IMG/VR virus record: IMGVR_UViG_2585427727_000015
Length of the DNA stretch: 40,634 nucleotides
Strand: one strand, 5' to 3'
Origin: a virus
Lineage: Duplodnaviria > Heunggongvirae > Uroviricota > Caudoviricetes
Shown here: piece after piece, positions 1 to 40,634 of the stretch
Layout of the letters: the number at the start of each line of letters is the position of its first letter
Position numbering within the stretch: the stretch's first letter is position 1
Position numbers and translations under genes: made by a program
The notes under the pieces: model-generated
Told to the model about the DNA's origin: nothing
Seen by the model: the letters and a program-made list of their open reading frames with translations, nothing else
The model's database searches: none

Positions 1-1251
1 GTGCTTACCGATACAAAATTAAAAAACCTCAAGCCGCAGGACAAACTGTACAAGGTCTCCGATCGTGACGGGCTGTATGTAGCTGTGCTTACGTCAGGCA
101 CGGTCTCGTTTCGCTATGACTACCGTATCAACGGTCGCCGCGAAACACTGGTAATCGGGCAGTATGGGCGTGACGGTATCAGCCTGGCAGAAGCGCGAGA
201 AGAACTGATTGCTGCAAAGAAGCTGCTTAAAGCAGGCCAGTCGCCGGCTGCGGCTAAACGTGACGGTATCAAAAAGATTCGTGGTGCCGAGACGTTTGCG
301 GTACATACCGACAGTTATATGAAACACGTCATCCTGGCTGACAGTACCCGCGCAATGAAGCAGGCGGTGATCGACCGTGACATACTTCCGGTTCTTGGCA
401 ACAAAATGATGGCTGAAATTACCACATCGATGGTTCGTGATTTGTGTGACCGGATTGTCGAACGCGGTGGTCGGGCAACAGCAGTACAGGCCAGGGAGAT
501 CATCAGCAGCGTATACCGTCACGCCAATGACCGTGGTCATGGTTTGTTTAATCCTGCGGCTGACATTAAACCTTCGTCTATCGCCATATTTAAACCACGA
601 GAGCGAACACTGACACCAGAAGAAATTGGCCTGTTCTTCCGCACGCTGGATGCCATTGGTGCTATGGGCACTATGAAAATGGCTTTAAAGCTGGTGCTTA
701 TCACTATGGTTCGTAAAGGCGAATTCACCAATGCAACGTGGGATGAAATAGATTTTAAAAAATGGACATGGACAATTCCTTCAGACCGCATGAAGGGAAG
801 CCGGGCGCACGTTATTTACCTGCCTAAACAGGCACAGGATATATTGGTTGGGTTGCAGATGTGCGCTGGTGGAAGTGAATATCTGGTTCCTGGTCGTTAC
901 AATTTCCGGAAGCCATTATCTAATGCCGCGCTGAACTCTCTGATCGACAGAACGGTGAAAATAATAAATGAAGATGGTGAGCATATTCAGGGCTTCACCG
1001 TACACGATATGCGCCGTACAGCCAGTACGTTGTTGCATGAGGCTGGTTATCCTTCAGACTGGATTGAAAAGGCTCTGGCACATGAGCAGAAAGGTGTGCG
1101 CGCCGTATATAACAAAGCGGAATACGCCAGACAGCGCGCCTACATGTTGCAGCAGTGGGCCGATATGATTGATTCCTGGATTAACGGGGAGCATACGGAT
1201 CTGATTCCGTTCTCCCCGTCGAAGTTTGAGAAGTGGATGGCGGGGGAATAA
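1..1251 (+). CDS. int: Tyrosine-type phage integrase (site-specific recombinase); starts with GTG at window edge, 5' end may lie upstream
   Basis: 416-aa ORF; N-terminal LTDTKLKNLKP...DGLYV arm-binding-like region and C-terminal HDMRRTAST / Y-containing catalytic region typical of P4/lambda-family integrases; at prophage end. Confidence 0.9.
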   Translation: MLTDTKLKNLKPQDKLYKVSDRDGLYVAVLTSGTVSFRYDYRINGRRETLVIGQYGRDGISLAEAREELIAAKKLLKAGQSPAAAKRDGIKKIRGAETFAVHTDSYMKHVILADSTRAMKQAVIDRDILPVLGNKMMAEITTSMVRDLCDRIVERGGRATAVQAREIISSVYRHANDRGHGLFNPAADIKPSSIAIFKPRERTLTPEEIGLFFRTLDAIGAMGTMKMALKLVLITMVRKGEFTNATWDEIDFKKWTWTIPSDRMKGSRAHVIYLPKQAQDILVGLQMCAGGSEYLVPGRYNFRKPLSNAALNSLIDRTVKIINEDGEHIQGFTVHDMRRTASTLLHEAGYPSDWIEKALAHEQKGVRAVYNKAEYARQRAYMLQQWADMIDSWINGEHTDLIPFSPSKFEKWMAGE

Positions 1252-1254
1252 CGT

Positions 1255-1449
1255 TTAATAGTTCTGCTGATTTTCTTCCATCTCTGCTTCTGCTGCCAGT
1301 GATTCAATTTTGTTTTCGAATATTGCTGACAGTGTTGCAAATTCAGCATCAGTGACAGCGGGAATTGGAACAAACCTGAGCCCGCTGTGTGCAAGCATGT
1401 TTGCAGTTTCAAGGCATTTTCTTAAATCTGCTGGTGATGCCCTGTTCAT
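1255..1449 (-). CDS. Small hypothetical protein (64 aa), last gene of leftward operon
   Basis: ATG at 1449 overlaps the TGA stop of the upstream methyltransferase gene (ATGA coupling); converges on int stop. Confidence 0.4.
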   Translation of the reverse strand: MNRASPADLRKCLETANMLAHSGLRFVPIPAVTDAEFATLSAIFENKIESLAAEAEMEENQQNY

Positions 1450-2096
1450 GCAGCACGCTCCCGCCCCTGGTTGTCTGTTGGTGACAGCGGAGCATTGCTG
1501 AATGCATTTGTTAATCTGGCAATATCCAACGCGTATCCAGGGTGTAGTTGCACTGCCGGGTCTTCGCACTGATTACCCCAAACATCGAAGCCATGAGACG
1601 ACTGGCGGGCGAATAGTTCAATGCGAGAAACATCGCCTAACAATTGCACAAGTTTTTCACGAACGACATCTGGTTTTCTTGAGTGCTCAAGCCGCGGTGC
1701 AGTAAATGACTGAACGATCCCTGCATTAATGCGCGGAGGTAGTTTTCCCTTTACCGCAAACAGGCAATCTTCACTATTGGCGCGAGTCATGTGTCCCATA
1801 CCCATAACCAGTTTATCTGGTTGTCGACTACCACATTTTATCCACGTGAAGCCCTTCATGGTCATAAGACGGAATCCCCAGGCTTCAACAACTTTTAGTG
1901 CTTCGAGTGGTTGTGTTGGCACCCACCACATGGCCAACAGACAGTTTTCATCGGCTAAATCCCACACAGGAAGGCGGCAGATATCCAGCACACTCATAAC
2001 CGGATATTTAAAACCGGCACCGCGATTACCATCTGTGGCTTTGTCCCGGTATACCCAGGGTGGATCTGCATAGATTAGTGTGTATTTCTTAGTCAT
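1446..2096 (-). CDS. MT-A70 family DNA N6-adenine methyltransferase (orphan, no cognate restriction gene seen)
   Basis: DPPW motif (LIYADPPWVY) near N-terminus, typical of MT-A70/Dam-like phage methyltransferases; ATG at 2096 preceded by GGGGTGG SD-like sequence. Confidence 0.8.
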   Translation of the reverse strand: MTKKYTLIYADPPWVYRDKATDGNRGAGFKYPVMSVLDICRLPVWDLADENCLLAMWWVPTQPLEALKVVEAWGFRLMTMKGFTWIKCGSRQPDKLVMGMGHMTRANSEDCLFAVKGKLPPRINAGIVQSFTAPRLEHSRKPDVVREKLVQLLGDVSRIELFARQSSHGFDVWGNQCEDPAVQLHPGYALDIARLTNAFSNAPLSPTDNQGRERAA

Positions 2097-2388
2097 AAAC
2101 CACCCCACAACATCCTATGCCGCTATAGTCGCCACGGCGAAGGCCGTTACCTTTTGTGATACATTGGTCCCTGCGAACCGCGATCCTTGCACGTTCAACA
2201 TCACCAGAAGCAACATCCATACACTGAAGCCAAAGGTGAGCGGCAATGCGGAACTGCCCTTTTTTCTCTCTTTCAATCGCGAGTTTTTCGATCTCTATCG
2301 CCGCAGGAGTAACGGCAACAACCTTTGAAGGACGGCGCATTGAAACCTTGTTCATGTGATATTTTTCAAGTCGGCTTAACTTTCTCAC
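2089..2388 (-). CDS. Hypothetical protein (about 88-99 aa; alternative ATG at 2355)
   Basis: ORF in same orientation as flanking leftward-operon genes, overlaps methyltransferase start by 8 nt; no recognisable motif. Confidence 0.35.
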   Translation of the reverse strand: MRKLSRLEKYHMNKVSMRRPSKVVAVTPAAIEIEKLAIEREKKGQFRIAAHLWLQCMDVASGDVERARIAVRRDQCITKGNGLRRGDYSGIGCCGVVYD

Positions 2389-2497
2389 TTAATCCAACCC
2401 TCTCTGAAAATTAATGCCAGCAGATAAAGCCATGCTGAAACAGAGGCCAGGAATAAGTACCATCCTGACCATTTGCTCCAGTGCCTTAGCAGCACAC

Positions 2498-2746
2498 TCA
2501 TGCAGCGTTGCTCACAGGACGATATACACGTTGCTGAACAGGAGGCTTTTTACCCTGGAACTCTGCCGGGCTTGCTGCCTGACGTTCATCAAGCCAACGC
2601 TCAACTTCGTCACGGTTCCATGCGCAGCGTTTGTCAGTGATATACCAGCGTTTAGGAAATTCACCTGCGCGCTCCATACGGTCGATAGTGCTCCATGACA
2701 GTGGCACCACCGCCAGGAGTTCCTTCTTACCTAATGCACCTTTCAT
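2498..2746 (-). CDS. AlpA/Xis-like excisionase or transcriptional regulator (small HTH protein)
   Basis: 82-aa ORF with LLAVVPLSWSTIDRMERAGEFPKRWYI...AWNRDEVERWL pattern resembling AlpA/excisionase family; position between recombination genes and int. Confidence 0.65.
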   Translation of the reverse strand: MKGALGKKELLAVVPLSWSTIDRMERAGEFPKRWYITDKRCAWNRDEVERWLDERQAASPAEFQGKKPPVQQRVYRPVSNAA

Positions 2747-2795
2747 AAATAACTCTCTTGGTTGCAGTGCGGCGCGCGTGGCGCCGCGGTGGTGG

Positions 2796-3677
2796 TTACA
2801 TAGATGTTTCGTTTAATTCTTCCCGACGAACGCTGTAAACGTCGGTGGCTTTTGCCAGCAGTTCGTCATCATCTGAAAGTTTTTGTGCAATGTATTTGTA
2901 AGCCTTATCCAGTTCGGAGACAGTGCTGTAATTCATCGCTGCGCTGGTAAAGGCCATCAGCATTTCTTCTGGATCACGGCTATCCGCTTTACGCGTTTGC
3001 TCATCATGCTTTTTCACTGGTTTAGCGTTGATCAGACTGTTCATTCCCGCAGCAGTAGTCGTTTGCGGAGTAATGTCTCGCTCAACGCGCGGTGCCGTTT
3101 CCTGTAATTCGTCAGGGGTGTAAACACCGAGAAGCACATCAGGAGCGTGCAGGCGAGCCCATCGTTTCGTGCAAAGATAGGCAAGCTGCTGGCGCGGATC
3201 CTGTTCCCACAATGGAGAGTTACGCACTCCGGCTTGCGCCATACTGATGGTAAGCTCACGGGATTCTGCTTCTCCTTTAAGAACTGCTGACACAGTTACC
3301 GTCAGATTCGGTGATTTATCTGTTTTGCCGTTAACATTCGACCAGTCACCGCTCCAGCGATAATTCAGGCGTGTCGCTAGCAGGCTGGAAGAGGATACGA
3401 CCGCATTTACCAACTGTGCTTCGTAGCCTAACGTTCCGTTTACCACATGCGTTTTCTGCGCCACGGCGAAAGGGTTCATTCCCCACTGTGCCGCCTGCAT
3501 GGTCACCGCCAGACAATCGGCAGGTTTGCCTTCAAGATGTTTCGGTACAGTCGCTTTGCTTTGTGACATCAACTCCGCGAAACGCACCAGTTGATTCATG
3601 CCCTCCGGGCTGAAGATTGCCGCAGCAGTACCTACAGTTGCGCCTGGTTGTGATGTGATTGCGATATCATTGCTCAT
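2796..3677 (-). CDS. Single-strand annealing recombinase, RecT/Bet (Red-beta) family
   Basis: 293-aa ORF; C-terminal LCTKRWARLHAPDVLLGVYTPDELQE resembles the conserved Bet/RecT region; immediately downstream of and overlapping (ATGA) an exonuclease gene. Confidence 0.7.
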   Translation of the reverse strand: MSNDIAITSQPGATVGTAAAIFSPEGMNQLVRFAELMSQSKATVPKHLEGKPADCLAVTMQAAQWGMNPFAVAQKTHVVNGTLGYEAQLVNAVVSSSSLLATRLNYRWSGDWSNVNGKTDKSPNLTVTVSAVLKGEAESRELTISMAQAGVRNSPLWEQDPRQQLAYLCTKRWARLHAPDVLLGVYTPDELQETAPRVERDITPQTTTAAGMNSLINAKPVKKHDEQTRKADSRDPEEMLMAFTSAAMNYSTVSELDKAYKYIAQKLSDDDELLAKATDVYSVRREELNETSM

Positions 3678-4495
3678 ACGTACATATCCTGTTTACGTGC
3701 CCAGTCAGGGCGTTTAATAATTTCCACGCCGCCCCATTCATCATTGATGCGGCATTCGTGATAGGTATTCAGATCCCGGCGGAACAGAGCGTGCCCGGCA
3801 TCGACATCCGGCGCATCCAGCTCGAACACGCGTACCGGATACCGACCACAATCAATGCTTTCGCTCACGGCAAGAAAGAAAAAACCATGCGGCTGACCAG
3901 TAACCCTCATCGCTCCTTCGCGGTACATTGCGTCCTGCACGTGGTAGCGGAATTCCTCGATGTGGCGTGCAAAACGATCCATATCTGCAACCTTTTTCAC
4001 GTCGACGATCACGTTGTGCTCGTTCAGCCATTTGTCTGGACGAATGCGGCACAACTCACCAGTCTCTTCATCATTCCAGTACATTGATGCTTCGCAGTAA
4101 CCAGGTGCTTCCAGCATCCAGCGTGCCGCCGGGTGAGCCATTGCGCTATCACGCATCAGCTCCAGTTTCCGCCACTGCTCGGCATCAAGTACCGTAATCC
4201 CCATATCCGCTACATCACGAAGAAGCATTTCTTCGTCAGCTTTACCTTGTTTCGTCCGACGATCGAACTTCGGTGAAACAATGAAGCGTTTGTCGAATTC
4301 TCCAGGCTCCAGAAGCAGACAGTGCAATGCGGTTCCCATATCCAGTGCAGACTTTTTCTCTTCGTCTTCTGGTGCTGCCTGAACCCATTTAAGAAGCGCC
4401 GGATTCTTGGCAACCATGTCCAGTTGCGACTTACTCACGCCGTCACCGGCGTGGTAGTCTTCGTTGCTGATGTCGAAATAAATTCCCGGTTTCAT
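3674..4495 (-). CDS. Recombination exonuclease (RecE/YqaJ-like PD-(D/E)XK nuclease)
   Basis: 273-aa ORF, N-terminal DISNEDYHAGDGVSKSQL motif and acidic/lysine catalytic-like residues; paired with RecT-like gene as a two-gene recombination module. Confidence 0.65.
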   Translation of the reverse strand: MKPGIYFDISNEDYHAGDGVSKSQLDMVAKNPALLKWVQAAPEDEEKKSALDMGTALHCLLLEPGEFDKRFIVSPKFDRRTKQGKADEEMLLRDVADMGITVLDAEQWRKLELMRDSAMAHPAARWMLEAPGYCEASMYWNDEETGELCRIRPDKWLNEHNVIVDVKKVADMDRFARHIEEFRYHVQDAMYREGAMRVTGQPHGFFFLAVSESIDCGRYPVRVFELDAPDVDAGHALFRRDLNTYHECRINDEWGGVEIIKRPDWARKQDMYV

Positions 4496-4791
4496 GCCGC
4501 TTCCCTCTGCCCATCAATCCGATCCGCCAGATCCCAGCGGGCGATAATTGCCATTGCCTCGCGCCGGTAGGCATCCATAAGTTCTTCGAACTCAGGGCTG
4601 TCTTTAGCTGCCTCCAGCACTTCCTGGCGAACTCCTTTGCCTGTTACAGCGTCAAAAGTTGAGGCCAGTTGATGAAGCCGGATGCTCTCGATCAGTTCAA
4701 CTTGTCGGTCATATAGCTGTTCTGACAGGCGGTAGTCCTTGTCGAATGCCAGCATGATTTTTTGAAGATTTTTCTGCTGATTAACGTTCAT
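4492..4791 (-). CDS. Hypothetical early protein (99 aa; ORF also open to ATG 4806)
   Basis: ATG at 4791 preceded by strong SD GGGAGGG; overlaps exonuclease start (ATGA at 4492-4495). Confidence 0.5.
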   Translation of the reverse strand: MNVNQQKNLQKIMLAFDKDYRLSEQLYDRQVELIESIRLHQLASTFDAVTGKGVRQEVLEAAKDSPEFEELMDAYRREAMAIIARWDLADRIDGQREAA

Positions 4792-4793
4792 TA

Positions 4794-4946
4794 TCAGCCC
4801 TCCCATATCTCGTTATCGTTGGCCACATCGCGAGCTTCTTTGCTGACGAAAGCCCACTTAATGCCTTCCTGTAAGGTGCGGAACTTCCAGCTCATGAATC
4901 CGCATGCAGTAACGCAGTACCAACCGTTGATGATTTTCCACTGCAT
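4794..4946 (-). CDS. Small hypothetical protein (50 aa), first gene of leftward early operon
   Basis: ORF below track threshold; start ATG 4946 lies about 20 nt downstream of predicted PL -10; stop TGA abuts next gene's ATG. Confidence 0.35.
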   Translation of the reverse strand: MQWKIINGWYCVTACGFMSWKFRTLQEGIKWAFVSKEARDVANDNEIWEG

Positions 4947-4965
4947 AACTTGTTACCTCGGCCTG

Positions 4966-5042
4966 TTACCGTTGAGGTAATAATTATGCGTATTTGGTTT
5001 GGTGTCAATAGATATGAGTTAAAAAAATTACCCATTAGGTAA
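4966..5042 (-). promoter_or_regulatory. Leftward early promoter (PL-like) with two operators TTACC-N5-GGTAA
   Basis: Minus-strand TTGACA (5003-5008) and -10-like TAATTA (about 4981-4986); perfect palindromes at 4966-4980 (overlapping +1) and 5028-5042 (upstream of -35), centre-to-centre 62 bp. Confidence 0.6.
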
Positions 5043-5050
5043 TAGTATAG

Positions 5051-5078
5051 GCAATAAAAAAGCCGCCAGAAGGCGGCT
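5051..5078 (-). terminator. Rho-independent terminator of repressor gene
   Basis: Hairpin AGCCGCC-AGAA-GGCGGCT followed on minus strand by TTTTTATT. Confidence 0.7.
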
Positions 5079-5099
5079 TACTTACTGAAAAGTATGATT

Positions 5100-5684
5100 T
5101 TATTGTTTGTTTTTTTCGTTCTGGTTGATGACAAATTCAATGTAACTTTCGATCTTTGCTTTCTCGGTTTCGGGTAACAATGCGTAGCGCGAGCGGTCAT
5201 AGTTGATGGTCGCAGGGTCGTGCGGGTGAATCAGTAATTCATAGCCGTGACGCCCGAATGCGGATGCAACATTCTCCAGGGTGGAAATGGAAACGCTGAC
5301 CTCATTGTTTAACAGGCGGCTGATTGTCACCTGGGCGACGCCGGATGCGCGGTGAAGTTTTCCCTGTGTTGAAAGGTCGCGGCTTTCGCTCATCCAGCGT
5401 TCCAGGTTGTGAGCCGCCAGCTGACCAATGTCGCTTGGGCCGACAGGCTGAAAACCTTCCTGAGAAAGCGAGCGATCGATATCAAGCCAGTTACGTGGTT
5501 TATTGGCGGCAGCTTCAATTTTTCGCGCAACCTGGTCGCCGATAACCTTCTTGCCAAGAGCCCAGCGGTTTACCAGATTTGCCTGAGTTCCAAGTTTTTC
5601 TGCCATCCGCGTCTGAACACCATTGAATTCACGGTCGATCAAGTCGTTGAGATTTTGCCTGCGGACGTCCTGGATACTTTTCAT
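5100..5684 (-). CDS. Prophage repressor (CI-like; XRE-type HTH, possibly two HTH-like segments; no S24 peptidase domain evident)
   Basis: 194-aa ORF divergent from Cro-like gene; HTH-like segment TRMAEKLGTQANLVNRWALGKK and a second ASGVAQVTISRLLNNEVSVSISTLENVASAFG; flanked on both sides by operator palindromes. Confidence 0.7.
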   Translation of the reverse strand: MKSIQDVRRQNLNDLIDREFNGVQTRMAEKLGTQANLVNRWALGKKVIGDQVARKIEAAANKPRNWLDIDRSLSQEGFQPVGPSDIGQLAAHNLERWMSESRDLSTQGKLHRASGVAQVTISRLLNNEVSVSISTLENVASAFGRHGYELLIHPHDPATINYDRSRYALLPETEKAKIESYIEFVINQNEKNKQ

Positions 5685-5739
5685 TTTCTGGAAAATCGCC
5701 TCATATATGAATCAGTAGATGATTCAATTTAAAGCAATA

Positions 5740-5802
5740 TTACCCAACAGGTAAATGCACCTCATAGGTAACTATCCTTGATTTTTGTTACCTTATGGGT
5801 GA
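5740..5802. promoter_or_regulatory. Tripartite rightward operator (OR-like) between repressor and cro-like gene
   Basis: TTACCCAACAGGTAA (5740-5754, perfect), GCACCTCATAGGTAA (5757-5771, half-site variant), TTACCTTATGGGTGA (5788-5802); plus-strand -35 TTGATT at 5778-5783. Confidence 0.6.
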
Positions 5803-5838
5803 ATATTTATTATCTGAAATAAATATCAGGCAATAGCT

Positions 5839-6069
5839 ATGAGCGATAACGGACATTTCGATTTCAAAAAGCACTGGCTTGCACTTACTCCGGATGAGCG
5901 TGAAGCCTTCGCACAGGAAGCCGGAACGACGAGTCACTATATCCAGACTCACTTAACAGGTAAGCGCAAAATGCCAGGTAAAGTATTGATGAATGGGCTT
6001 TTTAAAGCCTGTAAAACAAGGCAATGGCTGCGCTCAAAAGCAGAACTGGCATACTTCTTCTACTCATGA
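5839..6069 (+). CDS. Cro/YdaS-like small HTH regulator
   Basis: 76-aa ORF divergent from repressor across operator region; HTH-like segment QEAGTTSHYIQTHLTGKRK. Confidence 0.6.
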   Translation: MSDNGHFDFKKHWLALTPDEREAFAQEAGTTSHYIQTHLTGKRKMPGKVLMNGLFKACKTRQWLRSKAELAYFFYS

Positions 6070-6090
6070 TATCCAGCTACAACCCTCTGT

Positions 6091-6114
6091 AGACCGCCAC
6101 CCGGCGGTCTTTTC
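6091..6114 (+). terminator. Rho-independent terminator after cro-like gene (tR1-like)
   Basis: Hairpin AGACCGCC-ACCC-GGCGGTCT followed by TTTT. Confidence 0.65.
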
Positions 6115-6124
6115 ATATCTATTC

Positions 6125-6139
6125 GTACCTCAAAGGTAA
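6125..6139. promoter_or_regulatory. Operator-like palindrome GTACC-N5-GGTAA upstream of replication module
   Basis: One-mismatch copy of the TTACC-N5-GGTAA motif, immediately downstream of the tR1-like terminator. Confidence 0.45.
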
Positions 6140-6219
6140 TAAAAAACCAAATCTGGTTGATCTTTTTTTTGTGTCAGCACAAAATGACCGTAATCCCAAT
6201 ACTAATAACAGGGCTTACC

Positions 6220-6420
6220 ATGGAAATCATTACACGTATTGATGCCGCAAAGCGCGGACTTAAACGCTACTACACCGGAAAAACATGTAAGCACGGACAT
6301 GACAGTGAACGCTGGGTTTACAACGGACACTGTGTTGAGTGCACCATGGAATCAAACCGTCGTATCAGGGCAGAGATTAAGCAGATCATGATTAATTCCT
6401 CCCCACAACATTCAAGCTGA
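6220..6420 (+). CDS. Small zinc-ribbon-like protein (66 aa)
   Basis: C-x-HGH...C-x-x-C spacing (CKHGHD...CVEC); ATG 6220 with AGGG SD-like sequence; precedes O-like gene. Confidence 0.4.
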   Translation: MEIITRIDAAKRGLKRYYTGKTCKHGHDSERWVYNGHCVECTMESNRRIRAEIKQIMINSSPQHSS

Positions 6421-6435
6421 TAGCGGAGATTAATC

Positions 6436-7227
6436 ATGAGCAGACATGCAACAGATTGGGCCTGGGAGACAGATCCAGGTAGCTCGTCATTAAAGCTCAT
6501 ACTGCTCTCGATGGCTGACAGAGCCGATGAATATAACCTCTGCTACCCCAGCATAGAACGCCTCGTTAAAGACACTTGCCTGAATAAAAAAACCGTGCAG
6601 GCCGGACTTATATCGCTCATGAAAATGGGGCTTATTTCAGATACCGGAGAGAGAAAGGGAGCGACGAAAAGAGTGCGGGTTTTCTCTCTTAATATAACCA
6701 AAAACGGGAACATTAAAGGCAACCGGGAAGGGGGTAATGAACCCGAAAACGGTAATGTTACCGAAAACGGGAATATACCCAAAAACGGGATGTTGAATGA
6801 TCCCAAAAACGGGATCCAGAACCAGTCATATAACCAGTCATTTAACCAAGAGAGGGAGAGCAGGACAAAAACCGGGGATTCTGTGCCTCATGACCCCGGC
6901 GCAAACAACGCCGTGATGAATAACTTTGTTCCTCCTGGTGGGCCAGGGCAATTAGGCAAATTTGTCATGCATGAACAATGGCACCCATCAGATGACTTTC
7001 TTCGGAAAAGCTCATTGCAGGGGATCTACCTGGACAGTCTGCCAACGGCACAGGAACTTGCAGAGTTCAGAATTTACTGGATGGCTGAGGGTAAGGCATA
7101 CCATCAGGCACAGTGGGAGCAGAAGCTGGCAAGGCGGCTGCAGATTAGCAGACAGAAGCAATCAACATTACCTGATAACAACGTTCCGCACTGGAACAGC
7201 CCTGAAGCATGGGAGGATTTCTTGTGA
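6436..7227 (+). CDS. Replication initiator, lambda O-like (N-terminal DNA-binding domain, iteron-containing middle, C-terminal P-interaction-like region)
   Basis: 263-aa ORF; gene contains 5 iterons encoding NGN-rich repeats; followed by overlapping P-like gene. Confidence 0.7.
   Translation: MSRHATDWAWETDPGSSSLKLILLSMADRADEYNLCYPSIERLVKDTCLNKKTVQAGLISLMKMGLISDTGERKGATKRVRVFSLNITKNGNIKGNREGGNEPENGNVTENGNIPKNGMLNDPKNGIQNQSYNQSFNQERESRTKTGDSVPHDPGANNAVMNNFVPPGGPGQLGKFVMHEQWHPSDDFLRKSSLQGIYLDSLPTAQELAEFRIYWMAEGKAYHQAQWEQKLARRLQISRQKQSTLPDNNVPHWNSPEAWEDFL
6698..6845. repeat. Replication origin: 5 iterons (consensus about CCSAAAACGGGAAT) plus AT-rich segment with 2x AACCAGTCAT
   Basis: AAAACGG cores at 6701, 6746, 6764, 6782, 6806 (spacings 45/18/18/24); direct repeat AACCAGTCAT at 6820 and 6833; located inside O-like gene as in lambda ori. 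Confidence 0.7.
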
Positions 7228-8009
7228 ACAACGTTTTTACCGCGATACAAAACCGTGACGGAGAAGCCCTTTCTCGCATGTCAGGTTATGAGCATCAGTA
7301 CACCAACAATGACAACGTGGTGAACATGTCAGCAGAGAGGCTTGTTGATGCCCTTTTCAAACAGCTGAAACAACTGTTTCCGGCGGCAGTGGTAACCAAC
7401 CTGAAGACGCCAGAGCAGGAAGTCGCTGCAAAACAGCAGTGGATTGCTGCGTTTGCCGAAGGTGGGATCCGAACCCGTGAACAGGTTTCTGCTGGTATGC
7501 GCCACGCCCGCGCCAGTGAATCTCCGTTCTGGCCGTCGCCAGGGCAATTCATCAAGTGGTGCAAAGACAGCAAGATGGTTCTTGGCGTCACCATTGACGA
7601 TGTGATGGCGGAGTTTCACCGGTACAGCAAGGAAAAAAGTTTATATCCTGGTGGTCCCGAAAGATTCCCGTGGCGGCATCCGGTTATGTACTGGGTCGTA
7701 TGTGATACCCGCCGTGCAATGTATCAGCGCCAGCTTAGCGAGATTGAGGTTGAGAAACACGCGCGCAGGCTGCTCGATGATTGGGCGAAAAAGGTGGCTT
7801 CCGGACAGCAGATACCCGATCCGGTGATCAGCATACAGGCAAAGCCAGAGCCCATGAGTACGCCTCCGGACACAGGGAGAGACGTTTACCATCCACCAGG
7901 GCGAAGTTTCGGGTGTATGCCTAACGCCGCTACCCTGGGGGGAATAACACCGGCGCAGTGGCTGATGGAGGAATACAGGCGGGGAAAGGCGGCAGGATTT
8001 ATCAAGTAA
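7224..8009 (+). CDS. Replication protein P-like (helicase loader)
   Basis: GTG start overlapping O stop (GTGA); region SAGMRHARASESPFWPSPGQFIKWCKD closely resembles lambda P NAGMRVARRQNRPFLPSPGQFVAWCRE. Confidence 0.8.
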   Translation: MNNVFTAIQNRDGEALSRMSGYEHQYTNNDNVVNMSAERLVDALFKQLKQLFPAAVVTNLKTPEQEVAAKQQWIAAFAEGGIRTREQVSAGMRHARASESPFWPSPGQFIKWCKDSKMVLGVTIDDVMAEFHRYSKEKSLYPGGPERFPWRHPVMYWVVCDTRRAMYQRQLSEIEVEKHARRLLDDWAKKVASGQQIPDPVISIQAKPEPMSTPPDTGRDVYHPPGRSFGCMPNAATLGGITPAQWLMEEYRRGKAAGFIK

Positions 8010-8080
8010 TACCAGCGCGATAGCGCATTTTTTTACGTCTTGATAATTACCTGTTGAGTAATAAAATATTCTAAAATCTA

Positions 8081-8123
8081 TTGATTTCGTGTCTTATGTG
8101 GTTTTTAATTACCTTAGGGGTAA
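8081..8123 (+). promoter_or_regulatory. Promoter with operator at +1: TTGATT-N17-TTTAAT followed by TTACCTTAGGGGTAA
   Basis: -35 8081-8086, -10 8104-8109, perfect palindrome 8109-8123 directly upstream of ATG 8127; weaker copy TTACCTGTTGAGTAA at 8047-8061. Confidence 0.5.
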
Positions 8124-8126
8124 ATC

Positions 8127-8471
8127 ATGAGAAAACAGATACAGGCTCTTGGTCGACTCAAAACAGGCCAGATGAACAAAACAGAATCTGCGTATTGCCA
8201 GCACCTTGAGCTGCGTAAACGTGCAGGGGAAATCGCCTGGTATCGATTCGAGGGTATCAAGCTGCGGTTAGCTGATAACACGTTCTATACGCCAGATTTC
8301 GCTGTGATGCTCGCCACCGGAGAGATGGAACTGCACGAAGTGAAAGGTTTCTGGACCGACGACGCCAGGGTGAAAACCAAAGTCGCCGCAGATCAATATC
8401 CGTTCCGAATCATCGGGGTAACTGTTAAGCCAAAGAAAGCAGGTGGTGGCTGGAAAATCGAAGAGTTCTGA
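8127..8471 (+). CDS. PD-(D/E)XK-type nuclease, DUF1064-like (putative Holliday junction resolvase)
   Basis: 114-aa ORF with YTPDFAV...ELHEVKG (D...E-x-K) motif. Confidence 0.5.
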   Translation: MRKQIQALGRLKTGQMNKTESAYCQHLELRKRAGEIAWYRFEGIKLRLADNTFYTPDFAVMLATGEMELHEVKGFWTDDARVKTKVAADQYPFRIIGVTVKPKKAGGGWKIEEF

Positions 8472-8532
8472 ATCGACGATCTTTTTAGTTATCAATGTAA
8501 TCAATAAGTTATGTGGATAAGCGAGGGTAAAG

Positions 8533-8946
8533 ATGGAAAGTAATATCAAAGGGTTAGTTGCCGCCGGGCATGCGCTGGCCGAAGACCACCAGAGAGCGAT
8601 TGAGTCAATTAAGCAGGCTGATTCGGCTGTTAAGTTGGCACACGAGAAGTTTTCGGCGCTGGCAGCGGAGAATGCGGGGCTGAATAAATTTATCGCACAG
8701 AGTTGCTACGTGTTTGATGGCGAGCAGGATGAGCTATCTGATGCGTATATCTGCGCAATAGACGGAAGGATGCCGCAAACCCCAGCCACCGATGCTTTCC
8801 TGGCTGAAATTGAACGCAAAGCAATCCGCAAGTTCATTAACAGCATTGAACACATCCTGCGTGACAAGTTGTCACCGTATGACACCGAAGAGATGCTTGA
8901 GGCCATGCGTATTTTTCTGGAAGAACAGGGAGGTGAGCAAAAATGA
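8533..8946 (+). CDS. Hypothetical protein (137 aa)
   Basis: ORF with GAGGG SD-like sequence upstream; no recognised motif. Confidence 0.5.
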   Translation: MESNIKGLVAAGHALAEDHQRAIESIKQADSAVKLAHEKFSALAAENAGLNKFIAQSCYVFDGEQDELSDAYICAIDGRMPQTPATDAFLAEIERKAIRKFINSIEHILRDKLSPYDTEEMLEAMRIFLEEQGGEQK

Positions 8947-9239
8947 CAATCACAAAACAACGAGTAGAAAAAATCATATATCGCCATGAAATGGGACTGA
9001 ACAGCGATGTCACTGCCGAAGAGGTTTATGACCTGGCTGTACTGGCGCTGAATTTATCAAATATCGCAAACCTGAAGCGATACGAGCTTGATATGGATGG
9101 TTGTGACTCGTTCGGTCAGGATTGTGGCGCTGACATGACTGAAGATCCTGATGGCGATTATGTCCTGTTTGATGACGTGGTTAAGTTGTTTGAGTTTGAT
9201 ACATTCGAAAGCCCAGCAAGGGGGACAACCAGTGAGTGA
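8943..9239 (+). CDS. Hypothetical acidic protein (98 aa)
   Basis: ATG overlaps preceding stop (ATGA); SD GGAGGTGA upstream. Confidence 0.5.
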   Translation: MTITKQRVEKIIYRHEMGLNSDVTAEEVYDLAVLALNLSNIANLKRYELDMDGCDSFGQDCGADMTEDPDGDYVLFDDVVKLFEFDTFESPARGTTSE

Positions 9240-9498
9240 GTCAAAATGCCAAATTAATGGCAATAAGATAGAACCGTGCGCGGCGTTGGCACAATCGCTG
9301 GAGTATGACGCTGAATACACGACGCGAAAAGGGCTTCTGAAATACAAAATTTATAACCATGCATTAATTAATTCACAAGACCTGATCATGCTGCGGTCTG
9401 GTGAATTTTCTAAATCGCCTATTCGAGTTTCATTTTGCCCGTTCTGTGGTGAAAGTCTGAAAACGTGGGAAGCGGAGGCAACCAGTGAGCAAGATTGA
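9232..9498 (+). CDS. Hypothetical protein with C-x-x-C motif (about 88 aa, GTG start)
   Basis: GTG 9232 preceded by AGGGGGA; contains CPFCGESL; longer ORF from 9151 would overlap the upstream gene. Confidence 0.4.
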   Translation: MSESKCQINGNKIEPCAALAQSLEYDAEYTTRKGLLKYKIYNHALINSQDLIMLRSGEFSKSPIRVSFCPFCGESLKTWEAEATSEQD

Positions 9499-10531
9499 TT
9501 ATCAGGCACTGCGTGAGTTAGCAAAACAGGCAACACAAGGAGAATGGGTTGCATTTATTTCGACGGGTACTGGTACGTATGCGGTGCATACGCCCGGTGA
9601 TAAACGATGTGAAGACGTTATCAAATGGACCGGCTTTGATGGACAGAAAAACGCAGAGAACAACGCTCGTTATATCGCAGCTTTCAACCCTGAAGTAGTA
9701 CAGGCACTGCTGGATGAGAACGAAAGCATGTGCCGCGACCTCATTGCTCGCAATGGTGAGATTGAAGGGCTTCGAAAACTGGTTGCTGAGCTTGAAGAGA
9801 CAAAATCAAAACTCAACGAGCAGCGTGAATATTATGAAGGTGTTATCTCGGATGGGAGTAAGCGTATTGCTGAACTGGAGAAAAGCGAAGAGCAGCTCAT
9901 TAACGAGCGTGACCATGCTGAGTCTGCTTTAGCTGATATGTATTTTGCAGCAACCGGGGATAGGCCGGAGTGGAGTAACTGTTTCAGTTTTTCAGATGCC
10001 GTCGATGCCGTGGTTGACAGAATTGCTGATTTAGAAGCTAAACAGTCATCGCCAGTAGTGCCGGATAATGCATCAGAGCCTCTTGCTTATGCTTACAAAG
10101 AGCTTACGCCTGAGATTATGCGCAACCATTTAGCTGTATTCGAGCGATATGGAATAGCCCCAAACGATAGCTCTACCACAATTCAGGCGCTTCGTATTGC
10201 GCTGGCATCGCTGGAAGCAGAGCCGATAGCGTGGCGATATCGCTACGTGAAAAAAGGTGTTACGGACTCTCAGGGGGAGCCGTGGGTTGGTGACTGGAAA
10301 TATGTACCGACAAAAGAGGATTGCAACGACAGGCCGAGCTATGAGATTCAGGCCTTATTCACTGCCCCGCCAGTCCCGGTGACATCAGAAGGACTGGTTA
10401 AAGCCGTGCGTTTCTATGAACAGGTTAAGCGTGAAAATCCGCCAGTCGAAACCGGAGCATGGAGAGACGCTGTTGACTGGGTGCTCAAAGAGGCTTGCCA
10501 GGCTGTAAACATTGGTACCAAAGGAGATTGA
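9485..10531 (+). CDS. Ead/Ea22-like family protein (coiled-coil middle region)
   Basis: 348-aa ORF; N-terminal QALRELAKQATQGEW and central coiled-coil typical of lambdoid Ea22-like proteins; GTG start with GGAGG SD. Confidence 0.55.
   Translation: MSKIDYQALRELAKQATQGEWVAFISTGTGTYAVHTPGDKRCEDVIKWTGFDGQKNAENNARYIAAFNPEVVQALLDENESMCRDLIARNGEIEGLRKLVAELEETKSKLNEQREYYEGVISDGSKRIAELEKSEEQLINERDHAESALADMYFAATGDRPEWSNCFSFSDAVDAVVDRIADLEAKQSSPVVPDNASEPLAYAYKELTPEIMRNHLAVFERYGIAPNDSSTTIQALRIALASLEAEPIAWRYRYVKKGVTDSQGEPWVGDWKYVPTKEDCNDRPSYEIQALFTAPPVPVTSEGLVKAVRFYEQVKRENPPVETGAWRDAVDWVLKEACQAVNIGTKGD
10196..10230 (+). repeat. Direct repeat copy 1 (about 33 bp, 23-bp perfect core) shared by adjacent genes
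   Basis: CTGGCATCGCTGGAAGCAGAGCC at 10202-10224, identical to 10635-10657; both encode IALASLEAEPI. Confidence 0.7.
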
Positions 10532-10532
10532 T

Positions 10533-11348
10533 ATGAGCACTTTTACCGACAAAGAACTGATTAAAGAAATCAAAGAGCGCATAGGCAGTCTGGACGTTCG
10601 AGACAATATTGAGCGCCGTGCTTATGAAATTGCACTGGCATCGCTGGAAGCAGAGCCTATTGGTGAAGTTTCAGAGAAGCGACACGGCCTTGTTATGGAT
10701 GGAACGGTAGACCTTGGCGGGAAATCAACTTATCGCATCATTAAGGGAGAAAAAGCGATGAAGTTGTTGCCGTTGGGGACGAAGTTTTATACCGCACCGC
10801 CAGTAATACAGGCTGATGTCGCGCAAGCAATTGAAAATCTCAAGCAGAAATTAGTGGAATGCAATCGCTATAACTACTGCGCAGATGCAGTTAAGGGCGT
10901 AGAGGATGCCTGCCACGCTGCCATGCTTCAGGGTATCCAACCTGTAAGCCAAACTTACAACTTGCCAGAATTAATCGAAGGCATGGAGGTTTCCATTGAT
11001 GTAAGCACTTGTGATGCTGATTTAGGTAATCGCTATTTCGGCACCGTCACCGAGGCGTTAGAACTTGATACAGCCAAGAATGGTTACATCCTCCTGGTTC
11101 AGGACGCAGAGCCAAACTTCGATGTAAATGGCAACTCTCCGGGAACTCCGGATAGTTGGATAAGCTGTAGTGATCGAATGCCCGCTCAAGATGATTGGAT
11201 TTTAATTTATTCAAAGCACGGTGAGTATATGGCAGGACAGGTACAAGAGGAATACGTGGAGTTGAGCGACGGCACTTTATCGTGGTTAGGGAACGCCTTG
11301 TACTGGATGCCGCTACCAGAACCGCCGCAGGAGGTTAACCGTGGCTAA
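10533..11348 (+). CDS. DUF551-domain protein (paralogous N-terminal segment shared with upstream gene)
   Basis: C-terminal W...DRMPAQDDWILIY...WMPLPEPP matches the DUF551 signature; AAGGAG SD before ATG 10533. Confidence 0.55.
   Translation: MSTFTDKELIKEIKERIGSLDVRDNIERRAYEIALASLEAEPIGEVSEKRHGLVMDGTVDLGGKSTYRIIKGEKAMKLLPLGTKFYTAPPVIQADVAQAIENLKQKLVECNRYNYCADAVKGVEDACHAAMLQGIQPVSQTYNLPELIEGMEVSIDVSTCDADLGNRYFGTVTEALELDTAKNGYILLVQDAEPNFDVNGNSPGTPDSWISCSDRMPAQDDWILIYSKHGEYMAGQVQEEYVELSDGTLSWLGNALYWMPLPEPPQEVNRG
10629..10663 (+). repeat. Direct repeat copy 2
   Basis: See copy 1. Confidence 0.7.
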
Positions 11349-11622
11349 CCTGCAACTTGCCGTCAAAGGTGAATACTTCGATGCCATGATTCGCGGAGAG
11401 AAAACGGAAGAGTATCGCTTGTGTAATGACTACTGGAATAAGCGAATTATGTTCCGGGAGTATGACCGCCTGATTATCACAAAGGGATATCCGAAGCGCG
11501 ACGATTCCAGCCGTAGAATTGATGTTCCGTATGACGGATATGAAATCAAGACAATCACACATCCGCACTTCGGCGATAAACCGGTAAAGGTGTTCGCGAT
11601 AAAGGTGAATATTGATGGCTAA
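11341..11622 (+). CDS. ASCH/DUF3850-like small protein
   Basis: 93-aa ORF; KGEYFDAMIRGEKTEEYR pattern resembles ASCH-type domains. Confidence 0.45.
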   Translation: MANLQLAVKGEYFDAMIRGEKTEEYRLCNDYWNKRIMFREYDRLIITKGYPKRDDSSRRIDVPYDGYEIKTITHPHFGDKPVKVFAIKVNIDG

Positions 11623-11953
11623 ATCAGCAGCAGAGCGCAAAGCCGCTCAGAGAGCCAGACAAGCTGCATCTGGTGTGCGTAAGCTGGAAATTGTGCTTGA
11701 TGCTCAGGAAATTGAAATGCTGGAGCGTAACTGTGCCACGCGTCGCCCCGGGCGTGCGCCTTACGAATTTGGTGAGTATATAGCGTTACTGATCCGCCAG
11801 GATGATGCACGCGTGCGCGGGCGTATAAAATCGATCAGCAGAAAATGTTGCGGTAAGTGCGGCGAGAGAGTTCCAGTTAATTCATGCCCGTGTAATGGTG
11901 ACTCGCAATGCTGGGTGACTAAAGGCTGGCATGAAACGAAATTAATAGTGTGA
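11615..11953 (+). CDS. Cys-rich hypothetical protein (possible zinc-binding regulator), last gene before packaging module
   Basis: 112-aa ORF, C-terminal CCGKCGERVPVNSCPCNGDSQCW; stop codon lies inside palindrome GTGACATGTCAC. Confidence 0.5.
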   Translation: MAKSAAERKAAQRARQAASGVRKLEIVLDAQEIEMLERNCATRRPGRAPYEFGEYIALLIRQDDARVRGRIKSISRKCCGKCGERVPVNSCPCNGDSQCWVTKGWHETKLIV

Positions 11954-11961
11954 CATGTCAC
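11950..11961. repeat. 12-bp perfect palindrome GTGACATGTCAC (copy 1 of 2)
   Basis: Identical to 32190-32201; both overlap a stop codon and precede an intrinsic terminator. Confidence 0.8.
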
Positions 11962-12002
11962 GAGTAGATTATGCATGATGAATTTGATGGGTTTTGAATA
12001 CT

Positions 12003-12028
12003 GCCGCCAACTATGGCGGCTTTATTTT
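12003..12028 (+). terminator. Rho-independent terminator upstream of terS
   Basis: GCCGCC-AACTAT-GGCGGC followed by TTTATTTT. Confidence 0.7.
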
Positions 12029-12032
12029 GCAT

Positions 12033-12064
12033 GGTACTATTACCACAACGGTAACTATTACCAC
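12033..12064 (+). repeat. Tandem direct repeat GGTA(A)CTATTACCAC x2 immediately upstream of terS start
   Basis: ACTATTACCAC at 12036-12046 and 12054-12064; each copy contains GGTA...TACC half-sites in outward arrangement. Confidence 0.6.
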
Positions 12065-12071
12065 GGTGGTT

Positions 12072-12668
12072 ATGATGCCTGCTGAACCTAAAACCTATAA
12101 ACGCAAATCAACGCAATTTAAGCCACTAACAGCAATGCAGGAGGCTTATTGCCAGTCATACATCAAAACGCCTGAAAACCAGACTCAGGCAGCGATTAAC
12201 GCAGGATTCTCCCCAAATACAGCGGCAGTTAAAGCCAGTGTCATGATGCGCGATGAACGCATTCAAAAACGGATTGCCGAGTTGATGGAGGAGCGCAACA
12301 AACGAATGCGCGTCAGTGCTGATTACGTTCTCATGCGCCTGGTGGAGATCGACCAGATGGACGTGATCGACATCCTCAACGACGATGGGAGCCTTAAACC
12401 AATCCGTGAGTGGCCGAAAATCTGGCGCACTACGCTTAGTGGCTTTGATCTGTCATCGACCATCATGAACATGAACGAGGATTCGATAGAGACAATCCTC
12501 AAAAAAATTAAATGGCCTGACAAGGTGAAGAACCTTGAGCTGATTGGTAAGCATGTTGATGTCAACGCGTTCAAAGAACGTCTGGATGTTAATGTGAATG
12601 TGACAATTGCTGATCGCATAGCAGCAGCCAGGAAGCGACTCAAAGAACGTCAGGATGGTAATCAGTGA
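12072..12668 (+). CDS. terS: Terminase small subunit
   Basis: FKPLTAMQEAYCQSY...AAINAGFSPNTAAVKASVMMRDERIQKRIAE matches the N-terminal pattern of Terminase_2-type small subunits; ATG 12072 with GGTGG SD; directly precedes terL. Confidence 0.75.
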   Translation: MMPAEPKTYKRKSTQFKPLTAMQEAYCQSYIKTPENQTQAAINAGFSPNTAAVKASVMMRDERIQKRIAELMEERNKRMRVSADYVLMRLVEIDQMDVIDILNDDGSLKPIREWPKIWRTTLSGFDLSSTIMNMNEDSIETILKKIKWPDKVKNLELIGKHVDVNAFKERLDVNVNVTIADRIAAARKRLKERQDGNQ

Positions 12669-14140
12669 CAGATACAGCGTTATCTCCTGAAGAGCAGTTG
12701 ATCGAGGATATTGCAGGGTTCACTCACGATCCGCTTGGCTATGCCCTCTATGCGTTCCCGTGGGGGGAAGAGGGGACTGAACTGGCACATGCTACCGGCC
12801 CACGTCAGTGGCAGGCTGATGCGTTCCGAGAGATACGTGATCACCTGCAGAATCCAGAGACGCGCTATCAGCCGCTTATGTTGGCACGCGCTTCTGGTCA
12901 CGGTATTGGTAAATCCGCATTCATCTCAATGCTGATCAACTGGGGCATGTCCACTTGCGAGGATTGTAAGGTCGTGGTGACCGCCAACACCGACAACCAG
13001 CTACGAACGAAGACCTGGCCGGAAATTATCAAGTGGTCGAACCTTGCTATCACGAAAGACTGGTTTACCTGTACCGCTACCGCGATGTACAGCAATGACC
13101 CAGGGCACGACAAGCGGTGGCGGGCTGACGCAATACCCTGGTCTGAGCACAACACTGAGGCATTCGCCGGACTACACAACGAGCGCAAACGCATCATCGT
13201 GGTATTCGATGAAGCGTCGAACATTGCCGATCTGGTGTGGGAGGTAGCAGAGGGTGCGCTGACGGACGAAGACACCGAAATCATCTGGGTGGCGTTCGGG
13301 AACCCGACGCGTAACACCGGGCGTTTCCGTGAATGTTTCCGCAAGTACAAACACCGCTGGAAGTGTGCGCAGATTGACAGCCGGACGGTGGAAGGCACTA
13401 ACAAACAGCAGTTGCAGAAATGGGTTGATGACTACGGGGAAGACAGCGACTTCGTTAAAATCCGTGTGCGCGGCATATTCCCTGATGCATCTGAATTGCA
13501 GTTTATCCCTACCGGTCTTACTGACGAGGCAATGAAACGGGTGGTAACCGCTGCGCAGGTTGCACATGCTCCGGTGATAATCGGCGTTGACCCGGCGTAC
13601 TCCGGCGTTGATGACGCTGTGATATACCTGCGGCAGGGGCTGCACAGTAAGGTGCTATGGACTGGCAACAAGACCACTGACGATCTGATTATGGCGAAGC
13701 GTATCGCTGACTTTGAAGACCAGTACCAGGCTGACGCAGTGTTCATCGACTTCGGTTACGGAACTGGTCTGAAGTCAATCGGTGACGGCTGGGGTCGTAC
13801 ATGGCAACTTGTTCCGTTCGGTGGCGCGTCTACTGACCCGCAGATGCTCAATAAGCGCGGGGAGATGTTCAACTCATGCAAGACGTGGCTGAGGCTGGGC
13901 GGCATGCTTGATGACCAGGAAACAGCGGACGACCTGTCGGCGGCAGAGTACAAAGTTCGAGTGGACGGTAAAATCGTTATCGAACCGAAGGAAGATATCA
14001 AGGAGCGGCTTGGGCGTTCTCCTGGTAAAGGCGATGCGCTACTGCTGACGTTTGCTTTCCCGGTCTCGAAACGCATAAATATACCAGGACAGCAAAGCCA
14101 GCAGGGAAGGGCCATAACGGATTATGACCCATTTGAATGA
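12665..14140 (+). CDS. terL: Terminase large subunit (ATPase/nuclease)
   Basis: 491-aa ORF, GTG start overlapping terS stop; Walker A-like GHGIGKS and downstream nuclease-like region. Confidence 0.9.
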   Translation: MTDTALSPEEQLIEDIAGFTHDPLGYALYAFPWGEEGTELAHATGPRQWQADAFREIRDHLQNPETRYQPLMLARASGHGIGKSAFISMLINWGMSTCEDCKVVVTANTDNQLRTKTWPEIIKWSNLAITKDWFTCTATAMYSNDPGHDKRWRADAIPWSEHNTEAFAGLHNERKRIIVVFDEASNIADLVWEVAEGALTDEDTEIIWVAFGNPTRNTGRFRECFRKYKHRWKCAQIDSRTVEGTNKQQLQKWVDDYGEDSDFVKIRVRGIFPDASELQFIPTGLTDEAMKRVVTAAQVAHAPVIIGVDPAYSGVDDAVIYLRQGLHSKVLWTGNKTTDDLIMAKRIADFEDQYQADAVFIDFGYGTGLKSIGDGWGRTWQLVPFGGASTDPQMLNKRGEMFNSCKTWLRLGGMLDDQETADDLSAAEYKVRVDGKIVIEPKEDIKERLGRSPGKGDALLLTFAFPVSKRINIPGQQSQQGRAITDYDPFE

Positions 14141-14143
14141 TTT

Positions 14144-14545
14144 TTACTTTTGTGATTTTGATTTTCTTTGATTGGCGGGATTTAAACCGCCATTTATATT
14201 TGCTAGTGGATTATTCAATAATGTACTGATTTCTGGGTTGTTAATTTTAGCAATGCCTAAATTTTTTGCAGACTCGTTAATCATTTGTACTATCTTTGGA
14301 TCAGCAAGTCTATTTGCAATTGAGTTGTTTGTTGTCAAATGAATACTTTCTTTATAAGACTTATATTCGTCTTTTAATTGTTTGTGAGCTTTTTCTAGAT
14401 TTTCTAGTTTAGATGTTGTTTCATCAATAACCTTAGATAATTCTAAAATACGAGCTTGTGCTGCGCGCAGTTCTATCTCCCTCTCTTTCAATTCAGATGT
14501 GAGTTGTCCCATTCTGTCTTTTGAAAGAATTATTTCCTCTTTCAT
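14144..14545 (-). CDS. AT-rich moron ORF, coiled-coil protein (133 aa), possibly C-terminal part of a frameshifted longer protein
   Basis: Low-GC ORF with heptad-like charged repeats; 5' end overlaps upstream ORF across an A8/T8 tract (14556-14563). Confidence 0.5.
   Translation of the reverse strand: MKEEIILSKDRMGQLTSELKEREIELRAAQARILELSKVIDETTSKLENLEKAHKQLKDEYKSYKESIHLTTNNSIANRLADPKIVQMINESAKNLGIAKINNPEISTLLNNPLANINGGLNPANQRKSKSQK
14173..14201 (+). terminator. Plus-strand intrinsic terminator ending the terS-terL transcript (embedded in 3' end of minus-strand moron ORF)
   Basis: TGGCGG-GATTTAAA-CCGCCA followed by TTTATATTT. Confidence 0.5.
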
Positions 14546-14993
14546 ATCTTGAATGTTTTTTTTCAGCGCCTGTTTTTACTTTTTCGTAAGTAATGTCTTT
14601 TTTAGCCAGCAATCTCTGTAGCCGTGTTTCACGTTGTATTTTTCTTGCCTTCCGGTGATTTTCGATTGAGTCATTATTATCAAGAGGCTTTGCTTGCCAT
14701 ACGTTAATGATATTGTTTACCCATGGTAATAGGCAGCAGATAGTAATTACAGATAAGCATGGATAAAACATAACAGTTTTCCATGTACTGTTATCTGAGA
14801 TATATGAAATTTTATCTATTATATTTGATTTGCTAAAAAATAGATAAAGAAGTGATTTCCAGTTGAAGGCGCACCAGGACATAACAAAAGCACCAAGCAC
14901 AGGGTTTTTAGCTCGATGCACGGCAGTGTTGGCAGTAGATAAAAACAGCTCTTTGAACGATTCGAACATACTAATTACCTTAAAGTTTTTCAT
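14493..14993 (-). CDS. AT-rich moron ORF, predicted membrane protein (about 166 aa, two hydrophobic segments), possibly N-terminal part of a frameshifted longer protein
   Basis: ATG 14993 (MKNFKV...); hydrophobic stretches NPVLGAFVMSWCAFNWKSLLYLFF and TVMFYPCLSVITICCLLPWVNNII; operator-like ATACC-N5-GGTAA at 14998-15012 overlaps RBS. Confidence 0.5.
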   Translation of the reverse strand: MKNFKVISMFESFKELFLSTANTAVHRAKNPVLGAFVMSWCAFNWKSLLYLFFSKSNIIDKISYISDNSTWKTVMFYPCLSVITICCLLPWVNNIINVWQAKPLDNNDSIENHRKARKIQRETRLQRLLAKKDITYEKVKTGAEKKHSRYERGNNSFKRQNGTTHI

Positions 14994-15028
14994 GATTATA
15001 CCTTTAAGGTAATTTGTGGTCATCAGGC

Positions 15029-15054
15029 AAAAAAAATGCCCGGACGAACCGGGC
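15029..15054 (-). terminator. Rho-independent terminator downstream of tRNA-Arg
   Basis: Minus strand GCCCGG-TTCGT-CCGGGC followed by T8. Confidence 0.7.
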
Positions 15055-15218
15055 GAACTGGAAGCAATGAGTTCTGCCTTCCGTGGCTGTACGGGTTTAC
15101 AGCATGAAGTCATCGCAATGGCGTCCTGCTGTAAAAAAGGACGGTGATAGTCCTTCAAGGGAAACCATCACCGCCAAGCACCTGGAACTTCTGGCATCAC
15201 GGTCCTTAGGCGTGATTC

Positions 15219-15295
15219 TGGCGTGGCATGCAGGATTCGAACCTGCGACCAACCGCTTAGAAGGCGGTTGCTCTGTCCAACTGAGCTAATGCCAC
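15219..15295 (-). tRNA. tRNA-Arg (anticodon UCU, reads AGA), argU-like
   Basis: 77-nt cloverleaf: acceptor GTGGCAT/ATGCCAC, D-arm GCTC...GAGC, anticodon stem ACCGC/GCGGT with loop CTTCTAA, T-arm GCAGG-TTCGAAT-CCTGC, 3' GCCA. Confidence 0.9.
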
Positions 15296-15617
15296 AACGC
15301 TGAGAGCACTTAGCCTGTTAAGGCGCCACACTTTGTCGCGGCTCCATAAATGCTCTCATCGTTGTACCCTCGTCTCTTCCGAGGCGTCACACCGAATCGC
15401 CGGGATGGTGAATCCACGTGCGCGGAATAAAACCGCTCGACTTGCACATTCCGGCTACCTGGTTCGTTTGCCCGAGCAAGGGAGGGTGCCCCTTAAACGT
15501 ATCCAGACCGCTATCGGCGCATGTGCCATACGCCGTACTGCTCAAAATAAAAGCTCACTCCACCTGTTCAATTTAACGACAAGCCAGTCAGGTTAATAAC
15601 CGGAATGAACTCTCTGC

Positions 15618-15632
15618 TTACCTGAAAGGTAA
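15618..15632. promoter_or_regulatory. Operator-like palindrome TTACCTGAAAGGTAA upstream of head-gene operon
   Basis: Perfect copy; the 17-nt string TTACCTGAAAGGTAATA is identical at 34573; extended -10-like TGGTAATAAT lies about 60 bp downstream. Confidence 0.5.
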
Positions 15633-15722
15633 TAATTCGTGCGTTAAATGTCAACCATCTACGATAAATAAATCACATGTGGTTAAATTGGTAATAATTT
15701 AATTGCGTACGGAGTCATTGAT

Positions 15723-15929
15723 ATGTGCATGGGTAGCTCACCATCAGTGCCTGCAACACCAGAAGTTCAGGCAGCACCACAGGAGCAGGATGCCGCCGTT
15801 GTTGATGCCCGCGACGAAGAAACACGTCGCCGTCGCGCTGCTGCTGGTCGTAGTTCTACGCTGCTTACCGGTTCTCAGGGCGACACATCAACCGCTAATA
15901 CCAGCGGTAAAACGCTACTTGGTCAGTAA
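15723..15929 (+). CDS. Small hypothetical protein (68 aa) preceding portal
   Basis: ATG with GGAG SD; its translation-initiation region CGGAGTCATTGATATG is duplicated (15/16) at the portal start 15931-15946. Confidence 0.5.
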   Translation: MCMGSSPSVPATPEVQAAPQEQDAAVVDARDEETRRRRAAAGRSSTLLTGSQGDTSTANTSGKTLLGQ

Positions 15930-15943
15930 CCGGAGTCATTGAA

Positions 15944-16255
15944 ATGGCGGAAACAACTAAAGAGCGATTGAACAAACAGTTCGCACAACTTGAAAGCGAG
16001 CGTCAGTCGTTCGAGCCGCACTGGCGCGAGTTGAGTGATTACATCAACCCGCGTGGTTCCCGCTTTCTGACTTCTGAGGTCAACCGTAACGATCGACGCA
16101 ATACACGCATTATTGATTCGACCGGGACTATGGCGGCGCGCACTCTCGCCAGCGGCATGATGTCAGGCATCACAAGCCCCGCGCGTCCGTGGTTTCGCCT
16201 GGCTACGCCAGATCCTGAAATGATGGATTATGGCCCTGTTAAGTTGTGGCTTTAG
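15944..16255 (+). CDS. Portal (head-tail connector) protein, N-terminal segment ending at in-frame TAG 16253-16255
   Basis: Same reading frame as 16271-17623 with a single stop between; GTMAARTLASGMMSGITSPARPWFRLATPD resembles (from memory) the T7 gp8 N-terminal region. Confidence 0.6.
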   Translation: MAETTKERLNKQFAQLESERQSFEPHWRELSDYINPRGSRFLTSEVNRNDRRNTRIIDSTGTMAARTLASGMMSGITSPARPWFRLATPDPEMMDYGPVKLWL

Positions 16256-16270
16256 GCGGGGCAGAACCGC

Positions 16271-17623
16271 ATGAACGATATGTTCAATAAGTCGAATCTC
16301 TATCAGTCGCTGCCGCAGTTATACGGAAGCCTCGGCACATACAGCACTGGCGCAATGGCGGTGCTGGAGGATGACGAGGACATCATTCGTACAATGCCAT
16401 TCCCGATAGGAAGTTACTACCTGGCTAACTCACCTCGTGGCAGTGTGGACACCTGTTTTCGCAAGTTCTCTATGACTGTTCGTCAGCTTGTTCAGGAGTT
16501 CGGACTAAATAACGTCAGCGAATCCGTAAAAAGCATGTGGGAAAGCGGCACCTACGAGAAGTGGATTGAAGTGATGCATTCGGTTTACCCGAACATTGAC
16601 CGCGATACATCGAAGCTGGATAGCAAGAACAAGCCATTCAAATCGGTTTATTACGAGGTTGGTGGCGATAACGACAAGTTGTTGCGTGAGTCCGGATTCG
16701 ATGAGTTTCCAATTATGGCTCCGCGCTGGGAAGTTAACGGCGAAGATGTTTATGGATCATCATGCCCGGGTATGCTGGCGCTTGGACCTGTTAAGGCATT
16801 GCAGCTTCTCCAGAAGCGCAAGTCGCAGTTGATTGATAAAGCCACCAATCCGCCGATGGTTGCTCCGACTTCCCTCAAGAATCAGCGCGCCTCCCTTCTT
16901 CCTGGCGACATCACGTATATCGATCAGATTACTGGTCAGGATGGCTTCAGGCCTGCTTATCTGGTTAACCCCAGTACAGCAGATTTGGTGGCAGACATTC
17001 AGGACACTCGTCAAATCATTAACAGCGCCTACTTTGTCGATCTGTTCATGATGTTGCAGAACATCAATACCCGCTCGATGCCTGTTGAAGCGGTGATCGA
17101 AATGAAAGAAGAAAAACTTCTGATGTTGGGGCCGGTTCTGGAGCGTCTGAACGACGAATGTCTTAATCCTCTCATTGACCGCGCTTTCTCGATGATGGTG
17201 CGTAAAAACATGCTGCCGCCACCGCCTGACGCGATGGAAGGCATGCCCCTGAAGGTCGAATACATTTCCGTCATGGCTCAGGCGCAGAAGTCTATCGGCC
17301 TGTCCAGTCTGGCGTCCACGGTTAACTTCATTGGTCAACTTGCGCAAGCGAAACCAGAAGCTCTCGACAAACTCAACGTTGATCAGGCGATCGATGCATT
17401 CGCTGATATGTCCGGAGTGTCTCCAACCGTCATTGTTCCGCAGGAACAGGTTGAGCAGGCTCGCCAGCAACGGGCACAGCAGCAACAGCAGCAACAAATG
17501 ATGGCGATGGGGATGGCGGCGGCACAGGGTGCCAAGACGCTAAGCGAAGCTAAAACTTCGGATCCGAGTGTTTTGTCAGCTATGGCGAATGCAGTTAGTG
17601 GTCAGGGTGGGCAATCACAATGA
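16271..17623 (+). CDS. Portal (head-tail connector) protein, main body
   Basis: 450-aa ORF; Gln/Ala/Met-rich C-terminal tail (QQRAQQQQQQQMMAMGMAAAQGA) typical of T7-type portals; position between terminase and scaffold/capsid. Confidence 0.8.
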   Translation: MNDMFNKSNLYQSLPQLYGSLGTYSTGAMAVLEDDEDIIRTMPFPIGSYYLANSPRGSVDTCFRKFSMTVRQLVQEFGLNNVSESVKSMWESGTYEKWIEVMHSVYPNIDRDTSKLDSKNKPFKSVYYEVGGDNDKLLRESGFDEFPIMAPRWEVNGEDVYGSSCPGMLALGPVKALQLLQKRKSQLIDKATNPPMVAPTSLKNQRASLLPGDITYIDQITGQDGFRPAYLVNPSTADLVADIQDTRQIINSAYFVDLFMMLQNINTRSMPVEAVIEMKEEKLLMLGPVLERLNDECLNPLIDRAFSMMVRKNMLPPPPDAMEGMPLKVEYISVMAQAQKSIGLSSLASTVNFIGQLAQAKPEALDKLNVDQAIDAFADMSGVSPTVIVPQEQVEQARQQRAQQQQQQQMMAMGMAAAQGAKTLSEAKTSDPSVLSAMANAVSGQGGQSQ

Positions 17624-17916
17624 CAGATTACGAAGACGATCAACTGAAAGAAGAAAACGCCCGTAAGCAACGTGACATGGCGCAGCGTGAAATTGATGAC
17701 ATTCGCTTTGTCATGAGCAGTGAACAGGGGCGTCGCGTTGTCTGGTCGGTGCTGGAGAAAGGCCGTGTGTTTTCCGCTATCTCACCGATGGACGCTATGG
17801 CAATGGCATTTAATGAGGGGCAACGCAATCTGGCGCTGGAACTGTTTCAGCGCGTTATGGCGCATTGCCCTGAACAGTATTTGAAGATGGCCAAAGAGGC
17901 CAGTGAACAGGAGTGA
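17620..17916 (+). CDS. Hypothetical head-assembly protein (98 aa)
   Basis: ATG overlaps portal stop (ATGA); position in head module. Confidence 0.5.
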   Translation: MTDYEDDQLKEENARKQRDMAQREIDDIRFVMSSEQGRRVVWSVLEKGRVFSAISPMDAMAMAFNEGQRNLALELFQRVMAHCPEQYLKMAKEASEQE

Positions 17917-17918
17917 TC

Positions 17919-18614
17919 ATGAATTTATTTGAGCGTTTGCTGTATCGCCGTCTTTGCAATGAGCAACCAGTCGATGGTGGAGCAGCTCCGGCTGCGTCAG
18001 AACCGTCAGCGCCTGCAGGTGATAACCCTGCTCCAGTTGGTGATCCATCACAACAGGAAGGTGATAAGACACAACCTGTTGCTGATGGCGATAAACCTGC
18101 TGATGACAAAAAGCCTGAAAGCGATAAGCAGGGTGAAAAAAAGGACGGCGATAAACCGGAGGGTGCGCCGGAGAAGTACGAGTTTCAGGCTGCCGAAGGC
18201 GTAGAGCTGGATACAGAAGCGTTGAAGGAATTCGAGCCGGTGGCGCGAGAACTTAACCTGACCAACGAGCAAGCGCAAAAGCTGGTTGATGCTTATCCGA
18301 AGATTCTGGCAGGTGTTCAGCAGCGCCAGGCAGAAGCCTGGCAGAAAACAACCGAGCAGTGGGCTGCGGATGTAAAAGCTGACAAAGAAATCGGTGGCGA
18401 CAAGTTGATTTCTAACCTTAGCGCCGCACAGCGTGCGCTTGACCAGTTCGGGACACCTGAACTCAAAGAATATCTGAACACCACCGGACTGGGTAATCAC
18501 CCTGATCTGGTCAAAACGTTCGTGAAAATCGGAAAGGCGATGTCTGAAGATGGCATGGTCACCGGTGGTAATGAAGGCCAGCGTAGTGCGGCCGAAGTGC
18601 TCTATGGCAAATAA
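17919..18614 (+). CDS. Putative scaffolding protein (acidic, Pro/Asp/Lys-rich N-terminus)
   Basis: ACAGGAG SD then ATG 17919; composition and position directly upstream of major capsid gene. Confidence 0.55.
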   Translation: MNLFERLLYRRLCNEQPVDGGAAPAASEPSAPAGDNPAPVGDPSQQEGDKTQPVADGDKPADDKKPESDKQGEKKDGDKPEGAPEKYEFQAAEGVELDTEALKEFEPVARELNLTNEQAQKLVDAYPKILAGVQQRQAEAWQKTTEQWAADVKADKEIGGDKLISNLSAAQRALDQFGTPELKEYLNTTGLGNHPDLVKTFVKIGKAMSEDGMVTGGNEGQRSAAEVLYGK

Positions 18615-18622
18615 GAGAGGAA

Positions 18623-19615
18623 ATGACAATGGCTGTTAAAGGCTTAACTGCGCTAACGCTGGCTGACTGGGGTAAGCGCGTCGATCCAAACGGGAAAGTC
18701 GATAAGATTATCGAGCTTCTCGGTCAAACTAACCCGATCCTTCAGGATATGCCTTTTGTCGAAGGGAACCTTCCTACCGGACACCGAACCACCATTCGTT
18801 CTGGTTTACCTTCAGCTACCTGGCGTTTGCTGAACTATGGCGTACAGCCAAGCAAATCAACCACAGTACAGGTCACCGATTCCGTTGGCATGCTGGAAAC
18901 CTATGCTGAAGTCGATAAGTCACTGGCTGATCTGAACGGCAATACCGCCGAATTCCGCCTGTCTGAAGACCGAGCATTTATTGAAGCGATGAATCAGCAG
19001 ATGGCGCAGACGCTGTTTTATGGTGATTCCAGCGTTAACCCTCAGCAGTTTATGGGACTGTCCTCCCGCTATTCCAGCCTGTCTGCGGGTAATGCTCAGA
19101 ACATCATTGATGCTGGTGGCACGGGTACAGATAACACCTCAATCTGGTTAGTGGTGTGGGGCGAAAACACCGTGCATGGCATCTTCCCGAAAGGGCAGAA
19201 GGCTGGCATCCAGATGGAAGATAAAGGCCAGGTGACACTGGAAGATGCTAATGGCGGCAAGTACGAAGGCTATCGTACCCATTACAAATGGGATAACGGA
19301 CTTTCTCTGCGTGACTGGCGTTATGTTGTTCGCATTGCAAACATCGATGTCAGCAATCTTTCAGAACCTTCCTCTGCCGCAAATATTGCGAAGTTGATGG
19401 TTAAAGCACTGCATCGCATTCCAAATCGTGGCATGGGTCGCCCGGTGTTCTACATGAACCGCACTGTAGGCCAGGCTCTTGATCTGCAATCTCTGGAGAA
19501 AACATCTCTGGCGATCAGCGTAAAAGAGACAGAAGGAGAGTGGTGGACTTCATTCCGTGGTGTACCAATCCGTGAAACTGATGCGCTTCTGGAAACAGAA
19601 GCCCGCGTGGTGTAA
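18623..19615 (+). CDS. Major capsid protein
   Basis: 330-aa ORF with GAGAGG SD; position after scaffold; followed by stem-loop; size and composition typical of capsid proteins. Confidence 0.75.
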   Translation: MTMAVKGLTALTLADWGKRVDPNGKVDKIIELLGQTNPILQDMPFVEGNLPTGHRTTIRSGLPSATWRLLNYGVQPSKSTTVQVTDSVGMLETYAEVDKSLADLNGNTAEFRLSEDRAFIEAMNQQMAQTLFYGDSSVNPQQFMGLSSRYSSLSAGNAQNIIDAGGTGTDNTSIWLVVWGENTVHGIFPKGQKAGIQMEDKGQVTLEDANGGKYEGYRTHYKWDNGLSLRDWRYVVRIANIDVSNLSEPSSAANIAKLMVKALHRIPNRGMGRPVFYMNRTVGQALDLQSLEKTSLAISVKETEGEWWTSFRGVPIRETDALLETEARVV

Positions 19616-19631
19616 CGCCTGTTATTAACCT

Positions 19632-19651
19632 GTGGGTCGTAACAGACCCAC
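19632..19651 (+). other. Stem-loop after capsid gene (no U-run; possible partial terminator or mRNA stabiliser)
   Basis: GTGGGTC-GTAACA-GACCCAC. Confidence 0.5.
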
Positions 19652-19666
19652 TAATGGAGAAAGAAG

Positions 19667-20104
19667 ATGATCACCGACAAACTGTTGATGTTCTCCGAAG
19701 CACAGGCGGTAACTGATACCGCGGCTTCTACTGACGTAATCGATCTCGGTCCAATTGACGGAAAACGTCGTGATATCGGCGTGGGTTACCCGCTTGAGTT
19801 TTGGGCGCTGGTTAACACAGCCGCCGCAGCAAGCGGTGATGCAACTGTAAACATCCAGTTGCAGACGAGTGAGGATAACAGCTCATGGACCACTATTTAT
19901 GATAGTGGTGCACTGGCAAAGACCGCCCTGACAGCAGGTAAACGAGTTGTTTCTGCAAAGGTGCCTGCCGGTGTTCAGCGATATCTGCGTGTTAACTACT
20001 CCGTCGCAACTGGCCCACTAACGGCTGGCGAATTCACTGCTGGTATCAGTCTTGATGTTGATGCCAATACGCCGTATCCGATCCGCTCAAAAGTAACTGG
20101 TTAA
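19667..20104 (+). CDS. Hypothetical virion protein (145 aa; possible capsid decoration protein)
   Basis: ORF with GGAGAAAGAAG SD, Thr/Ala/Gly-rich beta-type composition, directly after capsid gene. Confidence 0.5.
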   Translation: MITDKLLMFSEAQAVTDTAASTDVIDLGPIDGKRRDIGVGYPLEFWALVNTAAAASGDATVNIQLQTSEDNSSWTTIYDSGALAKTALTAGKRVVSAKVPAGVQRYLRVNYSVATGPLTAGEFTAGISLDVDANTPYPIRSKVTG

Positions 20105-20114
20105 GGTGATATCG

Positions 20115-20450
20115 ATGTCAGGTGAGAAACCAAGATACCGCGTTCTGCGCCTCTCTCATATCCATAACACTCTGTGGCCGGAGGGGGCAGAAATCGAATA
20201 CGAAGGTGAGCCTGGTAGCGCACTGGAACCTGTTAACGATGCAGCCAGACAGGCAAAAGCAAAAGTTGCAGGAAAGGTGTCAATGGCAGCAACCAGCACC
20301 AAAATCATCAACGATGTGTCAGATGATGGTGAACTGGATAAGCTCCGTGAAGAGTACGAATTGCTCTTTAACGAGAAGCCACACCATAACGCTAAAGCCG
20401 AAACGCTCCGCGAGAAGATCGCAGATAAGCGTAAAGAACTAGGCGTGTAA
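20115..20450 (+). CDS. Hypothetical protein (111 aa)
   Basis: AAGGTGA SD then ATG 20115; followed by intrinsic terminator. Confidence 0.5.
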   Translation: MSGEKPRYRVLRLSHIHNTLWPEGAEIEYEGEPGSALEPVNDAARQAKAKVAGKVSMAATSTKIINDVSDDGELDKLREEYELLFNEKPHHNAKAETLREKIADKRKELGV

Positions 20451-20466
20451 GCCTCGCGAATCCGAC

Positions 20467-20488
20467 AAGGGGCTTCGGCCCCTTTATT
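20467..20488 (+). terminator. Rho-independent terminator
   Basis: AAGGGGC-TTCG-GCCCCTT followed by TATT. Confidence 0.65.
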
Positions 20489-20500
20489 GCAGGAGTGTAT

Positions 20501-20824
20501 ATGGAACTCGTAAACCTCAAAACCGGCACTGACAGCTACCAGGATGAGAGCGGAGAAACCAGAACTCGCGATGAATACCCGTGGGGGCTGTGTATCACTC
20601 TTAATAACGACACATTGAATAAGCTGAAGGCGCAACCTCAGGGCGTCGGAACAGAAGTGATGATAACTGCAAAAGCTGTTATTCGAGGCCTGTCTGCCAG
20701 AGAAACTGACGATGGTGTTAATCGCAGCGCCGATCTGCAGATCACTGATATGGCGATCGCTCCTGTTTCCGGGGATGTAGAAAAATCAGCGGCTGAAACC
20801 CTGTACGGCAATGGGGGTGAGTAA
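20501..20824 (+). CDS. Hypothetical protein (107 aa)
   Basis: AGGAG SD then ATG 20501. Confidence 0.5.
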   Translation: MELVNLKTGTDSYQDESGETRTRDEYPWGLCITLNNDTLNKLKAQPQGVGTEVMITAKAVIRGLSARETDDGVNRSADLQITDMAIAPVSGDVEKSAAETLYGNGGE

Positions 20825-21429
20825 TGGCCTCTGTAGTAGAGATCTGCAATCGTGCGCTGTCCAATATTGGCAATAGCCGCAGCATTAACAGCCTGACGGA
20901 AGCCAGCAAGGAAGCGGGGGAATGTTCGCTGCACTTTGAGGCCTGCCGTGATGCTGTGCTTTCTGATTTTGACTGGAACTTTGCTACCAAACGCGTGGCG
21001 CTTGCAGATACGAGCAATCCACCGCCTGACTGGGAATATGCGTATCAGTACCCGTCCGATTGTCTGCGCATTACTGAAATTATGCTTCCTGGTGTACGCA
21101 ATCCAACAGCAGCAATGCGCGTTCAGTACGAAGTTGGTGCAGACACCAACGGAACAGGAAAGTTGATCTACACAGACCAGCCGCAGGCATGGCTCAAGTA
21201 TGTCTCTCGCGTTTCAGATGTGAACATGTTTGATGCCATTTTTATGGAGGCGTTGGCCTGGCGTCTTGCGGCAGCTATTAACATGGCGCTGACTGGGAAT
21301 GCAGACCTCGGTACGTTTGCCCTCAATATGTACAATCGCGTGATTCTTAGTGCTGGCTCGCATAGCCAGAATGAATCACAGGAACCACTGCCACCGGTTG
21401 ACGAGTTTACCATTGCGAGGTTGTCCTGA
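20824..21429 (+). CDS. Tail adaptor protein (T7 gp11-like tail tubular protein A), tentative
   Basis: 201-aa ORF; N-terminal VVEICNRALSNIGNS...INSL pattern resembling gp11-type adaptors (from memory); size and position upstream of nozzle-sized gene. Confidence 0.5.
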   Translation: MASVVEICNRALSNIGNSRSINSLTEASKEAGECSLHFEACRDAVLSDFDWNFATKRVALADTSNPPPDWEYAYQYPSDCLRITEIMLPGVRNPTAAMRVQYEVGADTNGTGKLIYTDQPQAWLKYVSRVSDVNMFDAIFMEALAWRLAAAINMALTGNADLGTFALNMYNRVILSAGSHSQNESQEPLPPVDEFTIARLS

Positions 21430-23900
21430 TGGCTATCAGTTGGATCCAGCCCAGCTTTGCCGGTGGTGAGATTGGACCGTCGTTGTACGGTCGTATCGAC
21501 ATGGCGAAGTACCAGGTGGCATTGCGCAAGTGCGATAACTTTATCGTGCGGCAGTATGGCGGAGTTGAGAATCGACCTGGTACGCGTTTTGTCGGTGCCG
21601 CCAAATACCCAAATCGGAAATGCCGCCTGATCCCGTTCCAGTTCTCGACGGTTCAGACTTATGCTCTGGAGTTCGGACACCAGTACATGCGCGTTATCAA
21701 AGATGGTGCGTTGGTGCTGAACAGCAGCAATGTTATTTATGAAATTTCCACGCCATATACTGAAGCCGATCTGTTCCGAATTAAATTCACGCAAAGCGCA
21801 GACGTGCTTACGCTGGTTCATCCGGCATACCCGCCGAAAGAGTTGCGCCGCTATGCGCATGACAACTGGCAACTGGTTGATGTGGTAACGAAGAACGGGC
21901 CATTTGAAGATATCAATATTGACGAGTCAGTGACGGTTTATGCCAGCGCCAGCACCGGGACAATTACGCTAACGGCAAGCGCCTCTATTTTTGGCGCGGA
22001 GCAGGTAGGCAAATTGTTCTATCTGGAACAGCCTGCAGTGGATTCTGTGCCGGTATGGGAAACCAGTAAGAGTACGTCGATTGGCGATATTCGCCGTGCA
22101 GACAGTAACTACTATCGCGCCGTTACAGCAGGCAAAACAGGTACTTTGCGCCCTTCGCATACAGAAGGCACATCATGGGATGGCTGGGGCGGATCCGGTG
22201 ATGATGATACTGGCATTGAGTGGGAATATCTGCACAGTGGTTTTGGCATTGCCCGTATCACTGCTGCAAATGGAACTACTGCAACTGCCGAGGTGATTTC
22301 CTATATCCCTTCGCAGGTTGTGGGCGAGGATAATGCCAGCTATAAATGGGCTAAATATGCCTGGAACAGTGTTAATGGTTATCCTGGCACTGTTGTTTAT
22401 TATCAACAACGTCTTTACTTCGCCGCATCGACTGCGTTTCCTCAGACTATCTGGGCCAGCCGTACCGGGGATTATAAGGATTTTGGCAAAAGCAATCCTA
22501 CGCAGGATGACGACAGAATTATCTACACCTATGCCGGGCGTCAGGTTAATGAGATCCGTCACCTGATTGATGTTGGTTCTCTGGTGGCGCTGACTTCCGG
22601 AGGTGAGTACGTCATCACCGGCGACCAGAACAAAGTGTTAACCCCATCATCATTTGCATTCAGCTCTCAGGGATCAAATGGCTCAAGCAACGTCCCGCCA
22701 ATTGCCGTGGCGAATATTGCTCTGTTCGTCCAGGAGAAAGGCAGCGTTGTCCGTGATCTGGCCTACTCATTCGATGTTGACGGCTATCAGGGGAACGACC
22801 TGACCATCCTTGCCAATCATCTTTTTCAGAGGCACAGCATTGTTGACTGGTGCTTCTCTATTGTCCCTTACTCCAGCGCCTTCTGCATTCGTGATGACGG
22901 TAAATTACTGGTGATGACCTATTTGCGTGATCAGCAGGTTTTTGCATGGGCACCACAATCCAGTACCGGAAAATATGAAAGTACATGCAGTATCAGCGAA
23001 GGCAATGAAGATGCGGTGTATTTCGTCGTTAACCGAACCGTTAACGGGCAAACAGTGAGATACATCGAGCGACTGTCCAGCCGTTTATTTACCAGCGATG
23101 AAGATGCTTTCTTTGTTGATTCTGGCCTTAGCTATGATGGAAGAAATACGTCTGACAGAACGATGATCATCACTGGTGGTTCTGGCGAATGGGATTACCG
23201 CGCGGAATATACAATCAGTGTTTCTGGTGGTGCGTACTTCACCAGTAGTGATGTCGGTGCGCAACTACAGTTCCCTTATACCGGAACTGATCCTGATACT
23301 GGCGATGAAGTGTCAAAAGAATTACGTTGCGACATTATTTCTGTAACCAGCAACACCGCTGTAGTGGTTCGTGCTAACAGGAACGTCCCGCCATCCCTCA
23401 GGAATGTGGCCACCACGAACTGGCAGATGGCGCGCCGGGCATTTGGCGGCTTGTCTCATCTTGAAGGTCAGACCGTAAACATCCTCTCTGATGCGAACGT
23501 GGAACCACAGAAAGTAGTTTCCGGAGGTGCCGTCACGCTGGAATCACCGGGGGCTGTAGTGCACATCGGCCTGCCAATAACTGCTGAATTCGAAACACTG
23601 GATATCAACATTAACGGACAGGAAACGCTGCTGGACAAAAAACAGGTGATCCCATCCGTTACTCTGGTTGTGAATGCCAGCCGCGGCATCTGGGCGACTA
23701 CGCCCGGCGGTAAATGGTACGAATATCCACAGCGTGAATTCGAGTTCTACGATGATCCTGTTGATGATGCTACCGGAAAAGTAGAAGTGAAACTGGACAG
23801 TAACTGGGGCAAAAACGGACGTGTAAAAATCCGTCAGCTTGATCCGTTGCCGCTGTCTGTTCTTGCCGTTATTCCTCGCCTTACTGTTGGGGGATTCTGA
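21429..23900 (+). CDS. Tail nozzle protein (T7 gp12-like tail tubular protein B), tentative
   Basis: 823-aa ORF overlapping upstream stop (TGATG); size and position. Confidence 0.55.
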   Translation: MAISWIQPSFAGGEIGPSLYGRIDMAKYQVALRKCDNFIVRQYGGVENRPGTRFVGAAKYPNRKCRLIPFQFSTVQTYALEFGHQYMRVIKDGALVLNSSNVIYEISTPYTEADLFRIKFTQSADVLTLVHPAYPPKELRRYAHDNWQLVDVVTKNGPFEDINIDESVTVYASASTGTITLTASASIFGAEQVGKLFYLEQPAVDSVPVWETSKSTSIGDIRRADSNYYRAVTAGKTGTLRPSHTEGTSWDGWGGSGDDDTGIEWEYLHSGFGIARITAANGTTATAEVISYIPSQVVGEDNASYKWAKYAWNSVNGYPGTVVYYQQRLYFAASTAFPQTIWASRTGDYKDFGKSNPTQDDDRIIYTYAGRQVNEIRHLIDVGSLVALTSGGEYVITGDQNKVLTPSSFAFSSQGSNGSSNVPPIAVANIALFVQEKGSVVRDLAYSFDVDGYQGNDLTILANHLFQRHSIVDWCFSIVPYSSAFCIRDDGKLLVMTYLRDQQVFAWAPQSSTGKYESTCSISEGNEDAVYFVVNRTVNGQTVRYIERLSSRLFTSDEDAFFVDSGLSYDGRNTSDRTMIITGGSGEWDYRAEYTISVSGGAYFTSSDVGAQLQFPYTGTDPDTGDEVSKELRCDIISVTSNTAVVVRANRNVPPSLRNVATTNWQMARRAFGGLSHLEGQTVNILSDANVEPQKVVSGGAVTLESPGAVVHIGLPITAEFETLDININGQETLLDKKQVIPSVTLVVNASRGIWATTPGGKWYEYPQREFEFYDDPVDDATGKVEVKLDSNWGKNGRVKIRQLDPLPLSVLAVIPRLTVGGF

Positions 23901-24364
23901 TGATCGATGTTCAAATTATTCCCGCAACCGAAGAGCATCTTCAGATGATTTTGCCGGATGTTCGTCAGGCTGATATTGACGAACTGTATGCGGTATCACT
24001 GATGACTACCGAAGATGCGCTGCGTGTTGGTCTGCGTACTGCGACTATGGCCTGGTCAGGATTTGCGAACGGAGAACTGGTAACCATGTTTGGCGTATCT
24101 CCGGCGTCAATGATCGGTGGCAATGGTACGCCCTGGCTGGTCGGAACCAGCCGTATCGAAAAATATCAGAAGACATTTCTTCGCCACTGCCGCCCTGTAT
24201 TGCAGCAGATGCTGGCAGTTTATCCGCGCCTGGAAAACTATGTCGACGAGCGAAACCATGTTGCCAAAGCATGGCTGCACTGGCTTGGATTCAGGCTTGA
24301 AGAAGCCGCGCCTTATGGTGCTCTTGGTCTTAATTTCCACAGATTTCACATGGAGAGAAAATAA
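23900..24364 (+). CDS. Putative internal virion protein (154 aa)
   Basis: ATGA overlap with nozzle gene; position in ejection-protein cluster. Confidence 0.45.
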   Translation: MIDVQIIPATEEHLQMILPDVRQADIDELYAVSLMTTEDALRVGLRTATMAWSGFANGELVTMFGVSPASMIGGNGTPWLVGTSRIEKYQKTFLRHCRPVLQQMLAVYPRLENYVDERNHVAKAWLHWLGFRLEEAAPYGALGLNFHRFHMERK

Positions 24365-24909
24365 TGTGCGATCCGGTTATTGCTGGTGGCGCAATGCTCG
24401 CCATGAGTGGCATTCAGGCATACACCCAGTACCAACAGGGAAAGTATGCCTCGAAGGTTGCAGAAGCGAACGCAGATATAGCCACAGCTCAGGCAAATGA
24501 TGCAATAAACAGAGGTAACGCTGAAGCTGAGCAACGGCGCAGAGAGACCCGACAGCGGCTTGGTACACAGGCGGCGACAATGGGGGCTACCGGCGCTGAT
24601 TTATCTACAGGTAACGCGCTGGATATATTTGGCGACACTGCCCAGTTTGGCGCTCTTGATTCTCTGACGACGGTGAATAACGCGCAACGCGAGGCTTACG
24701 GTTATCAGGTTCAGGCTGCCAACTATAAAGCAGAAGCCAGTTCAGCCCGTAAACAGGGGAATGTGGGAGCAGCAACAACATTGCTCACTGCGCCTCTGAA
24801 GGCATACGGTGCGTACCAGATGTTTGGTGGGACGTGGAGTCCGTTTACTCAAAGCACCCCTGCGCCAATCGGGGCAGCAGCAGGAACCAGATTACCCGGA
24901 GGATTATAA
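24364..24909 (+). CDS. Putative internal virion protein B-like (181 aa; Ala/Gln-rich, starts MC)
   Basis: Composition and position analogous to T7 gp14-type proteins. Confidence 0.45.
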   Translation: MCDPVIAGGAMLAMSGIQAYTQYQQGKYASKVAEANADIATAQANDAINRGNAEAEQRRRETRQRLGTQAATMGATGADLSTGNALDIFGDTAQFGALDSLTTVNNAQREAYGYQVQAANYKAEASSARKQGNVGAATTLLTAPLKAYGAYQMFGGTWSPFTQSTPAPIGAAAGTRLPGGL

Positions 24910-27422
24910 TGCCAGTCGTACCAACAGTATCCGGCCGTCAGGTTCAGAGCCGTGGAGTTCAGTCAGCAGGCTTGCAGACGTTTTCTCAGCCAGGTATTGG
25001 TGATGCTTTTGTTCGGGCAGGGACAGAGGCAATTGATGTTTTTGGTCAGGCAAAACAGCGTGCCAATATCGCTCTGGCTCAGGAGGCATCTCTTAACCTC
25101 AGTCAGATAAGCAGTGATCTGCTGAATAATCCTGAAACAGGATTGCTTAACCTGAAAGGGAAAAATGCTATTGGAAAAGGTCAGGAGTATACGCAGCAGT
25201 TTGATGCTCAGGTCGAACAACTGGCTATGTCGCTGCCGGATGAACAGGCTCGTAATGCTTTCATGCAGCAGGCGCAGCAGCAGCGCATTCAGTTCACTAC
25301 GCAGGCAGGGCGGCACGAGATAGGGCAAATAAATGCCTACGAAGAAGGCCAGTTTCAGGCTACGCTGCTGAACAATGGTAAAAATGCCGCAGCATTGTAT
25401 GGCGACAACGCCGCATACGTATTGGCTAATAAGCAAACTTTCCAGCAAATTGAGGATTACGGCATTGCACATGGCTGGAGTGACGAGCAAATCCAGGCCA
25501 AGAAAATCGAGTTTAAAGAGAAGGTTGCTGATGCTGCATTGTCCCAGTGGTCGGCAAACAATGCGACCGCATTCATCCAAAGTAATGGCGAGTTAAGTGA
25601 TACTGCTGCTGGAGCTCGCCGTGCTGTAGCAGATAGTGACTCTTCCGAGCGTGCCCGTGGCATACGCAACAATAACCCAGGAAATCTCGAATACAGCAAA
25701 ACTAATCCGTGGGTAGGCCAGACCGGTGATGATGGTCGATTTGCTAAATTCGAAACACCTGAACACGGGATTCGTGCATTAGGGCGGAACCTGATGTCGT
25801 ATCAGAGGCAGGGTATTGATACCGTCAGCGAGATAATTAATCGCTGGGCACCGCCTACTGATAAAAATGACACTATGTCGTATATCAAAGCAGTGTGCGA
25901 ACAACTTGGCGTTTCTGCTGATGAGCCTCTCGATGCATCTAATCCTGATACCCTGAAGGCGCTTTGTGCAGCCATTATCCATCATGAGAACGGTAGCCAG
26001 CCATACAGTGATCAGCAGTTAACTGCTGGTGTCAGTGCAGCACTTGGTTTATCAACAATTCCAACCAACACCAAACGCTATACCGGTAATGCAGCATTCG
26101 ATGCGGCATCTCCTGAGGCGCAGGCAAGTTTTATGCGACAGGCGGATCAACTGCGTCGGCAGCAGCAGGCTGAATATAAAACGATGATTGACAGCCAGGT
26201 TCGCGATGCGACAGCTGCGTATATGCGTGGCGTTGAATTTCCTAACCCACCTGGTGAGGCTGATTTTATTGCAGCTTATGGAGTAAGAGAAGGAAACCTG
26301 CGATATACCGAGTTCAGAAATACGCAAATCGCCGGACAGTATATAGGCTCTTTCCGCAACATGCCGACAAGCAGCATTACAGCATATGTTGAGCAATTAC
26401 GCCCGGATACTGGTGAGACAGGGGAGGGTTATGCGGCACGAGCCGCTCTTTATGACAACGTTGTGTCGGCTGCAAGTCAGGTGATAAAGCAGCGACAGGC
26501 TGATCCTGTACAGTTCTCTCTTGCCGCCGGACAGGCAAAGCCTATCGACATGAGCAATAAGGATAACTTTGGACAGAGCGTTGCCTTGCGTGCTGCTCAG
26601 GTCAGTGACCTTGCTAAGTCATATGGCACTCCACTGACGTTCTTTTCCAAAGACGAGGCCAATCAGATCGGTGTTTTCTTTCGTGATGCGCCCGTTTCCC
26701 AACAGGCAGCATATCTCGATACCATCAGGCAGAGCACTGGTGGTGGGCAGGTGTATATGTCAGCACTACAGCAGATCAGTGCCAACGCTCCATCTGCTGC
26801 CGTTGCCGGGATACTGATGGATAAGCCAGGTGGTATTTTGGCAGAAAAAAACTGGTTTAATCCGGATGTTTCCGTGTCTCCTGAAACCGCTGCGCAGACA
26901 ATTCTTGCTGGCGCGGCGGCTCGTAAAGGTACTGATGACGCGAAAGGTATTCCGATGCCTAAAGATGCCGATCTCCGCCTTGAGTTTTCTGACATGGTGA
27001 AGGATGCATTTGCTGGTGATGCTCAGGGGGCATCAATGGCATACGAGATCGCAAAGGACTATTACGCTGGTGTGATGGCGAAAAAAGGCGTGGTATCAGG
27101 CGAAATTGACAATGATATCTGGAAACAGGCTGTTAACGTAGCTACAGGTGGCGTGCATGACTATAACGGAATGGGGAATGTTCTTTTGCCGTGGGGAATG
27201 TCTGCAGAGCAATTCGATAAGCAGGTTAATCAGGCTTGGAATGAACAAGTTGTTGGCACAGGGATAAAAACACCGCCTGGTCAGTATGGTTTGCAAAGTT
27301 ACGGCGATAGTCAGTACCTGGTGAAACTTGGTACTGGTTATCTGCTAAAAGATGATGGTTCTCCCGTTGTTCTTGATCTGACACAGAAGCGTCAGAGATT
27401 CTCCGGAGATATTCCGCAATGA
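24909..27422 (+). CDS. Internal virion/ejection protein (837 aa) with conserved NNNPGNL...W..RFAKF...GIRA motif (possible cell-wall-acting domain)
   Basis: ATG 24909 overlaps upstream TAA (TAATG); large Gln/Ala-rich protein in ejection-protein cluster. Confidence 0.55.
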   Translation: MPVVPTVSGRQVQSRGVQSAGLQTFSQPGIGDAFVRAGTEAIDVFGQAKQRANIALAQEASLNLSQISSDLLNNPETGLLNLKGKNAIGKGQEYTQQFDAQVEQLAMSLPDEQARNAFMQQAQQQRIQFTTQAGRHEIGQINAYEEGQFQATLLNNGKNAAALYGDNAAYVLANKQTFQQIEDYGIAHGWSDEQIQAKKIEFKEKVADAALSQWSANNATAFIQSNGELSDTAAGARRAVADSDSSERARGIRNNNPGNLEYSKTNPWVGQTGDDGRFAKFETPEHGIRALGRNLMSYQRQGIDTVSEIINRWAPPTDKNDTMSYIKAVCEQLGVSADEPLDASNPDTLKALCAAIIHHENGSQPYSDQQLTAGVSAALGLSTIPTNTKRYTGNAAFDAASPEAQASFMRQADQLRRQQQAEYKTMIDSQVRDATAAYMRGVEFPNPPGEADFIAAYGVREGNLRYTEFRNTQIAGQYIGSFRNMPTSSITAYVEQLRPDTGETGEGYAARAALYDNVVSAASQVIKQRQADPVQFSLAAGQAKPIDMSNKDNFGQSVALRAAQVSDLAKSYGTPLTFFSKDEANQIGVFFRDAPVSQQAAYLDTIRQSTGGGQVYMSALQQISANAPSAAVAGILMDKPGGILAEKNWFNPDVSVSPETAAQTILAGAAARKGTDDAKGIPMPKDADLRLEFSDMVKDAFAGDAQGASMAYEIAKDYYAGVMAKKGVVSGEIDNDIWKQAVNVATGGVHDYNGMGNVLLPWGMSAEQFDKQVNQAWNEQVVGTGIKTPPGQYGLQSYGDSQYLVKLGTGYLLKDDGSPVVLDLTQKRQRFSGDIPQ

Positions 27423-29221
27423 GTTACTTTGGCCTTAATCCAGTAAACCAGAATCAGCAGCTTGACGAAGCAGCATCAAATCCAGCTGGCTTTAACAGCG
27501 ATGTTGGTTTTTTCGACAATGCTGTAGGAGCGGCATTGTCTGGTTTGTACTCCGGGCTGGTGGCAAAGCCAGATCAGTTGCTCTGGGCAGGGATGGATAA
27601 AATCGTATCCCCGATTGCTCAGTTTGTTAACGAAAACACCTCGCTCAATGACACTTCAGTTTCATACATTGCCGAGCAGAGAAAACTAGCAGAGCAGCAG
27701 GTTAAGCGGCTGACGCCTGATGCCGCGACAACCGGAACCGCCGGGCAGGTTCTTTATGGGTTGTTCGATATGGGCGGGCAGGCTGTTATCGGTACAACGC
27801 TCGGTGGTCCGGTCGGAGGTGCTGCGGCGGTAACTTCGCTACAGGGTTTTTCTGAGTTTGAACGGCTGACAGCACAGGGTGTTGATTTCAGGACGGCGCA
27901 GGAAGCGGGATTAGTGCAGGGTATTACTGCTGGTGCCGGAACACTGATCCCTATGAGCCTCGGGTTACGTGCTGGTGGTGCGCTGGCGGAAGGTGTGGCG
28001 GCTCAGCTTGCGCGGACGGGTGAAAGTTCAGTGCGACGCGCCGCAGCAACAGCAGTACGTGCAACGCCAGATATTGCCTATGCCGCAGGTACAAATATTG
28101 CGTTCGGTATGGCACAGCGTGGGCTTACTGCAAAAACGCTTCGTGATGGTGGCTATAGCGAAATGGCTAACCAGTATGATGTGTTGGATCGACAGGCAAT
28201 TGCTATTGATGCTGTTCTTGGGGTGGCGTTTGGTGGTGTCGGCAGATTTATTAACTCTCGCGGCGAGTCTACAAGCGCACCAAATTTTTCACCAGTTGAT
28301 GTCGATGCTGCACTGGCGGCGAATGCCGCTCATCATGCTGAAATTGATATTGCTCCCGGCGTCCCGATCAACGTGCTTTCGCGCAATTCTCACATTCAGG
28401 CTCTGCGAAAAGCCATGTCTGATGTTAGCCAGGGGAGACCTGTAGACGTTGCCAGCATTGTTGAGTCTGCATCTTTCAGTGAAATTCCTGGGCGCAAGAG
28501 TCTGCTGTCTCAGGCAGTTAATGAGGCTCTGTCATCTGTAGATGATGGAGTAACGGCGCGCGCTATAGAAAATCGGTTGCTTGAAGAACAGGCCGCGCAG
28601 CTTTTGCCGCGTGGCGATAGACAGGTTTACCAGTCTGAAATCGCTAATAGCCAACGAATTATTGAAAATCTCACTGAACAGCGCGCACAAATTCTTGCAG
28701 AAGAGCCAACCGGTAGCGGTAAGGCTTTATCTCGTGCTCGATCAGATAAACAGGCCAGACTTCGCGATATTGATCAACGAATCCGGCAGGCACAAGAACG
28801 CCTGGAATTTTCCCGTAACGCGTTGGCACCGCACGAGCCTGGAGGTCAGTTTTTTGAAGCTCGAGCAGAACTGGCTCGGAGACAGCAGGCAGAAAGTGAA
28901 CTTAATGCTCAGGCTGTTTCATTCTATAAAACAGCAGAGGTCAGGACGCCAGACGAAGTAGCTCCTTTTGAGCCTGATAAAATATTGCAACAGGCAGAAC
29001 AAAAAATGATGGCGGATCAGGCAGGAGATATTGATCTGCGCATAGCTGAAGACTCGCTGCTTGAATCACCTGACATGATAATCACCGTGCTGGATGATGA
29101 TGGTAATCCACAATCGCGCAGCGCGCGTGAAGTACTGGATGAAGCGAACAGGGAAAGTGAGCAGGCAATACAGGATTCCAGCCTGTTTGATGTCGCTGTG
29201 GCGTGTTTCTTGAGAGGTTAA
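27419..29221 (+). CDS. Internal virion/ejection protein (600 aa)
   Basis: ATGA overlap with upstream gene; Gly/Ala-rich N-terminus, coiled-coil C-terminus. Confidence 0.55.
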   Translation: MSYFGLNPVNQNQQLDEAASNPAGFNSDVGFFDNAVGAALSGLYSGLVAKPDQLLWAGMDKIVSPIAQFVNENTSLNDTSVSYIAEQRKLAEQQVKRLTPDAATTGTAGQVLYGLFDMGGQAVIGTTLGGPVGGAAAVTSLQGFSEFERLTAQGVDFRTAQEAGLVQGITAGAGTLIPMSLGLRAGGALAEGVAAQLARTGESSVRRAAATAVRATPDIAYAAGTNIAFGMAQRGLTAKTLRDGGYSEMANQYDVLDRQAIAIDAVLGVAFGGVGRFINSRGESTSAPNFSPVDVDAALAANAAHHAEIDIAPGVPINVLSRNSHIQALRKAMSDVSQGRPVDVASIVESASFSEIPGRKSLLSQAVNEALSSVDDGVTARAIENRLLEEQAAQLLPRGDRQVYQSEIANSQRIIENLTEQRAQILAEEPTGSGKALSRARSDKQARLRDIDQRIRQAQERLEFSRNALAPHEPGGQFFEARAELARRQQAESELNAQAVSFYKTAEVRTPDEVAPFEPDKILQQAEQKMMADQAGDIDLRIAEDSLLESPDMIITVLDDDGNPQSRSAREVLDEANRESEQAIQDSSLFDVAVACFLRG

Positions 29222-29226
29222 ATTAA

Positions 29227-31701
29227 ATGAGACAGGAATGTATACAAGCGGTCCAGCAGGCGGCGCAGCGCACATTAACGGCGCGAGAAATACAGAACAT
29301 TGAAGACCGCATTTATCGAAATATGCGCTCCATTGCTCGTGATGACCCGATGTCGTGGAGACAACTTTCCGAATCAGAGCGGCTATATCGTGCAGCACAA
29401 TTGGCATCTGAAGAATTACAGCTAGAAGCGGCATTAAAGAAACGTCGTGTGGCCCTCACTATAGCCGCACGTCAGAGATTGGATAAATTTATCAATAGCT
29501 ATCAAGGGGCTGATGGGAAACTTGGCGCTCTTAACCGTACTATTGCTTTTAATGCAGACGGTAAATCGAATTTCCTCTCTGTTGAATCCAGAACAAAAGC
29601 CACTCGTGATTATGCATTGAGTCAATTGCAGGAGGCATTTGAAGCAGTTGATCCTCGCTTTTTTGGCCTGTTTGAAGATGAAGCTGGCGTGCGTGACCTG
29701 GTATATGAAATGCGAGGGCAAAATACTGGCAATGCTAAAGCAAGAAAAGGTGCTAAGGCGTGGAGAGAAGTGACAGAGCTACTGCGCCGCCGGTTTAATG
29801 ATGCTGGTGGGGACATTGGCTATCTCGAAAACTGGGGGATCCCTCAACATCATTCTATGGAAAAGGTTGGGGCGGTATCAAAGGATAAGTGGGTTAGCGA
29901 TGTTATAGGTAAGCTGGATCGCAAATATTATATCCGAGCCGATGGACAACTGATGAACGATGCCGAGTTGTCTTCATTTCTTGGAGAGGCTTATAACACG
30001 ATCGCTACTGGTGGGCTGAATAAGCTTACTGATACCGGAATGCGAATTTCCGGCGCACGTGCTAACCGTGGTAATGCATCACGACAGATACATTTCAAAG
30101 ATGCAGATTCCTATCTGCAATATCAACAACTTTATGGCGATCGCTCTCTATGGGAAATCATGGTCGGTCACCTGGAAGGTATCAGTAAAGATATTGCACT
30201 GGTGGAAACATATGGCCCAAACCCCGATCATGTTTTCCGCTCTCTTCTTGATCAGGTGAAGGCAGAAACGGCAACAGCTAACCCGAGTAAAACCGGTAAA
30301 GTCGAGCGGCTGGCGAACAACACAGAGAATCTGTACAACTTTATTTCCGGAAAGACACAGCCTGTAGCGAATCCGCACATCGCGCGATGGTCTGACAATA
30401 TCCGCAACTGGCTGGTTGCCAGCAGACTCGGATCCGCGTTGCTATCATCGTTCTCTGATCTTGGAACCATGTATCTGTCTGCGAAGGTGACCAACCTTCC
30501 AATGAACCAGTTATTCCGCAACCAGCTTGAAGCTATGGACCCAACGAACCGTACAGAACTTGCGCGGGCGCGCCGCGCTGGTCTGGCAATGGAATCTCTA
30601 CTTGGCAGCGTTAACCGCTGGGCGATGGATAATATGGGGCCGTCAGTGTCTCGTTGGGCAGCAACGGCGGTAATGCGTGCCAGTGGGCTTACAGCATGGT
30701 CAGATGCGCACAAGCGCGCCTATGGCGTAACCATGATGGGAAGCCTGGGAGAAGTAGTGTCACGGACACCAGACCTTCGTAGCCTCGATGACTCTGATTT
30801 TCGTATCCTGAAAAGCAAAGGGATTACTGACACAGACTGGAGCGTATGGAAGCTGGCGCAACAGGAGGACTGGGGGAACGGTAATAATACGATGCTGACA
30901 CCGGAAAGCATTATGCGTATCCCTGATTCAGCAGTTAAACATCTTGGTGAGCCTGAACGCGTGAAATTTGAGGCAATGCGTAAACTGCTCGGTGCCGTAA
31001 CTGAAGAAGTTGATATGGCTGTTATTACACCGGGAGCACGTGAGCAACTGATAACCGGTTCTGGTATTCAGCGTGGAACATGGAAAGGTGAATTAACGAG
31101 AAGTGTTTTCCTGTTTAAATCGTTCCCTATCTCGGTGGTTATGCGTCACTGGTCACGCGCTATGGGTATGCCGTCTGCTGGTGGGCGTGCGGCATATATT
31201 GCGACGTTTATTGCCAGTACGACCATTCTTGGCGCTTTGTCGCAGCAACTTAACGACCTTGCGTCTGGTCGTAATCCTCGCGAGATGACAGGAGAAGATG
31301 CTGCTAAATTTTGGCTTGGTGCTCTACTGAAAGGTGGTGGTCTTGGCCTTTACGGTGACTTTTTATTGTCAGATCACACTAGGTACGGAAGCGGCGCGCT
31401 GGCGTCGATGCTTGGCCCGGTAGCTGTCCTGGTTGATGACGTAGTGAAGATAGCTCAGGGCATACCATTAAATGCTGTGGAAGGGAAGAACGAGCAGACT
31501 GGTGGTGATCTGGTGAAACTTGGGAAAGGGCTGATGCCAGGTGCGAATCTCTGGTACTTGAAGGCAGCTCTTGATCACATGATCTTTAACCAGATGCAGG
31601 AGTATTTTTCACCAGGCTATTTGCGTAAAATGGAGCAACGTTCGAAGAAAGAGTTTAACCAGACATACTGGTGGCGACCTCAGGATGTCACTCCGCAATA
31701 A
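29227..31701 (+). CDS. Internal virion/ejection protein (824 aa)
   Basis: Large ORF directly following; position analogous to T7 gp15/gp16-type core proteins. Confidence 0.55.
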   Translation: MRQECIQAVQQAAQRTLTAREIQNIEDRIYRNMRSIARDDPMSWRQLSESERLYRAAQLASEELQLEAALKKRRVALTIAARQRLDKFINSYQGADGKLGALNRTIAFNADGKSNFLSVESRTKATRDYALSQLQEAFEAVDPRFFGLFEDEAGVRDLVYEMRGQNTGNAKARKGAKAWREVTELLRRRFNDAGGDIGYLENWGIPQHHSMEKVGAVSKDKWVSDVIGKLDRKYYIRADGQLMNDAELSSFLGEAYNTIATGGLNKLTDTGMRISGARANRGNASRQIHFKDADSYLQYQQLYGDRSLWEIMVGHLEGISKDIALVETYGPNPDHVFRSLLDQVKAETATANPSKTGKVERLANNTENLYNFISGKTQPVANPHIARWSDNIRNWLVASRLGSALLSSFSDLGTMYLSAKVTNLPMNQLFRNQLEAMDPTNRTELARARRAGLAMESLLGSVNRWAMDNMGPSVSRWAATAVMRASGLTAWSDAHKRAYGVTMMGSLGEVVSRTPDLRSLDDSDFRILKSKGITDTDWSVWKLAQQEDWGNGNNTMLTPESIMRIPDSAVKHLGEPERVKFEAMRKLLGAVTEEVDMAVITPGAREQLITGSGIQRGTWKGELTRSVFLFKSFPISVVMRHWSRAMGMPSAGGRAAYIATFIASTTILGALSQQLNDLASGRNPREMTGEDAAKFWLGALLKGGGLGLYGDFLLSDHTRYGSGALASMLGPVAVLVDDVVKIAQGIPLNAVEGKNEQTGGDLVKLGKGLMPGANLWYLKAALDHMIFNQMQEYFSPGYLRKMEQRSKKEFNQTYWWRPQDVTPQ

Positions 31702-31710
31702 GGAAGTGTT

Positions 31711-31884
31711 GTGTTTTTAATTATTTTGAGTGTGATAATTTCTGGTGGGCTGTTATTTATTGACCGCTACAAATATTTTCTTAACCCTCAGACTCAAGCT
31801 ATTTGCTGGTTCATCTTTGTTGTGCAGGGAGTAGTTCTTGTTGCAAGCCTTATTGAGGGGAGGCCTCTGATTTTTACTGGGTAA
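31711..31884 (+). CDS. Small hydrophobic protein (57 aa, GTG start), tentative
   Basis: AGGAAG SD 4 nt before GTG 31711; predicted single/double TM; below ORF-track threshold. Confidence 0.3.
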   Translation: MFLIILSVIISGGLLFIDRYKYFLNPQTQAICWFIFVVQGVVLVASLIEGRPLIFTG

Positions 31885-31896
31885 ATAGGTGACTAC

Positions 31897-32193
31897 ATGC
31901 AAGCTATAGGATTCATTGTTTATATCGTCGTTGGTCTTTTTCAGTTGGCAGCAATTATGGCTGGGCTTGAATCATGGTGGGGATTGCACTGGATAATTGC
32001 AGCCCCCATTGCTTTCATCGTGAGCTATATTCCATTTGTTGGAGCGATTGTTGGTATGGTTGGCGCTGTGGATGTATGGCGGTGGGAGTGGTGGCAGGCT
32101 GGCCTTCTCTTCTTTGGTGGGATCATCTTTGCTATTGTCTGCGGTGGAATGTCATCATTTTTCGAATGGCTATCATTCAGAAAAAGAGCGTGA
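31897..32193 (+). CDS. Integral membrane protein (98 aa, 3-4 predicted TM segments)
   Basis: AGGTGA SD; Trp-rich hydrophobic sequence; stop codon inside palindrome GTGACATGTCAC. Confidence 0.55.
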   Translation: MQAIGFIVYIVVGLFQLAAIMAGLESWWGLHWIIAAPIAFIVSYIPFVGAIVGMVGAVDVWRWEWWQAGLLFFGGIIFAIVCGGMSSFFEWLSFRKRA

Positions 32194-32201
32194 CATGTCA
32201 C
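32190..32201. repeat. 12-bp perfect palindrome GTGACATGTCAC (copy 2 of 2)
   Basis: Identical to 11950-11961. Confidence 0.8.
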
Positions 32202-32226
32202 AGGCCGCTTTCGCGGCCTTGTTTTT
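32202..32226 (+). terminator. Rho-independent terminator ending the ejection-protein operon
   Basis: AGGCCGC-TTTC-GCGGCCT followed by TGTTTTT. Confidence 0.7.
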
Positions 32227-32386
32227 AACGAATGCCACCGCCGCCCGGGCGGGAATCCGCAGAACGCCCACCGCAGCGGGAGCCGTCAGCGGCAGTATCG
32301 CTGTCGTGCTGACAACGACCGGCAAAGGCCTGAGTTGAAGCTACCAGAGACAACAAAACGAACAGTGCAGCAAATGCTTTTTTCAT
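32225..32386 (-). CDS. Small putative secreted peptide (53 aa with signal-peptide-like N-terminus), tentative
   Basis: MKKAFAALFVLLSLVASTQA; candidate minus-strand promoter TTGACG-N16-TATAGA just upstream. Confidence 0.25.
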   Translation of the reverse strand: MKKAFAALFVLLSLVASTQAFAGRCQHDSDTAADGSRCGGRSADSRPGGGGIR

Positions 32387-32458
32387 TGTGAAATTTCCAT
32401 CTATAAGCCACCTCAATGTGGCGTCAATGAGTGTAGCACTGACTTTTGTTTCGTCCAC

Positions 32459-32479
32459 AAAAAAGCCCGCGCTGCGGGC
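32459..32479 (-). terminator. Rho-independent terminator of the 210-aa orphan gene
   Basis: Minus strand GCCCGC-AGC-GCGGGC followed by T6. Confidence 0.7.
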
Positions 32480-32484
32480 TTCTA

Positions 32485-33117
32485 TTAATGCAGTTTATCT
32501 TTGCTTATAACCAGTAGTCTGTGGGTATGCACATCTTTATCACTGCCCCAACAGAAATCAGCCCACTGGCTATAGAAATCATCCCATGATGCCATGAAGC
32601 TAAGAGGTCTATCTTCTTCAGAGCCATCTGAAACGTATACATTATATCCTGGGGTGTTTATAGCCCAAGAAATCATTCTTTCCCAGAATCTTCTCCCATC
32701 GATTGTTTGTTGCTCATCAGATACAACGATCGCATATTGCTCTAGGAAGAACTGAAAAAAAATCTGAGGCAAACCATGAACAGCACGGTCATGAATAACA
32801 TTAGGCGTACGCCATACCATGATCTGCGTACATGTTCTTTTGGCTTCGACGATATCTTCCCGAAAGATTAACTTAACCGCATACACCGTTTCTGGAGTAT
32901 CGCTGGTAGTAATCATTCTGTAATGATCGCCATTACAAGATTTTACAAGGCGATAACCATAAGGTGTTGTGAATCCCGGAAGAACGAAATCAACCACACC
33001 TTTCGCTAAGTAGCTTTCGGTGTGACTAGTGTTCTTCTCAGACATGTTCAGTTTTCTATCGAAATCTGCTTCTGGGATAATGTATGGCATCGCTTTTCTT
33101 GTTGTATTTGTTCTCAT
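32485..33117 (-). CDS. Orphan hypothetical protein (210 aa), own repressible promoter and terminator
   Basis: Strong SD GGGAGGA 5 nt before ATG 33117; no recognised motif. Confidence 0.6.
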   Translation of the reverse strand: MRTNTTRKAMPYIIPEADFDRKLNMSEKNTSHTESYLAKGVVDFVLPGFTTPYGYRLVKSCNGDHYRMITTSDTPETVYAVKLIFREDIVEAKRTCTQIMVWRTPNVIHDRAVHGLPQIFFQFFLEQYAIVVSDEQQTIDGRRFWERMISWAINTPGYNVYVSDGSEEDRPLSFMASWDDFYSQWADFCWGSDKDVHTHRLLVISKDKLH

Positions 33118-33176
33118 TTCGTCCTCCCATGTTTGGCTACAGGACGCGTTTTGAAGGGAAGATTAAAAATGCTTTC

Positions 33177-33219
33177 TTACCCTTGAGGTAATAGTACGCT
33201 ATTCACCCCCAGTCTGCAA
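33177..33219 (-). promoter_or_regulatory. Promoter TTGCAG-N17-TACTAT with operator TTACCCTTGAGGTAA at +1
   Basis: Minus-strand -35 at 33214-33219, -10 at 33191-33196, perfect palindrome 33177-33191. Confidence 0.55.
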
Positions 33220-33228
33220 TCTGTACAG

Positions 33229-33255
33229 AATTATTTAAAGGCACATCCCTGTGCC
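33229..33255 (-). terminator. Rho-independent terminator downstream of ant
   Basis: Minus strand GGCACA-GGGA-TGTGCC followed by TTTAAATAATT. Confidence 0.5.
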
Positions 33256-33263
33256 GCCGCCCG

Positions 33264-33920
33264 TCAGAAGAACCCTGCCTTGTCGTTGATGTACTCCGCG
33301 TGCGTCTGGATATCACGCAGGCATTTGCTCACACCAACGATGTAGCAGAACATGGTGGTCAGCTCCGCCGCCGCGCCCGATACGTCATGCCCGTCTTCCT
33401 GTAACTGGTTCAGCAAATTCATCAGCAGTGAGTTCTCCGTCAGGCCGAGAACACCAGACGGCGAATGAATCAGGCTCCGGTAGCCGGGCTTCAGCGGTGC
33501 ACTGTATTCTTTTTTGTCTTCCAGCTTGATCGCCTCCATAATGGCGGGCATGAAGCCTGACAAGACCTTCTCCACTTTTGTTTCTTGTTGTCTTAAACGT
33601 TTCTCGCATTCAATGAAGTAGCGTCGCACCTGGCGACCTTTTTCGTTACGCTCGACCATCGCCAGCTCTTTGGCTGTATCAAGGGTGAGGTGGTACTCTT
33701 TGCGGTTGTGTCCGCCTCTACCAGATGTTTGCTTTCCCAAATTGGAAAGCAAAATATAGTCTTGATTTTCAATGAATTCGTATTCTGAAATGCGATTTGT
33801 AATCCATGCTGCAAACACCTTTTTAACACCTAAAAAAGCGTGCAGATCGCGGGCATTACAAAGTAGGGCTGTTTCGTTAGATATAGTGCCGTTGAATACG
33901 GGGATGAGTTGAGCGTTCAT
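33264..33920 (-). CDS. ant: Antirepressor, AntA/AntB N-terminal domain family
   Basis: 218-aa ORF; N-terminal [39 protein letters not shown]...[27 protein letters not shown] matches the AntA/AntB antirepressor domain pattern. Confidence 0.7.
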
Positions 33921-34078
33921 GATGGCGTCTCCACTTAGCGAATTACATCACCACCGCTGAGACCAATCAGATGGTGGTGAACTGAACGGAGTTGGTCTTA
34001 CCGGCCTAAGTGGTACCGGCGTCCTTTCGGACCCCCATTCAGCCCACCATAATTCTGGCATGACTGTGCTATACGCAT

Positions 34079-34234
34079 AAAAAAACCACGTCTGGCGTGG
34101 TATGCGCCACTTAGTAATCCGGGAGACCAATCCCGGCACTGGATTTTGCCAGTGCCTGATTACTATGGCACAAGAGGAGTGCGATGTAAATTTACCGCAA
34201 AGGTAAATATAAGCACTCCACTTGGTAATTGCAA
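34079..34234 (-). promoter_or_regulatory. Promoter (TTGCAA-N17-TATATT) + operator at +1 (34192-34206) + structured leader + intrinsic terminator (34079-34100) upstream of ant; candidate attenuator or about 120-nt sRNA
   Basis: -35 34229-34234, -10 34206-34211 on minus strand; two-hairpin element 34113-34164; terminator CCACG-CCAGA-CGTGG + T7 at 34079-34100. Confidence 0.45.
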
Positions 34235-34237
34235 ACC

Positions 34238-34495
34238 TTATCTGGTTTGCTTTCGTAATTGTTCGGCACAATAGTCGAGATGTGTTTGCAGATCCTGCAT
34301 AGACATCTGTGAGCTGGTGACGTAGTTAATCAGTGCAGTCAGTTCGGCAAGTGGGCCATCGACATTAAATCCATCCTTATCGAGATCCCGGAGTAATTTC
34401 ATCAAGTGCGATCCCTCCACCAGTGACCTGACGCCTCCCGGCGTGTGAATCCTTTCGGTAAATCCGTCTTCCAGTGGATAGTTATACTGCTGCAT
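34238..34495 (-). CDS. Small protein (85 aa; 90 aa if started at 34510) homologous to the C-terminal domain of the adjacent Ant; LexA-box-controlled
   Basis: HTPGGVRSLVEGSHLMKLLRDLDKDGFNVDGPLAELTAL...MQDLQTHLDYC aligns with Ant residues [39 protein letters not shown]...[11 protein letters not shown]; SD GGAGAAG before ATG 34495. Confidence 0.6.
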   Translation of the reverse strand: MQQYNYPLEDGFTERIHTPGGVRSLVEGSHLMKLLRDLDKDGFNVDGPLAELTALINYVTSSQMSMQDLQTHLDYCAEQLRKQTR

Positions 34496-34517
34496 CTTAA
34501 TCTTCTCCATGCAATAA

Positions 34518-34533
34518 CTGTATATTTATACAG
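34518..34533. promoter_or_regulatory. LexA (SOS) box CTGTATATTTATACAG overlapping the promoter of the Ant-paralog gene
   Basis: CTGT-N8-ACAG with AT-rich spacer, one change from consensus CTGTATATATATACAG; overlaps extended -10-like TGTATAAAT on minus strand, about 20 nt upstream of the ORF. Confidence 0.7.
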
Positions 34534-34572
34534 TAGCAAATAATTTGTTTGCTATCCAGCACGTTTTGCAAA

Positions 34573-34587
34573 TTACCTGAAAGGTAA
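34573..34587. promoter_or_regulatory. Operator-like palindrome TTACCTGAAAGGTAA in divergent region between Ant-paralog gene and tailspike
   Basis: Perfect copy, identical over 17 nt to the site at 15618. Confidence 0.5.
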
Positions 34588-34691
34588 TATCTATTCATAT
34601 TCACAGTCTTTCTATCCATATATGGTTTTTTGGGTAATAGAATAACCAGATATGCGGCGCAACGGGTGCTGCGACTATCTGGAGATTTAAC

Positions 34692-37007
34692 ATGACGGTC
34701 TCAACCGAAGTTGACCACAACGAATACACAGGTAACGGCGTTACGACATCGTTTCCGTATACTTTTCGAATTTTCAGAAAATCAGACCTGGTTGTTCAGG
34801 TGTCTGACCTGAACGGGAACGTAACAGAATTGGTTCTGGATACCGGTTATACGGTAACTGGGGCGGGCACTTATAGTGGCGGTTCAGTGGTTCTGCCGTC
34901 TCCGCTTGCTGCTGGCTGGCGAATTACGATAGATCGTGTGCTTGATGTAGTGCAGGAGACAGATCTTCGCAATCAGGGAAAATTTTTCCCCGAAGTGCAT
35001 GAAGATGCTTTTGACTACCTGACGATGCTGATCCAGCAATGTTTTGGGTGGTTCAGACGTGCATTGATGAAACCATCTTTGCTTGCAAAATATTACGATG
35101 CAAAGCAAAACAAAATTTCTAACCTTGCAGATCCATCACTTGAGCAGGACGCTGTAAATAATCGCTCAATGCGTAATTATGTCGATGCTGCAATCGCCGG
35201 GGTTGTTGGTGGTTTTGGTTGGTTTATTCAGTATGGTTCTGGAGCAGTATACCGAACGTTCCAGGATAAGATGAGAGACACCGTTAGTGTTTGCGATTTT
35301 GGGGCAAAAGGCGATGGTATAACAGATGATACATCTGCATTGATCTTGGCTGCAGAATATGCACGAGAATCATCCAGAACATTACGAGCGGAAGGTAATT
35401 TTATTATTACGGAGACATTAAATCTTCGTAATGTCAGCCTCGAAATGACCAATGCTGTTTTTACCATATCCCACCCAGGAATAGGGGTATTGCTTGGCGG
35501 GAATGCATCAAACCCTAACAACCCAAGACAAAACTTCGGAACGATTATCAGAAATTCTGGTATTTCATCTGAAACGACACCGGATATTCGTATTATCGGG
35601 GCAAAAGGGCAGCATATAAACATTGAGCGTTGCGACTACTTACAGTTATATGCAAATTATAATGCTTCGGTGGCATCGACGGATTATTCAATAGCATACT
35701 CAACCTTTAACCTGAAAAAGGTCGATACAATTCATTTTCTTGGAGTTGAGAAAGGATGGATAAATGAAAACTATTTTTATCTGAATCGTACGAATAATAT
35801 CATTTTCGCTGATAATCCATATCATCATAACCACAATAAGTTTTATGGTGGAACTATGGAGGGGGCAGGTAAAATTGATATTCAAAGAGGTGATAACAAT
35901 TACTTCTACGGGTTTCGTTTTGAACGATATCCATCATCCCAAACTAACCAACAGTTGATAATTAACTTTGGTGAATATACGTGGAATAACTCAATTGAAG
36001 CTACATGGTTAAGTTCTCCTTACTATACAAATGAGCCATACAATCCATCACCTTACACTTATGTCGAGGTAACTGATAATGGCAAGGGGAATGCAGTATT
36101 TCATATTCAGGAAAATATATCCGATGAAGTAACATTGTTTTCTTTAAATGCTAACACCCCATTTATATCCAGTGCTAACAATGGAGAAGTTGGTGTATTA
36201 GCATTTCAAACAGATGTAGATGGTTTATATAATATCCGTCACCTGGTTTCTTCTAAGTTTGCTTTTATGCGGAATTTTGGGTTGTTATGGGAATCTGGAG
36301 ATGTACCAGTAAGAAATGGTGATATGTTTACATTCTCAGCAGATACGGCATCGTTTCGCATTTACCTGTATGCATTAGATGGAGATGGGAATGTCATAAC
36401 TTCACAAACAGAAGCAATAACTTCTTCTATGCAATGGGATTCATCTAACCATAGATATGCTACTGTTGCTAACATTTCTTCCATTAAGATCAGGATTAAT
36501 AATGAAGGGGTTCCAGTTAGTGCAATTCGTTTAGCTGTGTATTCTGGTGGTAATGTAGCGAATACTGCATTTTCATGGCTATGCTTAACTGGTAGATATT
36601 ACAAAAATAGCACATCCTTGCCAAGGAAAAGAAAAGATAACTTCACCTTAAAACAAGGAAAAGCAATTACTTATTATAGTGATACTGATATTAGTATGGC
36701 TAACATTGGTTCAGGAATTACCTGTTATAAAACCGATTTATCTGAACTCAAAATTAATCTTGTAAGGGGCAGGTATGTAGTGAAATCAATTTCAGGCAGT
36801 GAAATATATGTATACCAAGGAACAGTCACTTATTACCCTCCATTCAGTGATATCAAATTGGTATATACGGATGGGGTTGAAAATAAATTATTAGATGTGC
36901 AAAACATCTCTTCAGGAAAGATTACTCTTGCAGATACAGTACCATCAGCTATATCTGCAGGCGATTTTGTAGATGTTATTGTTACAAAGACGAAATCTAT
37001 TTTATGA
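34692..37007 (+). CDS. Tailspike protein (conserved N-terminal particle-binding domain, AT-rich C-terminal receptor-binding domain, likely O-antigen depolymerase)
   Basis: 771-aa ORF; N-terminus MTVSTEVDHNEYTGNGVTTSFPYTFRIF matches (from memory) the N-terminal domain shared by epsilon15/phiV10-type tailspikes; C-terminal two-thirds markedly lower GC. Confidence 0.8.
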   Translation: MTVSTEVDHNEYTGNGVTTSFPYTFRIFRKSDLVVQVSDLNGNVTELVLDTGYTVTGAGTYSGGSVVLPSPLAAGWRITIDRVLDVVQETDLRNQGKFFPEVHEDAFDYLTMLIQQCFGWFRRALMKPSLLAKYYDAKQNKISNLADPSLEQDAVNNRSMRNYVDAAIAGVVGGFGWFIQYGSGAVYRTFQDKMRDTVSVCDFGAKGDGITDDTSALILAAEYARESSRTLRAEGNFIITETLNLRNVSLEMTNAVFTISHPGIGVLLGGNASNPNNPRQNFGTIIRNSGISSETTPDIRIIGAKGQHINIERCDYLQLYANYNASVASTDYSIAYSTFNLKKVDTIHFLGVEKGWINENYFYLNRTNNIIFADNPYHHNHNKFYGGTMEGAGKIDIQRGDNNYFYGFRFERYPSSQTNQQLIINFGEYTWNNSIEATWLSSPYYTNEPYNPSPYTYVEVTDNGKGNAVFHIQENISDEVTLFSLNANTPFISSANNGEVGVLAFQTDVDGLYNIRHLVSSKFAFMRNFGLLWESGDVPVRNGDMFTFSADTASFRIYLYALDGDGNVITSQTEAITSSMQWDSSNHRYATVANISSIKIRINNEGVPVSAIRLAVYSGGNVANTAFSWLCLTGRYYKNSTSLPRKRKDNFTLKQGKAITYYSDTDISMANIGSGITCYKTDLSELKINLVRGRYVVKSISGSEIYVYQGTVTYYPPFSDIKLVYTDGVENKLLDVQNISSGKITLADTVPSAISAGDFVDVIVTKTKSIL

Positions 37008-37041
37008 AGTGTTTATTTATCCTTATGTTAAAGGAGCGATA

Positions 37042-37326
37042 ATGGATATAACGCCTTTCCTTCATGCGTTTTGTGCTGTGGCTGCGCAGGTACTGATTGG
37101 CCTTTTTACCGGAAACTGGGCTTACGGGGCGATAGCCGGTTGTACGTTCTTCATTGCGCGTGAACACACCCAGGCAGAATATCGCTGGATTGAAATGTTC
37201 GGGCATGGCAAGCGTATGAATATGCCGTGGTGGGGAGGTTTTGATCCGCGCGTATGGGATGTTGGAAGCCTGTTTGACTTTGTTGTTCCTGTTACTGTTT
37301 GTTTTGGTGTTTATTTCTATATTTGA
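37042..37326 (+). CDS. Small membrane protein (94 aa), function unknown
   Basis: AAGGAG SD 5 nt before ATG; hydrophobic N- and C-terminal segments; followed by stable hairpin 37333-37353. Confidence 0.55.
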   Translation: MDITPFLHAFCAVAAQVLIGLFTGNWAYGAIAGCTFFIAREHTQAEYRWIEMFGHGKRMNMPWWGGFDPRVWDVGSLFDFVVPVTVCFGVYFYI

Positions 37327-37475
37327 CTGCTACCGCGCCATTTGATGGCGCGGAATTCAACTAAGCCTCTATATTTTAAATAATTTCTGTACTGCAATCT
37401 CTTCAGAGTTATGTAAAAGGCGAGCCTTATTATCGACATCAAAGGCAGGGGATTTACGATGCTAGGGTAACAAAA

Positions 37476-37489
37476 AACCATAAATGGTT
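37476..37489. promoter_or_regulatory. Palindrome AACCATAAATGGTT upstream of lysis cassette
   Basis: Perfect 6-2-6 inverted repeat about 60 bp upstream of holin start. Confidence 0.35.
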
Positions 37490-37547
37490 TATCATGCATG
37501 ATGCTTTATTATTTAGGGGGTCGTTATGCATATAAATGGTGGAAAAT

Positions 37548-37952
37548 ATGTCAGCTCAACTAACCAGTGAAACATTAAATCAGTGGCTTAGCATGAGTTC
37601 TCTGGCGGCGGTGATAGCAGGAGTGCCTCCTGAGGTTGCTTTGGGAGCTTTGGCTGGCGCGGTAATTTTTGTTACCTCTGCGGTAGAGTACCCAATTCGT
37701 CGTCGCGTACTCTTGTCGATGCTTAGTTTTCTCTGCGGACTTCTTTTCTACAAACCAGCAGCATCAATTCTTATCGGCATAGCCAGCCTGATACCTACCA
37801 TCACGCAGGACTCTTTCGAGAAAGGGATTGTTTTCTCTGCTGGCGCATTTGTGTCAGCAATCGTCGCAGTACGAATTGGCATCTGGCTCTATCACCGTTC
37901 CGATAACCCACGCGAGTTAATTCCGGGGAGAAAAGACGATGGTAACGCATGA
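37548..37952 (+). CDS. Putative holin (class with 3 TM segments; alternative upstream start at 37536 gives dual-start motif)
   Basis: Hydrophobic segments, charged C-terminus, GGTGGA SD; located immediately upstream of endolysin. Confidence 0.6.
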   Translation: MSAQLTSETLNQWLSMSSLAAVIAGVPPEVALGALAGAVIFVTSAVEYPIRRRVLLSMLSFLCGLLFYKPAASILIGIASLIPTITQDSFEKGIVFSAGAFVSAIVAVRIGIWLYHRSDNPRELIPGRKDDGNA

Positions 37953-38247
37953 GTTTTTTTTGCTTATCACCAATGCAGTTATTTGTACTGGCATAGCAAT
38001 TCGCGTTGTCACTTTCCGGCGTAACGGTTCACAACACCGAAGATGGGGGGGGTGGCTTGCTTATTTCCTGATTGTTGCTGCAGCCAGTATTCCAGTTCGT
38101 GTCGTCTATGCAATCTGGTTACGCACGCCAATGGCTGTGGATTTATCTGAAGTCATTATCAACGCTGTCATGCTTGCTGCGGTTATTAAAACGCGCGGTA
38201 ACGTCGTTCAGATTTTCAAAATAACGAGGTCTAAACATGGAGATTAA
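37939..38247 (+). CDS. Second small membrane protein of lysis cassette (holin/antiholin-like)
   Basis: 102-aa ORF with 2-3 hydrophobic segments overlapping neighbours on both sides. Confidence 0.5.
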
Positions 38248-38866
38248 ACAATTCCAGCGAGCTGCTGGTATTAGCGAGGCGCTGGCCGCTCGCTGGTTCT
38301 CGCATATAACTTCTGCGATGAAAGAGTTTGGTATCAGCAAAGCAGAAGATCAGGCAATGTTTATTGCTCAAGTTGGGCATGAGTCTGGGGGGTTCACCAG
38401 GTTGCAGGAGAATTTCAACTACAGCGTTACCGGACTGGCTAACTTCGTTCGGGCTGGGCGTCTCACTCAGGGGCAGGCTAATGCACTGGGGCGCCGTGCT
38501 GGTGAACCACCATTGCCACTTGAGCGCCAGCGCGCGATCGCAAATCTGGTATACAGCAAACGCATGGGGAACAATGCCCCTGGTGATGGCTGGAATTACC
38601 GAGGGCGCGGACTTATCCAGATTACCGGTTTGAATAACTATCGTGATTGCGGAAACGGTCTGAAGGTTGACCTGCTGGAGAGCCCTGAACTGCTGGCGCA
38701 GGACGAATATGCGGCTCGTAGCGCGGCGTGGTTCTTCGCCAGCAAAGGATGCATGAAGTATACCGGCGATATTGCACGTGTAACTCTGATTATCAATGGT
38801 GGCCGGAACGGCATCGACGACCGGCGAGCGCGGTACATCACTGCCAGTAAGGTGCTGGCGGTATGA
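38237..38866 (+). CDS. Endolysin, glycoside hydrolase family 19 (chitinase-like lysozyme)
   Basis: [10 protein letters not shown]...ENFNYS motif characteristic of GH19 endolysins; position between holins and spanins. Confidence 0.8.
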
Positions 38867-39345
38867 TCTGGGCATTCGTAAAAGCATACTGGAAACAGTT
38901 GATTATCGTGGCAGTGCTTGCTGTTCTGGTCATATCAGGAGTTGTTGCCTGGAATATACACGGCAGTCGCCAGTACGATGCCGGGTATGCTCAGGCGGAA
39001 GAAGACCGCAAAGCCGAAGAAGACAAAGTTCGTCAGTACTACGAACAGGAGAAAGTGACCAATGAACGTGAAGCTCAGCAGAGGATCGACCAGGCGCGCA
39101 ATGATGCTCTTGATGCTGCCGCTAGCGCTGGCCGGTTGCAGCAACAACTCTTTGCCATCCGTGAGCAGCTCAGGCAGTATAACGCCATTGTCGGCGCTGG
39201 GTCGTCAGCCGCAGACACCGGAGTTTTGCTTGCCGACGTGCTCAGCAAATCTCTCGAGAGAAACAGACAACTGGCAGAGTATGCTGACCGGGCAGCCGAA
39301 GCCGGAAGAGTCTGCGAAAAACAGTACGACACTTTGACCAGATAG
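38863..39345 (+). CDS. i-spanin (Rz-like)
   Basis: N-terminal TM helix then charged coiled-coil; contains embedded lipoprotein ORF in +1 frame. Confidence 0.75.
39062..39337 (+). CDS. o-spanin (Rz1-like outer-membrane lipoprotein) embedded within i-spanin gene; true start may be an internal Met (39101/39104)
   Basis: Lipobox LALAGC after signal-like MMLLMLP; nested in alternate frame of Rz-like gene. Confidence 0.6.
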   Translation: MNVKLSRGSTRRAMMLLMLPLALAGCSNNSLPSVSSSGSITPLSALGRQPQTPEFCLPTCSANLSRETDNWQSMLTGQPKPEESAKNSTTL

Positions 39346-39499
39346 CATGGCATTTTTCATGGTACTGATTTCCGGTGACGGTATATAAAACGGTACGGGA
39401 AAAATTGAGATTTGGAAAAATGTTATCACTCAATTGGTTATGGTTATCGTAAATAATTGAGTGGGAGTGATTTGATCCCTGCACTATGAATGAACAAAA

Positions 39500-39526
39500 C
39501 CCTCTGTTACTACAGAGGGTTTTTTA
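39500..39526. terminator. Bidirectional rho-independent terminator at right end of prophage
   Basis: AAAACCCTCTG-TTACTA-CAGAGGGTTTTTT. Confidence 0.7.
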
Positions 39527-39563
39527 TCTTCAAGAATTATAGGCTTGAAGTTACTTACATCGA

Positions 39564-40103
39564 TTAATTAAACCAGCTGTCCGATTTGTTCTCTTCTGCT
39601 TTGCCCACGCTTTTCATCAGATCTCGACCGCCCTCAGTCATATTCCTGTTTGCGTCAGCTTCAGATTGCACCACATCGGTTTGCGCAGCTTTGTGCTTCA
39701 GTTCCTGATCGATAAATTCGTTTTCTCGCTTAACGCGGGCTTCTTCTTTCGCCAGCGCCAGTTTTTGTTTCTGAATCTCTAAGCTGCGTAGCTCATCTTC
39801 ATAACTTTGATCGCGTTTTTTGTCCGCAGAGGCTTCGGCGTCCAGTTTATCCTGACGAGCTTTCTTATTTGCCGCTGCCGTTGCCGCTCTTTTGTTAGCG
39901 GCGGCCTGGGCGTTTGCGCGACGTTGCTTCTCTTGCTGGATTTCCCTGTTGCGCTCCGCGACCCATTCGTCATGCTGCCTTTGCTCTTCATTTTTACCTT
40001 GCTGTTCCGCTTCTGCGACAGCAGAGAGTTGATCCTGCAATGATGAGGCGATAGCCGGATAGCTTAAGGAGGCTAAGATGGCGCAAAGAAAAACTTTCTT
40101 CAT
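39564..40103 (-). CDS. Secreted coiled-coil protein (signal peptide; Lys/Ala/Glu-rich), probably host-encoded or boundary gene
   Basis: 179-aa ORF with signal-peptide-like N-terminus MKKVFLCAILASLSYPAIA. Confidence 0.6.
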   Translation of the reverse strand: MKKVFLCAILASLSYPAIASSLQDQLSAVAEAEQQGKNEEQRQHDEWVAERNREIQQEKQRRANAQAAANKRAATAAANKKARQDKLDAEASADKKRDQSYEDELRSLEIQKQKLALAKEEARVKRENEFIDQELKHKAAQTDVVQSEADANRNMTEGGRDLMKSVGKAEENKSDSWFN

Positions 40104-40118
40104 GACTCCTCCTGATCA

Positions 40119-40634
40119 TTAGCTCTTTTCAGGACATTTGGTATTTGGCTGAATACGCGTTTCGTTATACGTCGTGGTAATAACAACGGCTAAACCTGTC
40201 GTAAACTGGCACTCTTTACCCACCTGGGTGGAGGTATACACTTTGGTGCCTTCCTTATACGTTAGAGAAACACCTTCCACTAAGGTTTTATCATTCACCA
40301 TAGAACCCGCTGCCGCGCCAACAGCTCCGCCGCCAACTGCACCTGCCGTCGTTCCGGAATTGCTGCCAGACCCGACGTTGTGGCCAATAACACCGCCAGC
40401 GACTGCACCAATAAGCGCGCCGAAGGCTTGTGCGTTTCGTTTATTTTGGGAGTTGTCTACGGCAACTTTTGCGGGAAGAATGGAAATAATATTAACGGTT
40501 TTAGTTTCTTGTTTGGTATTCAGTTGATCGGTTTGATAAACATCGGCGGCATGATCATCAGCATTTGACTGGCATCCTGCCAGAGTGAATGACGCTAACA
40601 TTGCCACAGGCAGAAGACATTTTTTAAATTTCAT
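40119..40634 (-). CDS. Glycine-zipper lipoprotein (YcfJ/SlyB-like), probably host-encoded
   Basis: Lipobox FTLAGC; GALIGAVAGGVIGHNVGSG glycine-zipper motif; start codon at window edge. Confidence 0.65.
   Translation of the reverse strand: MKFKKCLLPVAMLASFTLAGCQSNADDHAADVYQTDQLNTKQETKTVNIISILPAKVAVDNSQNKRNAQAFGALIGAVAGGVIGHNVGSGSNSGTTAGAVGGGAVGAAAGSMVNDKTLVEGVSLTYKEGTKVYTSTQVGKECQFTTGLAVVITTTYNETRIQPNTKCPEKS

Follow-up and report, generated by a model that had tools for sequence, protein, structure and literature searches.

The prophage studied here, of the phiV10/epsilon15 type (Uetakevirus), carries a 15-bp palindrome, TTACC-N5-GGTAA (TTACCNNNNNGGTAA), at promoters throughout its genome, and comparison of the sequences makes it likely, at a probability of about 0.85, that the prophage's immunity repressor Rep (5100-5684, minus strand) uses these palindromes as its operators. 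Throughout, "the window" is the whole stretch of DNA that was analyzed, 40,634 nucleotides. Motif statistics, conservation at homologous promoters, placement on promoters, and the homology of Rep are observed features that together support a network under a single repressor; from them we infer occupancy of each site by Rep, repression, and DNA looping.

A palindrome concentrated in non-coding DNA

Nine perfect copies of TTACCNNNNNGGTAA occur in the window, whereas 100 dinucleotide shuffles average 0.01 and never exceed 1; at up to one mismatch there are 15 sites where 0.74 are expected. When 5-mer palindromes of every kind, with spacers of 0-12, were scanned without bias, TTACC-N5-GGTAA ranked first in the window. 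The sites are two-fold symmetric, with the full operator consensus A-TTACC-NNWNN-GGTAA-T, whose central position has A or T in 128 of the 132 symmetrised counts; the flanks are A/T-rich. Non-coding DNA, which makes up 3419 nt or 8.4% of the window, contains all nine perfect sites and five of the six with one mismatch; by our own calculation, nine randomly placed sites would all be non-coding with a chance of 0.084^9, or about 2e-10. Coding DNA, used as a control, holds a single one-mismatch site (start 37672, within a gene) where 1.16 are expected, which is chance level. The palindrome network and its non-coding placement, both proposed in the initial annotation, thus held up against shuffled and coding-only controls. 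Its eight coordinates for perfect copies are right, although a ninth (12040-12054) had been missed, and of its near-perfect copies those at 5788, 6125, 8047, and 14998 do have one mismatch, whereas 5757-5771 has two. The candidate operators are as follows:

4966-4980: OL1, perfect, on the -10/+1 of the leftward promoter PL
5028-5042: OL2, perfect, 62 bp upstream of OL1
5740-5754: OR-a, perfect, on the side toward rep, overlapping a candidate -35 of PRM
5757-5771: OR-b, degenerate, two mismatches (GCACC...GGTAA)
5788-5802: OR-c, one mismatch, in the -35/spacer of PR (5785-5813), upstream of the cro-like gene
6125-6139: post-cro site, one mismatch, between the cro terminator (6091-6110) and the gp40/replication genes
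8047-8061: nin-up site, one mismatch, in the spacer of promoter TTGATA-16-TAAAAT
8109-8123: nin(+1) site, perfect, 62 bp from 8047, directly before the start of the DUF1064 gene and overlapping its ribosome-binding site
12040-12054: terS-1, perfect, immediately after a conserved extended -10 (TGGTACTAT)
12058-12072: terS-2, weak, one mismatch, overlapping the terS ribosome-binding site
14998-15012: one mismatch, within the spacer/-10 of a leftward promoter that serves a split cargo gene
15618-15632: perfect, upstream of gp3 and the portal/structural operon
33177-33191: perfect, upstream of a leftward 210-aa cargo gene (phrog_1349)
34192-34206: immI site, perfect, covering the +1 of TTGCAA-17-TATATT and abutting the -35 of the isrK promoter
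34573-34587: perfect, between ant and the tailspike gene

As the initial annotation had described, OL-like and OR-like groups flank the rep gene, with two sites on the PL side and three on the PR side, the latter forming a tripartite OR (5740, 5757, and 5788) between the divergent rep and cro-like genes. It had also placed sites in the replication, head, moron, and tailspike regions, and indeed nine of the 14 non-coding sites with at most one mismatch fall outside 4966-5802. The PL pair and the pair at the nin-like promoter are each spaced at 62 bp, the OR triplet at 17/31 bp, and the terS doublet at 18 bp. Predicted promoters of the sigma-70 type carry these sites on their -10/+1, spacer, or -35, and nearly all transcription units are covered: PL, PR/PRM, the replication genes, the nin-like region, terS-terL, the portal/structural operon, the tailspike region, a pair of cargo genes, and the isrK/C4/AntA antirepressor arm. 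These promoter assignments are consensus matches, promoter-like sites in the operator regions being no more numerous than in shuffles, and a convincing -35 was not found at the gp3/portal, tailspike, and post-cro sites. The -10 of PL (TTGACA-17-AATTAT, 5008-4980) ends exactly on operator base 1 in seven of seven genomes, as does the extended -10 of terS (TGnTAYTAT). The +1 of the isrK promoter at the immI operator coincides with the isrK 5' end, and the split cargo gene (phrog_4780) has its promoter, ATGACC-17-TATAAT, at 15023-14995. Half-sites in an outward arrangement that had been reported upstream of terS (12050-12062) turn out to be the junction of the adjacent inward sites 12040 and 12058. 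Another outward pair, at 6751-6762, lies inside AAAACGGGA iteron-like repeats and was rejected as an operator.

Conservation of the sites and of Rep

A scan of related genomes returned the same top palindrome in phiV10, Tyrion, Kp4865-1, HEMP4, epsilon15, and SPN1S, with 8-11 perfect copies each, and in four more distant Rep-encoding prophage segments, one of them from Serratia, with 6-7 perfect copies per 16-21 kb; in all ten (six Uetakevirus and four more distant) the motif stands at homologous promoters. Across 13 orthologous sites identity is 95% in the half-sites, 49% in the spacer, and 61% in the flanks. The gp3/portal operator is perfect in seven of seven genomes although its flanks have diverged, the post-cro operator is conserved in five, and the degenerate OR-b has a perfect counterpart in epsilon15 and the Kp4865 lineage. 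The OL pair is spaced at 62-63 bp in 10 of 11 Rep-encoding genomes and at 75 bp in the Serratia prophage. Sites of the form ATTACC-N5-GGTAAT at the OL, OR, terS, gp3, tailspike, and nin-like promoters match the annotation of epsilon15, which has the same motif at orthologous positions. The epsilon15 record (NC_004775.2) labels seven orthologous dispersed sites as repressor sites, among them 19895-19911, the ortholog of the 34573 site, and dispersed operators of this kind were therefore already known. Compared with epsilon15 and SPN1S, only the window has extra operators on the isrK/C4/AntA arm and on cargo genes, and it is without the lysis-cassette site found in relatives. Its operators also have less A/T-rich spacers than those of epsilon15 and SPC32H; at nine orthologous operators the A/T content of the spacer follows the clade of Rep, though weakly (paired Wilcoxon p 0.002-0.016). 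Because the half-site is unchanged throughout the Rep family, classical co-variation of repressor and operator is not demonstrable, and spacer composition alone varies.

The regulatory genes and elements that bear on the reading are these:

5100-5684, minus strand: immunity repressor Rep, 194 aa, full-length homolog of Salmonella phage SPC32H Rep
5839-6069, plus strand: candidate Cro-like lytic repressor, 76 aa (phrog_35, transcriptional repressor)
33264-34155, minus strand: second antirepressor arm under the immI operator (isrK-like RNA, C4-like antisense RNA, and AntA-domain gene)
33264-33920: AntA-domain gene (AntA, E 4e-26)
33970-34054: C4-like antisense RNA (Rfam C4, 61.2 bits, gathering score 45)
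34079-34155: isrK-like RNA (Rfam isrK, 67.7 bits)
34238-34510, minus strand: small antirepressor Ant, 90 aa (PDB 5D50_E, E 4e-46)
34518-34533: LexA box CTGTATATTTATACAG on the ant promoter, a perfect CTGT-N8-ACAG read directly in the sequence

Rep matches SPC32H Rep (PDB 5D50_A) over residues 1-190 with an E value of 4e-42. HTH families are its only domain matches (HTH_3 at 106-147 and a weak YdaS-type match at 21-61), with no S24/LexA-type self-cleavage domain (Peptidase_S24) in Rep, and the protein is predicted to have its DNA-binding HTH domain at the N terminus and a tetramerisation/Ant-binding domain of HTH_3 fold at the C terminus. It is 100% identical to phiV10 Rep, identical to the Rep of phage ZX5, and ~42% identical to that of epsilon15/SPC32H. 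The family alignment has 36 invariant columns, and in the putative recognition helix N36, R40, and W41 are invariant family-wide, which fits the invariant half-site. Secondary sources describe SPC32H Rep as a tetramer on palindromic sites with DNA-binding pairs contributed in trans, and its C-terminal domain as a looping-type tetramerisation fold. Overexpression of ZX5 Rep lowered endolysin and holin transcripts by ~99.97-99.99% (PMC9782041), as direct and indirect repression of late genes alike would do. The cI protein of Pseudomonas phage PseuP_224 has only its N-terminal HTH in common with Rep (39% identity), and in that phage TTACC-N4-GGTAA sites are confined to both sides of the cI gene, so that, as far as sequence can tell, PseuP_224 is an independent link between the Rep-type HTH and the half-site.

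The window also resembles the Rep-Ant system of SPC32H/epsilon15 (PDB 5D50, 5D4Z) in pairing a homologous Rep that is without an autocleavage domain with a small Ant that has a LexA box on its gene. Placement of this box predicts that the small Ant, which probably begins at the ATG at 34495, is LexA-controlled. The gene that the initial annotation had called ant at the 34192 site is the AntA-domain gene behind the isrK and C4 RNAs, whereas the SPC32H Ant homolog is the separate 90-aa gene. The core of the earlier proposal, one repressor over dispersed operators, fares well on the conserved promoter register, the orthologous sites, the SPC32H Rep homology, and the epsilon15 labels.

A putative switch and its alternatives

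Homology and the secondary sources suggest that each TTACC half-site would be read by one Rep N-terminal HTH domain and that Rep, like its SPC32H homolog in those accounts, would form tetramers with two DNA-binding pairs each. A single tetramer could then hold two palindromes at once, which would explain the conserved 62-bp pairs, the 17/31-bp OR triplet, and the 18-bp terS doublet; single sites might be bridged by DNA loops. In a lysogen, Rep would directly block RNA polymerase at all operator-bearing promoters. Upon DNA damage, LexA would leave its box at 34518-34533, the small Ant would be made, and Ant would remove Rep from the DNA so that all units open together, with the Rep-controlled AntA arm perhaps reinforcing the switch.

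The dispersed sites might instead be mainly targets of the Cro-like repressor (5839-6069), timing or shutting early and cargo promoters in lytic growth, with Rep acting at OL and OR only. That protein falls in a PHROG of transcriptional repressors, its HTH can be aligned to the N-terminal HTH of Rep at 27% identity, and the perfect OR-a is the site nearest rep, as would be expected of one preferred by Cro. In lambda-type switches operators are common to Cro and CI, and here too the Cro-like protein probably shares a subset of the Rep operators. However, the putative recognition helices are unlike (QANLVNRW in Rep, TSHYIQTH in Cro), the PseuP_224 link concerns the Rep-type HTH, PY54 Cro binds one site only, the epsilon15 annotators attributed the dispersed sites to the repressor, and the 62-bp pair spacing suits a tetramer with two binding pairs, as secondary sources describe Rep, better than a small Cro; we regard a mainly Cro-bound network as unlikely.

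Less probable again is that the motif is bound by a different conserved regulator of the phage, one that would activate middle and late promoters or set their timing; a gp49-type regulator (11612-11953), a PerC-like protein, and AlpA are candidates. Several regulators are conserved in the genus, and the gp3/portal and tailspike sites have no good -35, as is often so in activator-dependent promoters. Yet the sites lie on -10/+1 or in spacers, which are repressing positions, and cluster at both rep flanks; further, in PseuP_224 an unrelated cI whose HTH is of the Rep type has this half-site at its flanks, and matches to the three candidates were not found in the annotation of the retrieved stretch of that record. 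That the palindromes are no phage protein's operators at all, and represent sites for host factors, hairpins in RNA or DNA, targets of methylation or restriction, or an artefact of promoter composition, we consider very improbable. A hairpin of 5-7 bp is possible at each site and the A/T-rich flanks resemble promoters in general, but the hairpins are weak (-3.5 to -5.5 kcal/mol) and most are near shuffles, and the combination of invariant stem bases and a variable loop, with no compensatory pairs across orthologs, is characteristic of readout by a protein. Targets of methylation or restriction would be expected in coding DNA also, where the motif is at chance. The motif tracks the phage family through Escherichia, Salmonella, Enterobacter, Klebsiella, and Serratia hosts, and we know of no E. 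coli factor with a TTACC-N5-GGTAA consensus.

Comparison with other phage repressor systems

If Rep is indeed the protein that reads these sites, an organizational parallel outside its family is the P1 C1 regulon, in which one repressor has operators scattered genome-wide and controls an antirepressor operon headed by a C4-type RNA. The P1 immI operon comprises a C1-controlled promoter, the c4 antisense RNA, icd, and ant, and the same trait is present in the window as a C4 RNA and an AntA gene with the 34192 operator on their promoters. The 17-mer operators of P1 are asymmetric, and its C1 is unrelated to Rep, which matches HTH_3/YdaS-type families and 5D50 only; the window sites, unlike those of P1, are two-fold palindromes read by a predicted HTH tetramer. 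P1 turns on its late genes by way of the activator Lpa, not through operators on late promoters. In Streptomyces phage phiC31, one repressor acts at a palindromic operator of ~17 bp at many promoters genome-wide, with sites concentrated on early promoters and a repressor and host unrelated to those of the window.

Like lambda, 434, and P22, the window has a tripartite OR between divergent rep and cro-like genes and an OL on PL. Unlike them, it has operators beyond the immunity region, no RecA-dependent self-cleavage, and, going by secondary sources on Rep, a tetramer with DNA-binding pairs in trans. In 434 a variable operator center tunes affinity, and the palindromes here may do likewise. Stoperators are asymmetric and orientation-dependent, lie in transcribed or coding regions, and stop elongation. 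The window shares with the gp71 stoperators of cluster A mycobacteriophage L5 the presence of many repressor sites genome-wide, late regions included (PMC1934351), but its sites are palindromic, at promoters, and in 14 of 15 cases intergenic, with coding DNA at chance, and the stoperator analogy drawn in the initial annotation does not hold. The CB repressor of N15 has three OR sites and sites at the distant repA promoter; N15/phiKO2 have immB, immA with a secondary immunity region of AntA/Icd/AntB, and a LexA-controlled AntC, with induction via antirepressor (PMC4488713). Five sites are documented in N15 against 15 or more in the window, its repressor is of a different family, and operators on packaging or structural operons, as found in the window, are not reported there.

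A wider reading, speculative and in our view rather doubtful, would be that a dozen or more dispersed operators froze the TTACC half-site across an order-wide Rep family (42-100% identity, Escherichia to Serratia), so that immunity specificity would diversify only via the spacer, by indirect readout, and via the pairing of the Rep C-terminal domain with Ant. Rep tetramers would bridge distant single operators, fold the prophage into loops, and directly silence the operons for packaging, structure, and tailspike, with no cascade of late activators. The palindrome network itself is solid, although the epsilon15 precedent was already public, and with operators on the promoters of nearly every gene block, one protein could silence the whole virus.

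Sites in the window and the predicted promoters they overlie

The window is a phiV10/epsilon15-type (Uetakevirus) temperate podophage; in its immunity and replication region it is 97-98% identical to phiV10, PAS61, phiv142-3 and BP9. Perfect copies of the palindrome TTACC-N5-GGTAA (TTACCNNNNNGGTAA) occur at nine positions (4966, 5028, 5740, 8109, 12040, 15618, 33177, 34192 and 34573), against 0.01 expected from dinucleotide shuffles of the window. Allowing up to one mismatch raises the count to 15 (0.74 expected) by adding sites at 5788, 6125, 8047, 12058, 14998 and 37672, and in an unbiased scan of the window the motif ranks first among all 5-mer palindromes with spacers of 0-12. The initial annotation had listed eight perfect copies, all of which are present, and had missed the ninth, at 12040; its "near-perfect" copy at 5757 has two mismatches. 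Its placement of the sites in non-coding DNA holds up against shuffles and a coding control, for which the gene map combined our ORF list with the phiV10 annotation: non-coding DNA, 8.4% of the window, contains all nine perfect and five of the six one-mismatch sites, whereas coding DNA has a single one-mismatch site, the chance level (1.16 expected). That site (37672-37686) lies within a gene and was rejected as an operator. Half-sites said to face outward at 12050-12062 are the junction of the adjacent inward-facing sites at 12040 and 12058, and those at 6751-6762 are explained by iteron-like repeats. At least five such AAAACGGGA-like repeats, likely origin iterons, lie at 6700-6820 inside the DnaT-like replication gene.

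A site is present on ~10 of ~13 transcription units. Consensus promoter scans were not enriched over shuffles, so the individual promoters named here are predictions. Two sites, 62 bp apart, lie on the PL side of the repressor gene rep and three more between rep and the cro-like gene. The PL promoter, TTGACA-17-AATTAT, terminates on the first base of OL1, the site at 4966, and the PR operator occupies the -35/spacer position. A -10 in the same register at OL2 (5028) is found in the window only and was treated as chance. Farther along, the 8047 site fills the spacer of TTGATA-16-TAAAAT, and 62 bp from it the 8109 site directly precedes the DUF1064 start codon. Before terS, an extended -10 (TGGTACTAT) is followed by the 12040 site, and the 12058 site overlaps the ribosome-binding site. 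The 34192 site spans +1 of TTGCAA-17-TATATT and also adjoins the -35 of a TG-extended promoter predicted to start at the position where an isrK-like RNA has its 5' end. No consistent tailspike promoter was found at the 34573 site across the genomes compared.

The 14998 site falls in the spacer/-10 of ATGACC-17-TATAAT, the predicted promoter of a leftward cargo gene. It is enclosed by a larger inverted repeat at 14975-15012 (TTACCTTAAAG...CTTTAAGGTAA), which places an extra TTACC half-site 28 nt from the shared GGTAA. The gene itself (14144-14969, minus) consists of two ORFs (158 and 133 aa) that overlap and match the two halves of phrog_4780 (275 positions); it is a frameshifted cargo gene with the 14998 operator on its promoter. 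Searches of Pfam, PHROGs, PADLOC and NCBIfam gave no informative function match for the putatively Rep-controlled cargo genes. The features of the adjoining non-coding DNA are as follows.

14970-15722: non-coding block, 750 nt
15219-15295, minus: tRNA-Arg(UCU)
~15140-15175 and 15038-15054, minus: terminators

For the region equivalent to 15300-15600 of this block, an RNase III site is annotated in the epsilon15 record. The portal gene (15944-17623) is split by an in-frame TAG (16253-16255) into ORFs of 103 and 450 aa in the same frame, which may indicate a defective prophage or a sequencing error.

Conservation among related prophages

The motif ranks first among palindromes in phiV10 (8 perfect copies), Tyrion (9), Kp4865-1 (10), HEMP4 (9), epsilon15 (11) and SPN1S (10). 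It also ranks first in four less closely related Rep-encoding prophage segments, one of them from Serratia, which hold 6-7 copies per 16-21 kb. Sites occupy orthologous positions across genomes, and the motif is kept at homologous promoters, as the initial annotation would predict. Among four divergent lineages, identity is 95% over the ten core bases, 49% over the five spacer bases and 61% over 30 flanking bases; at the central position, 128 of 132 symmetrised counts are A or T, and A-TTACC...GGTAA-T is the preferred flank context. Promoter register is also retained: the -10 ends on operator base 1 at PL in 7/7 genomes, at terS (extended -10) in 7/7, and at immI, the locus of the 34192 site, in 4/5. 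OL1 and OL2 are 62 bp apart in most genomes, and the nin-like pair is spaced by 62 or 18 bp, depending on the genome.

Further sites were seen in the relatives. A one-mismatch operator ~57 bp upstream of int is conserved in 6/6; because positions 1-3 of the window are exactly the integrase start codon, this operator lies just outside it. At the other end (39564-40634) are host-like DUF5384 and glycine-zipper lipoprotein genes, which we take to resemble yfgI/yfgH near guaA. Upstream of the lysis cassette, epsilon15 has a perfect operator (24704), and phiV10, Tyrion and SPN1S each have a one-mismatch copy; the corresponding interval of the window (37327-37535) has none, because its tailspike and O-antigen module differs. 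The immI operator of phiV10 (~20485-20523) sits inside a 39-bp palindrome, perfect except for its 5-nt spacer (GAGTGCTTATAT-TTACCTTTGCGGTAA-ATATAAGCACTC), which suggests divergent promoters or a duplicated promoter arm.

Rep as the predicted binder

The product of 5100-5684 (minus) is a full-length homologue of the structure-solved SPC32H Rep (5D50_A, E 4e-42). Its C-terminal half matches HTH_3 and its N-terminal part weakly matches a Cro/YdaS-type HTH; a domain search found no S24 peptidase domain. According to secondary sources, Rep binds DNA as a tetramer in which the DNA-binding pairs reading palindromic sites are contributed by different dimers, and the fold of its C-terminal domain is of the looping, tetramerising type (PMC9638917; PMC9986798). 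The Rep of phage ZX5 is identical to that of the window; there, Rep overexpression abolished free phage and lowered endolysin and holin transcripts by ~99.97-99.99%, and a second antirepressor promoted lytic growth (PMC9782041).

Rep homologues were gathered down to 52% identity, and TTACC-N5-GGTAA is retained in all four of their contigs that we examined. Since the half-site is invariant, as are N36, R40 and W41 of the putative recognition helix across the Rep family, classical repressor-operator co-variation cannot be seen. Two indirect lines link the motif to Rep. The first is PseuP_224, an unrelated Pseudomonas siphovirus whose cI resembles Rep in the N-terminal HTH alone (39% identity over ~70 residues). 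A 31.7-kb stretch of this phage has three perfect copies of TTACC-N4-GGTAA (0.018 expected) and one with a single mismatch, all at the two cI flanks (19922-19974 and 20797-20836) and none elsewhere: the same half-site as in the window, with a spacer one base shorter and a classic OL/OR layout. The Rep-type HTH thus travels with the TTACC half-site, and genome-wide dispersal of the sites is peculiar to Rep-family podophages. The second line is that, within these, spacer A/T content follows the Rep clade. The fraction is 0.85-0.96 in the epsilon15/SPN1S/Kp4865 clade (64% Rep identity across Salmonella and Klebsiella) vs 0.60-0.68 in the phiV10-type clade (three genomes against the window and three others), with genome A/T ~0.5 throughout. 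The shift is consistent at nine orthologous operators (paired Wilcoxon p 0.002-0.016) and may be a basis for partial heteroimmunity via indirect readout.

Other explanations for the sites are less likely. That they act as RNA or DNA hairpins is unlikely and was rejected, as the stems are weak (-3.5 to -5.5 kcal/mol), and across orthologues the loop varies freely and the stem shows no compensatory change. A methylation or restriction target, or an artefact of composition, would not avoid coding DNA. Binding by a host factor is also unlikely, given that the motif lies on both sides of the repressor gene and tracks the phage family over five or more host genera. As for the Cro-like protein (5839-6069, plus), its HTH can be aligned weakly to the N-terminal domain of Rep but has a different putative recognition helix. 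By analogy with lambda it probably shares some of the sites; it is an improbable sole binder.

Placement, conservation, Rep homology and the annotation of epsilon15 all support the single-repressor network proposed initially, and we consider it very probable (about 0.85) that the sites form one operator network with Rep as its predicted binder. The principle is not new. In the epsilon15 record (NC_004775.2), where the repressor is linked to PDB 5D50, there are seven "protein_bind, repressor, lysogeny" features, before terS, before gp3, in the gp19-tailspike interval, three at OL and one before gp43, and these coincide exactly with the motif's 17-bp ATTACC-N5-GGTAAT subset. The dispersed-operator idea was therefore already public for the genus, whose repressor-antirepressor pair is already structurally characterised; record and SPC32H Rep-Ant work together cover the principle. 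The window Rep is only 42% identical to the epsilon15/SPC32H type, and a literature text search for the motif string returned primer matches only. Not previously stated, as far as we found, are that the motif extends to the Rep family as a whole, its exact register with the promoters, the pairing at 62 bp, the operators on cargo genes and on the isrK/C4/AntA arm, the relation of spacer to clade and the contrast with PseuP_224.

Antirepressors and the proposed silencing of the prophage

Ant (34238-34510, minus; 90 aa) is a close homologue of SPC32H Ant (5D50_E, E 4e-46); its true start is probably the ATG at 34495, with a GGAGAA ribosome-binding site. Just upstream of ant, at 34518-34533, is a perfect LexA box (CTGTATATTTATACAG), from which we infer that induction would proceed via an SOS-controlled antirepressor rather than repressor cleavage. 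A second antirepressor arm lies alongside.

33264-34206, minus: second antirepressor arm, with a predicted Rep operator
34079-34155, minus: isrK-like RNA
33970-34054, minus: C4-type antisense RNA
33264-33920, minus: AntA-domain gene

An operator is present at the position matching immI in phiV10, HEMP4, Tyrion and Kp4865-1, and epsilon15 and SPN1S have no counterpart. The arm is similar to P1 immI and to the isrK-orf45-anrP locus of Gifsy-1 (PMC4825925), and its predicted control by Rep means that it could serve as a feed-forward lock on induction. The system as a whole is like the P1 C1 regulon in its many operators and repressor-controlled immI with a C4 RNA, and like N15 CB in its OR plus distant sites, immA region and LexA-controlled antirepressor, but its protein and the symmetry of its operators are different, so it belongs to neither class. 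The likeness to mycobacteriophage stoperators drawn in the initial annotation fails on both symmetry and placement, and we rejected it.

These results provide a sequence-level map of silencing in a prophage family common in E. coli, Salmonella and Klebsiella, with phiV10-type members found in E. coli O157 strains. One tetrameric repressor would occupy ~15 promoter-proximal sites, including packaging, structural and tailspike promoters, the second antirepressor arm and cargo genes. The map is useful for annotating such prophages and supplies compact repressible promoter-operator cassettes, and it predicts which cargo genes would be off in lysogens and on at induction.

What the first reader, a model, noticed from the sequence alone, without database searches (positions are those of the whole stretch)
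5100..6139. Lambda-like immunity switch built from an unusual repressor
Repressor and Cro-like genes are divergent around a tripartite operator (spacings 17 and 31 bp), with a bipartite operator at the leftward promoter and intrinsic terminators after both genes. The 194-aa repressor appears to have two HTH-like segments and no recognisable C-terminal autopeptidase motif, consistent with antirepressor-mediated rather than RecA-mediated induction.
Basis: partly seen in the sequence, partly recalled or inferred. Interest (0 to 1): 0.4.

Follow-up and report, generated by a model that had tools for sequence, protein, structure and literature searches.

The report
Known Rep–Ant phage immunity switch
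This is the immunity switch of a phiV10/epsilon15-type E. coli prophage; its uncleavable repressor is switched off by a small, SOS-controlled antirepressor, a system already solved structurally in Salmonella phage SPC32H and present in about one in ten E. coli genomes.

Summary
The sequence features are confirmed. Repressor 5100-5684(-) and the Cro-like gene 5839-6069(+) diverge around three TTACC-N5-GGTAA operators (5740, 5757, 5788). Two more operators sit at the leftward promoter (4966, 5028), and an intrinsic terminator follows each gene.

The repressor has two HTH-like segments and no S24 peptidase domain. It is 100% identical to phiV10 p40 and ZX5 ORF21. It aligns over its full length with SPC32H Rep (PDB 5D50_A, E=4e-42).

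The window also carries the partner gene. A small Ant at 34238-34495(-) matches 5D50_E (E=4e-46). A near-consensus LexA box (34518-34533) precedes it and is conserved in five related phages.

RecA still acts, through LexA. In the solved homologue the second HTH-like segment is a dimerisation domain, followed by a p53-like tetramerisation and Ant-binding domain.

The operator motif is not confined to the switch. It occurs 9 times exactly in the window (0.01 expected), at promoters across the genome, with conserved spacings of 62 and 18 bp. The epsilon15 RefSeq record already annotates seven such sites as repressor-binding.

Novelty: already known. Interest: low.

The parts
5100..5684 (-). rep: 194-aa repressor. 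N-terminal Cro/C1-type HTH DNA-binding domain, a middle HTH_3-like domain (dimerisation domain in the solved homologue), and a C-terminal tetramerisation/Ant-binding domain.
   Evidence: Full-length match to SPC32H Rep 5D50_A, E=4e-42. Pfam HTH hits in both halves, no S24. 100% identical to phiV10 p40. Domain roles taken from PMC9986798.
5060..5079 (-). Intrinsic terminator after rep
   Evidence: 8-bp stem with 6 GC pairs, followed by a T run.
5740..5754 (.). Operator, here called OR3: TTACCCAACAGGTAA. It abuts an invariant TAATAT hexamer on the minus strand (5742->5737), a candidate -10 for the rep promoter.
   Evidence: Exact motif. Invariant columns in the six-phage alignment. Hexamer read directly. 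The promoter role is inferred.
5757..5771 (.). Operator, here called OR2: GCACCTCATAGGTAA. 17 bp from OR3.
   Evidence: Two mismatches to the motif. ACC...GGTAA invariant across six phages.
5788..5802 (.). Operator, here called OR1: TTACCTTATGGGTGA. It lies inside the rightward promoter, whose -35 TTGATT (5778-5783) is invariant.
   Evidence: The scan tool's alternative promoter is TTGTTA-17-TATTAT at 5785-5813.
5839..6069 (+). Cro-like gene: 76-aa five-helix HTH protein
   Evidence: phrog_35 'transcriptional repressor', E=5.6e-13. AF2 model pLDDT 86.6. Top Foldseek PDB hits include the 434 and P22 c2 DNA-binding domains and YdaS, but E is only about 0.5-1. Weak in-register HTH similarity to the Rep N-terminal domain. 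DNA binding is not shown.
6091..6110 (+). Intrinsic terminator after the Cro-like gene
6125..6139 (.). Operator-like site GTACCTCAAAGGTAA, between the cro terminator and the next gene (starts 6220)
   Evidence: One mismatch. Also present in phiV10 and Tyrion. No <=1-mismatch site at this position in epsilon15.
4966..4980 (.). OL1 operator. It starts at the last base of the leftward promoter's -10 (TTGACA 5008->5003, AATTAT 4985->4980) and covers the transcription start.
5028..5042 (.). OL2 operator, 62 bp from OL1 centre to centre, upstream of the -35
   Evidence: The 62-bp spacing is conserved in the related phages.
34238..34495 (-). ant: small (85-aa) antirepressor
   Evidence: Match to SPC32H Ant 5D50_E, E=4e-46. 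Start at the second ATG, as in phiV10 p24 and epsilon15 gp19.
34518..34533 (.). LexA box CTGTATATTTATACAG (18/20 to the consensus over 34516-34535), immediately upstream of ant
   Evidence: Conserved at the same place in phiV10, epsilon15, SPC32H and Tyrion.
34573..34587 (.). Rep operator between ant and the tailspike gene
   Evidence: Exact motif. The syntenic site in epsilon15 is annotated as repressor-binding.
34192..34206 (.). Rep operator fused to the promoter TTGCAA-17-TATATT (34234->34206, minus strand) of the second antirepressor cassette
33264..34155 (-). Second antirepressor cassette: isrK RNA (34079-34155), C4 antisense RNA (33970-34054) and a 218-aa AntA-type antirepressor (33264-33920) with an Ant-like C-terminal domain
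   Evidence: Rfam hits at 67.7 and 61.2 bits, both above gathering score. Pfam AntA and phrog_377/phrog_450. 42% identity to the small Ant.
8047..8123 (.). Operator pair (8047-8061 and 8109-8123), 62 bp apart, at the promoter(s) after the replication genes
   Evidence: Promoter TTGATA-16-TAAAAT carries the first operator in its spacer. The syntenic epsilon15 site is annotated.
12032..12072 (+). Extended -10 TGGTACTAT followed by an operator pair (12040-12054 and 12058-12072), 18 bp apart, directly in front of the small terminase gene
   Evidence: The syntenic pair and TGTTACTAT are present in epsilon15, where the site is annotated as repressor-binding.
15618..15632 (.). Single operator upstream of the head-gene block (gp3 homologue)
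   Evidence: The syntenic epsilon15 site 2931-2947 is annotated.
33177..33191 (.). Single operator upstream of a 210-aa gene of unknown function (32485-33117, minus strand)
   Evidence: A TACTAT hexamer abuts it, read directly. No promoter passed the scan threshold.

Best explanation
The finding is the immunity region of an integrated Uetakevirus (phiV10/epsilon15-type) prophage. It works as an SPC32H-type Rep/Cro/Ant/LexA switch.

Repression. Rep binds 15-bp palindromes (TTACC-N5-GGTAA) through its N-terminal HTH domain. By homology it acts as a tetramer, built from a middle dimerisation domain and a C-terminal p53-like tetramerisation domain. One operator lies inside the rightward promoter. 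Two lie over the candidate rep promoter. Two lie at the leftward promoter, 62 bp apart. The same operator is fused to promoters elsewhere in the genome: after the replication genes, before the small terminase gene, before the head genes, before the tailspike gene, and before a second antirepressor cassette. Each transcription unit is therefore silenced directly.

Induction. Rep has no autopeptidase domain and is not cleaved. DNA damage activates RecA, LexA cleaves itself and leaves the box in front of ant, and the small Ant protein is made. Ant binds Rep's C-terminal domain, breaks up the tetramer and releases it from DNA.

The 76-aa Cro-like HTH protein is the first gene of the rightward transcript. 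It presumably binds the same operators to shut down rep.

Shown here: homology, domain content, the operator motif with its enrichment and conservation, the LexA box, and the terminators. Taken from the literature on homologues or the identical protein: repressor function, tetramer formation and Ant binding. Inferred: which operator controls which promoter, DNA looping, and the role of Cro.
For: - Rep aligns over its full length with SPC32H Rep (5D50_A, E=4e-42; 5D4Z, E=4e-20).
- The small ORF matches SPC32H Ant (5D50_E, E=4e-46).
- No S24 domain; HTH signatures in both halves of Rep.
- LexA box at 34518-34533, 18/20 to the consensus, conserved upstream of ant in phiV10, epsilon15, SPC32H and Tyrion.
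- Operator motif: 9 exact copies against 0.01 expected. It is equally enriched in phiV10, epsilon15, SPC32H, BUCT711 and Tyrion at syntenic positions.
- Half-sites and the promoter -35 hexamers are invariant in otherwise diverged intergenic DNA.
- The presumed recognition-helix segment NLVNRW is invariant among Reps that are only 43-78% identical.
- The epsilon15 RefSeq record annotates seven such sites as repressor-binding.
- Rep is 100% identical to phiV10 p40 and to ZX5 ORF21. Overexpressing ZX5 ORF21 abolished free phage and cut lysis-gene transcripts by more than 99.9% (PMC9782041).
- SPC32H Rep binds DNA as a tetramer, and the Ant tetramer binds two Rep dimers (PMC9638917).
- Domain order in SPC32H Rep is DNA-binding, dimerisation, then tetramerisation/Ant-binding (PMC9986798).
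- phiV10-species prophages were induced 21- to 47-fold by a DNA-damaging microcin (bioRxiv 10.64898/2026.05.26.727859).
- From my own knowledge of Kim & Ryu 2013 (J Virol 87:11775), which is not held in the library: LexA represses SPC32H ant, and Rep is not cleaved.
Against: - Nothing here tests DNA binding, Ant binding or non-cleavage for this particular protein, which is only about 42% identical to SPC32H Rep.
- The two primary SPC32H papers could not be read.
- The Cro-like assignment rests on gene position, one PHROG hit and a fold match with weak statistics.
- The best operator match (5740) lies on the rep side of the switch. That is the reverse of lambda, and its meaning for autoregulation is unknown.
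- The candidate rep promoter has no recognisable -35.
- A second, larger antirepressor is present and could be the main inducer.
Confidence: 0.9

Rival explanations
1. A classical lambda-type switch. The repressor cleaves itself with RecA's help, and the antirepressor genes play no part in induction.
For: Divergent rep/cro genes, a three-part operator and two leftward operators resemble lambda. phiV10-type prophages respond to DNA damage.
Against: No S24 peptidase domain. The C-terminal two thirds of Rep align with the SPC32H Rep fragment 5D4Z, which is a dimerisation plus tetramerisation module. A LexA-boxed ant gene explains the response to DNA damage.
Confidence: 0.02
2. The TTACC-N5-GGTAA sites are not Rep operators. 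They are bound mainly by another protein, such as the Cro-like protein or a late regulator, or they are simply part of a shared promoter architecture.
For: Many sites overlap -10 hexamers (GGTAAT-AAT, or xAxxxT-TACC), so part of their conservation could be promoter conservation. No binding data are available here.
Against: The palindromic half-site furthest from the -10 hexamer is equally invariant. Auxiliary sites such as 5028 overlap no conserved promoter. Three sites cluster between rep and cro. The Rep recognition-helix segment is invariant wherever the motif is invariant. The epsilon15 curators annotate these sites as repressor-binding.
Confidence: 0.05
3. In this prophage the larger AntA-type antirepressor, gated by the C4/IsrK RNAs, is the main inducer rather than the small LexA-controlled Ant.
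For: The cassette is present and carries an Ant-like C-terminal domain. In ZX5, overexpressing a different large (Bro-N type) antirepressor pushed the phage towards lysis.
Against: The cassette's own promoter carries a Rep operator, so it should be silent until Rep is already inactivated. The large antirepressor varies between relatives and is absent from epsilon15 and SPC32H. The small ant gene and its LexA box are conserved in all of them.
Confidence: 0.1

Closest known systems
Salmonella phage SPC32H Rep / Ant / LexA antirepression system (PDB 5D4Z, 5D50; Kim & Ryu 2013; Kim et al. 2016)
   Same: Rep is a full-length homologue (E=4e-42). Ant is a close homologue (E=4e-46). There is a LexA box in front of ant, the same TTACC-N5-GGTAA operator core at the same genome positions, the same divergent rep/cro layout and the same virus genus.
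   Different: Rep is only about 42% identical to SPC32H Rep. This prophage adds a second antirepressor cassette (isrK, C4 RNA, AntA-Ant fusion) downstream of ant, which SPC32H lacks. The central 5 bp of the operators are less A/T-rich.
E. coli phages phiV10 (p40, p41, p24) and vB_EcoP_ZX5 (ORF21)
   Same: Rep and the Cro-like protein are 100% identical, and the region is 98-99% identical in DNA. The phiV10 record already notes 'two helix-turn-helix motifs'. ZX5 ORF21 was shown to block the lytic cycle.
   Different: The large antirepressor cassette differs: Bro-N type in phiV10 and ZX5, AntA type here. Neither record nor paper defines the operators or names the small Ant.
Salmonella phage epsilon15 gp38 repressor with annotated repressor-binding sites
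   Same: Same operator core and the same dispersed, syntenic sites before terS, before gp3, between ant and the tail fibre gene, at PL and after the replication genes. Seven are annotated as repressor-binding.
   Different: 42% identical Rep. A third operator at PL. No site after the cro terminator and no second antirepressor.
Lambda CI / Cro / OR-OL switch
   Same: Divergent repressor and cro genes, three operators between them, further operators at the leftward promoter, and SOS-triggered induction.
   Different: No S24 autopeptidase. The repressor is a tetramer through a p53-like domain rather than through a CI-type C-terminal domain. Induction is by antirepressor. Operator spacings are 17/31 bp rather than 24/23 bp. 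Operators lie at late and accessory promoters too, and terminators are followed by fresh promoters.
LexA-controlled antirepressors of other phages: coliphage 186 Tum, Gifsy-1/Gifsy-3 GfoA/GfhA, N15 AntC
   Same: The logic is the same: an uncleavable repressor is inactivated by a small protein whose gene is repressed by LexA (own knowledge; Lemire et al. 2011 is cited in PMC7380047).
   Different: I assume the proteins are unrelated; I did not compare the sequences. By homology, SPC32H-type Ant binds the repressor's C-terminal domain rather than its DNA-binding surface.
Phage P1 C1 repressor with dispersed operators, and the P1/P7 immI module (c4 antisense RNA controlling ant)
   Same: One repressor with operators scattered over many transcription units. 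A C4-family RNA sits directly upstream of an antirepressor gene.
   Different: The P1 C1 operator is asymmetric and I assume C1 is unrelated to Rep (own knowledge, not compared here). Here the C4 module is an accessory cassette, and its function was not tested.
Rco repressor of plasmid pLS20 (TetDloop tetramerisation domain)
   Same: According to PMC9986798, SPC32H Rep shares an N-terminal DNA-binding domain and a C-terminal p53-like tetramerisation domain with Rco, which loops DNA. The conserved 62-bp operator pairs here are compatible with looping.
   Different: Rep has an extra middle dimerisation domain. Looping has not been shown for Rep.

Membership tests
SPC32H-type Rep/Ant/LexA antirepression switch | Repressor homologous to SPC32H Rep over all three domains (DNA-binding, dimerisation, tetramerisation/Ant-binding) | tested here: met
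   Residues 1-190 align with 2-197 of 5D50_A, E=4e-42. Residues 89-190 align with 5D4Z, E=4e-20.
SPC32H-type Rep/Ant/LexA antirepression switch | Repressor lacks an S24/LexA-type autopeptidase domain | tested here: met
   Pfam scans of the whole protein and of each half find only HTH families. NCBIfam finds none either.
SPC32H-type Rep/Ant/LexA antirepression switch | Small Ant protein homologous to SPC32H Ant encoded in the same phage | tested here: met
   34238-34495(-) matches 5D50_E at E=4e-46 over 83 residues. phrog_450 hit.
SPC32H-type Rep/Ant/LexA antirepression switch | LexA box at the ant promoter | tested here: met
   CTGTATATTTATACAG at 34518-34533, 18/20 to the consensus. Conserved in phiV10 (20822), epsilon15 (19841), SPC32H (19958) and Tyrion (21721).
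SPC32H-type Rep/Ant/LexA antirepression switch | Rep is not cleaved during SOS; Ant binds Rep and releases it from DNA; Rep binds DNA as a tetramer | not testable with these tools
   Known only for the SPC32H homologue (PMC9638917; PMC9986798). Needs biochemistry.
SPC32H-type Rep/Ant/LexA antirepression switch | Palindromic operators at the divergent rep/cro promoters | tested here: met
   Three sites at 5740-5802. The motif is strongly enriched and conserved in six phages, SPC32H included. Binding itself was not tested.
Lambda-type (CI/Cro, RecA-cleaved) immunity switch | Divergent repressor and cro genes around a multipartite operator | tested here: met
Lambda-type (CI/Cro, RecA-cleaved) immunity switch | Repressor C-terminal S24 peptidase domain (Ser-Lys dyad, Ala-Gly cleavage site) | tested here: not met
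   No S24 hit. The C-terminal part is homologous to the 5D4Z fragment instead.
Lambda-type (CI/Cro, RecA-cleaved) immunity switch | Cro protein that binds the same operators | tested here: inconclusive
   The 76-aa product has a confident five-helix HTH model, but its fold matches are weak (E about 0.5-1). It gives one PHROG hit and no Pfam, NCBIfam or PDB sequence hit.
P1/P7 immI-type module (C4 antisense RNA plus antirepressor) | C4-family RNA directly upstream of an antirepressor gene on the same strand | tested here: met
   Rfam C4 at 61.2 bits (gathering score 45) at 33970-34054(-). The AntA gene starts at 33920(-).
P1/P7 immI-type module (C4 antisense RNA plus antirepressor) | C4 RNA pairs with the ant leader and blocks translation | not tested
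   Complementary target sites were not searched for.

The most novel reading that the evidence does not exclude
The most novel reading my evidence does not exclude has two parts.

First, Rep silences the whole prophage directly, rather than through a lambda-style cascade. Its operators are fused to the promoter of every transcription unit, including the terminase/head operon and the tailspike gene. Operator pairs are held at exactly 62 bp (six helical turns) or 17-18 bp, so that one tetramer bridges two sites.

Second, induction is a two-stage loop. The LexA-controlled Ant first releases Rep. That de-represses a second, Rep-operated cassette (isrK, C4 RNA and an AntA-Ant fusion protein), which reinforces the decision.

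The dispersed sites are already annotated in epsilon15. As far as I could find, the fixed phasing and the feed-forward cassette have not been described or tested.
Probability: 0.35. Interest if true: 0.35.

Novelty: already known. Interest (0 to 1): 0.15.

Why it matters
It matters little as a discovery. The repressor is identical to one already annotated in phiV10 and tested in ZX5. Its homologue has crystal structures alone and bound to its antirepressor. The module sits in 541 of 5426 complete E. coli genomes.

The check has practical value. It gives a correct annotation for genes that RefSeq still labels 'helix-turn-helix domain-containing protein' and 'hypothetical protein'. It provides an operator map for phiV10-type prophages, which are used as O157 reporter phages. 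It also points to the conserved 62-bp operator phasing and the second antirepressor cassette as cheap, testable additions to the SPC32H model.

Tried and rejected
- The primary papers could not be read: Kim & Ryu 2013, Kim et al. 2016 and Kropinski et al. 2007 are not held. Their content is cited second-hand or marked as my own knowledge.
- A single-sequence AlphaFold2 model of Rep was unusable (mean pLDDT 44.9). I did not use it.
- Sequence searches with the Cro-like protein found nothing in the PDB, even at E<=10, and nothing meaningful in Pfam or NCBIfam. Only PHROGs and the predicted fold gave leads.
- The two halves of Rep show no detectable similarity to each other, so a recent internal duplication is rejected.
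- The IMG/VR search with Rep returned 80 loci that are all 100% identical. That shows how common the gene is but was useless for studying operator covariation. I used annotated phages at 42-78% identity instead.
- PADLOC gave no defence-system hit for the 210-aa gene downstream of the antirepressor cassette.
- I set aside the 2-mismatch motif hit inside the cro ORF (5949), and most other 2-mismatch hits, as probable chance matches (11.5 expected at <=2 mismatches).
- No consensus -35 could be found for the rep promoter or the tailspike promoter.
Full report
WHAT THE WINDOW IS

The 1.5 kb around the finding is 98-99% identical to E. coli phages phiV10, vB_EcoP_PAS61, vB_EcoP_ZX5 and others of the genus Uetakevirus (epsilon15-like podoviruses). 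The window looks like an integrated prophage. An integrase gene lies at 1-1251. An attachment-site core, ATTGAGTGGGAGTGATT, lies at 39456-39472. It differs by one base from the published attP of phiV10 and ZX5 (PMC9782041). The 1.2-kb immunity module occurs at 95% identity or more in 541 of 5426 complete E. coli genomes. All 80 best IMG/VR hits encode a 100% identical repressor.

CHECK OF THE OBSERVATION

- The 194-aa ORF at 5100-5684(-) and the 76-aa ORF at 5839-6069(+) are divergent.
- Three copies of TTACC-N5-GGTAA lie between them, starting at 5740 (exact), 5757 (2 mismatches) and 5788 (1 mismatch). The spacings are 17 and 31 bp.
- Two exact copies at 4966 and 5028 flank a consensus leftward promoter, TTGACA-17-AATTAT, on the minus strand at 5008->4980.
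- Intrinsic terminators follow rep (5079->5060) and the Cro-like gene (6091-6110).
- The motif is far above chance: 9 exact copies in the window against 0.01 expected.
- In alignments of the rep-cro and leftward-promoter regions from six phages, the half-sites and the -35 hexamers are invariant while the rest has diverged. The phages carry Reps only 42-100% identical to the window's. The conserved hexamers are TTGATT for the rightward promoter and TGTCAA (TTGACA on the other strand) for the leftward one.
- Pfam finds HTH signatures in both halves of the repressor. The N-terminal half gives sub-threshold YdaS/HTH_3 matches at residues 21-67. The C-terminal half gives HTH_3 at 25.8 bits, above the cut-off, at residues 106-147. 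There is no S24 peptidase domain.

WHAT IT IS

The repressor aligns over its whole length with the repressor of Salmonella phage SPC32H, whose structure is solved (5D50 chain A, E=4e-42; the 92-198 fragment 5D4Z, E=4e-20). It is 100% identical to phiV10 p40, which the GenBank record already describes as a 'putative transcriptional repressor, two helix-turn-helix motifs'. It is also 100% identical to ZX5 ORF21. Overexpressing ZX5 ORF21 abolished free phage and reduced endolysin and holin transcripts by more than 99.9% (PMC9782041).

According to PMC9986798, SPC32H Rep has three parts:
- an N-terminal DNA-binding domain;
- a middle dimerisation domain;
- a C-terminal domain that tetramerises the protein through a p53-like fold and also binds the antirepressor.

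PMC9638917 summarises that Rep binds DNA as a tetramer. The two DNA-binding domains that read one palindrome come from different dimers. A tetrameric Ant binds two Rep dimers and breaks up the tetramer.

THE PARTNER IS IN THE WINDOW

The ORF at 34238-34510(-) probably starts at the second ATG (34495), as annotated in phiV10 and epsilon15. It matches SPC32H Ant (5D50 chain E) at E=4e-46. Directly upstream lies CTGTATATTTATACAG (34518-34533), an 18/20 match to the E. coli LexA consensus. A LexA box occupies the same position in phiV10, epsilon15, SPC32H and Tyrion.

From my own knowledge of Kim & Ryu 2013 (paper not held), SPC32H Rep is not cleaved during SOS. LexA represses ant there, and a point mutation in that box makes the phage virulent. 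A 2026 preprint reports 21- to 47-fold induction of phiV10-species prophages by a DNA-damaging microcin. That fits an SOS link.

THE CRO-LIKE GENE

Its product is 100% identical to phiV10 p41 and about 75% identical to epsilon15 gp39. That is much more conserved than Rep. It has no Pfam, NCBIfam or PDB sequence match, but it hits phrog_35, 'transcriptional repressor' (E=5.6e-13). An AlphaFold2 model built from 20 homologues is confident (pLDDT 86.6) and shows five helices. Its best PDB fold matches include Cro/C1-type HTH domains: 434 repressor, YdaS, P22 c2, controller proteins and SinR. TM-scores are 0.5-0.6 and E-values only about 0.5-1. Its HTH aligns weakly, in register, with that of the Rep N-terminal domain. 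'Cro-like' is therefore reasonable but not proven.

HOW IT MOST LIKELY WORKS

The operator at 5788 lies within the rightward promoter, so Rep bound there blocks it (inferred). The sites at 5757 and 5740 cover the region upstream of, and abutting, an invariant TAATAT on the minus strand (5742->5737). This is the best candidate for the rep -10, although no -35 is recognisable. That arrangement suggests negative autoregulation. It is also unlike lambda, because the best-matching site is on the rep side.

At the leftward promoter, one operator starts at the last base of the -10. The second lies 62 bp upstream.

The same two arrangements recur elsewhere: the operator either sits in the spacer running into the -10, or starts at the last base of the -10.
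- 8047 and 8109, after the replication genes. TTGATA-16-TAAAAT carries the first operator in its spacer.
- 12040 and 12058, after an extended -10 (TGGTACTAT), directly before the small terminase gene.
- 15618, before the head genes.
- 34573, between ant and the tailspike gene.
- 34192, fused to TTGCAA-17-TATATT.
- 33177.

The same positions carry the motif in phiV10, epsilon15, SPC32H, Tyrion and BUCT711. Pair spacings are exactly 62 bp in 11 of 12 cases. The pair before terS is 18 bp apart in the three relatives where both sites were found (phiV10, epsilon15, Tyrion). The epsilon15 RefSeq record already annotates seven of these sites as repressor-binding, so the dispersed regulon is not new.

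The NLVNRW segment in the second helix of the N-terminal HTH is invariant in all five Reps. This matches the invariant half-site. The fixed 62-bp phasing (six turns) would suit bridging by a tetramer. This is an inference, and it fits the looping role proposed for this type of tetramerisation domain.

COMPARISON AND VERDICT

The region passes every sequence-testable criterion for the SPC32H-type Rep/Ant/LexA system. It fails the defining autopeptidase criterion of the lambda family, although it shares lambda's divergent layout.
1. RecA still triggers induction, through LexA.
2. The second HTH-like segment is a dimerisation domain in the solved homologue.
3. Control is distributed over many promoters rather than being a lambda-style cascade.

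The system is already known and very common, so interest is low.

NOTICED BESIDES THE FINDING

Downstream of ant on the same strand lies a second antirepressor cassette, which epsilon15 and SPC32H lack. It consists of:
- a Rep-operated promoter;
- an isrK-family RNA (34079-34155);
- a C4 antisense RNA (33970-34054);
- a 218-aa AntA-type antirepressor.

Residues 128-210 of the AntA-type protein are 42% identical to the small Ant. This suggests a two-stage, self-reinforcing induction circuit. That is inferred only, and it is the most novel reading left open.

Noticed in passing
window 33264-34235 (minus strand): A second antirepressor cassette lies downstream of the small ant gene. It comprises a promoter (TTGCAA-17-TATATT) fused to a Rep operator (34192-34206), an isrK-family RNA (34079-34155), a C4 antisense RNA (33970-34054) and a 218-aa AntA-type antirepressor. 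The C-terminal domain of that protein is 42% identical to the small Ant. Epsilon15 and SPC32H lack the cassette; phiV10 and ZX5 carry a Bro-N type antirepressor instead. It suggests a feed-forward step in induction.
   Followed up: partly
window 4966/5028 and 8047/8109; syntenic pairs in L001, L002, L003, L084, L085: Operator pairs sit exactly 62 bp apart (centre to centre) in 11 of 12 cases across six phages, and 63 bp in the other, although the DNA between them has diverged. This is compatible with a Rep tetramer bridging two sites on the same face of the helix.
   Followed up: partly
window 12003-12075: The late (terminase/head) operon begins with a terminator (12003-12020), then an extended -10 (TGGTACTAT, 12032-12040), then two operators 18 bp apart that end 2 bp before the likely terS start codon (12075). 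The phiV10 record starts terS further upstream, so the operators fall inside its annotated CDS. That start is probably wrong.
   Followed up: partly
window 32485-33117 (minus strand), with operator 33177-33191 upstream: A 210-aa protein of unknown function (phrog_1349, no Pfam or PADLOC hit) sits behind a Rep operator abutting a TACTAT hexamer, downstream of the antirepressor cassette.
   Followed up: partly
window 15222-15295 (minus strand): A tRNA gene (Rfam 73.3 bits) lies in the region between the terminase genes and the head genes. SPC32H has a tRNA-Arg at the corresponding place.
   Followed up: no
window 6220-6420 (plus strand), with operator-like site 6125-6139 upstream: A 66-aa cysteine/histidine-rich protein (CKHGH...CVEC, phrog_1081, function unknown) is the first gene after the cro terminator. 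The operator-like site before it is present in phiV10 and Tyrion; epsilon15 has no <=1-mismatch site at that position.
   Followed up: no
window 39456-39472 and 1-1251: The prophage ends are visible. An attachment-site core, ATTGAGTGGGAGTGATT, differs by one base from the published attP of phiV10/ZX5 and is followed by what looks like host DNA. The integrase gene lies at the very start of the window.
   Followed up: no
L001-L003, L084, L085 versus the window: Reps that are only 42-45% identical (E. coli, Klebsiella and Salmonella phages) keep the same operator core and the same recognition-helix segment. Ant and the Cro-like protein are far more conserved than Rep. This raises the question of whether these phages are truly immune to one another's repressors, and whether Ant from one can induce another.
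   Followed up: no

What the first reader, a model, noticed from the sequence alone, without database searches (positions are those of the whole stretch)
6698..6845. Replication origin iterons embedded in the O-like initiator gene
Five copies of an about 14-bp repeat (core AAAACGG, three at exactly 18-bp spacing) followed by a duplicated AACCAGTCAT in an AT-richer stretch, all inside the coding sequence and translated as NGN repeats. This is the lambda ori-in-O arrangement and locates the phage origin.
Basis: seen in the sequence. Interest (0 to 1): 0.35.

Follow-up and report, generated by a model that had tools for sequence, protein, structure and literature searches.

The report
Phage replication origin inside initiator gene
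A block of five repeated protein-binding sites plus a short easily-melted repeat sits inside the phage's own replication-initiator gene, the classic lambda-style origin layout, here in a phiV10-like coliphage whose initiator is a different protein type; it is real and conserved but an ordinary kind of feature.

Summary
CCNAAAACGG occurs five times in 40.6 kb, all at 6698-6812 (0.29 expected), followed by AACCAGTCAT(A/T)T twice. They lie in gene 6436-7227, between an N-terminal HTH_36 domain and a C-terminal DnaT-like domain. A lambda-P-type helicase loader gene follows.

The window alone cannot separate DNA-level from peptide-level repeats, because all five copies share one frame. Relatives can. 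I picked about 80 species-diverse homologues using the N-terminal 87 aa only. Of these, 70 carry at least 3 copies of a dyad repeat at the same place. Spacings are mostly 17, 22 or 24 nt, so the motif is read in all three frames within intact ORFs. Most also have GAAYC repeats of 12-13 nt period and a GC dip just downstream. Homologues sharing only the C-terminal domain lack the repeats. Copy number varies from 2 to 6 among near-identical prophages.

The best reading is an origin of iterons plus an unwinding element, embedded in and inherited with the initiator's DNA-binding domain. The protein is not a lambda O family member; its architecture is that described for DopC. No replication or binding data exist. 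It is a new member of a known kind, of modest interest.

The parts
6436..7227 (+). Replication initiator gene (263 aa): HTH_36 winged-helix N-terminal domain, low-complexity linker, DnaT-type C-terminal domain
   Evidence: Pfam HTH_36 at aa 18-67 (1.7e-10) and DnaT at aa 176-244 (4.5e-15). PHROG 1032 'replication initiation protein', 2.9e-102. PDB E. coli DnaT CTD, E 3e-20 over aa 172-257.
6436..6696 (+). Coding region of the N-terminal DNA-binding domain (aa 1-87), the inferred iteron reader
   Evidence: This was the only part used as query (A3) to collect relatives. All 73 full-length relatives scanned hit HTH_36.
6692..6713 (+). Iteron 1 (ATATAACCAAAAACGGGAACAT; core 6698-6707)
6717..6738 (+). 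Possible decayed iteron (AGGCAACCGGGAAGGGGGTAAT; keeps the CC-N6-GG skeleton, lacks the A-tract); low confidence
   Evidence: Read from the sequence. It is the most variable stretch among close relatives (columns 88-97).
6737..6758 (+). Iteron 2 (ATGAACCCGAAAACGGTAATGT; core 6743-6752)
6755..6776 (+). Iteron 3 (ATGTTACCGAAAACGGGAATAT; core 6761-6770)
6773..6794 (+). Iteron 4 (ATATACCCAAAAACGGGATGTT; core 6779-6788); first copy of the 24-bp unit whose number varies between strains
6797..6818 (+). Iteron 5 (ATGATCCCAAAAACGGGATCCA; core 6803-6812); perfect 6-bp inverted arms GATCCC/GGGATC
6818..6855 (+). Three tandem 12-bp units (G/T)AACCAGTCAT(A/T)T, the third partial (AACCAAGAGAGG); candidate DNA-unwinding element; 34% GC over 6817-6845
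   Evidence: The family-wide equivalent is GAAYC repeats of period 12-13 within 70 nt after the last iteron: 54 of 69 loci against 7 of 2672 control tiles. GC dips 0.07-0.14 below the locus mean at +30 to +60.
6846..6863 (+). Purine-rich run (AAGAGAGGGAGAGCAGGA) on the coding strand
   Evidence: Region 6846-6880 is 77% purine on the top strand.
6860..6881 (+). Possible extra iteron-like half-site (GCAGGACAAAAACCGGGGATTC; ACAAAAAACGGGGAT in relatives); low confidence
   Evidence: (family D4), consensus.
6949..7206 (+). Coding region of the DnaT-type C-terminal domain (aa 172-257)
   Evidence: tblastn shows this half has a separate set of relatives (SPN1S, Tyrion, Rac YdaU) that lack the repeats.
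7224..8009 (+). Lambda-P-type helicase loader gene; its GTG start overlaps the initiator stop (GTGA). The mechanical ORF list gives an ATG at 7209.
   Evidence: Pfam Phage_lambda_P 1.5e-56. PHROG 109 'P-like helicase loader'. The start follows the phiV10 annotation.
6091..6110 (+). Terminator-like hairpin between the cro-like gene (5839-6069) and the replication genes; sets the transcriptional context of the origin
   Evidence: Annotated as a putative rho-independent terminator in phiV10.

Best explanation
Region 6692-6855 (perhaps extending to 6881) is the phage's replication origin, embedded in the gene for its own initiator.

Proposed mechanism:
- Five iterons of about 18-22 bp, each a partial dyad CC(C)-A-tract-GGG, are the binding sites for dimers of the initiator's N-terminal winged-helix (HTH_36) domain.
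- Cooperative binding builds an O-some-like nucleoprotein complex.
- That complex stresses the adjacent, less stable 12-bp (G/T)AACC repeat region, which opens.
- The initiator's C-terminal DnaT-type domain then recruits the P-like loader-DnaB complex, coats the exposed single strand, or does both. Host DnaB is loaded there.
- Transcription from the early rightward operon passes through the site, as it does in lambda.

Shown here: the repeats, their position in the linker-coding segment, the domain architecture, the P-like neighbour, family-wide conservation of the DNA motif independent of reading frame, co-inheritance with the N-terminal domain only, the downstream GAAYC/AT-rich element, and copy-number polymorphism.

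Inferred: that the initiator binds these sites, that unwinding occurs at the 12-mers, the role of the DnaT-type domain, and origin activity itself.
For: (1) Non-random and unique. There are 5 of 5 CCNAAAACGG in a 115-bp block against 0.29 expected in 40.6 kb.

(2) Placement. The block lies between HTH_36 (aa 18-67) and DnaT_C (aa 172-257), in a gene followed by a P-like loader and downstream of the repressor/cro-like genes.

(3) Unbiased family test. Relatives were fetched with aa 1-87 only, with the repeat region excluded (A3).
- Their top 10-mer repeat count in +200 to +600 nt averages 4.45, against 1.99 upstream and 2.20 downstream.
- 70 of 80 loci have at least 3 copies.

(4) DNA-level constraint.
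- Adjacent spacings are 17 (67 times), 22 (45), 24 (43) and 18 (12). Only 60 of 190 are multiples of 3, which is the chance rate.
- In single intact ORFs the same CCCAAAAACGG is read as VPKTE, SQKRN and PKNGT (L112), or PKNGI, PKTEP and QKRTL (L096).
- In GF-2 the change AAC to ATT (Asn to Ile) lengthens the palindrome ATCCCAA/TTGGGAT.
- In the window the repeats use CCC (10% of Pro codons) and GGG (18% of Gly codons).

(5) Co-inheritance. GF-2, PPompW, Vibrio H20 and AP22 share the N-terminal domain and have the repeats. SPN1S and Tyrion share only the C-terminal domain and do not. C-terminal domains and downstream loaders vary: DnaT 7, Phg_2220_C 5 and DnaA_N 2 among C-termini; P 16, DnaB 2 and IstB 2 among neighbours.

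(6) Second element. GAAYC repeats of period 10-13 occur within 70 nt after the last iteron in 54 of 69 loci against 0.3% of control tiles. 45 of 95 periods are not multiples of 3. A GC dip follows.

(7) Resemblance to oriλ. Lambda iterons ATCCCTCAAAACGAGGGAT are annotated inside O, followed by an A-rich tract. The published description of lambdoid origins matches (PMC7466680).

(8) Iteron number varies from 2 to 6 among near-identical prophages, as it does between lambda (4) and Stx phages (6).
Against: - There are no experimental data: no binding, origin mapping or plasmid replication assay for this phage or any relative that I could find.
- In this window all five cores share one frame, so the window alone cannot separate DNA-level from peptide-level constraint.
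- Dyad symmetry is imperfect, with 3-6 of 8 arm positions paired.
- The 'AT-rich' element is weak here: 34% GC over 29 bp, the 10th percentile of stability.
- Family loci are not phylogenetically independent; many are Acinetobacter.
- Sequence similarity of the N-terminal domain to lambda O is not significant in my tests: BLASTP found nothing and hhalign gave 10% probability.
- The cumulative GC-skew minimum lies about 1 kb to the left, at the divergent-transcription point, and is confounded by gene orientation.
Confidence: 0.8

Rival explanations
1. The repeats are a protein-level feature only: an Asn/Gly/Pro-rich tandem-repeat linker (xPKNGx) produced by in-frame slippage, with no DNA-level role.
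For: In the window every copy is in the same frame and every spacing is a multiple of 3. The region is low-complexity and aligns as NxPKNG motifs in several relatives. Unit number varies by slippage-like steps of 24 and 12 bp.
Against: In relatives the DNA motif is kept while the peptide is not: spacings of 17, 22 and 23 nt occur and all three frames are used within intact ORFs. Rare codons CCC and GGG are used consistently. There is dyad symmetry at the DNA level. Domesticated DopC proteins of the same architecture are reported to lack iterons (PMC5509034), so the protein does not need them.
Confidence: 0.04
2. The repeats are binding sites for the initiator, but they serve autoregulation, copy control or exclusion (a transcriptional roadblock, titration, or handcuffing-like control) and are not the site where replication starts. 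The true start lies elsewhere.
For: Iterons in plasmids do double duty in control, which is established plasmid biology. Extra ori-lambda copies inhibit lambda (titles and abstracts of PMC3349717 and PMC4488673). The local stability minimum is not striking.
Against: The conserved AT-poorer/GAAYC 12-13-mer element immediately 3' of the last iteron across the family looks like an unwinding element attached to the iterons. No other iteron-like cluster exists in the 40.6-kb window. The module travels as one cassette with different loaders.
Confidence: 0.08
3. The repeats are recognised by some other factor (host IHF/Fis/DnaA, the phage repressor, or the small 66-aa Zn-ribbon-like protein encoded at 6220-6420) and not by the protein that contains them.
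For: No binding data exist. The 66-aa protein is conserved next to the gene in phiV10-like phages.
Against: The repeats track the HTH_36 N-terminal domain across hosts as distant as Acinetobacter, Vibrio, Halodesulfovibrio and Sphingomonadales, whatever the neighbouring genes. GF-2, H20 and AP22 have different upstream genes. The same motif class occurs in different host genera, and different classes occur within Acinetobacter.
Confidence: 0.04
4. It is a functionless hypervariable minisatellite tolerated in a disordered linker.
For: There are 2-6 copies of the 24-bp unit among near-identical prophages.
Against: Diverged copies are maintained at the same place in homologues with only 40-60% N-terminal identity from many genera, together with a conserved second element. 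That is long-term retention, not transient expansion.
Confidence: 0.03

Closest known systems
Bacteriophage lambda ori-lambda inside gene O (also Stx phages 933W and P27)
   Same: Direct repeats of about 18-20 bp with internal dyad symmetry and a central A-tract: lambda ATCCCTCAAAACGAGGGAT, here GATCCCAAAAACGGGATC. They lie in the middle of the initiator gene, in the segment between the DNA-binding N-terminal part and the C-terminal part. A less stable, A-rich stretch follows on the 3' side, and then a P-type helicase-loader gene. The module sits in the early rightward operon after the immunity genes. Iteron number differs between related phages.
   Different: The initiator is not a Pfam Phage_rep_O protein and lacks the O-type C-terminus (Phg_2220_C). 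It has HTH_36 plus a DnaT-type C-terminal domain. There are five, possibly seven, sites instead of four. Spacings are 18 and 24 here and 17/22/24 in the family. The downstream element is a 12-bp tandem repeat of moderate AT content, not a 40-bp strongly AT-rich tract. No biochemical data exist.
DopC/DopE pair (Brezellec et al. 2017, PMC5509034): O- and P-derived genes domesticated in Cellvibrionales/Oceanospirillales
   Same: The protein architecture is the one that paper describes: HTH_36 N-terminus plus DnaT C-terminal motif, immediately upstream of a lambda-P-family gene.
   Different: The authors report no iteron-like sequences in dopC and conclude that it is no longer an origin. The phage gene here carries a full iteron array plus 12-mers. 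It therefore looks like the mobile, origin-bearing form of that architecture. I did not examine dopC loci myself.
Iteron plasmid origins (RK2 oriV/TrfA, F/RepE, pPS10/RepA) with 13-mer DUE repeats
   Same: The logic is the same: an array of iterons bound by a winged-helix initiator, next to short tandem repeats of about 11-13 bp in the unwinding region. Rep proteins can bind those repeats as single strands (PMC4081077 abstract).
   Different: There is no Pfam Rep_3-type hit. The origin is inside the coding sequence. No DnaA boxes were looked for or seen. A phage P-type loader is used instead of DnaA/DnaC-dependent loading.
E. coli DnaT (primosomal protein I)
   Same: The C-terminal 85 aa are homologous to the DnaT C-terminal domain (E 3e-20). 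That domain filaments on single-stranded DNA in the preprimosome (PMC13377028).
   Different: The N-terminal half is unrelated to the DnaT N-terminal domain. It is a sequence-specific HTH domain instead, so targeting would be by iterons and not by PriA/PriB.

Membership tests
Lambda-type origin embedded in the initiator gene (ori-in-O arrangement) | Array of at least 3-4 direct repeats of about 18-20 bp inside the initiator ORF | tested here: met
   Five copies at 6692-6818 inside ORF 6436-7227.
Lambda-type origin embedded in the initiator gene (ori-in-O arrangement) | Each repeat has internal inverted symmetry (a dimer-binding site) | tested here: inconclusive
   Perfect 6-bp arms in copy 5, 6 of 8 in copy 3, and 3-5 of 8 in the others. 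The symmetry is clear in relatives, e.g. AGTACCGAAAACGGTACT and ATCCCAAAATTGGGAT.
Lambda-type origin embedded in the initiator gene (ori-in-O arrangement) | Repeats lie in the segment coding the linker between the DNA-binding and C-terminal domains | tested here: met
   The repeats encode aa 86-128. HTH_36 ends at aa 67 and DnaT_C starts at about aa 172. The join between the two homologue sets falls at aa 131-153.
Lambda-type origin embedded in the initiator gene (ori-in-O arrangement) | AT-rich, easily unwound region directly 3' of the iterons | tested here: inconclusive
   In the window the element is modest: 34% GC over 29 bp, and the least-stable 10% of 40-mers. In the family, GC falls 0.07-0.14 below the locus mean at +30 to +60 and many loci have A-runs.
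Lambda-type origin embedded in the initiator gene (ori-in-O arrangement) | Helicase-loader (P-type) gene immediately downstream | tested here: met
   PF06992 at 1.5e-56, with overlapping stop and start.
Lambda-type origin embedded in the initiator gene (ori-in-O arrangement) | Initiator binds the repeats, and the fragment supports initiator-dependent replication | not testable with these tools
   Needs EMSA or footprinting and a plasmid replication or origin-mapping assay.
Lambda O protein family (Pfam PF04492 Phage_rep_O N-terminus plus PF09524 Phg_2220_C C-terminus) | Match to PF04492 | tested here: not met
   No hit even at E up to 10 for aa 1-87. The lambda O control scores 5.7e-36. BLASTP against lambda O is not significant and hhalign gives 10% probability. 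Remote N-terminal homology is claimed from HHpred in PMC5509034.
Lambda O protein family (Pfam PF04492 Phage_rep_O N-terminus plus PF09524 Phg_2220_C C-terminus) | O-type C-terminal domain | tested here: not met
   The C-terminus is DnaT-type. Phg_2220_C is found in 5 other family members, not in this one.
DopC-type O-like proteins (HTH_36 + DnaT_C, paired with a P-family gene) | HTH_36 N-terminus, DnaT C-terminal motif, P-family gene downstream | tested here: met
   The definition comes from PMC5509034.
DopC-type O-like proteins (HTH_36 + DnaT_C, paired with a P-family gene) | Chromosomal, domesticated, without iterons | tested here: not met
   The gene here is in a phiV10-like phage genome and carries iterons. 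It shares the architecture but is not the domesticated form.
E. coli DnaT / primosomal protein I (the name used in several GenBank annotations of this gene) | DnaT N-terminal oligomerisation domain plus C-terminal ssDNA-binding domain | tested here: not met
   Only the C-terminal domain matches: aa 172-257 against DnaT 85-170. The N-terminus is HTH_36.
Plasmid iteron initiators (Rep_3 / RepA-TrfA-pi type) | Match to a plasmid Rep family | tested here: not met
   No such Pfam hit at E up to 10 for the N-terminal domain. Only weak DnaD_N (0.031) and others appear. RP-C is hit in 1 of 73 relatives.

The most novel reading that the evidence does not exclude
The origin cassette has two sequence-specific parts that both co-evolve with the HTH_36 domain: dyad iterons and phased GAAYC 12-13-mers. 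The 12-13-mers would be a specific element read by the initiator, on one strand after melting or as duplex, and not merely an AT-rich spacer. In this phage the DnaT-type C-terminal domain would then filament on the opened strand to mark the DnaB loading site. That would make the protein a single-chain analogue of DnaA (duplex-site binding plus a single-strand filament) that hands over to a lambda-P loader. It would give a tractable phage model for how DnaT-type domains act in helicase loading.
Probability: 0.2. Interest if true: 0.55.

Novelty: new member of a known kind. Interest (0 to 1): 0.3.

Why it matters
It places the probable origin of phiV10-like Uetakevirus coliphages at a defined 165-190-bp segment. 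None of the GenBank or RefSeq records I inspected annotates it. This is useful for annotation, for building phage-derived replicons, and for understanding replication incompatibility and exclusion among these common E. coli prophages.

The family survey adds a small generalisation. HTH_36-type phage initiators across Proteobacteria carry a portable cassette made of the DNA-binding domain, dyad iterons at 17/22/24-bp spacing, and GAAYC 12-13-mers. That cassette is recombined with different C-terminal and helicase-loader modules. The survey also identifies a phage-borne, iteron-bearing gene with the architecture published for domesticated DopC.

None of this overturns current understanding. It extends the lambda paradigm.

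Tried and rejected
- **Direct similarity to lambda O.** BLASTP was not significant. hhalign of the N-terminal alignment against O aa 1-118 gave 10% probability. Pfam PF04492 gave no hit. Membership in the O family is rejected; remote homology rests on a published HHpred statement only.
- **GC-skew origin mapping.** The cumulative minimum is at about 5-6 kb. It coincides with the switch in gene orientation, so it is uninformative.
- **Promoter and terminator scan of 5600-8200.** Counts are at chance level. The minus-strand 'terminator' at 6805-6786 is just iteron dyad plus A-run. No role is assigned to it.
- **-1 frameshift idea.** I considered the repeated C-AAA-AAC as a -1 frameshift site and rejected it. 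The base before AAA is C, so it is not an X-XXY-YYZ heptamer, and in relatives the motif occurs in all frames.
- **Literature.** I found no paper in the held library linking phiV10, epsilon15 or Uetakevirus with iterons or an origin. The epsilon15 genome paper could not be retrieved by the identifiers I tried, and the phiV10 genome paper was not looked up. A prior textual mention therefore cannot be excluded.
- **Sequence-string search.** It returned only papillomavirus E2-site and primer hits, which are coincidental.
- **Codon-choice probability.** The value of 6e-10 is reported but given little weight, because the copies arose by duplication and are not independent.
- **Structure prediction and the large protein searches.** Not run. 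Domain identities were already clear from Pfam, PHROG and PDB, and the result would not bear on the DNA feature.
Full report
**1. What is in the sequence**

Region 6690-6818 holds five in-register copies of a 21-24-nt unit. They start at 6690, 6735, 6753, 6771 and 6795, with spacings of 45, 18, 18 and 24. Tandem Repeats Finder independently reports a period-18 array at 6733-6788 and a period-12 array at 6820-6848.

The core CCNAAAACGG occurs five times in the whole 40,634-bp window on either strand, all within 6698-6812. Dinucleotide-preserving shuffles give 0.29 on average and never reached five. With the longer CCCAAAAACGGGA, every match with two or fewer mismatches lies in this block, and the three-mismatch matches elsewhere are at chance level.

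AACCAGTCAT is exact at 6820 and 6832. A third, degenerate unit (AACCAAGAGAGG) follows.

I add three points:
- Each unit is a partial palindrome of the form CC(C)-AAAAAC-GGG. It is perfect in copy 5 (GATCCC AAAAAC GGGATC), 6 of 8 arm positions in copy 3, and 3-5 of 8 in the others.
- There are two weaker iteron-like stretches, 6717-6738 and 6860-6881.
- The 'AT-richer stretch' is only moderately so. Region 6817-6845 is 34% GC against 48.5% for the window. It is in the least-stable 10% of 40-mers but is not the local extreme.

**2. The gene and its neighbours**

ORF 6436-7227 (263 aa) has a Pfam HTH_36 domain at aa 18-67 and a DnaT DNA-binding domain at aa 176-244. It matches PHROG 1032 'replication initiation protein' end to end. 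Its C-terminal 85 residues match the solved C-terminal domain of E. coli DnaT at E 3e-20.

The repeats encode aa 86-128, an Asn/Gly/Pro-rich linker between the two domains.

The next gene is a lambda-P-family helicase loader (PF06992, 1.5e-56). Its start is at 7224 by homology with the phiV10 annotation, forming a GTGA overlap. Upstream lie a two-HTH repressor on the other strand (5100-5684), a cro-like gene (5839-6069), a terminator-like hairpin (6091-6110) and a 66-aa protein of unknown function.

The window is a phiV10-type Uetakevirus genome. This gene is 94-99% identical to those of phiV10, phiv142-3, PAS61 and EC.W1-9. None of the annotated records I inspected marks an origin there, and the PH444 record carries no annotation at all.

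**3. Is the repetition a DNA feature or a peptide feature?**

The window alone cannot tell. All five cores sit in the same codon phase and all spacings are multiples of three. I therefore used relatives.

*Close relatives.* They show unit-number polymorphism. The 24-bp unit is present twice here and in BP9, and three times in phiV10, EC.W1-9, phiv142-3, PAS61, YDC107_2 and PH444. The 12-mer is present three times in phiV10. Among 80 near-identical IMG/VR prophages the strict 11-mer motif that marks the 24-bp unit, CCNAAAA[A/C][C/T]GG, is found 2 to 6 times.

*Distant relatives.* I built a query from the N-terminal 87 residues only, so that the repeat region could not bias the selection (A3). 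I searched one genome per species. The 80 loci come from enterics, Vibrio, Pseudoalteromonas, Marinomonas, Acinetobacter, Halodesulfovibrio, Sulfuricella, Sphingomonadales and others.
- In the 400 nt after the domain, the most-repeated 10-mer (one mismatch allowed) occurs 4.45 times on average, against 1.99 in the 400 nt upstream and 2.20 further downstream.
- 70 of 80 loci have at least three copies.
- The motifs are variants on one theme, (A)GTnCC-N6-GGnAC(T). Examples are AGTACCGAAAACGGTACT, GTCCCAACAATGGGAC and ATCCCAAAATTGGGAT.

*The decisive observation.* The commonest spacings are 17 nt (67 cases), 22 (45) and 24 (43). Only 60 of 190 adjacent spacings are multiples of three, exactly the chance proportion. 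Within single intact ORFs the same CCCAAAAACGG is translated as VPKTE, SQKRN and PKNGT (L112), or PKNGI, PKTEP and QKRTL (L096). A peptide repeat cannot explain that. The constraint is on the DNA.

*Consistent details.*
- In Edwardsiella phage GF-2 a radical Asn-to-Ile change (AAC to ATT) lengthens the DNA palindrome.
- In the window the repeats consistently use CCC and GGG, which make up 10% of Pro and 18% of Gly codons in this genome's long ORFs. I give this little weight because duplicated copies are not independent.

**4. What the repeats travel with**

tblastn shows two separate sets of relatives for the two halves of the protein. The join falls at aa 131-153, just after the repeats.

Phages sharing the N-terminal domain (GF-2, PPompW, Vibrio H20, Acinetobacter AP22) have the repeats at the same place. 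Phages sharing only the DnaT-type C-terminus (SPN1S, Tyrion) do not.

Across the 73 full-length family members, all have HTH_36. The C-termini differ: DnaT-type in 7, lambda-O-type Phg_2220_C in 5, DnaA_N in 2, and unassigned in the rest. The downstream genes also differ: P-type in 16 of 52 scanned, plus DnaB-like helicases, IstB/DnaC-like ATPases and others.

So the DNA-binding domain and the repeats form one cassette that is recombined with different helicase-recruitment modules. Binding sites and their reader would be expected to stay linked in this way. It is also the modular logic long described for lambdoid O genes (established knowledge; summarised in PMC7466680).

**5. A second conserved element**

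Directly after the last iteron, most family members have two or three GAAYC-containing units at a period of about one helical turn. Examples are CAGAACCAGTCATTAGAACCAGTCATAAAACC, CAGAATCTACCAAAGAATCTACCAGTAGAATCTAAAAATAAAAAA and CGGAACCGTAAGGAACCGTACAGAACCGTCAGG.
- At least two GAAYC spaced 9-13 nt apart occur within 70 nt after the last iteron in 54 of 69 loci, and at least three in 41. Only 7 of 2672 control tiles show this.
- Periods are 12 (50 cases), 13 (38), 11 (5) and 10 (2), so again they are not tied to codons.
- GC falls 0.07-0.14 below each locus mean at +30 to +60 nt.

In the window the counterpart is GAACC at 6818, TAACC at 6830 and TAACC at 6842. This looks like the unwinding element of the origin, comparable in position to the AT-rich tract of ori-lambda and in form to the 13-mers of oriC and of iteron plasmids. 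That comparison rests on my knowledge of those systems and on the abstract of PMC4081077.

**6. Most likely mechanism**

- Dimers of the N-terminal winged-helix domain bind the five dyad iterons and build a bent nucleoprotein complex.
- The adjacent 12-mer region opens.
- The C-terminal domain brings in the P-like loader with host DnaB, or coats the exposed strand, or both.
- Replication starts there, helped by early rightward transcription through the site.

The anatomy and the comparative pattern are shown. Binding, unwinding, the role of the C-terminal domain and origin activity are inferred. For the C-terminal domain, the only direct information is that the E. coli DnaT C-terminal domain forms a filament on single-stranded DNA that marks a helicase-loading site (PMC13377028). 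I put the main explanation at about 0.8.

Rivals:
- Peptide-only repeat (0.04). Contradicted by frame independence.
- Initiator-binding sites used only for control and not for initiation (0.08). Made less likely by the attached unwinding-type element and by the lack of any other iteron cluster in the genome.
- Sites for another factor (0.04). The repeats follow the HTH_36 domain across very different hosts and neighbours.
- A functionless minisatellite (0.03). Contradicted by long-term retention.

**7. Comparison with what is known**

*What it works like.* It resembles ori-lambda in gene O. The RefSeq lambda record annotates four iterons inside O at 39034-39118, with sequences such as ATCCCTCAAAACGAGGGAT, followed by an A-rich tract and then P. 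The iteron shape, TCCC - A-tract - GGGA, is strikingly like the one here. Stx phages differ from lambda in iteron number, six against four, as the phiV10-like phages differ among themselves.

*Membership.* The protein is not a lambda O family member. PF04492 gives no hit even at E up to 10, while lambda O scores 5.7e-36. BLASTP and hhalign are not significant, and the C-terminus is of another type.

Its architecture is the one Brezellec et al. described for DopC: HTH_36 plus DnaT C-terminal motif, next to the P-derived DopE. In those domesticated chromosomal genes the authors found no iterons and concluded the locus is no longer an origin (PMC5509034). The gene here looks like the phage-borne, origin-bearing form of that architecture.

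The GenBank names 'primosomal protein I' and 'DnaT' given to this gene in several records are misleading. Only the C-terminal domain is DnaT-like.

**8. Novelty and score**

The kind of feature is textbook, so a specialist would not be surprised. What is new is modest:
- The origin of phiV10-like phages is located and is unannotated in the records I saw.
- I found no paper in the held library describing it. The epsilon15 genome paper could not be retrieved and the phiV10 genome paper was not looked up, so an earlier mention cannot be excluded.
- The family-wide cassette of HTH_36 domain, dyad iterons at 17/22/24-bp spacing, and GAAYC 12-13-mers is a tidy generalisation.

I rate it a new member of a known kind, interest 0.3.

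The most novel reading still open is that the GAAYC repeats are a specific initiator-read element, and that the DnaT-type domain filaments on the melted strand. That would make this a DnaA-like single-chain initiator feeding a P-type loader. I give it a probability of about 0.2.

Noticed in passing
L002 (PP488543.1, Escherichia phage BP9, 133437-137228) and L007 (PP350014.1, phage PH444): A 138-kb record classified as Vequintavirus, and a 115-kb 'UNVERIFIED_ORG' record, carry this Uetakevirus-type repressor/initiator/P module at 99% and 96% identity. In BP9 it lies within the last 3.5 kb of the record. These look like chimeric or co-assembled records, not real gene transfer.
   Followed up: no
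L006 (CP025713.1, Escherichia phage YDC107_2) 1501-2316: The initiator gene is broken into fragments by single-base indels, several of them in the A-runs of the iterons (CCCAAAAAACGGG). This is probably homopolymer sequencing error, and the record's CDS calls there are artefacts.
   Followed up: partly
window 6220-6420 (+): A 66-aa protein with a CxxH...CxxC motif (PHROG 1081, unknown function, no Pfam hit) is conserved immediately upstream of the initiator in phiV10-like phages. Its role, if any, in replication control is unknown.
   Followed up: no
window 6091-6110 (+): A strong terminator-like hairpin with a T-run lies between the cro-like gene and the replication genes, and is annotated as a terminator in phiV10. 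It implies that transcription into the origin needs read-through or antitermination, as at lambda tR1.
   Followed up: no
window 7224-7227: The initiator stop and the P-like gene start overlap as GTGA, suggesting translational coupling. The mechanical ORF list instead extends the P-like ORF to an ATG at 7209.
   Followed up: partly
L015-L094 (IMG/VR prophages nearly identical to the window in aa 1-87): Initiator ORF lengths range from 792 to 888 nt, mainly through 24-bp unit number (2 to 6 copies, most often 3). A few ORFs are truncated (549 and 696 nt). The iteron array behaves as a variable-number tandem repeat that could serve as a strain marker.
   Followed up: partly
L012 (Salmonella phage SPN1S) 1030-1845: This Uetakevirus has a different N-terminal domain on the same DnaT-type C-terminus, no comparable repeat array in the gene, and no P-like gene after it; DUF1064 follows directly. 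Its origin must be organised differently.
   Followed up: no
L103, L126 and L010 iterons (e.g. GTACCGAAAACGGTAC): Some family iterons are exact matches to the papillomavirus E2 binding-site consensus ACCG-N4-CGGT. The literature string search returned mostly HPV papers. This is a coincidental convergence on an ACC-N6-GGT dyad with an A-tract spacer.
   Followed up: no
L136, L148, L152, L172 and L009, just after the GAAYC repeats: Enterobacterial relatives share AAAGATCTAAA(A/C)CC after the repeats, containing GATC (a Dam site) and resembling the start of the oriC 13-mers. It is absent from the window.
   Followed up: no
window 35000-38000: GC content drops to 0.37-0.40 against 0.485 overall. 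This may be a horizontally acquired cargo or host-range gene region.
   Followed up: no

What the first reader, a model, noticed from the sequence alone, without database searches (positions are those of the whole stretch)
11950..32226. Two copies of the 12-bp palindrome GTGACATGTCAC, each overlapping a stop codon and followed by an intrinsic terminator
The identical perfect palindrome occurs at 11950-11961 (stop of the Cys-rich protein, about 40 bp before the terS terminator) and at 32190-32201 (stop of the membrane protein, directly before the terminator at 32202-32226). A repeated 12-mer alone is not unlikely by chance, but a palindrome in the same structural context twice, at the ends of the early/middle block and of the ejection operon, suggests a regulatory site (for example a late-regulator or antiterminator target) or a module-junction sequence used in mosaic recombination.
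Basis: seen in the sequence. Interest (0 to 1): 0.45.

Follow-up and report, generated by a model that had tools for sequence, protein, structure and literature searches.

The report
Conserved phage palindrome beside small regulator gene
The repeated 12-base palindrome is real and strictly conserved in epsilon15/phiV10-like phages, and it travels across unrelated phage groups with the small zinc-containing protein whose stop codon it overlaps, so it is most likely that protein's undescribed DNA binding site.

Summary
GTGACATGTCAC occurs exactly twice (11950-11961, 32190-32201). Each copy overlaps a TGA stop and precedes an intrinsic terminator. The window is a Uetakevirus (epsilon15/phiV10-like).

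In nine of the ten Uetakevirus genomes compared the 12-mer is unchanged while its flanks differ; phiV10 and phiv142-3 each carry one single-base variant. It sits at up to three homologous places:
- A, on the stop codon of the gp49/gp55-family gene, upstream of terS.
- B, beside the terminator after terL (absent in this window).
- C, beside the terminator after the last virion gene.

The motif generalises to YGTGAC-NN-GTCACR. It accompanies homologues of the 112-aa protein encoded at 11615-11953 in N15/phiKO2, P2-like prophages of Yersinia, enterobacteria and Aeromonas, and vibriophages. In five lineages it again overlaps that gene's TGA. The protein model looks like a ribbon-helix-helix domain plus a Cys knuckle.

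Best reading: the palindrome is the operator of this uncharacterised protein. An effect on transcription at operon ends is inferred, not shown. Terminator adjacency is specific to Uetakeviruses. Sites B and C can be lost. Some phages carry the 12-mer without the protein. The arms match host matS with a spacer one base shorter. I found no description of the 12-mer in the searchable literature.

The parts
11950..11961 (.). Palindrome copy A, GTGACATGTCAC. The 14-bp form tGTGACATGTCACg spans 11949-11962. It overlaps the TGA stop (11951-11953) of the upstream gene.
   Evidence: Conserved at this position in all Uetakeviruses checked and in 79 of 80 close relatives.
11615..11953 (+). Gene for the 112-aa gp49/gp55-family protein (PHROG 536). 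It has a basic N-terminal helix, a ribbon-helix-helix-like core and a C-terminal Cys knuckle. It is the proposed binder of the palindrome.
12003..12028 (+). Intrinsic terminator A: hairpin 12003-12020 plus a T tract. It lies between the early-right operon and terS.
   Evidence: Conserved in epsilon15, Tyrion and SPN1S.
12032..12073 (+). Putative packaging-operon promoter region: a conserved extended -10 (TGgTACTAT, 12032-12040) overlapped by two repressor-operator-like sites (12039-12055, 12057-12073). terS probably starts at ATG 12075.
   Evidence: epsilon15 record annotation of repressor sites. TL-2011b terS annotation.
32190..32201 (.). Palindrome copy C, GTGACATGTCAC, overlapping the TGA stop (32191-32193) of ORF 31897-32193.
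   Evidence: The homologous site is present in phiV10, PAS61, TL-2011b, phiv142-3, epsilon15, Tyrion, SPN1S and BUCT711.
31897..32193 (+). Variable 98-aa protein gene (PHROG 3075, function unknown) that ends in palindrome C. Relatives carry different genes here.
32202..32226 (+). Intrinsic terminator C: hairpin 32202-32219 plus a T tract, abutting the palindrome.
   Evidence: Retained in EC.W1-9 without the palindrome.
32225..32458 (-). Convergent minus-strand gene (PHROG 3117/14503, membrane-associated protein). Its 3' end meets terminator C, so site C lies between convergent genes.
17672..17683 (.). Degenerate copy GTGACATGGCGC (2 mismatches), inside a coding region. Relatives have GTGACATGGCAC. 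Its status is uncertain.
   Evidence: The same 1-mismatch variant lies 33 bp from a perfect site in the P2-like locus L131.

Best explanation
The palindrome is the cognate DNA binding site (operator) of the small protein encoded immediately upstream of copy A (window 11615-11953; epsilon15 gp49, phiV10 gp55, N15 gp46; PHROG 536). The protein is predicted to dimerise through a ribbon-helix-helix-like core. Each half would read one GTGAC arm plus the flanking pyrimidine, and the central two bases are free. The ancestral arrangement puts one site on the gene's own TGA stop, so gene and site are inherited as one unit. Uetakeviruses have added up to two further sites at the ends of transcription units, next to terminators. 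Shown: conservation of the sequence, co-occurrence of gene and motif, and the anatomy of the site. Inferred: physical binding, and that the bound protein changes how much transcription leaves one operon and enters the next, that is read-through at the early/packaging boundary and at convergent junctions. The sign of that effect is unknown.
For: (1) In nine of ten Uetakeviruses from Escherichia, Salmonella, Enterobacter and Klebsiella the 12-mer is unchanged at homologous sites A, B and C, while the flanks are unalignable at B and C; the exceptions are single-base variants, one arm change at site A in phiV10 and one centre change at site B in phiv142-3. It is present in 79 of 80 further relatives.
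(2) GTGAC-NN-GTCAC overlaps the TGA stop of the homologous gene in five lineages whose proteins are 32-45% identical to the window protein: a Yersinia P2-like phage (GTGACGCGTCAC), N15 and phiKO2 (GTGACTGGTCAC), Vibrio phage 10N.237 (GTGACAGGTCAC) and an Aeromonas P2-like locus (GTGACCGGTCAC).
(3) Enrichment near the gene: 34 motifs in 37 P2-like loci against 0.65 expected; 10 in 28 Aeromonas loci against 0.46; 7 in the three genomes N15, K308 and YenM_56.17 against 0.11. No other palindromic arm of the same composition is enriched in all four groups. Only the 2-bp spacer is used in Uetakeviruses (25 copies, against 0 for spacers 0, 1, 3 and 4). Lambda and Sf6 have none.
(4) The arms are fixed and the centre varies by lineage. 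A pyrimidine sits at -1 in 151 of 160 half-sites. This is the pattern of direct read-out by a symmetric dimer.
(6) IMG/VR stretches that hold TGTGACATGTCACA contain a family gene in 32 of 120 cases, often ending at the motif.
(7) EC.W1-9 has a frameshifted copy of the gene and has lost sites B and C.
Confidence: 0.55

Rival explanations
1. RNA-level element. The transcribed sequence GUGACNNGUCAC forms a small hairpin or protein-binding site in the 3' UTR or at gene junctions. It would control translation of the next gene or the stability or termination of the mRNA. The zinc-knuckle protein would act as an RNA binder, as phage Mu Com does.
For: The motif often lies directly between a stop codon and the next ribosome binding site or start codon: N15 gp46/gp47, K308 terS, and the 70-aa insert in Uetakeviruses. 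In Uetakeviruses it would be the last sequence before the terminator hairpin in three transcripts. Every site is transcribed in at least one direction.
Against: The hairpin is marginal (-2.9 kcal/mol, z -0.18). A 2-nt centre allows only a 4-bp stem. The arms are invariant rather than covarying across lineages with 30-40% identical proteins. Exact two-fold symmetry and the Y/R flank symmetry are expected for double-stranded DNA, not RNA. No Rfam family matches.
Confidence: 0.12
2. A site for a different binder: a host protein shared by Enterobacterales, Vibrio and Aeromonas (for example a MatP-like or other nucleoid protein) or another phage protein. The gp55-family gene would only be a frequent neighbour.
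For: The arms are identical to matS, GTGAC[AG]N[TC]GTCAC (consensus quoted in PMC3603311). All named hosts of the family belong to enterobacteria, vibrios and aeromonads. LMessi and ST16-OXA48phi5.3 carry the 12-mer without the family gene. Twenty-five of 120 stretches from the 14-mer scan hold two or more copies, most without the gene in the stored stretch.
Against: The spacer is 2, not 3, in every Uetakevirus site, so the matS definition is not met. The repeated overlap with this one gene's stop codon in five lineages would be unexplained. The LMessi copies lie inside coding regions (peptides VTCH and CDMSH) and may be coding by-products. Stored stretches are only pieces of contigs, so the gene may lie outside them.
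Confidence: 0.12
3. A passive module-boundary ('linker') sequence. It would be a short island of identity kept because it serves as micro-homology for recombination between mosaic phages, with no binding protein.
For: Homology between relatives starts or stops at the edges of the palindrome. Different genes abut it at sites B and C. An insertion lies exactly after site A. Boundary sequences are an annotated feature class in lambdoid phages such as Sf6.
Against: Twelve bases is very short for homologous recombination. The same arms recur in phage groups that share no flanking DNA at all: P2-like phages, N15 and vibriophages. The centre varies while the arms do not. Linker sequences are not expected to be perfect dyads or to track one protein family.
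Confidence: 0.08
4. A by-product of a stop/start gene junction or of coding. GTG-TGA-C-ATG-TCA-C encodes Val-stop followed by Met-Ser, a translational coupling arrangement that recurs by descent.
For: ST16-OXA48phi5.3 uses it exactly as a cro stop plus next-gene start. Short reading frames start at the central ATG at site A.
Against: The mini-ORFs after site A differ in length and sequence (3-7 codons) and are not conserved. Site B is not at a stop/start junction. Centre variants (GC, TG, CG, AC) remove the ATG but keep the arms.
Confidence: 0.04

Closest known systems
Ribbon-helix-helix repressor/operator pairs of phages and plasmids (P22 Arc and Mnt, CopG, ParD/TacA antitoxins, omega)
   Same: A small dimeric protein with a predicted beta-strand plus two helices, a short dyad-symmetric DNA site, and a gene placed next to its site (family knowledge).
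   Different: There is an extra C-terminal Cys knuckle. The sites lie on the gene's own stop codon and at operon ends rather than at promoters, and they are dispersed 2-20 kb apart. No significant sequence match to any RHH Pfam family.
MatP/matS of the E. coli Ter macrodomain
   Different: The spacer is 2 bp, not 3. The profile comparison with MatP shows no homology (probability 0.6%). There is no four-helix bundle or coiled coil. matS motifs are reported to be avoided in prophages (PMC3603311).
Lambda Q / qut late antitermination
   Same: The gene is the last one of the early-right operon, directly before terS. It is a small zinc-type protein. A DNA site follows the gene and is itself followed by a strong terminator before the late genes. 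GTGACA can read as a -35-like hexamer.
   Different: No match to the Q families. A -10 partner is not conserved and is lost in 23 relatives with the insert. A separate conserved promoter follows the terminator. Sites B and C have no promoter. N15 has its own Q-type late activator. The P2-like prophage locus L101, which carries a family gene, also encodes an Ogr-like protein.
DksA/TraR C4 zinc-finger proteins
   Same: The family profile aligns with F-plasmid TraR over a helix plus CxxCGxxxP...G..C (hmmsearch E 0.04; hhalign probability 68%).
   Different: The fourth Cys of the C4 pattern is not in register. The Pfam zf-dskA_traR model does not hit any of 53 members. The helix that would enter the RNA polymerase channel is here part of the RHH-like core.
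Boundary (linker) sequences of mosaic lambdoid phages
   Same: A short conserved sequence at junctions between non-homologous modules. This feature class is annotated in Sf6.
   Different: It is a perfect dyad, it is shared by phage groups with no common flanks, and it is tied to one protein family.

Membership tests
Intrinsic (rho-independent) terminator next to each copy | A G+C-rich hairpin followed by a T tract on the transcribed strand | tested here: met
   12003-12020 plus TTTATTTT, and 32202-32219 plus TGTTTTT. Folds confirmed.
Ribbon-helix-helix DNA-binding proteins | An N-terminal beta-strand followed by two helices, forming an intertwined dimer | tested here: inconclusive
Ribbon-helix-helix DNA-binding proteins | A significant match to a curated RHH family model | tested here: not met
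   Only sub-threshold hits: RHH_5 E 0.013 in 2 of 53 members, and YbfE-type NF008671 E 0.05.
matS (MatP binding site) | The 13-bp motif GTGAC-RNY-GTCAC | tested here: not met
   Both window copies and all 25 Uetakevirus copies have a 2-bp spacer. Consensus taken from PMC3603311.
MatP protein family | Sequence homology to MatP | tested here: not met
   hhalign probability 0.6%.
Lambdoid Q antiterminators | A match to the Q protein families | tested here: not met
   No Pfam, NCBIfam or PHROG hit to Q families.
Lambdoid Q antiterminators | The binding element lies within a constitutive late promoter that is followed by a terminator | tested here: inconclusive
   GTGACA-N18-CATGAT scores 9 of 12 at site A. 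It is not conserved in relatives with the 70-aa insert and is absent at sites B and C.
DksA/TraR zinc-finger family | The C4 motif CxxC-x17-CxxC and a match to zf-dskA_traR | tested here: not met
   The alignment shows CxxC...C...C with a different second half. There is no Pfam hit. Only weak profile similarity is seen.
Operator of the adjacent protein (protein/site pair) | Phyletic co-occurrence of gene and site | tested here: met
   The link is not exclusive.
Operator of the adjacent protein (protein/site pair) | Physical, sequence-specific binding | not testable with these tools
   This needs a gel-shift or footprint assay, ChIP, or a protein-DNA co-fold.
Mosaic boundary sequence | A conserved short sequence flanked by non-homologous modules in related phages | tested here: met
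Anti-phage defence proteins (PADLOC) | A match to a defence-system model | tested here: not met
   No hit at E up to 1.

The most novel reading that the evidence does not exclude
The gp55-family protein could be a new kind of site-loaded transcription factor for elongating RNA polymerase. Its RHH part would dock on YGTGAC-NN-GTCACR at the end of a transcription unit. Its TraR/DksA-like zinc module would engage the polymerase as it passes. Each palindrome would then make the neighbouring terminator conditional. That would be a late switch analogous to lambda Q but mechanistically distinct, with a binding site that mimics host matS with one base removed.
Probability: 0.1. Interest if true: 0.8.

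Novelty: new variant of a known kind. Interest (0 to 1): 0.55.

Why it matters
It gives a concrete, testable DNA target to a protein family (PHROG 536; epsilon15 gp49, phiV10 gp55, N15 gp46) that is labelled 'transcriptional regulator' or 'hypothetical' in the database records examined here. No experimental study of it was found, though the literature was never searched by protein name. The family occurs in Uetakeviruses, N15-like plasmid-prophages, P2-like prophages and vibriophages. The placement of the site is unusual for an operator: on the regulator's own stop codon and at operon ends. That points to control of transcription flow between modules, or of DNA organisation, rather than classical promoter repression. 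The near-identity to matS raises a testable question about cross-talk with host chromosome organisers. The motif also marks where these mosaic genomes exchange modules, and where insertions are tolerated in phages such as phiV10.

Tried and rejected
- Chance: rejected by conservation across relatives, although the within-window statistic alone is only about 1.7%.
- Cohesive end or pac site: the phiV10 record ends inside the palindrome, but only because that record was cut at the last stop codon. No P2-type cos match lies near the motif in P2-like loci. The N15 copies are far from cos.
- Repressor operator: the epsilon15-type operator is a different sequence, ATTACC-N5-GGTAAT.
- General terminator module: there is no terminator near the motif outside Uetakeviruses, and terminators persist without it.
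- Stable RNA structure or a known RNA family: the hairpin is weak and Rfam gives no hit at these sites.
- MatP homology: rejected.
- Q, Ogr or defence-system membership: no hits.
- Foldseek against PDB and BFVD: uninformative. The afdb50 library was unavailable.
- Literature: there is no occurrence of the 12-mer in the searchable library. The epsilon15 genome paper could not be retrieved.
- A mechanical test of ORF coverage at the sites was too noisy to use.
- BLAST of two multi-copy IMG/VR stretches against the phage collection gave nothing useful.
Full report
**1. Observation.**
GTGACATGTCAC occurs exactly twice in the window, at 11950-11961 and 32190-32201, and in none of 100 shuffles. Allowing 2 mismatches adds only 17672.

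The first copy overlaps the TGA of ORF 11615-11953. A hairpin at 12003-12020 plus a T tract follows 41 nt later. The second copy overlaps the TGA of ORF 31897-32193 and directly abuts the hairpin 32202-32219 plus T tract.

On its own the repeat is only moderately unlikely. The window has nine perfect 12-bp palindromes, and 5 of 300 Markov simulations contained a repeated one.

**2. What the window is.**
Megablast and the annotated relatives place the window in the genus Uetakevirus, the epsilon15/phiV10-like temperate podoviruses. The integrase gene is at 1-1251. The early-right operon ends at 11953. terS and terL span about 12075-14140. The virion genes run to about 32193. A minus-strand accessory block follows, then the tailspike and lysis genes.

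The epsilon15-type repressor operator ATTACC-N5-GGTAAT occurs 14 times against 1.05 expected, including two copies just before terS. A conserved extended -10, TGnTACTAT, follows terminator A.

**3. Conservation in Uetakeviruses.**
I compared phiV10, PAS61, TL-2011b, phiv142-3, EC.W1-9, epsilon15, Tyrion, SPN1S and BUCT711. The 12-mer sits at up to three homologous places:
- Site A is on the stop codon of the gp49/gp55 gene.
- Site B is 3-4 nt from the bidirectional terminator after terL.
- Site C is 0-10 nt before the terminator after the last virion gene.

The 12 bases are invariant apart from one arm change in phiV10 site A and one centre change in phiv142-3 site B. The flanks at B and C belong to at least five unrelated sequences.

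Of 80 further close relatives from IMG/VR, 79 have site A and 49 also have site B within 10 kb. This window, TL-2011b and EC.W1-9 lack B, and EC.W1-9 also lacks C. Their terminators remain, so B and C are dispensable. In 23 relatives a 70-aa gene is inserted exactly between palindrome A and terminator A.

**4. Link to the upstream gene.**
The 112-aa product belongs to PHROG 536. The family is small: 726 clusters at 90% identity and 152 representatives at 50%. Homologues occur in N15/phiKO2, in P2-like phages of Yersinia, enterobacteria and Aeromonas, and in many vibriophages.

In these unrelated genomes the generalised motif GTGAC-NN-GTCAC reappears:
- It overlaps the homologue's TGA in Yersinia YenM_56.17, N15, phiKO2, Vibrio 10N.237 and an Aeromonas locus.
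- It lies within a few kb in 34 of 37 enterobacterial P2-like loci, against 0.65 expected.
- It occurs 10 times in 28 Aeromonas loci, against 0.46 expected.
- N15 has three copies and Vibrio K308 has three.

The centre differs by lineage (AT, GC, TG, CG, AC, AG) while the arms never change. The base before each arm is a pyrimidine in 151 of 160 half-sites, so the site is effectively 14 bp. Controls agree: no other arm of the same composition is enriched in all groups, only the 2-bp spacer is used in Uetakeviruses, and lambda and Sf6 have no copy.

**5. The protein.**
An alignment of 53 members shows three features: a conserved basic N-terminus, a hydrophobic-polar strand-like segment followed by two helices, and CxxC...C...GDxxC(W).

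Curated libraries give no significant family. The profile weakly matches TraR and YbiI, which are DksA/TraR-type zinc-finger proteins. It does not match MatP.

**6. Interpretation.**
An invariant dyad with a free centre and symmetric flanks, inherited together with a predicted dimeric DNA-binding protein across phage groups that share no other DNA, is best explained as that protein's operator.

What the complex does is inferred only. In Uetakeviruses all three sites lie on the 5' side of a terminator with respect to the strand that carries the T tract. The sites mark the ends of the early-right operon, of the moron next to terL, and of the virion operon. This suggests control of transcription leaving one unit for the next.

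That coupling is lineage-specific. Nineteen of 25 Uetakevirus sites have a terminator within 45 nt, against 6% of random positions. In other lineages the figure is 0 of 51. There the motif more often lies just upstream of the next gene's start.

**7. Caveats and rivals.**
It returned 63 distinct contexts. Thirty-two of 120 stored stretches contain the family gene, and 25 hold two or more motifs. Three cautions follow:
- The complete phage LMessi has two copies, both inside coding regions, and no family member.
- ST16-OXA48phi5.3 has one copy at a cro stop/next-gene start junction and no family member.
- The motif is therefore not exclusive to the family. A different binder, or coding coincidence followed by descent, remains possible for those cases.

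An RNA role is disfavoured by the weak hairpin and the invariant arms. A purely recombinational 'linker' role fits the breakpoints, but it does not explain the recurrence in unrelated phage groups.

The arms equal those of matS, whose consensus is quoted in PMC3603311, but with one base fewer in the spacer. The named hosts of the family are enterobacteria, vibrios and aeromonads. Whether that resemblance is meaningful is open.

**8. Novelty.**
The 12-mer does not occur in the searchable literature. It is not among the many regulatory features annotated in the epsilon15 record. The epsilon15 genome paper could not be read, so prior mention there cannot be excluded.

I rate it a new variant of a known kind: a protein/operator pair with unusual placement and a matS-like sequence.

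Noticed in passing
window 4965, 5027, 5739, 6124, 8046, 8108, 12039, 12057, 14997, 15617, 24891, 33176, 34191, 34572: There are fourteen copies of the epsilon15-type repressor operator ATTACC-N5-GGTAAT (up to 2 mismatches; 1.05 expected). They lie not only in the immunity region but also before terS, the head genes and the tailspike gene. The prophage repressor therefore seems to act directly on the late operons.
   Followed up: partly
window 11994-12077: The phiV10-style terS start (TTG 11994) would place terminator A, a conserved extended -10 (TGgTACTAT, 12032-12040) and two operators inside the gene. ATG 12075, as annotated in TL-2011b and epsilon15, is the more likely start.
   Followed up: partly
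window 33970-34155 (-) and 15222-15295 (-): Rfam finds a C4 antisense RNA (33970-34054) and an isrK Hfq-binding RNA (34079-34155) upstream of the 218-aa minus-strand ORF 33264-33920 (phiv142-3 annotates an anti-repressor at the corresponding map position; homology not checked). It also finds a tRNA in the variable region after terL.
   Followed up: no
window 14141-14545: The palindrome copy that follows the terL terminator in phiV10, epsilon15, SPN1S, Tyrion and PAS61 (site B) is missing here. The flank is a different module with a reverse ORF (PHROG 4780).
   Followed up: partly
L054 10336-10570 (and 22 other IMG/VR relatives): A 70-aa ORF (MPKIRYDLEDMRDN...) is inserted exactly between palindrome A and terminator A. 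Its ribosome binding site starts 2 nt after the palindrome.
   Followed up: partly
L005 (EC.W1-9) 5945-6290, 8420-8540, 25680-25760: The gp55 homologue is frameshifted before its Cys knuckle. This phage lacks palindromes B and C while keeping terminator C. This could be co-loss or a sequencing error.
   Followed up: partly
L284 (LMessi) 3472 and 7323; L283 (ST16-OXA48phi5.3) 7537: These phages carry exact copies of the 12-mer but have no detectable family member. The LMessi copies lie in the Q-like gene (peptide VTCH) and in the gene after cro (peptide CDMSH). In ST16-OXA48phi5.3 the copy forms the cro stop and the next gene's start (TGAcATG).
   Followed up: partly
L091 (Vibrio K308) 19491; L094, L096, L101, L113, L120 about 700 nt upstream of the family gene: These loci carry 13-bp copies that fit the matS consensus (GTGACACCGTCAC). 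They occur in genomes that also carry the 12-bp form, although matS is reported to be avoided in prophages.
   Followed up: no
L092 (BUCT711), reverse strand, just downstream of site A: In this Klebsiella Uetakevirus, site A is followed by a LexA-box-like CTGT-N8-ACAG and a umuD-like gene instead of the terminator/terS arrangement.
   Followed up: no
L131 10850-10894: In enterobacterial P2-like prophages the perfect site is preceded at 33 bp by GTGACATGGCAC. This is the same 1-mismatch variant found inside a coding region of Uetakeviruses (window 17672 region). It may be a weaker second site.
   Followed up: no

What the first reader, a model, noticed from the sequence alone, without database searches (positions are those of the whole stretch)
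14144..15012. AT-rich minus-strand moron split at an A8/T8 homopolymer: candidate phase-variable or frameshift-inactivated membrane/coiled-coil protein
Between terL and the portal operon, on the opposite strand, two low-GC ORFs overlap by 53 nt in different frames. The overlap contains a run of 8 T (14556-14563). Removing one base fuses them into a single protein of about 283 aa with two N-terminal hydrophobic segments and a C-terminal coiled coil; the downstream frame is open for only about 10 codons before its ATG, so the tract sits exactly in the shift window. This arrangement is typical of slipped-strand phase variation, transcriptional slippage, or a recent inactivating indel. A membrane-anchored coiled-coil moron at a packaging/head junction is a plausible superinfection-exclusion or abortive-infection determinant with no family I can name. 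An operator-like site overlaps its RBS.
Basis: partly seen in the sequence, partly recalled or inferred. Interest (0 to 1): 0.7.

Follow-up and report, generated by a model that had tools for sequence, protein, structure and literature searches.

The report
Frameshift-broken prophage accessory gene
One extra A in a run of seven has split a normally single, uncharacterised membrane/coiled-coil gene of an epsilon15-like E. coli prophage into two overlapping ORFs; this is an ordinary recent inactivating mutation in one bacterial clone, not a phase-variation switch.

Summary
Two AT-rich minus-strand ORFs (14493-14993 and 14144-14545) overlap by 53 nt around a T8/A8 run at 14556-14563, and deleting one base fuses them.

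Every relative examined has A7 and a single intact ORF:
- 18 of 18 complete E. coli genomes with this allele
- 9 of 9 IMG/VR loci
- 6 of 6 metagenome contigs

The exact in-frame 282-aa protein also exists in other strains. Most alleles of the family have no long tract at all (GAAAAAGAC, Asp146). Conserved residues run straight across the shift site.

A8 occurs only in two assemblies whose names suggest sister isolates (E. coli 5-366-08_S1_C1/C3) and in two independently assembled read sets. It is therefore a real, recent +1 slippage mutation and most likely a loss-of-function allele. Phase variation and programmed frameshifting are not supported.

The gene belongs to PHROG 4780 (unknown function), part of a large phage-associated family. 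Members have a conserved ~160-aa N-terminal membrane module and a swappable coiled-coil C-terminus. It has no Pfam, PADLOC, NCBIfam or PDB match.

The conserved start is Met9 (14969). It is one copy of a dispersed TTACC-N5-GGTAA motif (12 copies against 0.24 expected) that also flanks the putative repressor gene.

The parts
14144..14969 (-). Full extent of the disrupted gene (PHROG 4780 family). It would encode 274 aa from the conserved Met9 start if the tract were A7. In this window it is broken by a +1 insertion.
   Evidence: Relatives carry one ORF here. hmmscan against phrog_4780 gives E 1.1e-114 over 269 of 275 profile positions. Met9 is invariant in 70 homologues.
14556..14563 (-). A8 homopolymer (T8 on the + strand). 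The ancestral state is A7 (GAA AAA AAC = Glu-Lys-Asn). This is the site of the +1 insertion.
   Evidence: Alignment with L001-L003. It is the only indel in 15 kb against strain S87. A7 is found in 18/18, 9/9 and 6/6 other copies.
14493..14993 (-). Upstream fragment ORF: 166 aa from the first ATG, 158 aa from Met9. It holds family residues 1-145 followed by a 21-aa out-of-frame tail (HSRYERGNNSFKRQNGTTHI).
   Evidence: The exact sequence is deposited as WP_248783546.1, KEJ74323.1 and KEL69874.1.
14144..14545 (-). Downstream fragment ORF (133 aa). It starts at the family's invariant internal Met150 and encodes the last ~16 residues of the conserved module plus the variable coiled-coil tail. No good Shine-Dalgarno sequence precedes it.
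14995..15023 (-). Sigma-70-type promoter of the gene: ATGACC, 17-nt spacer, TATAAT (10 of 12 consensus matches). The -10 box ends one base before the non-conserved first ATG.
   Evidence: Promoter scan. Both boxes keep their positions in diverged alleles from E. coli, Klebsiella and Cronobacter.
14998..15012 (.). Operator-like palindrome TTACCTTAAAGGTAT (core TACC-N5-GGTA), lying in the promoter spacer and overlapping the -10 box.
   Evidence: The window holds 12 exact TACC-N5-GGTA sites against 0.24 expected. The arms are kept in 64 of 67 IMG/VR loci while the centre varies. The palindrome is absent from the stand-alone Serratia copy and the lambdoid KO-TP1 copy.
15219..15295 (-). tRNA-Arg (anticodon UCU, reads AGA) on the same strand, upstream of the gene.
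   Evidence: ARAGORN and Rfam tRNA at 73 bits. The gene uses AGA for 5 of its 12 Arg codons; terL and portal use it for none.
15029..15054 (-). Intrinsic-terminator-like hairpin GCCCGGTTCGTCCGGGC followed by a T8 run. It separates the tRNA from the gene's promoter. A second hairpin lies at 15140-15175.
   Evidence: Terminator scan. The hairpin is conserved in relatives.
14173..14192 (+). Terminator-like hairpin on the + strand inside the 3' end of the gene. It could end the terS-terL transcript, which converges on this gene.
   Evidence: Terminator scan. This is a consensus match only.

Best explanation
The window carries a recent loss-of-function allele of a normally intact accessory gene of epsilon15/phiV10-like (Uetakevirus-like) prophages.

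Ancestral state. The gene is a single ORF of 274 aa from the conserved Met9 (282 aa from a non-conserved upstream ATG). In one sub-lineage an Asp146-to-Asn change (GAC to AAC) turned GAAAAAGAC into an A7 run.

The mutation. Replication slippage then added one A (A7 to A8) in the ancestor of E. coli 5-366-08_S1_C1/C3. The shift cuts the protein inside its conserved N-terminal module. Invariant residues I147, Q148, M150, E152, I154, S157, G162 and T165 are lost from the upstream fragment. The coiled-coil tail is left behind a weak internal start. The likely result is little or no functional protein.

The intact gene. It is an autonomous cassette: tRNA-Arg(UCU), terminators, a sigma-70-like promoter, and the CDS. 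The promoter spacer holds a TACC-N5-GGTA palindrome. The same motif flanks the divergent promoters next to the prophage's HTH repressor gene and precedes most other transcription units.

Inferred regulation and function. I infer that the phage repressor shuts the gene off in the lysogen and that it is expressed on induction or infection. The protein is predicted to be anchored in the inner membrane by an N-terminal helical hairpin, with a cytoplasmic coiled coil whose sequence is swapped between alleles. My best guess is a role in phage-phage or phage-host conflict, such as exclusion or abortive infection. That step is inference only, with probability about 0.3.

Shown versus inferred:
- Shown: the insertion, the ancestral single ORF, the family membership, and conservation of the promoter and palindrome.
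- Inferred: loss of function, repressor control, membrane topology, and biological role.
For: Ancestry and rarity of A8:
- L001-L003 differ from the window by one A in the tract and are annotated as one 849-nt CDS.
- The tract insertion is the only indel in the 15-kb block that is 99.5% identical to strain S87.
- All 18 complete E. coli genomes with this allele match with a span one base shorter than the query.
- 9 of 9 IMG/VR loci and 6 of 6 metagenome contigs have A7 and an intact ORF.
- The exact in-frame 282-aa protein exists in 6 other contigs. Near-identical 282-aa proteins occur on hundreds of contigs.
- The split products occur only in two NCBI assemblies and two Logan read sets.

The mutation is real:
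- A8 is reproduced in JONE01000042.1 (L008) and in the independently assembled SRR1186634 (L009). L009 is otherwise identical to the window over 6.4 kb except for two portal bases.

The tract is not a conserved feature:
- Most alleles read GAAAAAGAC or GAGAAAGAC, encoding Asp146.

The shift falls within conserved sequence:
- T141, G142, E144, I147, Q148, M150, E152, I154, S157, G162 and T165 are invariant in 70 sequences.

Family:
- phrog_4780 matches at E 1.1e-114.
- 115 representative clusters match at E <= 1e-10 and 1221 at E <= 1e-3, with the domain always N-terminal.
- Distant members map to PHROGs 4780, 13369 and 35327.

Cassette and regulation:
- Promoter scan scores 10 of 12.
- The -35 box, -10 box and palindrome arms are conserved in E. 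coli, Klebsiella and Cronobacter alleles.
- The motif count is 12 against 0.24 expected, and sites bracket PL-like and PR-like promoters beside the HTH_3 repressor gene.

Rescue is unlikely (literature):
- In many bacterial genomes selection against slippage-prone A/T runs becomes evident at 9 nt (PMC1088944).
- E. coli RNA polymerase slippage in homopolymers gives mostly insertions, rarely deletions (PMC5574713). Rescue here needs a one-base deletion or a two-base insertion.
Against: - No reads were available, so low-level length heterogeneity at the tract within a culture cannot be excluded.
- Loss of function is inferred from conservation, not measured.
- Some full-length protein could arise from rare RNA polymerase slippage or a +1 ribosomal slip on A AAA AAA C. 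A slip that gives GAA AAA AAC would reproduce the wild-type sequence exactly.
- Met150, where the downstream fragment starts, is invariant in the family. An internal start used natively cannot be excluded.
- Repressor binding to the palindrome has not been demonstrated.
- The biological role has no direct support: there is no Pfam, PADLOC, NCBIfam, PDB or BFVD match.
- The AlphaFold2 model has only moderate confidence (pLDDT 70, pTM 0.27).
Confidence: 0.85

Rival explanations
1. Phase-variable contingency gene. The homopolymer is an evolved ON/OFF switch that flips at high frequency by slipped-strand mispairing, and this window caught the OFF state.
For: The shift lies exactly in an A/T homopolymer within the overlap window. 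A one-base change restores a conserved ORF.
Against: - The tract is A7 in 33 of 33 other DNA copies of this allele, with no A6, A8 or A9 found.
- The tract is not conserved in the family; most alleles have A5-G-A.
- The ancestral run is only 7 nt.
- Both sister assemblies and both read sets show the same A8 state.
- The intact protein is on hundreds of contigs, against a handful carrying the split.
Confidence: 0.04
2. Sequencing or assembly artefact. The extra A is a homopolymer error in the deposited assembly and the gene is really intact.
For: - Homopolymers are classic error sites.
- The same NCBI assemblies carry two clustered G/T differences in the portal gene (16253 and 16260, one creating an amber codon). 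These are absent from the Logan assembly, so the deposited sequence may contain errors.
Against: - A8 is present in two NCBI assemblies and in two read sets assembled independently by a different pipeline.
- It is the only indel in 15 kb against the closest relative, so there is no general homopolymer-error signature.
- The other 7-8-nt runs in that aligned block show no length differences.
Confidence: 0.05
3. Leaky or recoded allele. The A8 run lets RNA polymerase, or the ribosome by a +1 slip of tRNA-Lys, restore the frame in a useful fraction of products. The gene would then be attenuated, or would yield two products, rather than being dead.
For: - A +1 slip on GAA AAA AAA C would regenerate the exact wild-type sequence (sequence).
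- Slippage on A runs rescues frameshifted genes elsewhere: tssM1 with A11 at about 20% (PMC4256274), and productive slippage has been suggested on A8 in some IS elements (PMC1088944).
Against: - The run is 8 nt, below the 9-nt length at which selection against slippage becomes evident in many bacterial genomes (PMC1088944).
- Rescue requires a one-base deletion or a two-base insertion in the mRNA, whereas E. coli slippage in homopolymers is dominated by single-base insertions and deletions there are rare (PMC5574713).
- No homologue conserves a two-ORF layout.
- The shift site has no rare or stop codon of the kind that normally drives +1 ribosomal frameshifting (my knowledge of prfB-type sites).
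Confidence: 0.1
4. Two real, separately functional overlapping genes: a membrane protein and a soluble coiled-coil protein.
For: The split lies about 20 codons upstream of the boundary between the conserved N-terminal module and the swappable C-terminal module. The downstream ORF starts at an invariant Met.
Against: - All homologues are single ORFs across E. coli, Klebsiella, Citrobacter, Enterobacter, Cronobacter and Serratia.
- Invariant residues span the junction.
- The upstream fragment ends in a 21-aa out-of-frame tail.
- No Shine-Dalgarno sequence precedes the downstream ATG.
Confidence: 0.02

Closest known systems
Homopolymer slippage pseudogenes in prophages and bacterial genomes (sporadic replication-slippage frameshifts)
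   Same: A single-base length change in a short A/T run splits one ORF into two overlapping ORFs. The allele is confined to one small set of near-identical isolates, and the intact allele is common elsewhere.
   Different: Nothing unusual. The only particular point is that the A7 run was itself created by an Asp-to-Asn substitution within this sub-lineage of alleles.
Transcriptional-slippage rescue of interrupted genes (Citrobacter rodentium tssM1 with A11; Thermus thermophilus dnaX and Shigella mxiE with 9-nt runs)
   Same: A poly-A run sits just upstream of a premature stop, with the rest of the protein in another frame.
   Different: - Those runs are 9-11 nt, and the tssM arrangement also occurs in a second species (PMC4256274, PMC1088944).
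- Here the run is 8 nt and the two-ORF layout is unique to one clone.
- Rescue here would need the disfavoured deletion direction (PMC5574713).
PHROG 4780, with related PHROGs 13369 and 35327 (phage protein families of unknown function)
   Same: The repaired protein matches phrog_4780 end to end (E 1.1e-114). Distant relatives map to the three PHROGs interchangeably.
   Different: The family has no known function, so membership names the protein but does not explain it.
Phage membrane proteins that exclude superinfecting phages (P22 SieA, HK97 gp15, T4 Imm/Sp)
   Same: A small phage-encoded protein predicted to sit in the inner membrane. It is encoded on an autonomous AT-rich unit inserted among structural genes on the opposite strand. 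Alleles are diverse while the flanking genes are conserved.
   Different: - No sequence similarity was found.
- P22 SieA is 162-164 aa with three transmembrane helices and the motif FxRYPxEAxxFNK, and lies between genes 16 and 9 of P22-like phages (PMC10883804).
- This protein has one strong and one weaker hydrophobic helix, a ~110-residue coiled coil, and a different locus.
- Its promoter carries the putative repressor operator, so it may not be expressed in the lysogen at all.
Dispersed-operator repressor networks (phage P1 C1 operators; mycobacteriophage L5 gp71 stoperators). Recalled from my own knowledge.
   Same: One short motif recurs at the head of many transcription units across the prophage, including the immunity region, an ant/C4-RNA region and structural operons.
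   Different: - The motif here is a symmetric TTACC-N5-GGTAA palindrome, unlike the asymmetric P1 and L5 sites.
- Binding by the HTH protein at 5100-5684 is inferred, not shown.

Membership tests
Phase-variable (contingency) locus with a homopolymeric switch | Tract length is polymorphic among closely related strains or copies | tested here: not met
   A7 in 18/18 complete genomes, 9/9 IMG/VR loci and 6/6 metagenome contigs. A8 occurs only in one small set of near-identical assemblies.
Phase-variable (contingency) locus with a homopolymeric switch | The repeat tract is maintained across orthologues | tested here: not met
   Most alleles read GAAAAAGAC, GAGAAAGAC or GAAAAGGAC (Asp146). Only the Asn146 sub-lineage has A7.
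Phase-variable (contingency) locus with a homopolymeric switch | Length heterogeneity within a clonal population (read level) | not testable with these tools
   No reads were available. The two NCBI assemblies and two Logan read sets all show A8.
Programmed frameshift or transcriptional-slippage gene | The two-ORF arrangement is conserved in homologues | tested here: not met
   Homologues are single ORFs of 240-283 aa.
Programmed frameshift or transcriptional-slippage gene | Slippery run long enough for efficient RNA polymerase slippage (about 9 or more A/T in many bacterial genomes) | tested here: not met
   The run is 8 nt. The threshold comes from PMC1088944, and the required direction (deletion) is rare in E. 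coli (PMC5574713).
Programmed frameshift or transcriptional-slippage gene | Full-length product made from the shifted gene | not testable with these tools
   Needs a western blot, mass spectrometry or a reporter fusion.
PHROG 4780 | Full-length profile match | tested here: met
   E 1.1e-114, residues 9-278 against profile positions 1-269 of 275.
Moron (autonomous transcription unit inserted in a phage operon) | Own promoter and terminator, and atypical base composition | tested here: met
   Promoter scores 10 of 12 and is conserved. Terminator-like hairpins lie upstream, and the gene converges on terL. GC is 33.7% against 48.5% for the window.
Moron (autonomous transcription unit inserted in a phage operon) | Expressed from the repressed prophage | tested here: inconclusive
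   The promoter spacer holds the same palindrome that flanks the PL-like and PR-like promoters next to the repressor gene. That argues for repression in the lysogen, but no expression data exist.
Moron (autonomous transcription unit inserted in a phage operon) | Sporadic presence in otherwise collinear phages | tested here: met
   The gene is present at the terL-portal junction in E. coli, Klebsiella and Cronobacter relatives. The phiV10-group phage records match only the first 71-121 bases of the query (window 14100-15100, minus strand), and only 5 deposited phages encode a homologue.
P22 SieA-type superinfection exclusion protein | About 162 aa, three transmembrane helices, motif FxRYPxEAxxFNK, located between genes 16 and 9 of P22-like phages | tested here: not met
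   The features are taken from PMC10883804. This protein is 274 aa, lacks the motif (sequence) and sits between terL and portal.
Known anti-phage defence systems (PADLOC-DB v2) | Significant match to a defence-protein model | tested here: not met
   Only weak matches restricted to the coiled-coil region (residues ~105-258). The best is LmuB at E 3.5e-4 and 17.9 bits.

The most novel reading that the evidence does not exclude
The intact gene may represent an unrecognised class of phage conflict protein. The family is large and uncatalogued in Pfam (115 clusters at E <= 1e-10, up to 1221 at E <= 1e-3). Members have a conserved ~160-aa membrane module fused to a rapidly swapped coiled-coil module. 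The gene is held at a fixed terL-portal cassette, under a conserved putative repressor operator, in Uetakevirus-like prophages of several genera. A stand-alone copy that has lost the operator palindrome is kept in Serratia chromosomes. If it is an exclusion or abortive-infection determinant whose specificity lies in the coiled coil, the A8 allele is a ready-made natural knock-out, paired with an otherwise identical A7 allele in other strains.
Probability: 0.2. Interest if true: 0.55.

Novelty: new member of a known kind. Interest (0 to 1): 0.2.

Why it matters
The split itself matters little. It is one more slippage pseudogene and should be annotated as a disrupted copy of a single gene, not as two genes or a switch.

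Three by-products are more useful:
- The start codon and promoter of a widespread uncharacterised phage gene are now defined by conservation.
- The gene's promoter carries a palindrome that recurs about 12 times across the prophage. The same sites appear at equivalent positions in relatives from E. coli, Klebsiella and Cronobacter. That points to a dispersed repressor-operator network in epsilon15-like phages, which I did not find described in the papers I searched.
- Naturally occurring A7 and A8 alleles with otherwise identical protein sequence offer a clean pair for testing what the protein does.

Tried and rejected
- Pfam, NCBIfam and PADLOC scans of the repaired protein gave only matches to coiled-coil proteins below the curated cut-offs or at weak E-values (ATG16, SMC, RNase Y, LmuB, JetC).
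- A PDB profile search gave only matches in the coiled-coil region, with E above 0.04.
- The AlphaFold2 model from 69 homologues is all-helical with pLDDT 70 and pTM 0.27. Foldseek against BFVD found nothing at E <= 0.001. The AFDB library was unavailable. I ran no further search on an elongated helical model.
- Pfam scans of 10 longer distant relatives, looking for an informative fused domain, found none.
- P22 SieA was considered and rejected on length, topology, motif and locus.
- I first read the portal amber codon as evidence of prophage decay. I withdrew that because the Logan assembly with the same A8 has an intact portal.
- A search for the isolate name in the literature found nothing. 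That C1 and C3 are sister isolates is inferred from their names only.
- A search for published operator sites of phiV10/epsilon15-type phages found no description.
- A -1 ribosomal frameshift on A-AAA-AAA was considered and rejected by frame arithmetic: it enters the third frame, not the needed one.
Full report
**1. What is in the sequence**

The window is an epsilon15/phiV10-like (Uetakevirus-like) prophage.
- It starts at the integrase next to guaA and ends in yfgI/yfgH, as shown by collinearity with E. coli S87.
- It agrees with a published Uetakevirus that integrates at the 3' end of guaA and carries one complement-strand tRNA (PMC9782041).

The minus strand between terL (12665-14140) and the portal operon (15723 onward) carries, in order:
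- tRNA-Arg(UCU) at 15219-15295;
- two terminator-like hairpins (15140-15175; 15038-15054 followed by a T run);
- a promoter-like site, ATGACC-17-TATAAT, at 15023-14995;

GC is 33.7% against 48.5% for the window.

**2. The single ORF is ancestral and A8 is a rare derived state**

The three closest complete-genome relatives (99.4-99.7% identity) and a 94% relative differ at the tract by exactly one A. Three of the four inspected (L001-L003 among them) are annotated with one 849-nt CDS; L003 carries an extra 2-nt deletion near the 3' end, giving a 780-nt CDS. Over the 15-kb block that is 99.5% identical to S87, the tract is the only indel.

| Source | Copies of this allele | Tract |
|---|---|---|
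| Complete E. coli genomes | 18 | match span one base shorter than the query, as for A7 |
| IMG/VR viral contigs | 9 | A7, intact 274-aa ORF from Met9 |
| Metagenome contigs (pattern allowed A6-A9) | 6 | A7 |

An exact-sequence look-up showed:
- The repaired 282-aa protein exists, residue for residue, on 6 other contigs.
- Near-identical 282-aa proteins occur on hundreds of contigs.
- The split products occur only in E. coli 5-366-08_S1_C1 and _C3 (WP_248783546.1, KEJ74323.1, KEL69874.1) and in Logan assemblies.

The NCBI contig JONE01000042.1 differs from the window by 1 nt in 6.5 kb. The Logan contig from SRR1186634 is identical to the window over 6.4 kb apart from two portal bases. Both carry A8. 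A8 is therefore reproduced by two assemblers and several libraries, so it is a real mutation. It is confined to what the isolate names suggest is one clone; that reading of the names is my inference (one search found no paper).

**3. The tract is not a designed switch**

- In most alleles the codons read GAA AAA GAC (Glu-Lys-Asp), an A5 run.
- Only the sub-lineage with Asn146 (AAC) has A7. The slippery run is thus a by-product of one substitution.
- A 70-sequence alignment shows invariant residues on both sides of the site: T141, G142, E144, I147, Q148, M150, E152, I154, S157, G162, T165.
- The frameshift therefore cuts through a constrained module. It removes eight invariant positions from the upstream fragment and adds a 21-residue junk tail.

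Rescue looks inefficient.
- The mRNA would need a one-base deletion or a two-base insertion.
- In E. coli, homopolymer slippage by RNA polymerase is overwhelmingly single-base insertion, and deletions inside runs are rare (PMC5574713).
- In many bacterial genomes selection against slippage-prone runs becomes evident at 9 nt (PMC1088944).
- The well-documented rescue case, tssM1, uses A11 (PMC4256274).
- A -1 ribosomal slip enters the wrong frame.
- A +1 slip would regenerate the wild-type sequence, but the site lacks the slow A-site codon that usually drives such events (my knowledge).

**4. What the gene is**

- The repaired protein matches PHROG 4780 end to end (E 1.1e-114, unknown function). 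It has weaker matches to PHROGs 13369 and 35327.
- Nothing real appears in Pfam, NCBIfam, PADLOC, PDB or BFVD.
- An exhaustive search with the upstream fragment (the N-terminal module) found 115 representative clusters at E <= 1e-10 and 1221 at E <= 1e-3.
- In nearly all listed hits the domain starts within the first few residues. Proteins are mostly 200-400 aa. The longer ones add only more coiled coil.
- Distant members, from Serratia, Pantoea and Cronobacter, are all 'hypothetical'.
- All homologues start at Met9 (MLES/MFES). The window's first ATG is not conserved, so the real start is 14969.

Structure:
- AlphaFold2 gives an all-helical protein with helices at 4-27, 31-53, 58-68, 71-101, 108-139 and 142-216, then a disordered tail (pLDDT 70).
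- Only residues 72-98 are strongly hydrophobic. Residues 31-53 are marginal.
- The K/R-rich segment after the second helix (12 K/R against 6 D/E) suggests the coiled coil is cytoplasmic. This is an inference from the positive-inside rule.
- Alleles share the first 505 nt of the query at about 92% identity and then diverge completely. The C-terminal module is therefore exchanged by recombination while the flanking terL and portal stay 97-100% identical.

Genomic context:
- The gene sits at the terL-portal junction in E. coli, Klebsiella and Cronobacter Uetakevirus-like prophages.
- In the lambdoid Klebsiella phage KO-TP1 it lies on the opposite strand between the replication and nin regions.
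- In Serratia marcescens it is a lone chromosomal gene between an MFS transporter gene and lysS/prfB.

**5. Regulation: the 'operator-like site'**

The palindrome TACCTTAAAGGTA (14999-15011) lies in the spacer of the promoter and overlaps the -10 box. It does not overlap the RBS of the real start (AAGG at 14981-14978).

It is one of 12 exact TACC-N5-GGTA sites in the window, against 0.24 expected, and 0 of 100 shuffles reach that count. With flanks, 15 sites match at least 9 of 10 positions of TTACC..GGTAA, against 1.36 expected.

Site positions:
- 4967 and 5029 bracket a leftward TTGACA-17-AATTAT promoter just beyond the 3' end of a 194-aa HTH_3 protein gene (5100-5684).
- 5741 and 5788 lie between that gene and the divergent cro-like gene. 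Site 5788 sits in the spacer of TTGATT-18-AATATT.
- Other sites precede the DUF1064/nin-like genes, the terS start, the portal operon (15619) and the BRO-N/ant region. That last region carries Rfam C4 antisense RNA and isrK hits.

Conservation:
- At the gene's promoter the arms are kept in 64 of 67 IMG/VR loci while the central five bases vary.
- The same sites recur at equivalent positions in Klebsiella and Cronobacter relatives.
- The palindrome is missing from the Serratia stand-alone copy, which has a plain TTTACA-16-TATAAT, and from the lambdoid KO-TP1 copy.

The simplest reading is that this is the operator of the prophage's main repressor, dispersed over the genome much as in P1 or L5 (comparison from my own knowledge). 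The gene would then be off in the lysogen and on after induction or infection. This is inference, because no binding or expression data exist. It does not exclude an exclusion function during lytic growth (as for T4 Imm/Sp) or in the operator-less chromosomal copies.

**6. Verdict**

- Phase variation (0.04), artefact (0.05) and two real genes (0.02) are unlikely.
- Some leakiness (0.1) cannot be excluded and is compatible with the main reading.
- The function of the intact protein is unknown. My best guess is a membrane-anchored conflict or exclusion protein with a specificity-bearing coiled coil. That rests only on architecture, allelic diversity at a fixed locus and retention outside phages.
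- As a finding it is ordinary (interest 0.2). The family and the operator network are the parts worth a follow-up.

Noticed in passing
window 4967, 5029, 5741, 5788, 6126, 8047, 8110, 12041, 12058, 14999, 15619, 33178, 34193, 34574, 37673: A dispersed palindrome TTACC-N5-GGTAA: 12 exact core sites against 0.24 expected. Sites sit at the heads of most transcription units. These include both sides of the HTH repressor gene (5100-5684), the terS start, the portal operon and the ant/C4-RNA region. Equivalent positions are conserved in E. coli, Klebsiella and Cronobacter relatives. It looks like a P1/L5-style dispersed repressor-operator network in epsilon15-like phages. I found no description of it in the papers searched.
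   Followed up: partly
window 16253 and 16260 (portal gene 15944-17623): The portal ORF is interrupted by an in-frame amber codon (GAG to TAG, codon 104), with a second G/T change 7 nt away (V106G). Both are present in NCBI contig JONE01000042.1. Both are absent from the Logan assembly of SRR1186634, which is otherwise identical and shares the A8 frameshift. This is either a real, later mutation in some isolates or an error in the deposited assemblies.
   Followed up: partly
window 33970-34155, minus strand: Rfam gathering-level hits to C4 antisense RNA (61 bits) and isrK Hfq-binding RNA (68 bits). They lie next to a BRO-N/antirepressor-like region, giving a P1-type immI-like module. Two of the TTACC-N5-GGTAA sites lie just upstream of it.
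   Followed up: no
window 15219-15295 and 14144-14969: The tRNA-Arg(UCU) sits directly upstream of the AT-rich gene on the same strand. That gene uses AGA for 5 of its 12 Arg codons, whereas terL and portal use none. The tRNA differs from the S87 copy by one base (15271).
   Followed up: partly
window 6778 (relative to S87, L004 ~8583): A 24-bp in-frame deletion removes one copy of a repeated CCCAAAAACGGGA-containing unit inside the DnaT-like/O-like replication gene. This looks like one fewer iteron in an origin embedded in the initiator gene.
   Followed up: no
L090 7001-7897 (Serratia marcescens CAMKIN010000002.1): A distant family member stands alone in the chromosome between an MFS transporter gene and lysS/prfB. 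It has a plain sigma-70-like promoter that lacks the palindrome, and it is found on 19 contigs. This suggests a copy retained by the host after loss of the phage.
   Followed up: partly
window 14144-14508 versus 14509-14969; loci L007, L010: Alleles at this locus share the 5' ~505 nt of the query at about 92% identity and then become unalignable, while the flanking terL and portal stay 97-100% identical. The C-terminal coiled-coil module is therefore a recombinational diversity hot spot. Other broken alleles also exist: L003 (2-nt deletion), L042, L058, L081, and the 155-aa and 163-aa proteins P0142, P0148 and P0004.
   Followed up: partly
window 5100-5684, minus strand: The putative prophage repressor (194 aa) has an HTH_3 domain at residues 106-147 and a second weak YdaS-like HTH match at residues 21-61. 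No peptidase S24 match was found. That would fit antirepressor-driven rather than RecA-cleavage induction.
   Followed up: no

Follow-up and report, generated by a model that had tools for sequence, protein, structure and literature searches.

The locus analysed here raises the question of what is encoded by a GC-rich stretch of about 320 bp (15296-15617) that adjoins a tRNA-Arg(UCU) gene between the terminase and portal genes of a podovirus. The window, that is, the whole stretch of DNA analysed, comprises 40,634 nucleotides (IMG/VR record IMGVR_UViG_2585427727_000015). The original prediction had described the stretch as a non-coding tail of an argU-like tRNA, and had considered it to be either a captured host tRNA flank or an unrecognised non-coding RNA; for the tRNA itself, the supply of the rare AGA codon or a role as a remnant or secondary attachment site had been put forward.

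The phage and its tRNA gene

The window is a phiV10/epsilon15-like prophage of the genus Uetakevirus (podoviruses). A BLAST search of window positions 14100-15760 against phage records showed 97-98.5% identity over 15030-15760 to phiV10, TL-2011b, the O157 typing phages 9 and 10, and phiv142-3, and a 99.8%-identical prophage is carried by the E. coli AST20 chromosome. The locus is bordered by terL (12665-14140) and the portal gene (15944-17623); the integrase gene lies at 1-1251 and a gene for an HTH repressor at 5100-5684. To the left of the tRNA-Arg unit there is an AT-rich moron with its own promoter-like site at 15023-14995.

The sole tRNA called by ARAGORN in the window was a tRNA-Arg gene on the minus strand (15219-15295; anticodon UCU, tct at position 35), which the Rfam tRNA model (RF00005) scored at 73.3 bits (E = 1.4e-15; gathering score, 29), in agreement with the predicted argU-like gene. 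The terminator foreseen for it was located on the same strand at 15029-15054 (hairpin 15054-15038, GCCCGG-TTCGT-CCGGGC, followed by the T-run ATTTTTTTT). To this a stronger intrinsic-terminator-like hairpin could be added, the first one 3' of the tRNA (minus strand, 15131-15175; hairpin 15175-15140), in which a stem of 14 pairs is followed by CTTTTTT.

The tRNA has the same placement in related phages, including SPN1S and ST512-KPC3phi13.3, and it is already annotated in the O157 typing phages 9 and 10, phiv142-3, SPC32H and E. coli prophages. Copies with at least 95% identity were confined to about 505 E. coli records (the single context checked was a prophage), whereas the best matches in other genomes reached about 86%, as did the tRNA-Arg genes of the E. 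coli host (over nt 7-77); the gene is therefore best taken as an argU-like tRNA from a phage lineage. Since AGA accounts for 73 of the 9958 codons of the window ORFs (7.3 per 1000), against an average of about 2 per 1000 in E. coli according to standard tables, the proposed supply of this rare codon is plausible. The AGA codons are concentrated outside the head genes, and one gene of 211 codons has ten of them. A remnant or secondary attachment site is contradicted by the tRNA being full length and 14 kb away from the integrase gene.

The upstream stretch is conserved as an RNA

On the strand that encodes the tRNA, the 15296-15617 stretch lies 5' of the gene, and is therefore a leader instead of a tail. 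Its GC-rich, hairpin-bearing character was confirmed: the G+C content is 0.58, and the stretch folds better than shuffled sequence on the minus strand (z = -4.15) and on the plus strand (z = -2.96). Its description as one unit of about 320 bp holds in part, for the element is real but its conserved part ends near 15541. Beyond that point, 15542-15722 is a divergent regulatory region in common with epsilon15, in whose record the homologous region bears annotated sites for RNase III, IHF and a repressor.

Window positions 15296-15536 matched unrelated phages at 70-83% identity. The alignment of 11 phages revealed long invariant blocks (AUGGCACAU, AGCGGUC, GGUAGCCGGAAUGUGCAAG, CACCA, GGCG and GGAAGAG) with covarying variable stems between them. 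For pair counts, 111 unique copies were reduced to 47 representatives less than 93% identical, 40 of which were aligned and evaluated with a hand-built model comprising helices P1, P2 and P6 and stems S1 and S2 of a pseudoknot (alignment A2). Paired bases occupied 95% of the cells, a share that column shuffling lowered to 86% and sliding of the 3' partners to 28-55%; 13 of the 27 pairs had changes on both sides, and the observed covariation score was reached by none of 500 shuffles. Five helices, including those of the H-type pseudoknot, are thus supported by 40 diverse copies, and the same helices were recovered by RNAalifold from an independent set of 37 copies aligned with a covariance model. 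At several pairs G-U or U-G predominated (38/40 and 40/40 sequences at two of them, for example), and because these would be A-C mismatches on the opposite strand, the sense strand is that of the tRNA.

The absence of a convincing ORF, noted in the original prediction, extends to the relatives: no reading frame was conserved across the 40 homologues, none was open in more than 15 of them, and their lengths modulo 3 were evenly spread. A small protein-coding gene over the element was consequently rejected, the more so as the substitutions in the stems are compensatory. CDSs for hypothetical proteins are annotated over the element in the GenBank records of mEp460, Ayreon, mEp390 and Tyrion. As far as sequence comparison can show, the element is conserved as a minus-strand RNA, being neither a protein gene nor host-derived DNA.

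The Rfam 15 scan of window positions 13900-16100 (E up to 1) yielded the tRNA and nothing else, and a lambdoid copy with its flanks had no match at E up to 5. Absence from Rfam is no proof of novelty, because Rfam 15 also lacks a model for the put RNAs; no published description of the family was found in the literature searched (put/HK639, P1 ban, phage structured and anti-defence RNAs, and a 16-mer). The minus strand of 15296-15541 belongs to a large and apparently undescribed family of structured phage RNAs of about 190-250 nt. The guess of an unrecognised non-coding RNA has thereby gained strong support from the invariant blocks, the covariation and the model score given below. What is of interest at this locus, a well-supported conclusion of the comparative analysis, is the widespread structured RNA family without an Rfam entry, the tRNA part being already annotated in relatives.

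Fold of the element in the window

On the transcribed strand, the RNA element 5' of the tRNA consists of a core (15349-15541, minus strand) and a closing helix that extends up to nucleotide +1 of the tRNA. The core comprises helices P1, P2, P3 and P4, an H-type pseudoknot and helix P6, and was found by covariance model R1 at full length and as a single copy in the window (148.7 bits, E = 9.8e-45); helices P3 and P4 had no reliable alignment across copies.

Helix P1 (15515-15535, minus strand) is a hairpin of nine pairs in which CGGCGUAUG and CAUGCGCCG enclose the loop GCA; 97% of its cells were paired, and one pair changed from G-C to A-U in 17 of the 40 sequences. Helix P2 is formed by the 5' part of the near-invariant 19-mer GGUAGCCGGAAUGUGCAAG (15441-15459, minus strand) and AGCGGUCUGG (15503-15512), with the compensatory changes UCUGG/CCAGG, UCCGG/CCGGG and UCCAC/GUGGG, and was refined by RNAalifold to a pairing of CGGUCYG with CRG(GUA)GCCG. 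The 19-mer was invariant among the 11 phages found by BLAST, and copies retrieved by an independent pattern showed three single-base variants only; a rare G-to-A variant in GGUAACC preserves a U-A pair. The P1 loop contains GCACAU, the complement of AUGUGC in the 19-mer, and both sides are invariant, hence the absence of a covariation signal for this pairing.

The H-type pseudoknot (15390-15416, minus strand) pairs 15413-15416 with 15402-15405 (S1) and CACC (15407-15410) with GGUG (15390-15393) (S2). Changes on both sides were seen at three of the four S1 pairs, and S2 changed from CACC/GGUG to AACC/GGUU in four sequences; the outermost S1 pair of the window is a U-C, one substitution away from the phiV10-like copies. 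Helix P6 (15368-15384, minus strand) joins CCUCG and CGAGG around the conserved loop GAAGAGA, and four of its five pairs had compensatory changes (CCUCG/CGAGG, CCUGG/CCAGG and GCCGG/CCGGC). For the family, comparison thus establishes a consensus structure of several conserved helices, an H-type pseudoknot and, joining them, segments that are nearly invariant.

The long closing helix P7, whose coordinates (15296-15364, minus strand) were read from the sequence, pairs CAACGaUGAGAGCAUUUA with UAAGUGCUCUCAGCGUU around an insert of 34 nt, and its last pair directly adjoins tRNA nucleotide +1. Most members of the family have this helix (CAACGaUGAGAGCAUU ... AGUGCUCUCAGCGUUG); the insert varies from 34 to 170 nt, and the compensatory variants include GAGCGCACU/AGUGCGCUC and AAGAGCAUU/AGUGCUCUU. 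Hairpins resembling a tRNA T-arm are found within P7 of Stx2a_1447 and SPN1S.

Distribution of the RNA family

Matches to the element were found in 86 phage records. Its carriers include lambdoid phages (cdtI, mEp460, 2H10, Ayreon, Stx2c and Stx2a phages, and mEp390), P1-like phages (P1, P7, D6, SJ46 and RCS47), other members of Uetakevirus (Tyrion, PAT1 and SPN1S), the Klebsiella phage SopranoGao and a Stenotrophomonas phage. Lambda had no copy in the search of phage records, and epsilon15 only a deleted remnant (44 bits). The element also matched 590 plasmids, mostly non-mobilizable and, among those listed, about 78-145 kb in size, consistent with P1-like phage-plasmids. The invariant 19-mer retrieved at least 120 IMG/VR contigs, as well as 24 loci in species-representative genomes, nearly all of them from Enterobacterales. 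Of 5426 complete E. coli genomes, 1078 matched window positions 15160-15722, and 276 of the places matched were plasmid-borne.

This distribution bears on the proposal that the stretch is a host tRNA flank. All matches came from phages, prophages or P1-like plasmids, and an adjacent tRNA is lacking in most copies, which argues against a captured flank. A host argU flank, an attachment-site relic or a small protein gene might be suggested by the argU-like nature of the tRNA and by the hypothetical proteins annotated in some GenBank records, but with a complete tRNA, a distant integrase gene, no conserved frame and compensatory changes in the stems, the probability of any of the three is close to negligible.

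Position in apparently repressor-controlled early units

Among 129 non-redundant IMG/VR loci, about 37 were Uetakevirus-like, and in about 62 the gene of a Peptidase_S24 (cI-type) repressor, in the same orientation as the RNA, ended 130-150 nt upstream of it. In cdtI, an intrinsic terminator comes after the cI gene; next is a promoter close to consensus (TTGACA-16-CATAAT) that overlaps a palindromic operator, and the RNA follows about 47 nt later; mEp390 is arranged in the same way, with the promoter TTGACA-18-TACATT. Judged by these two arrangements, the PL (early-left) transcript of lambdoid phages has the RNA as its 5' leader. In phages P1 and P7, the RNA lies between tRNA-Ile(CAU), 18 nt upstream, and ban, inside the C1-controlled ban operon (the P7 annotation assigns control of this operon to C1 operators) and far from the operon promoter.

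In the divergent region that separates the RNA unit from the gp3/portal operon, the window has a palindromic operator of the type ATTACC-N5-GGTAAT (15617-15633). The motif has 14 copies in the window, compared with about one expected by chance, copies bracket the HTH repressor gene, and the homologous site is annotated as repressor-binding in the epsilon15 record. The candidate promoter of the RNA-tRNA unit, on the minus strand, combines TTGACA (15654-15649), a 17-nt spacer and TACCTT (15631-15626), this -10 hexamer being placed within the operator; a weaker alternative on the same strand has TTGAAC (15571-15566), a 16-nt spacer and TATTTT (15549-15544). Both were read from the sequence and score below the threshold of the promoter scan. 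In the examples inspected of all three phage types, the RNA appears to sit in repressor-controlled early units, as is annotated for P1 and P7 and as we infer for the others.

In the relatives examined, the RNA is 5' of the following genes and co-oriented with them. These genes vary: phrog_204, DUF2303 and an HD-domain protein; a protein of 151 aa and a ParB-like protein; or ban. Such varied partners fit an element that needs no dedicated expression platform. Searches with Pfam and PHROGs found no N-like or constant partner protein downstream of the RNA in the lambdoid carriers, nor was an arginine-rich N-like ORF or a conserved ORF found downstream in carriers. A short ORF after helix P7 (MRRLMR...) was discarded, as it is not conserved and reflects a conserved hairpin (GCGCA-GGCUGA-UGCGC). 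The scan of lambdoid loci detected no intrinsic terminators 3' of the RNA. Immediately after the RNA, a canonical boxA was present in a few loci only; the 3' strand of helix P7, also considered as a boxA, covaries with its partner strand and was dismissed.

These observations bear on whether the RNA is a nut-type site for an unrecognised N-like protein, with P6 as its boxB. The first five bases of the P6 loop, GAAGA, are those of the lambda nutL boxB loop; the P6 stem covaries around a fixed loop, the RNA comes just after a PL-like promoter, and boxA is near in some loci. A nut-type site is nevertheless quite improbable, since no N-like protein was found; moreover, the other ~170 nt of conserved structure would be superfluous, and the RNA is also found in P1 and in podoviruses. 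A boxB-like loop, boxA in few loci and the absence of N do not make up a lambda-type nut site.

The leader position could also suit a ligand-sensing riboswitch-like element or a self-cleaving ribozyme that would control or process early transcripts. Invariant junctions between variable stems, together with a pseudoknot, would be in keeping with this, as would the 5'-UTR position before ban, where a neighbouring hairpin covers the ban Shine-Dalgarno. However, the RNA is not followed by any family-wide terminator/antiterminator or ribosome-binding-site-sequestering platform, in the window the element after it is a tRNA and hence untranslated, and no Rfam 15 model matched it even at E up to 1-5. 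We regard such a switch or ribozyme as improbable.

Possible function of the RNA

In the window, the RNA forms a self-contained non-coding unit with the tRNA and two terminators. This arrangement is compatible with a stable RNA that is excised by tRNA-processing enzymes and acts in trans, binding or titrating a host factor (a protein, the ribosome or an RNA) early in lytic growth. In the window, RNase P would release it by cutting in front of the tRNA; in P1, maturation of the tRNA-Ile 3' end would have this role. In favour of such an RNA are the end of P7 exactly at tRNA +1, the tRNA-Ile(CAU) just upstream in P1 and P7, the T-arm-like hairpins within P7 of Stx2a_1447 and SPN1S, and the extreme conservation of unpaired segments, which is typical of RNAs that form ribonucleoproteins. 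The lambda early-left operon offers a precedent in PreS, a phage sRNA made from it (bioRxiv 10.1101/2024.10.31.621285). On the other side, most copies have neither an adjacent tRNA nor a terminator of their own, and in lambdoid phages and P1 the RNA forms part of an mRNA leader immediately before coding genes; no target complementary to the 19-mer was found in the window, and no partner protein co-occurs with the RNA. A trans-acting RNA is a close rival of the explanation that we favour, and a serious though doubtful one.

The explanation favoured here, tentatively, is that the nascent early-leader RNA acts on its own transcription complex, by analogy with the put RNAs. The RNA and tRNA-Arg would be made as one early transcript ending at the two terminators, and cleavage by RNase P at the tRNA 5' end would release the RNA, its 3' end held in helix P7. 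The invariant segments would bind a conserved host machine, the favoured target being the very RNA polymerase by which it was just transcribed, as in HK022 put. The bound RNA might then keep long untranslated early transcription going, through processive anti-pausing, antitermination or anti-Rho activity, and the tRNA would simply supply the rare AGA codon.

Preference is given to this put-like action because of the early-leader position, the absence of N, the lack of any constant partner or of an expression platform, and the suitability of the invariant segments for binding to a conserved host machine. The early promoter shortly upstream in a phage without N, as expected of a put site, was found in cdtI and mEp390 (about 45 nt); the window has its candidate promoter. 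Several findings count against it. Two strong terminators right after the tRNA would be odd if the polymerase had been made resistant to terminators, no intrinsic terminators were seen downstream in the lambdoid loci, and in P1 the RNA has a mid-operon site. The covariance models gave no significant match to put, and the window promoter is below threshold; boxA after the RNA in some loci suggests a separate Nus-dependent system.

A further reading, possible though unlikely, is that of a new class of large phage RNA with a mechanism unlike those of put and nut, either ribonucleoprotein-forming or catalytic. Many temperate enterobacterial phages (P1, Stx-converting lambdoids and phiV10/epsilon15-like podoviruses) would make it within minutes of the onset of lytic growth, and its target would be a conserved host machine. 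Given the repeated association with tRNAs or tRNA-like hairpins, that machine might be linked to tRNA metabolism.

Should the family indeed be undescribed, a large pseudoknotted RNA of unassigned function is present in P1, which is among the best-studied phages, in many Shiga-toxin phages and in about one fifth of the complete E. coli genomes, with a sequence conservation comparable to that of universal RNAs. Lying close to where immunity-controlled early transcription begins, it is a candidate for a second, larger RNA-only antiterminator, an early host-takeover RNA or an anti-defence RNA. Covariance model R1 could be used for its annotation, and the hypothetical-protein CDSs that several GenBank records have over the element are spurious.

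Comparison with known systems

The tRNA-Arg gene is an ordinary example of the argU-like tRNA-Arg(UCU) genes borne by other phages, and is notable only for its direct fusion to helix P7 of the upstream RNA.

Small stable RNAs are known from other phages: species 1 and 2 RNAs of T4 are co-transcribed with the T4 tRNA cluster, and DicF of Qin and PreS/LPR1 of lambda are sRNAs processed from early-left operons. The present RNA resembles them in being non-coding and part of early phage transcripts, some of them tRNA-linked, and it would, like them, be released by enzymes that process tRNA or mRNA. It differs in having no sequence relation to any of them and in being far larger and more structured than Hfq-type sRNAs.

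The lambda nut sites are similar in their position just after PL, and in the covarying P6 stem with its fixed loop beginning with GAAGA. Unlike nut, the element has no N-like protein, is ten times larger and also occurs outside lambdoid phages.

Put-type RNAs suppress terminators in cis and depend on the zinc-binding domain of the beta-prime subunit of RNA polymerase. In HK022, a lambdoid phage without N, putL lies just downstream of PL and is an RNA-only antiterminator (PMC9378689). Like putL and putR of HK022 and putL of HK639, the RNA described here is a cis-encoded structured RNA near PL in lambdoid phages lacking N, without a dedicated protein partner, so that the absence of an N-like protein in the lambdoid carriers parallels the situation in HK022; the P1 hairpin (ACGGCG...CAUGCGUCG) superficially resembles put stem I. 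The two differ in size and architecture: put has about 70 nt (126 nt annotated in HK639) and two stem-loops, and the present RNA about 190-250 nt, with at least six helices and a pseudoknot. A second copy, which would be analogous to putR, was sought in vain both in the window and in the lambdoid loci, and, unlike put, the family extends to P1-like phages and podoviruses and to sites beside tRNAs. With model R1, none of the HK639 and HK022 loci was matched at E up to 10; model R2, restricted to the P1 hairpin, gave 6.8 bits (E of about 5) for HK022 putL and missed HK639 putL, and BLAST of HK639 putL against all loci matched HK022 only. Membership in the put family was rejected, since none of these searches gave a significant match and the architectures differ. 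Judged by analogy of position and of RNA-only design, the put RNA of HK022 and HK639 is the closest functional analogue of this phage RNA.

Sequences associated with the RNA element

The conserved structured RNA, encoded on the minus strand 5' of tRNA-Arg(UCU), is overlain by GenBank "hypothetical protein" CDSs in mEp460, Ayreon, mEp390, Tyrion, phiSTEC1575-Stx2k and JL22, which are probably spurious, because the element shows covariation and no conserved reading frame. At loci without a following tRNA, its long closing helix (helix P7, distinct from phage P7) was followed by a conserved junction, GUUG/UGGUGAAU, and then by a conserved hairpin, GCGCA-GGCUGA-UGCGC or the alternative form CCGCG-AAAUGG-CGCGG, in the position occupied by tRNA-Arg in the window. 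This arrangement was seen at many loci, for example in Tyrion and in Stx2a_1447 (L008, about 2385-2365, minus strand). In some prophages a perfect rrn-type boxA (GCUCUUUAACAA) was located immediately 3' of the RNA core (L091, 3355-3367; likewise L035 and L048), suggesting that Nus-factor-dependent antitermination acts on the same leader.

In the helix P7 insert of Stx2a_1447 (about 2400-2500, minus strand), CUGG-UUCAAUU-CCAG and GUCCG-UUCGAUU-CGGAC formed hairpins whose loops resembled those of tRNA T arms, and a third hairpin (UCCCA-UUCAGAU-UGGGA) resembled an anticodon arm; the same insert was present in SPN1S. None of these hairpins was called by ARAGORN or Rfam; they may be what is left of a tRNA that has decayed, or may make up a tRNA-like module.

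Operator-like palindromes and gene integrity in the window prophage

The palindrome ATTACC-N5-GGTAAT occurred 14 times in the window, versus about one expected copy (positions 4965, 5027, 5739, 6124, 8046, 8108, 12039, 12057, 14997, 15617, 24891, 33176, 34191 and 34572). Copies flanked the HTH repressor gene (5100-5684) on both sides, and others overlapped the promoter of the AT-rich moron (14144-14995, minus strand, phrog_4780) as well as the stretch lying 5' of the RNA. The palindrome is probably the phage repressor operator, in which case 14 scattered sites would make for an unusually dispersed regulon.

The moron itself was frameshifted near 14556, where one additional T in a T-run yielded two overlapping ORFs; in the prophage of E. 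coli AST20, which is 99.8% identical, it was a single uninterrupted CDS of 259 aa. Comparison of the portal gene (15944-17623, plus strand) with the same prophage revealed an in-frame amber codon (TAG, 16253-16255) in place of GAG, breaking the 559-aa portal into ORFs of 103 and 450 aa. This may mean that the prophage is defective; alternatively, the codon is a sequencing error or marks an amber mutant.

Possible links to translation

In phages P1 and P7, a hairpin formed by UUUCUGGUGAUG...UAUCGUUAGGAG (phage P7, about 2900-2975, minus strand) stood in place of helix P7 and paired with the Shine-Dalgarno sequence of ban, which hints at translational control of this gene by the leader. Within the apical loop of the variable helix P3 (window 15463-15502, minus strand), the pyrimidine motif UCCYUU, which reads CACCCUCCCUU in the window, was retained. 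This motif is similar to the 3' end of 16S rRNA, which carries the anti-Shine-Dalgarno sequence, and might pair with ribosome-binding sites.
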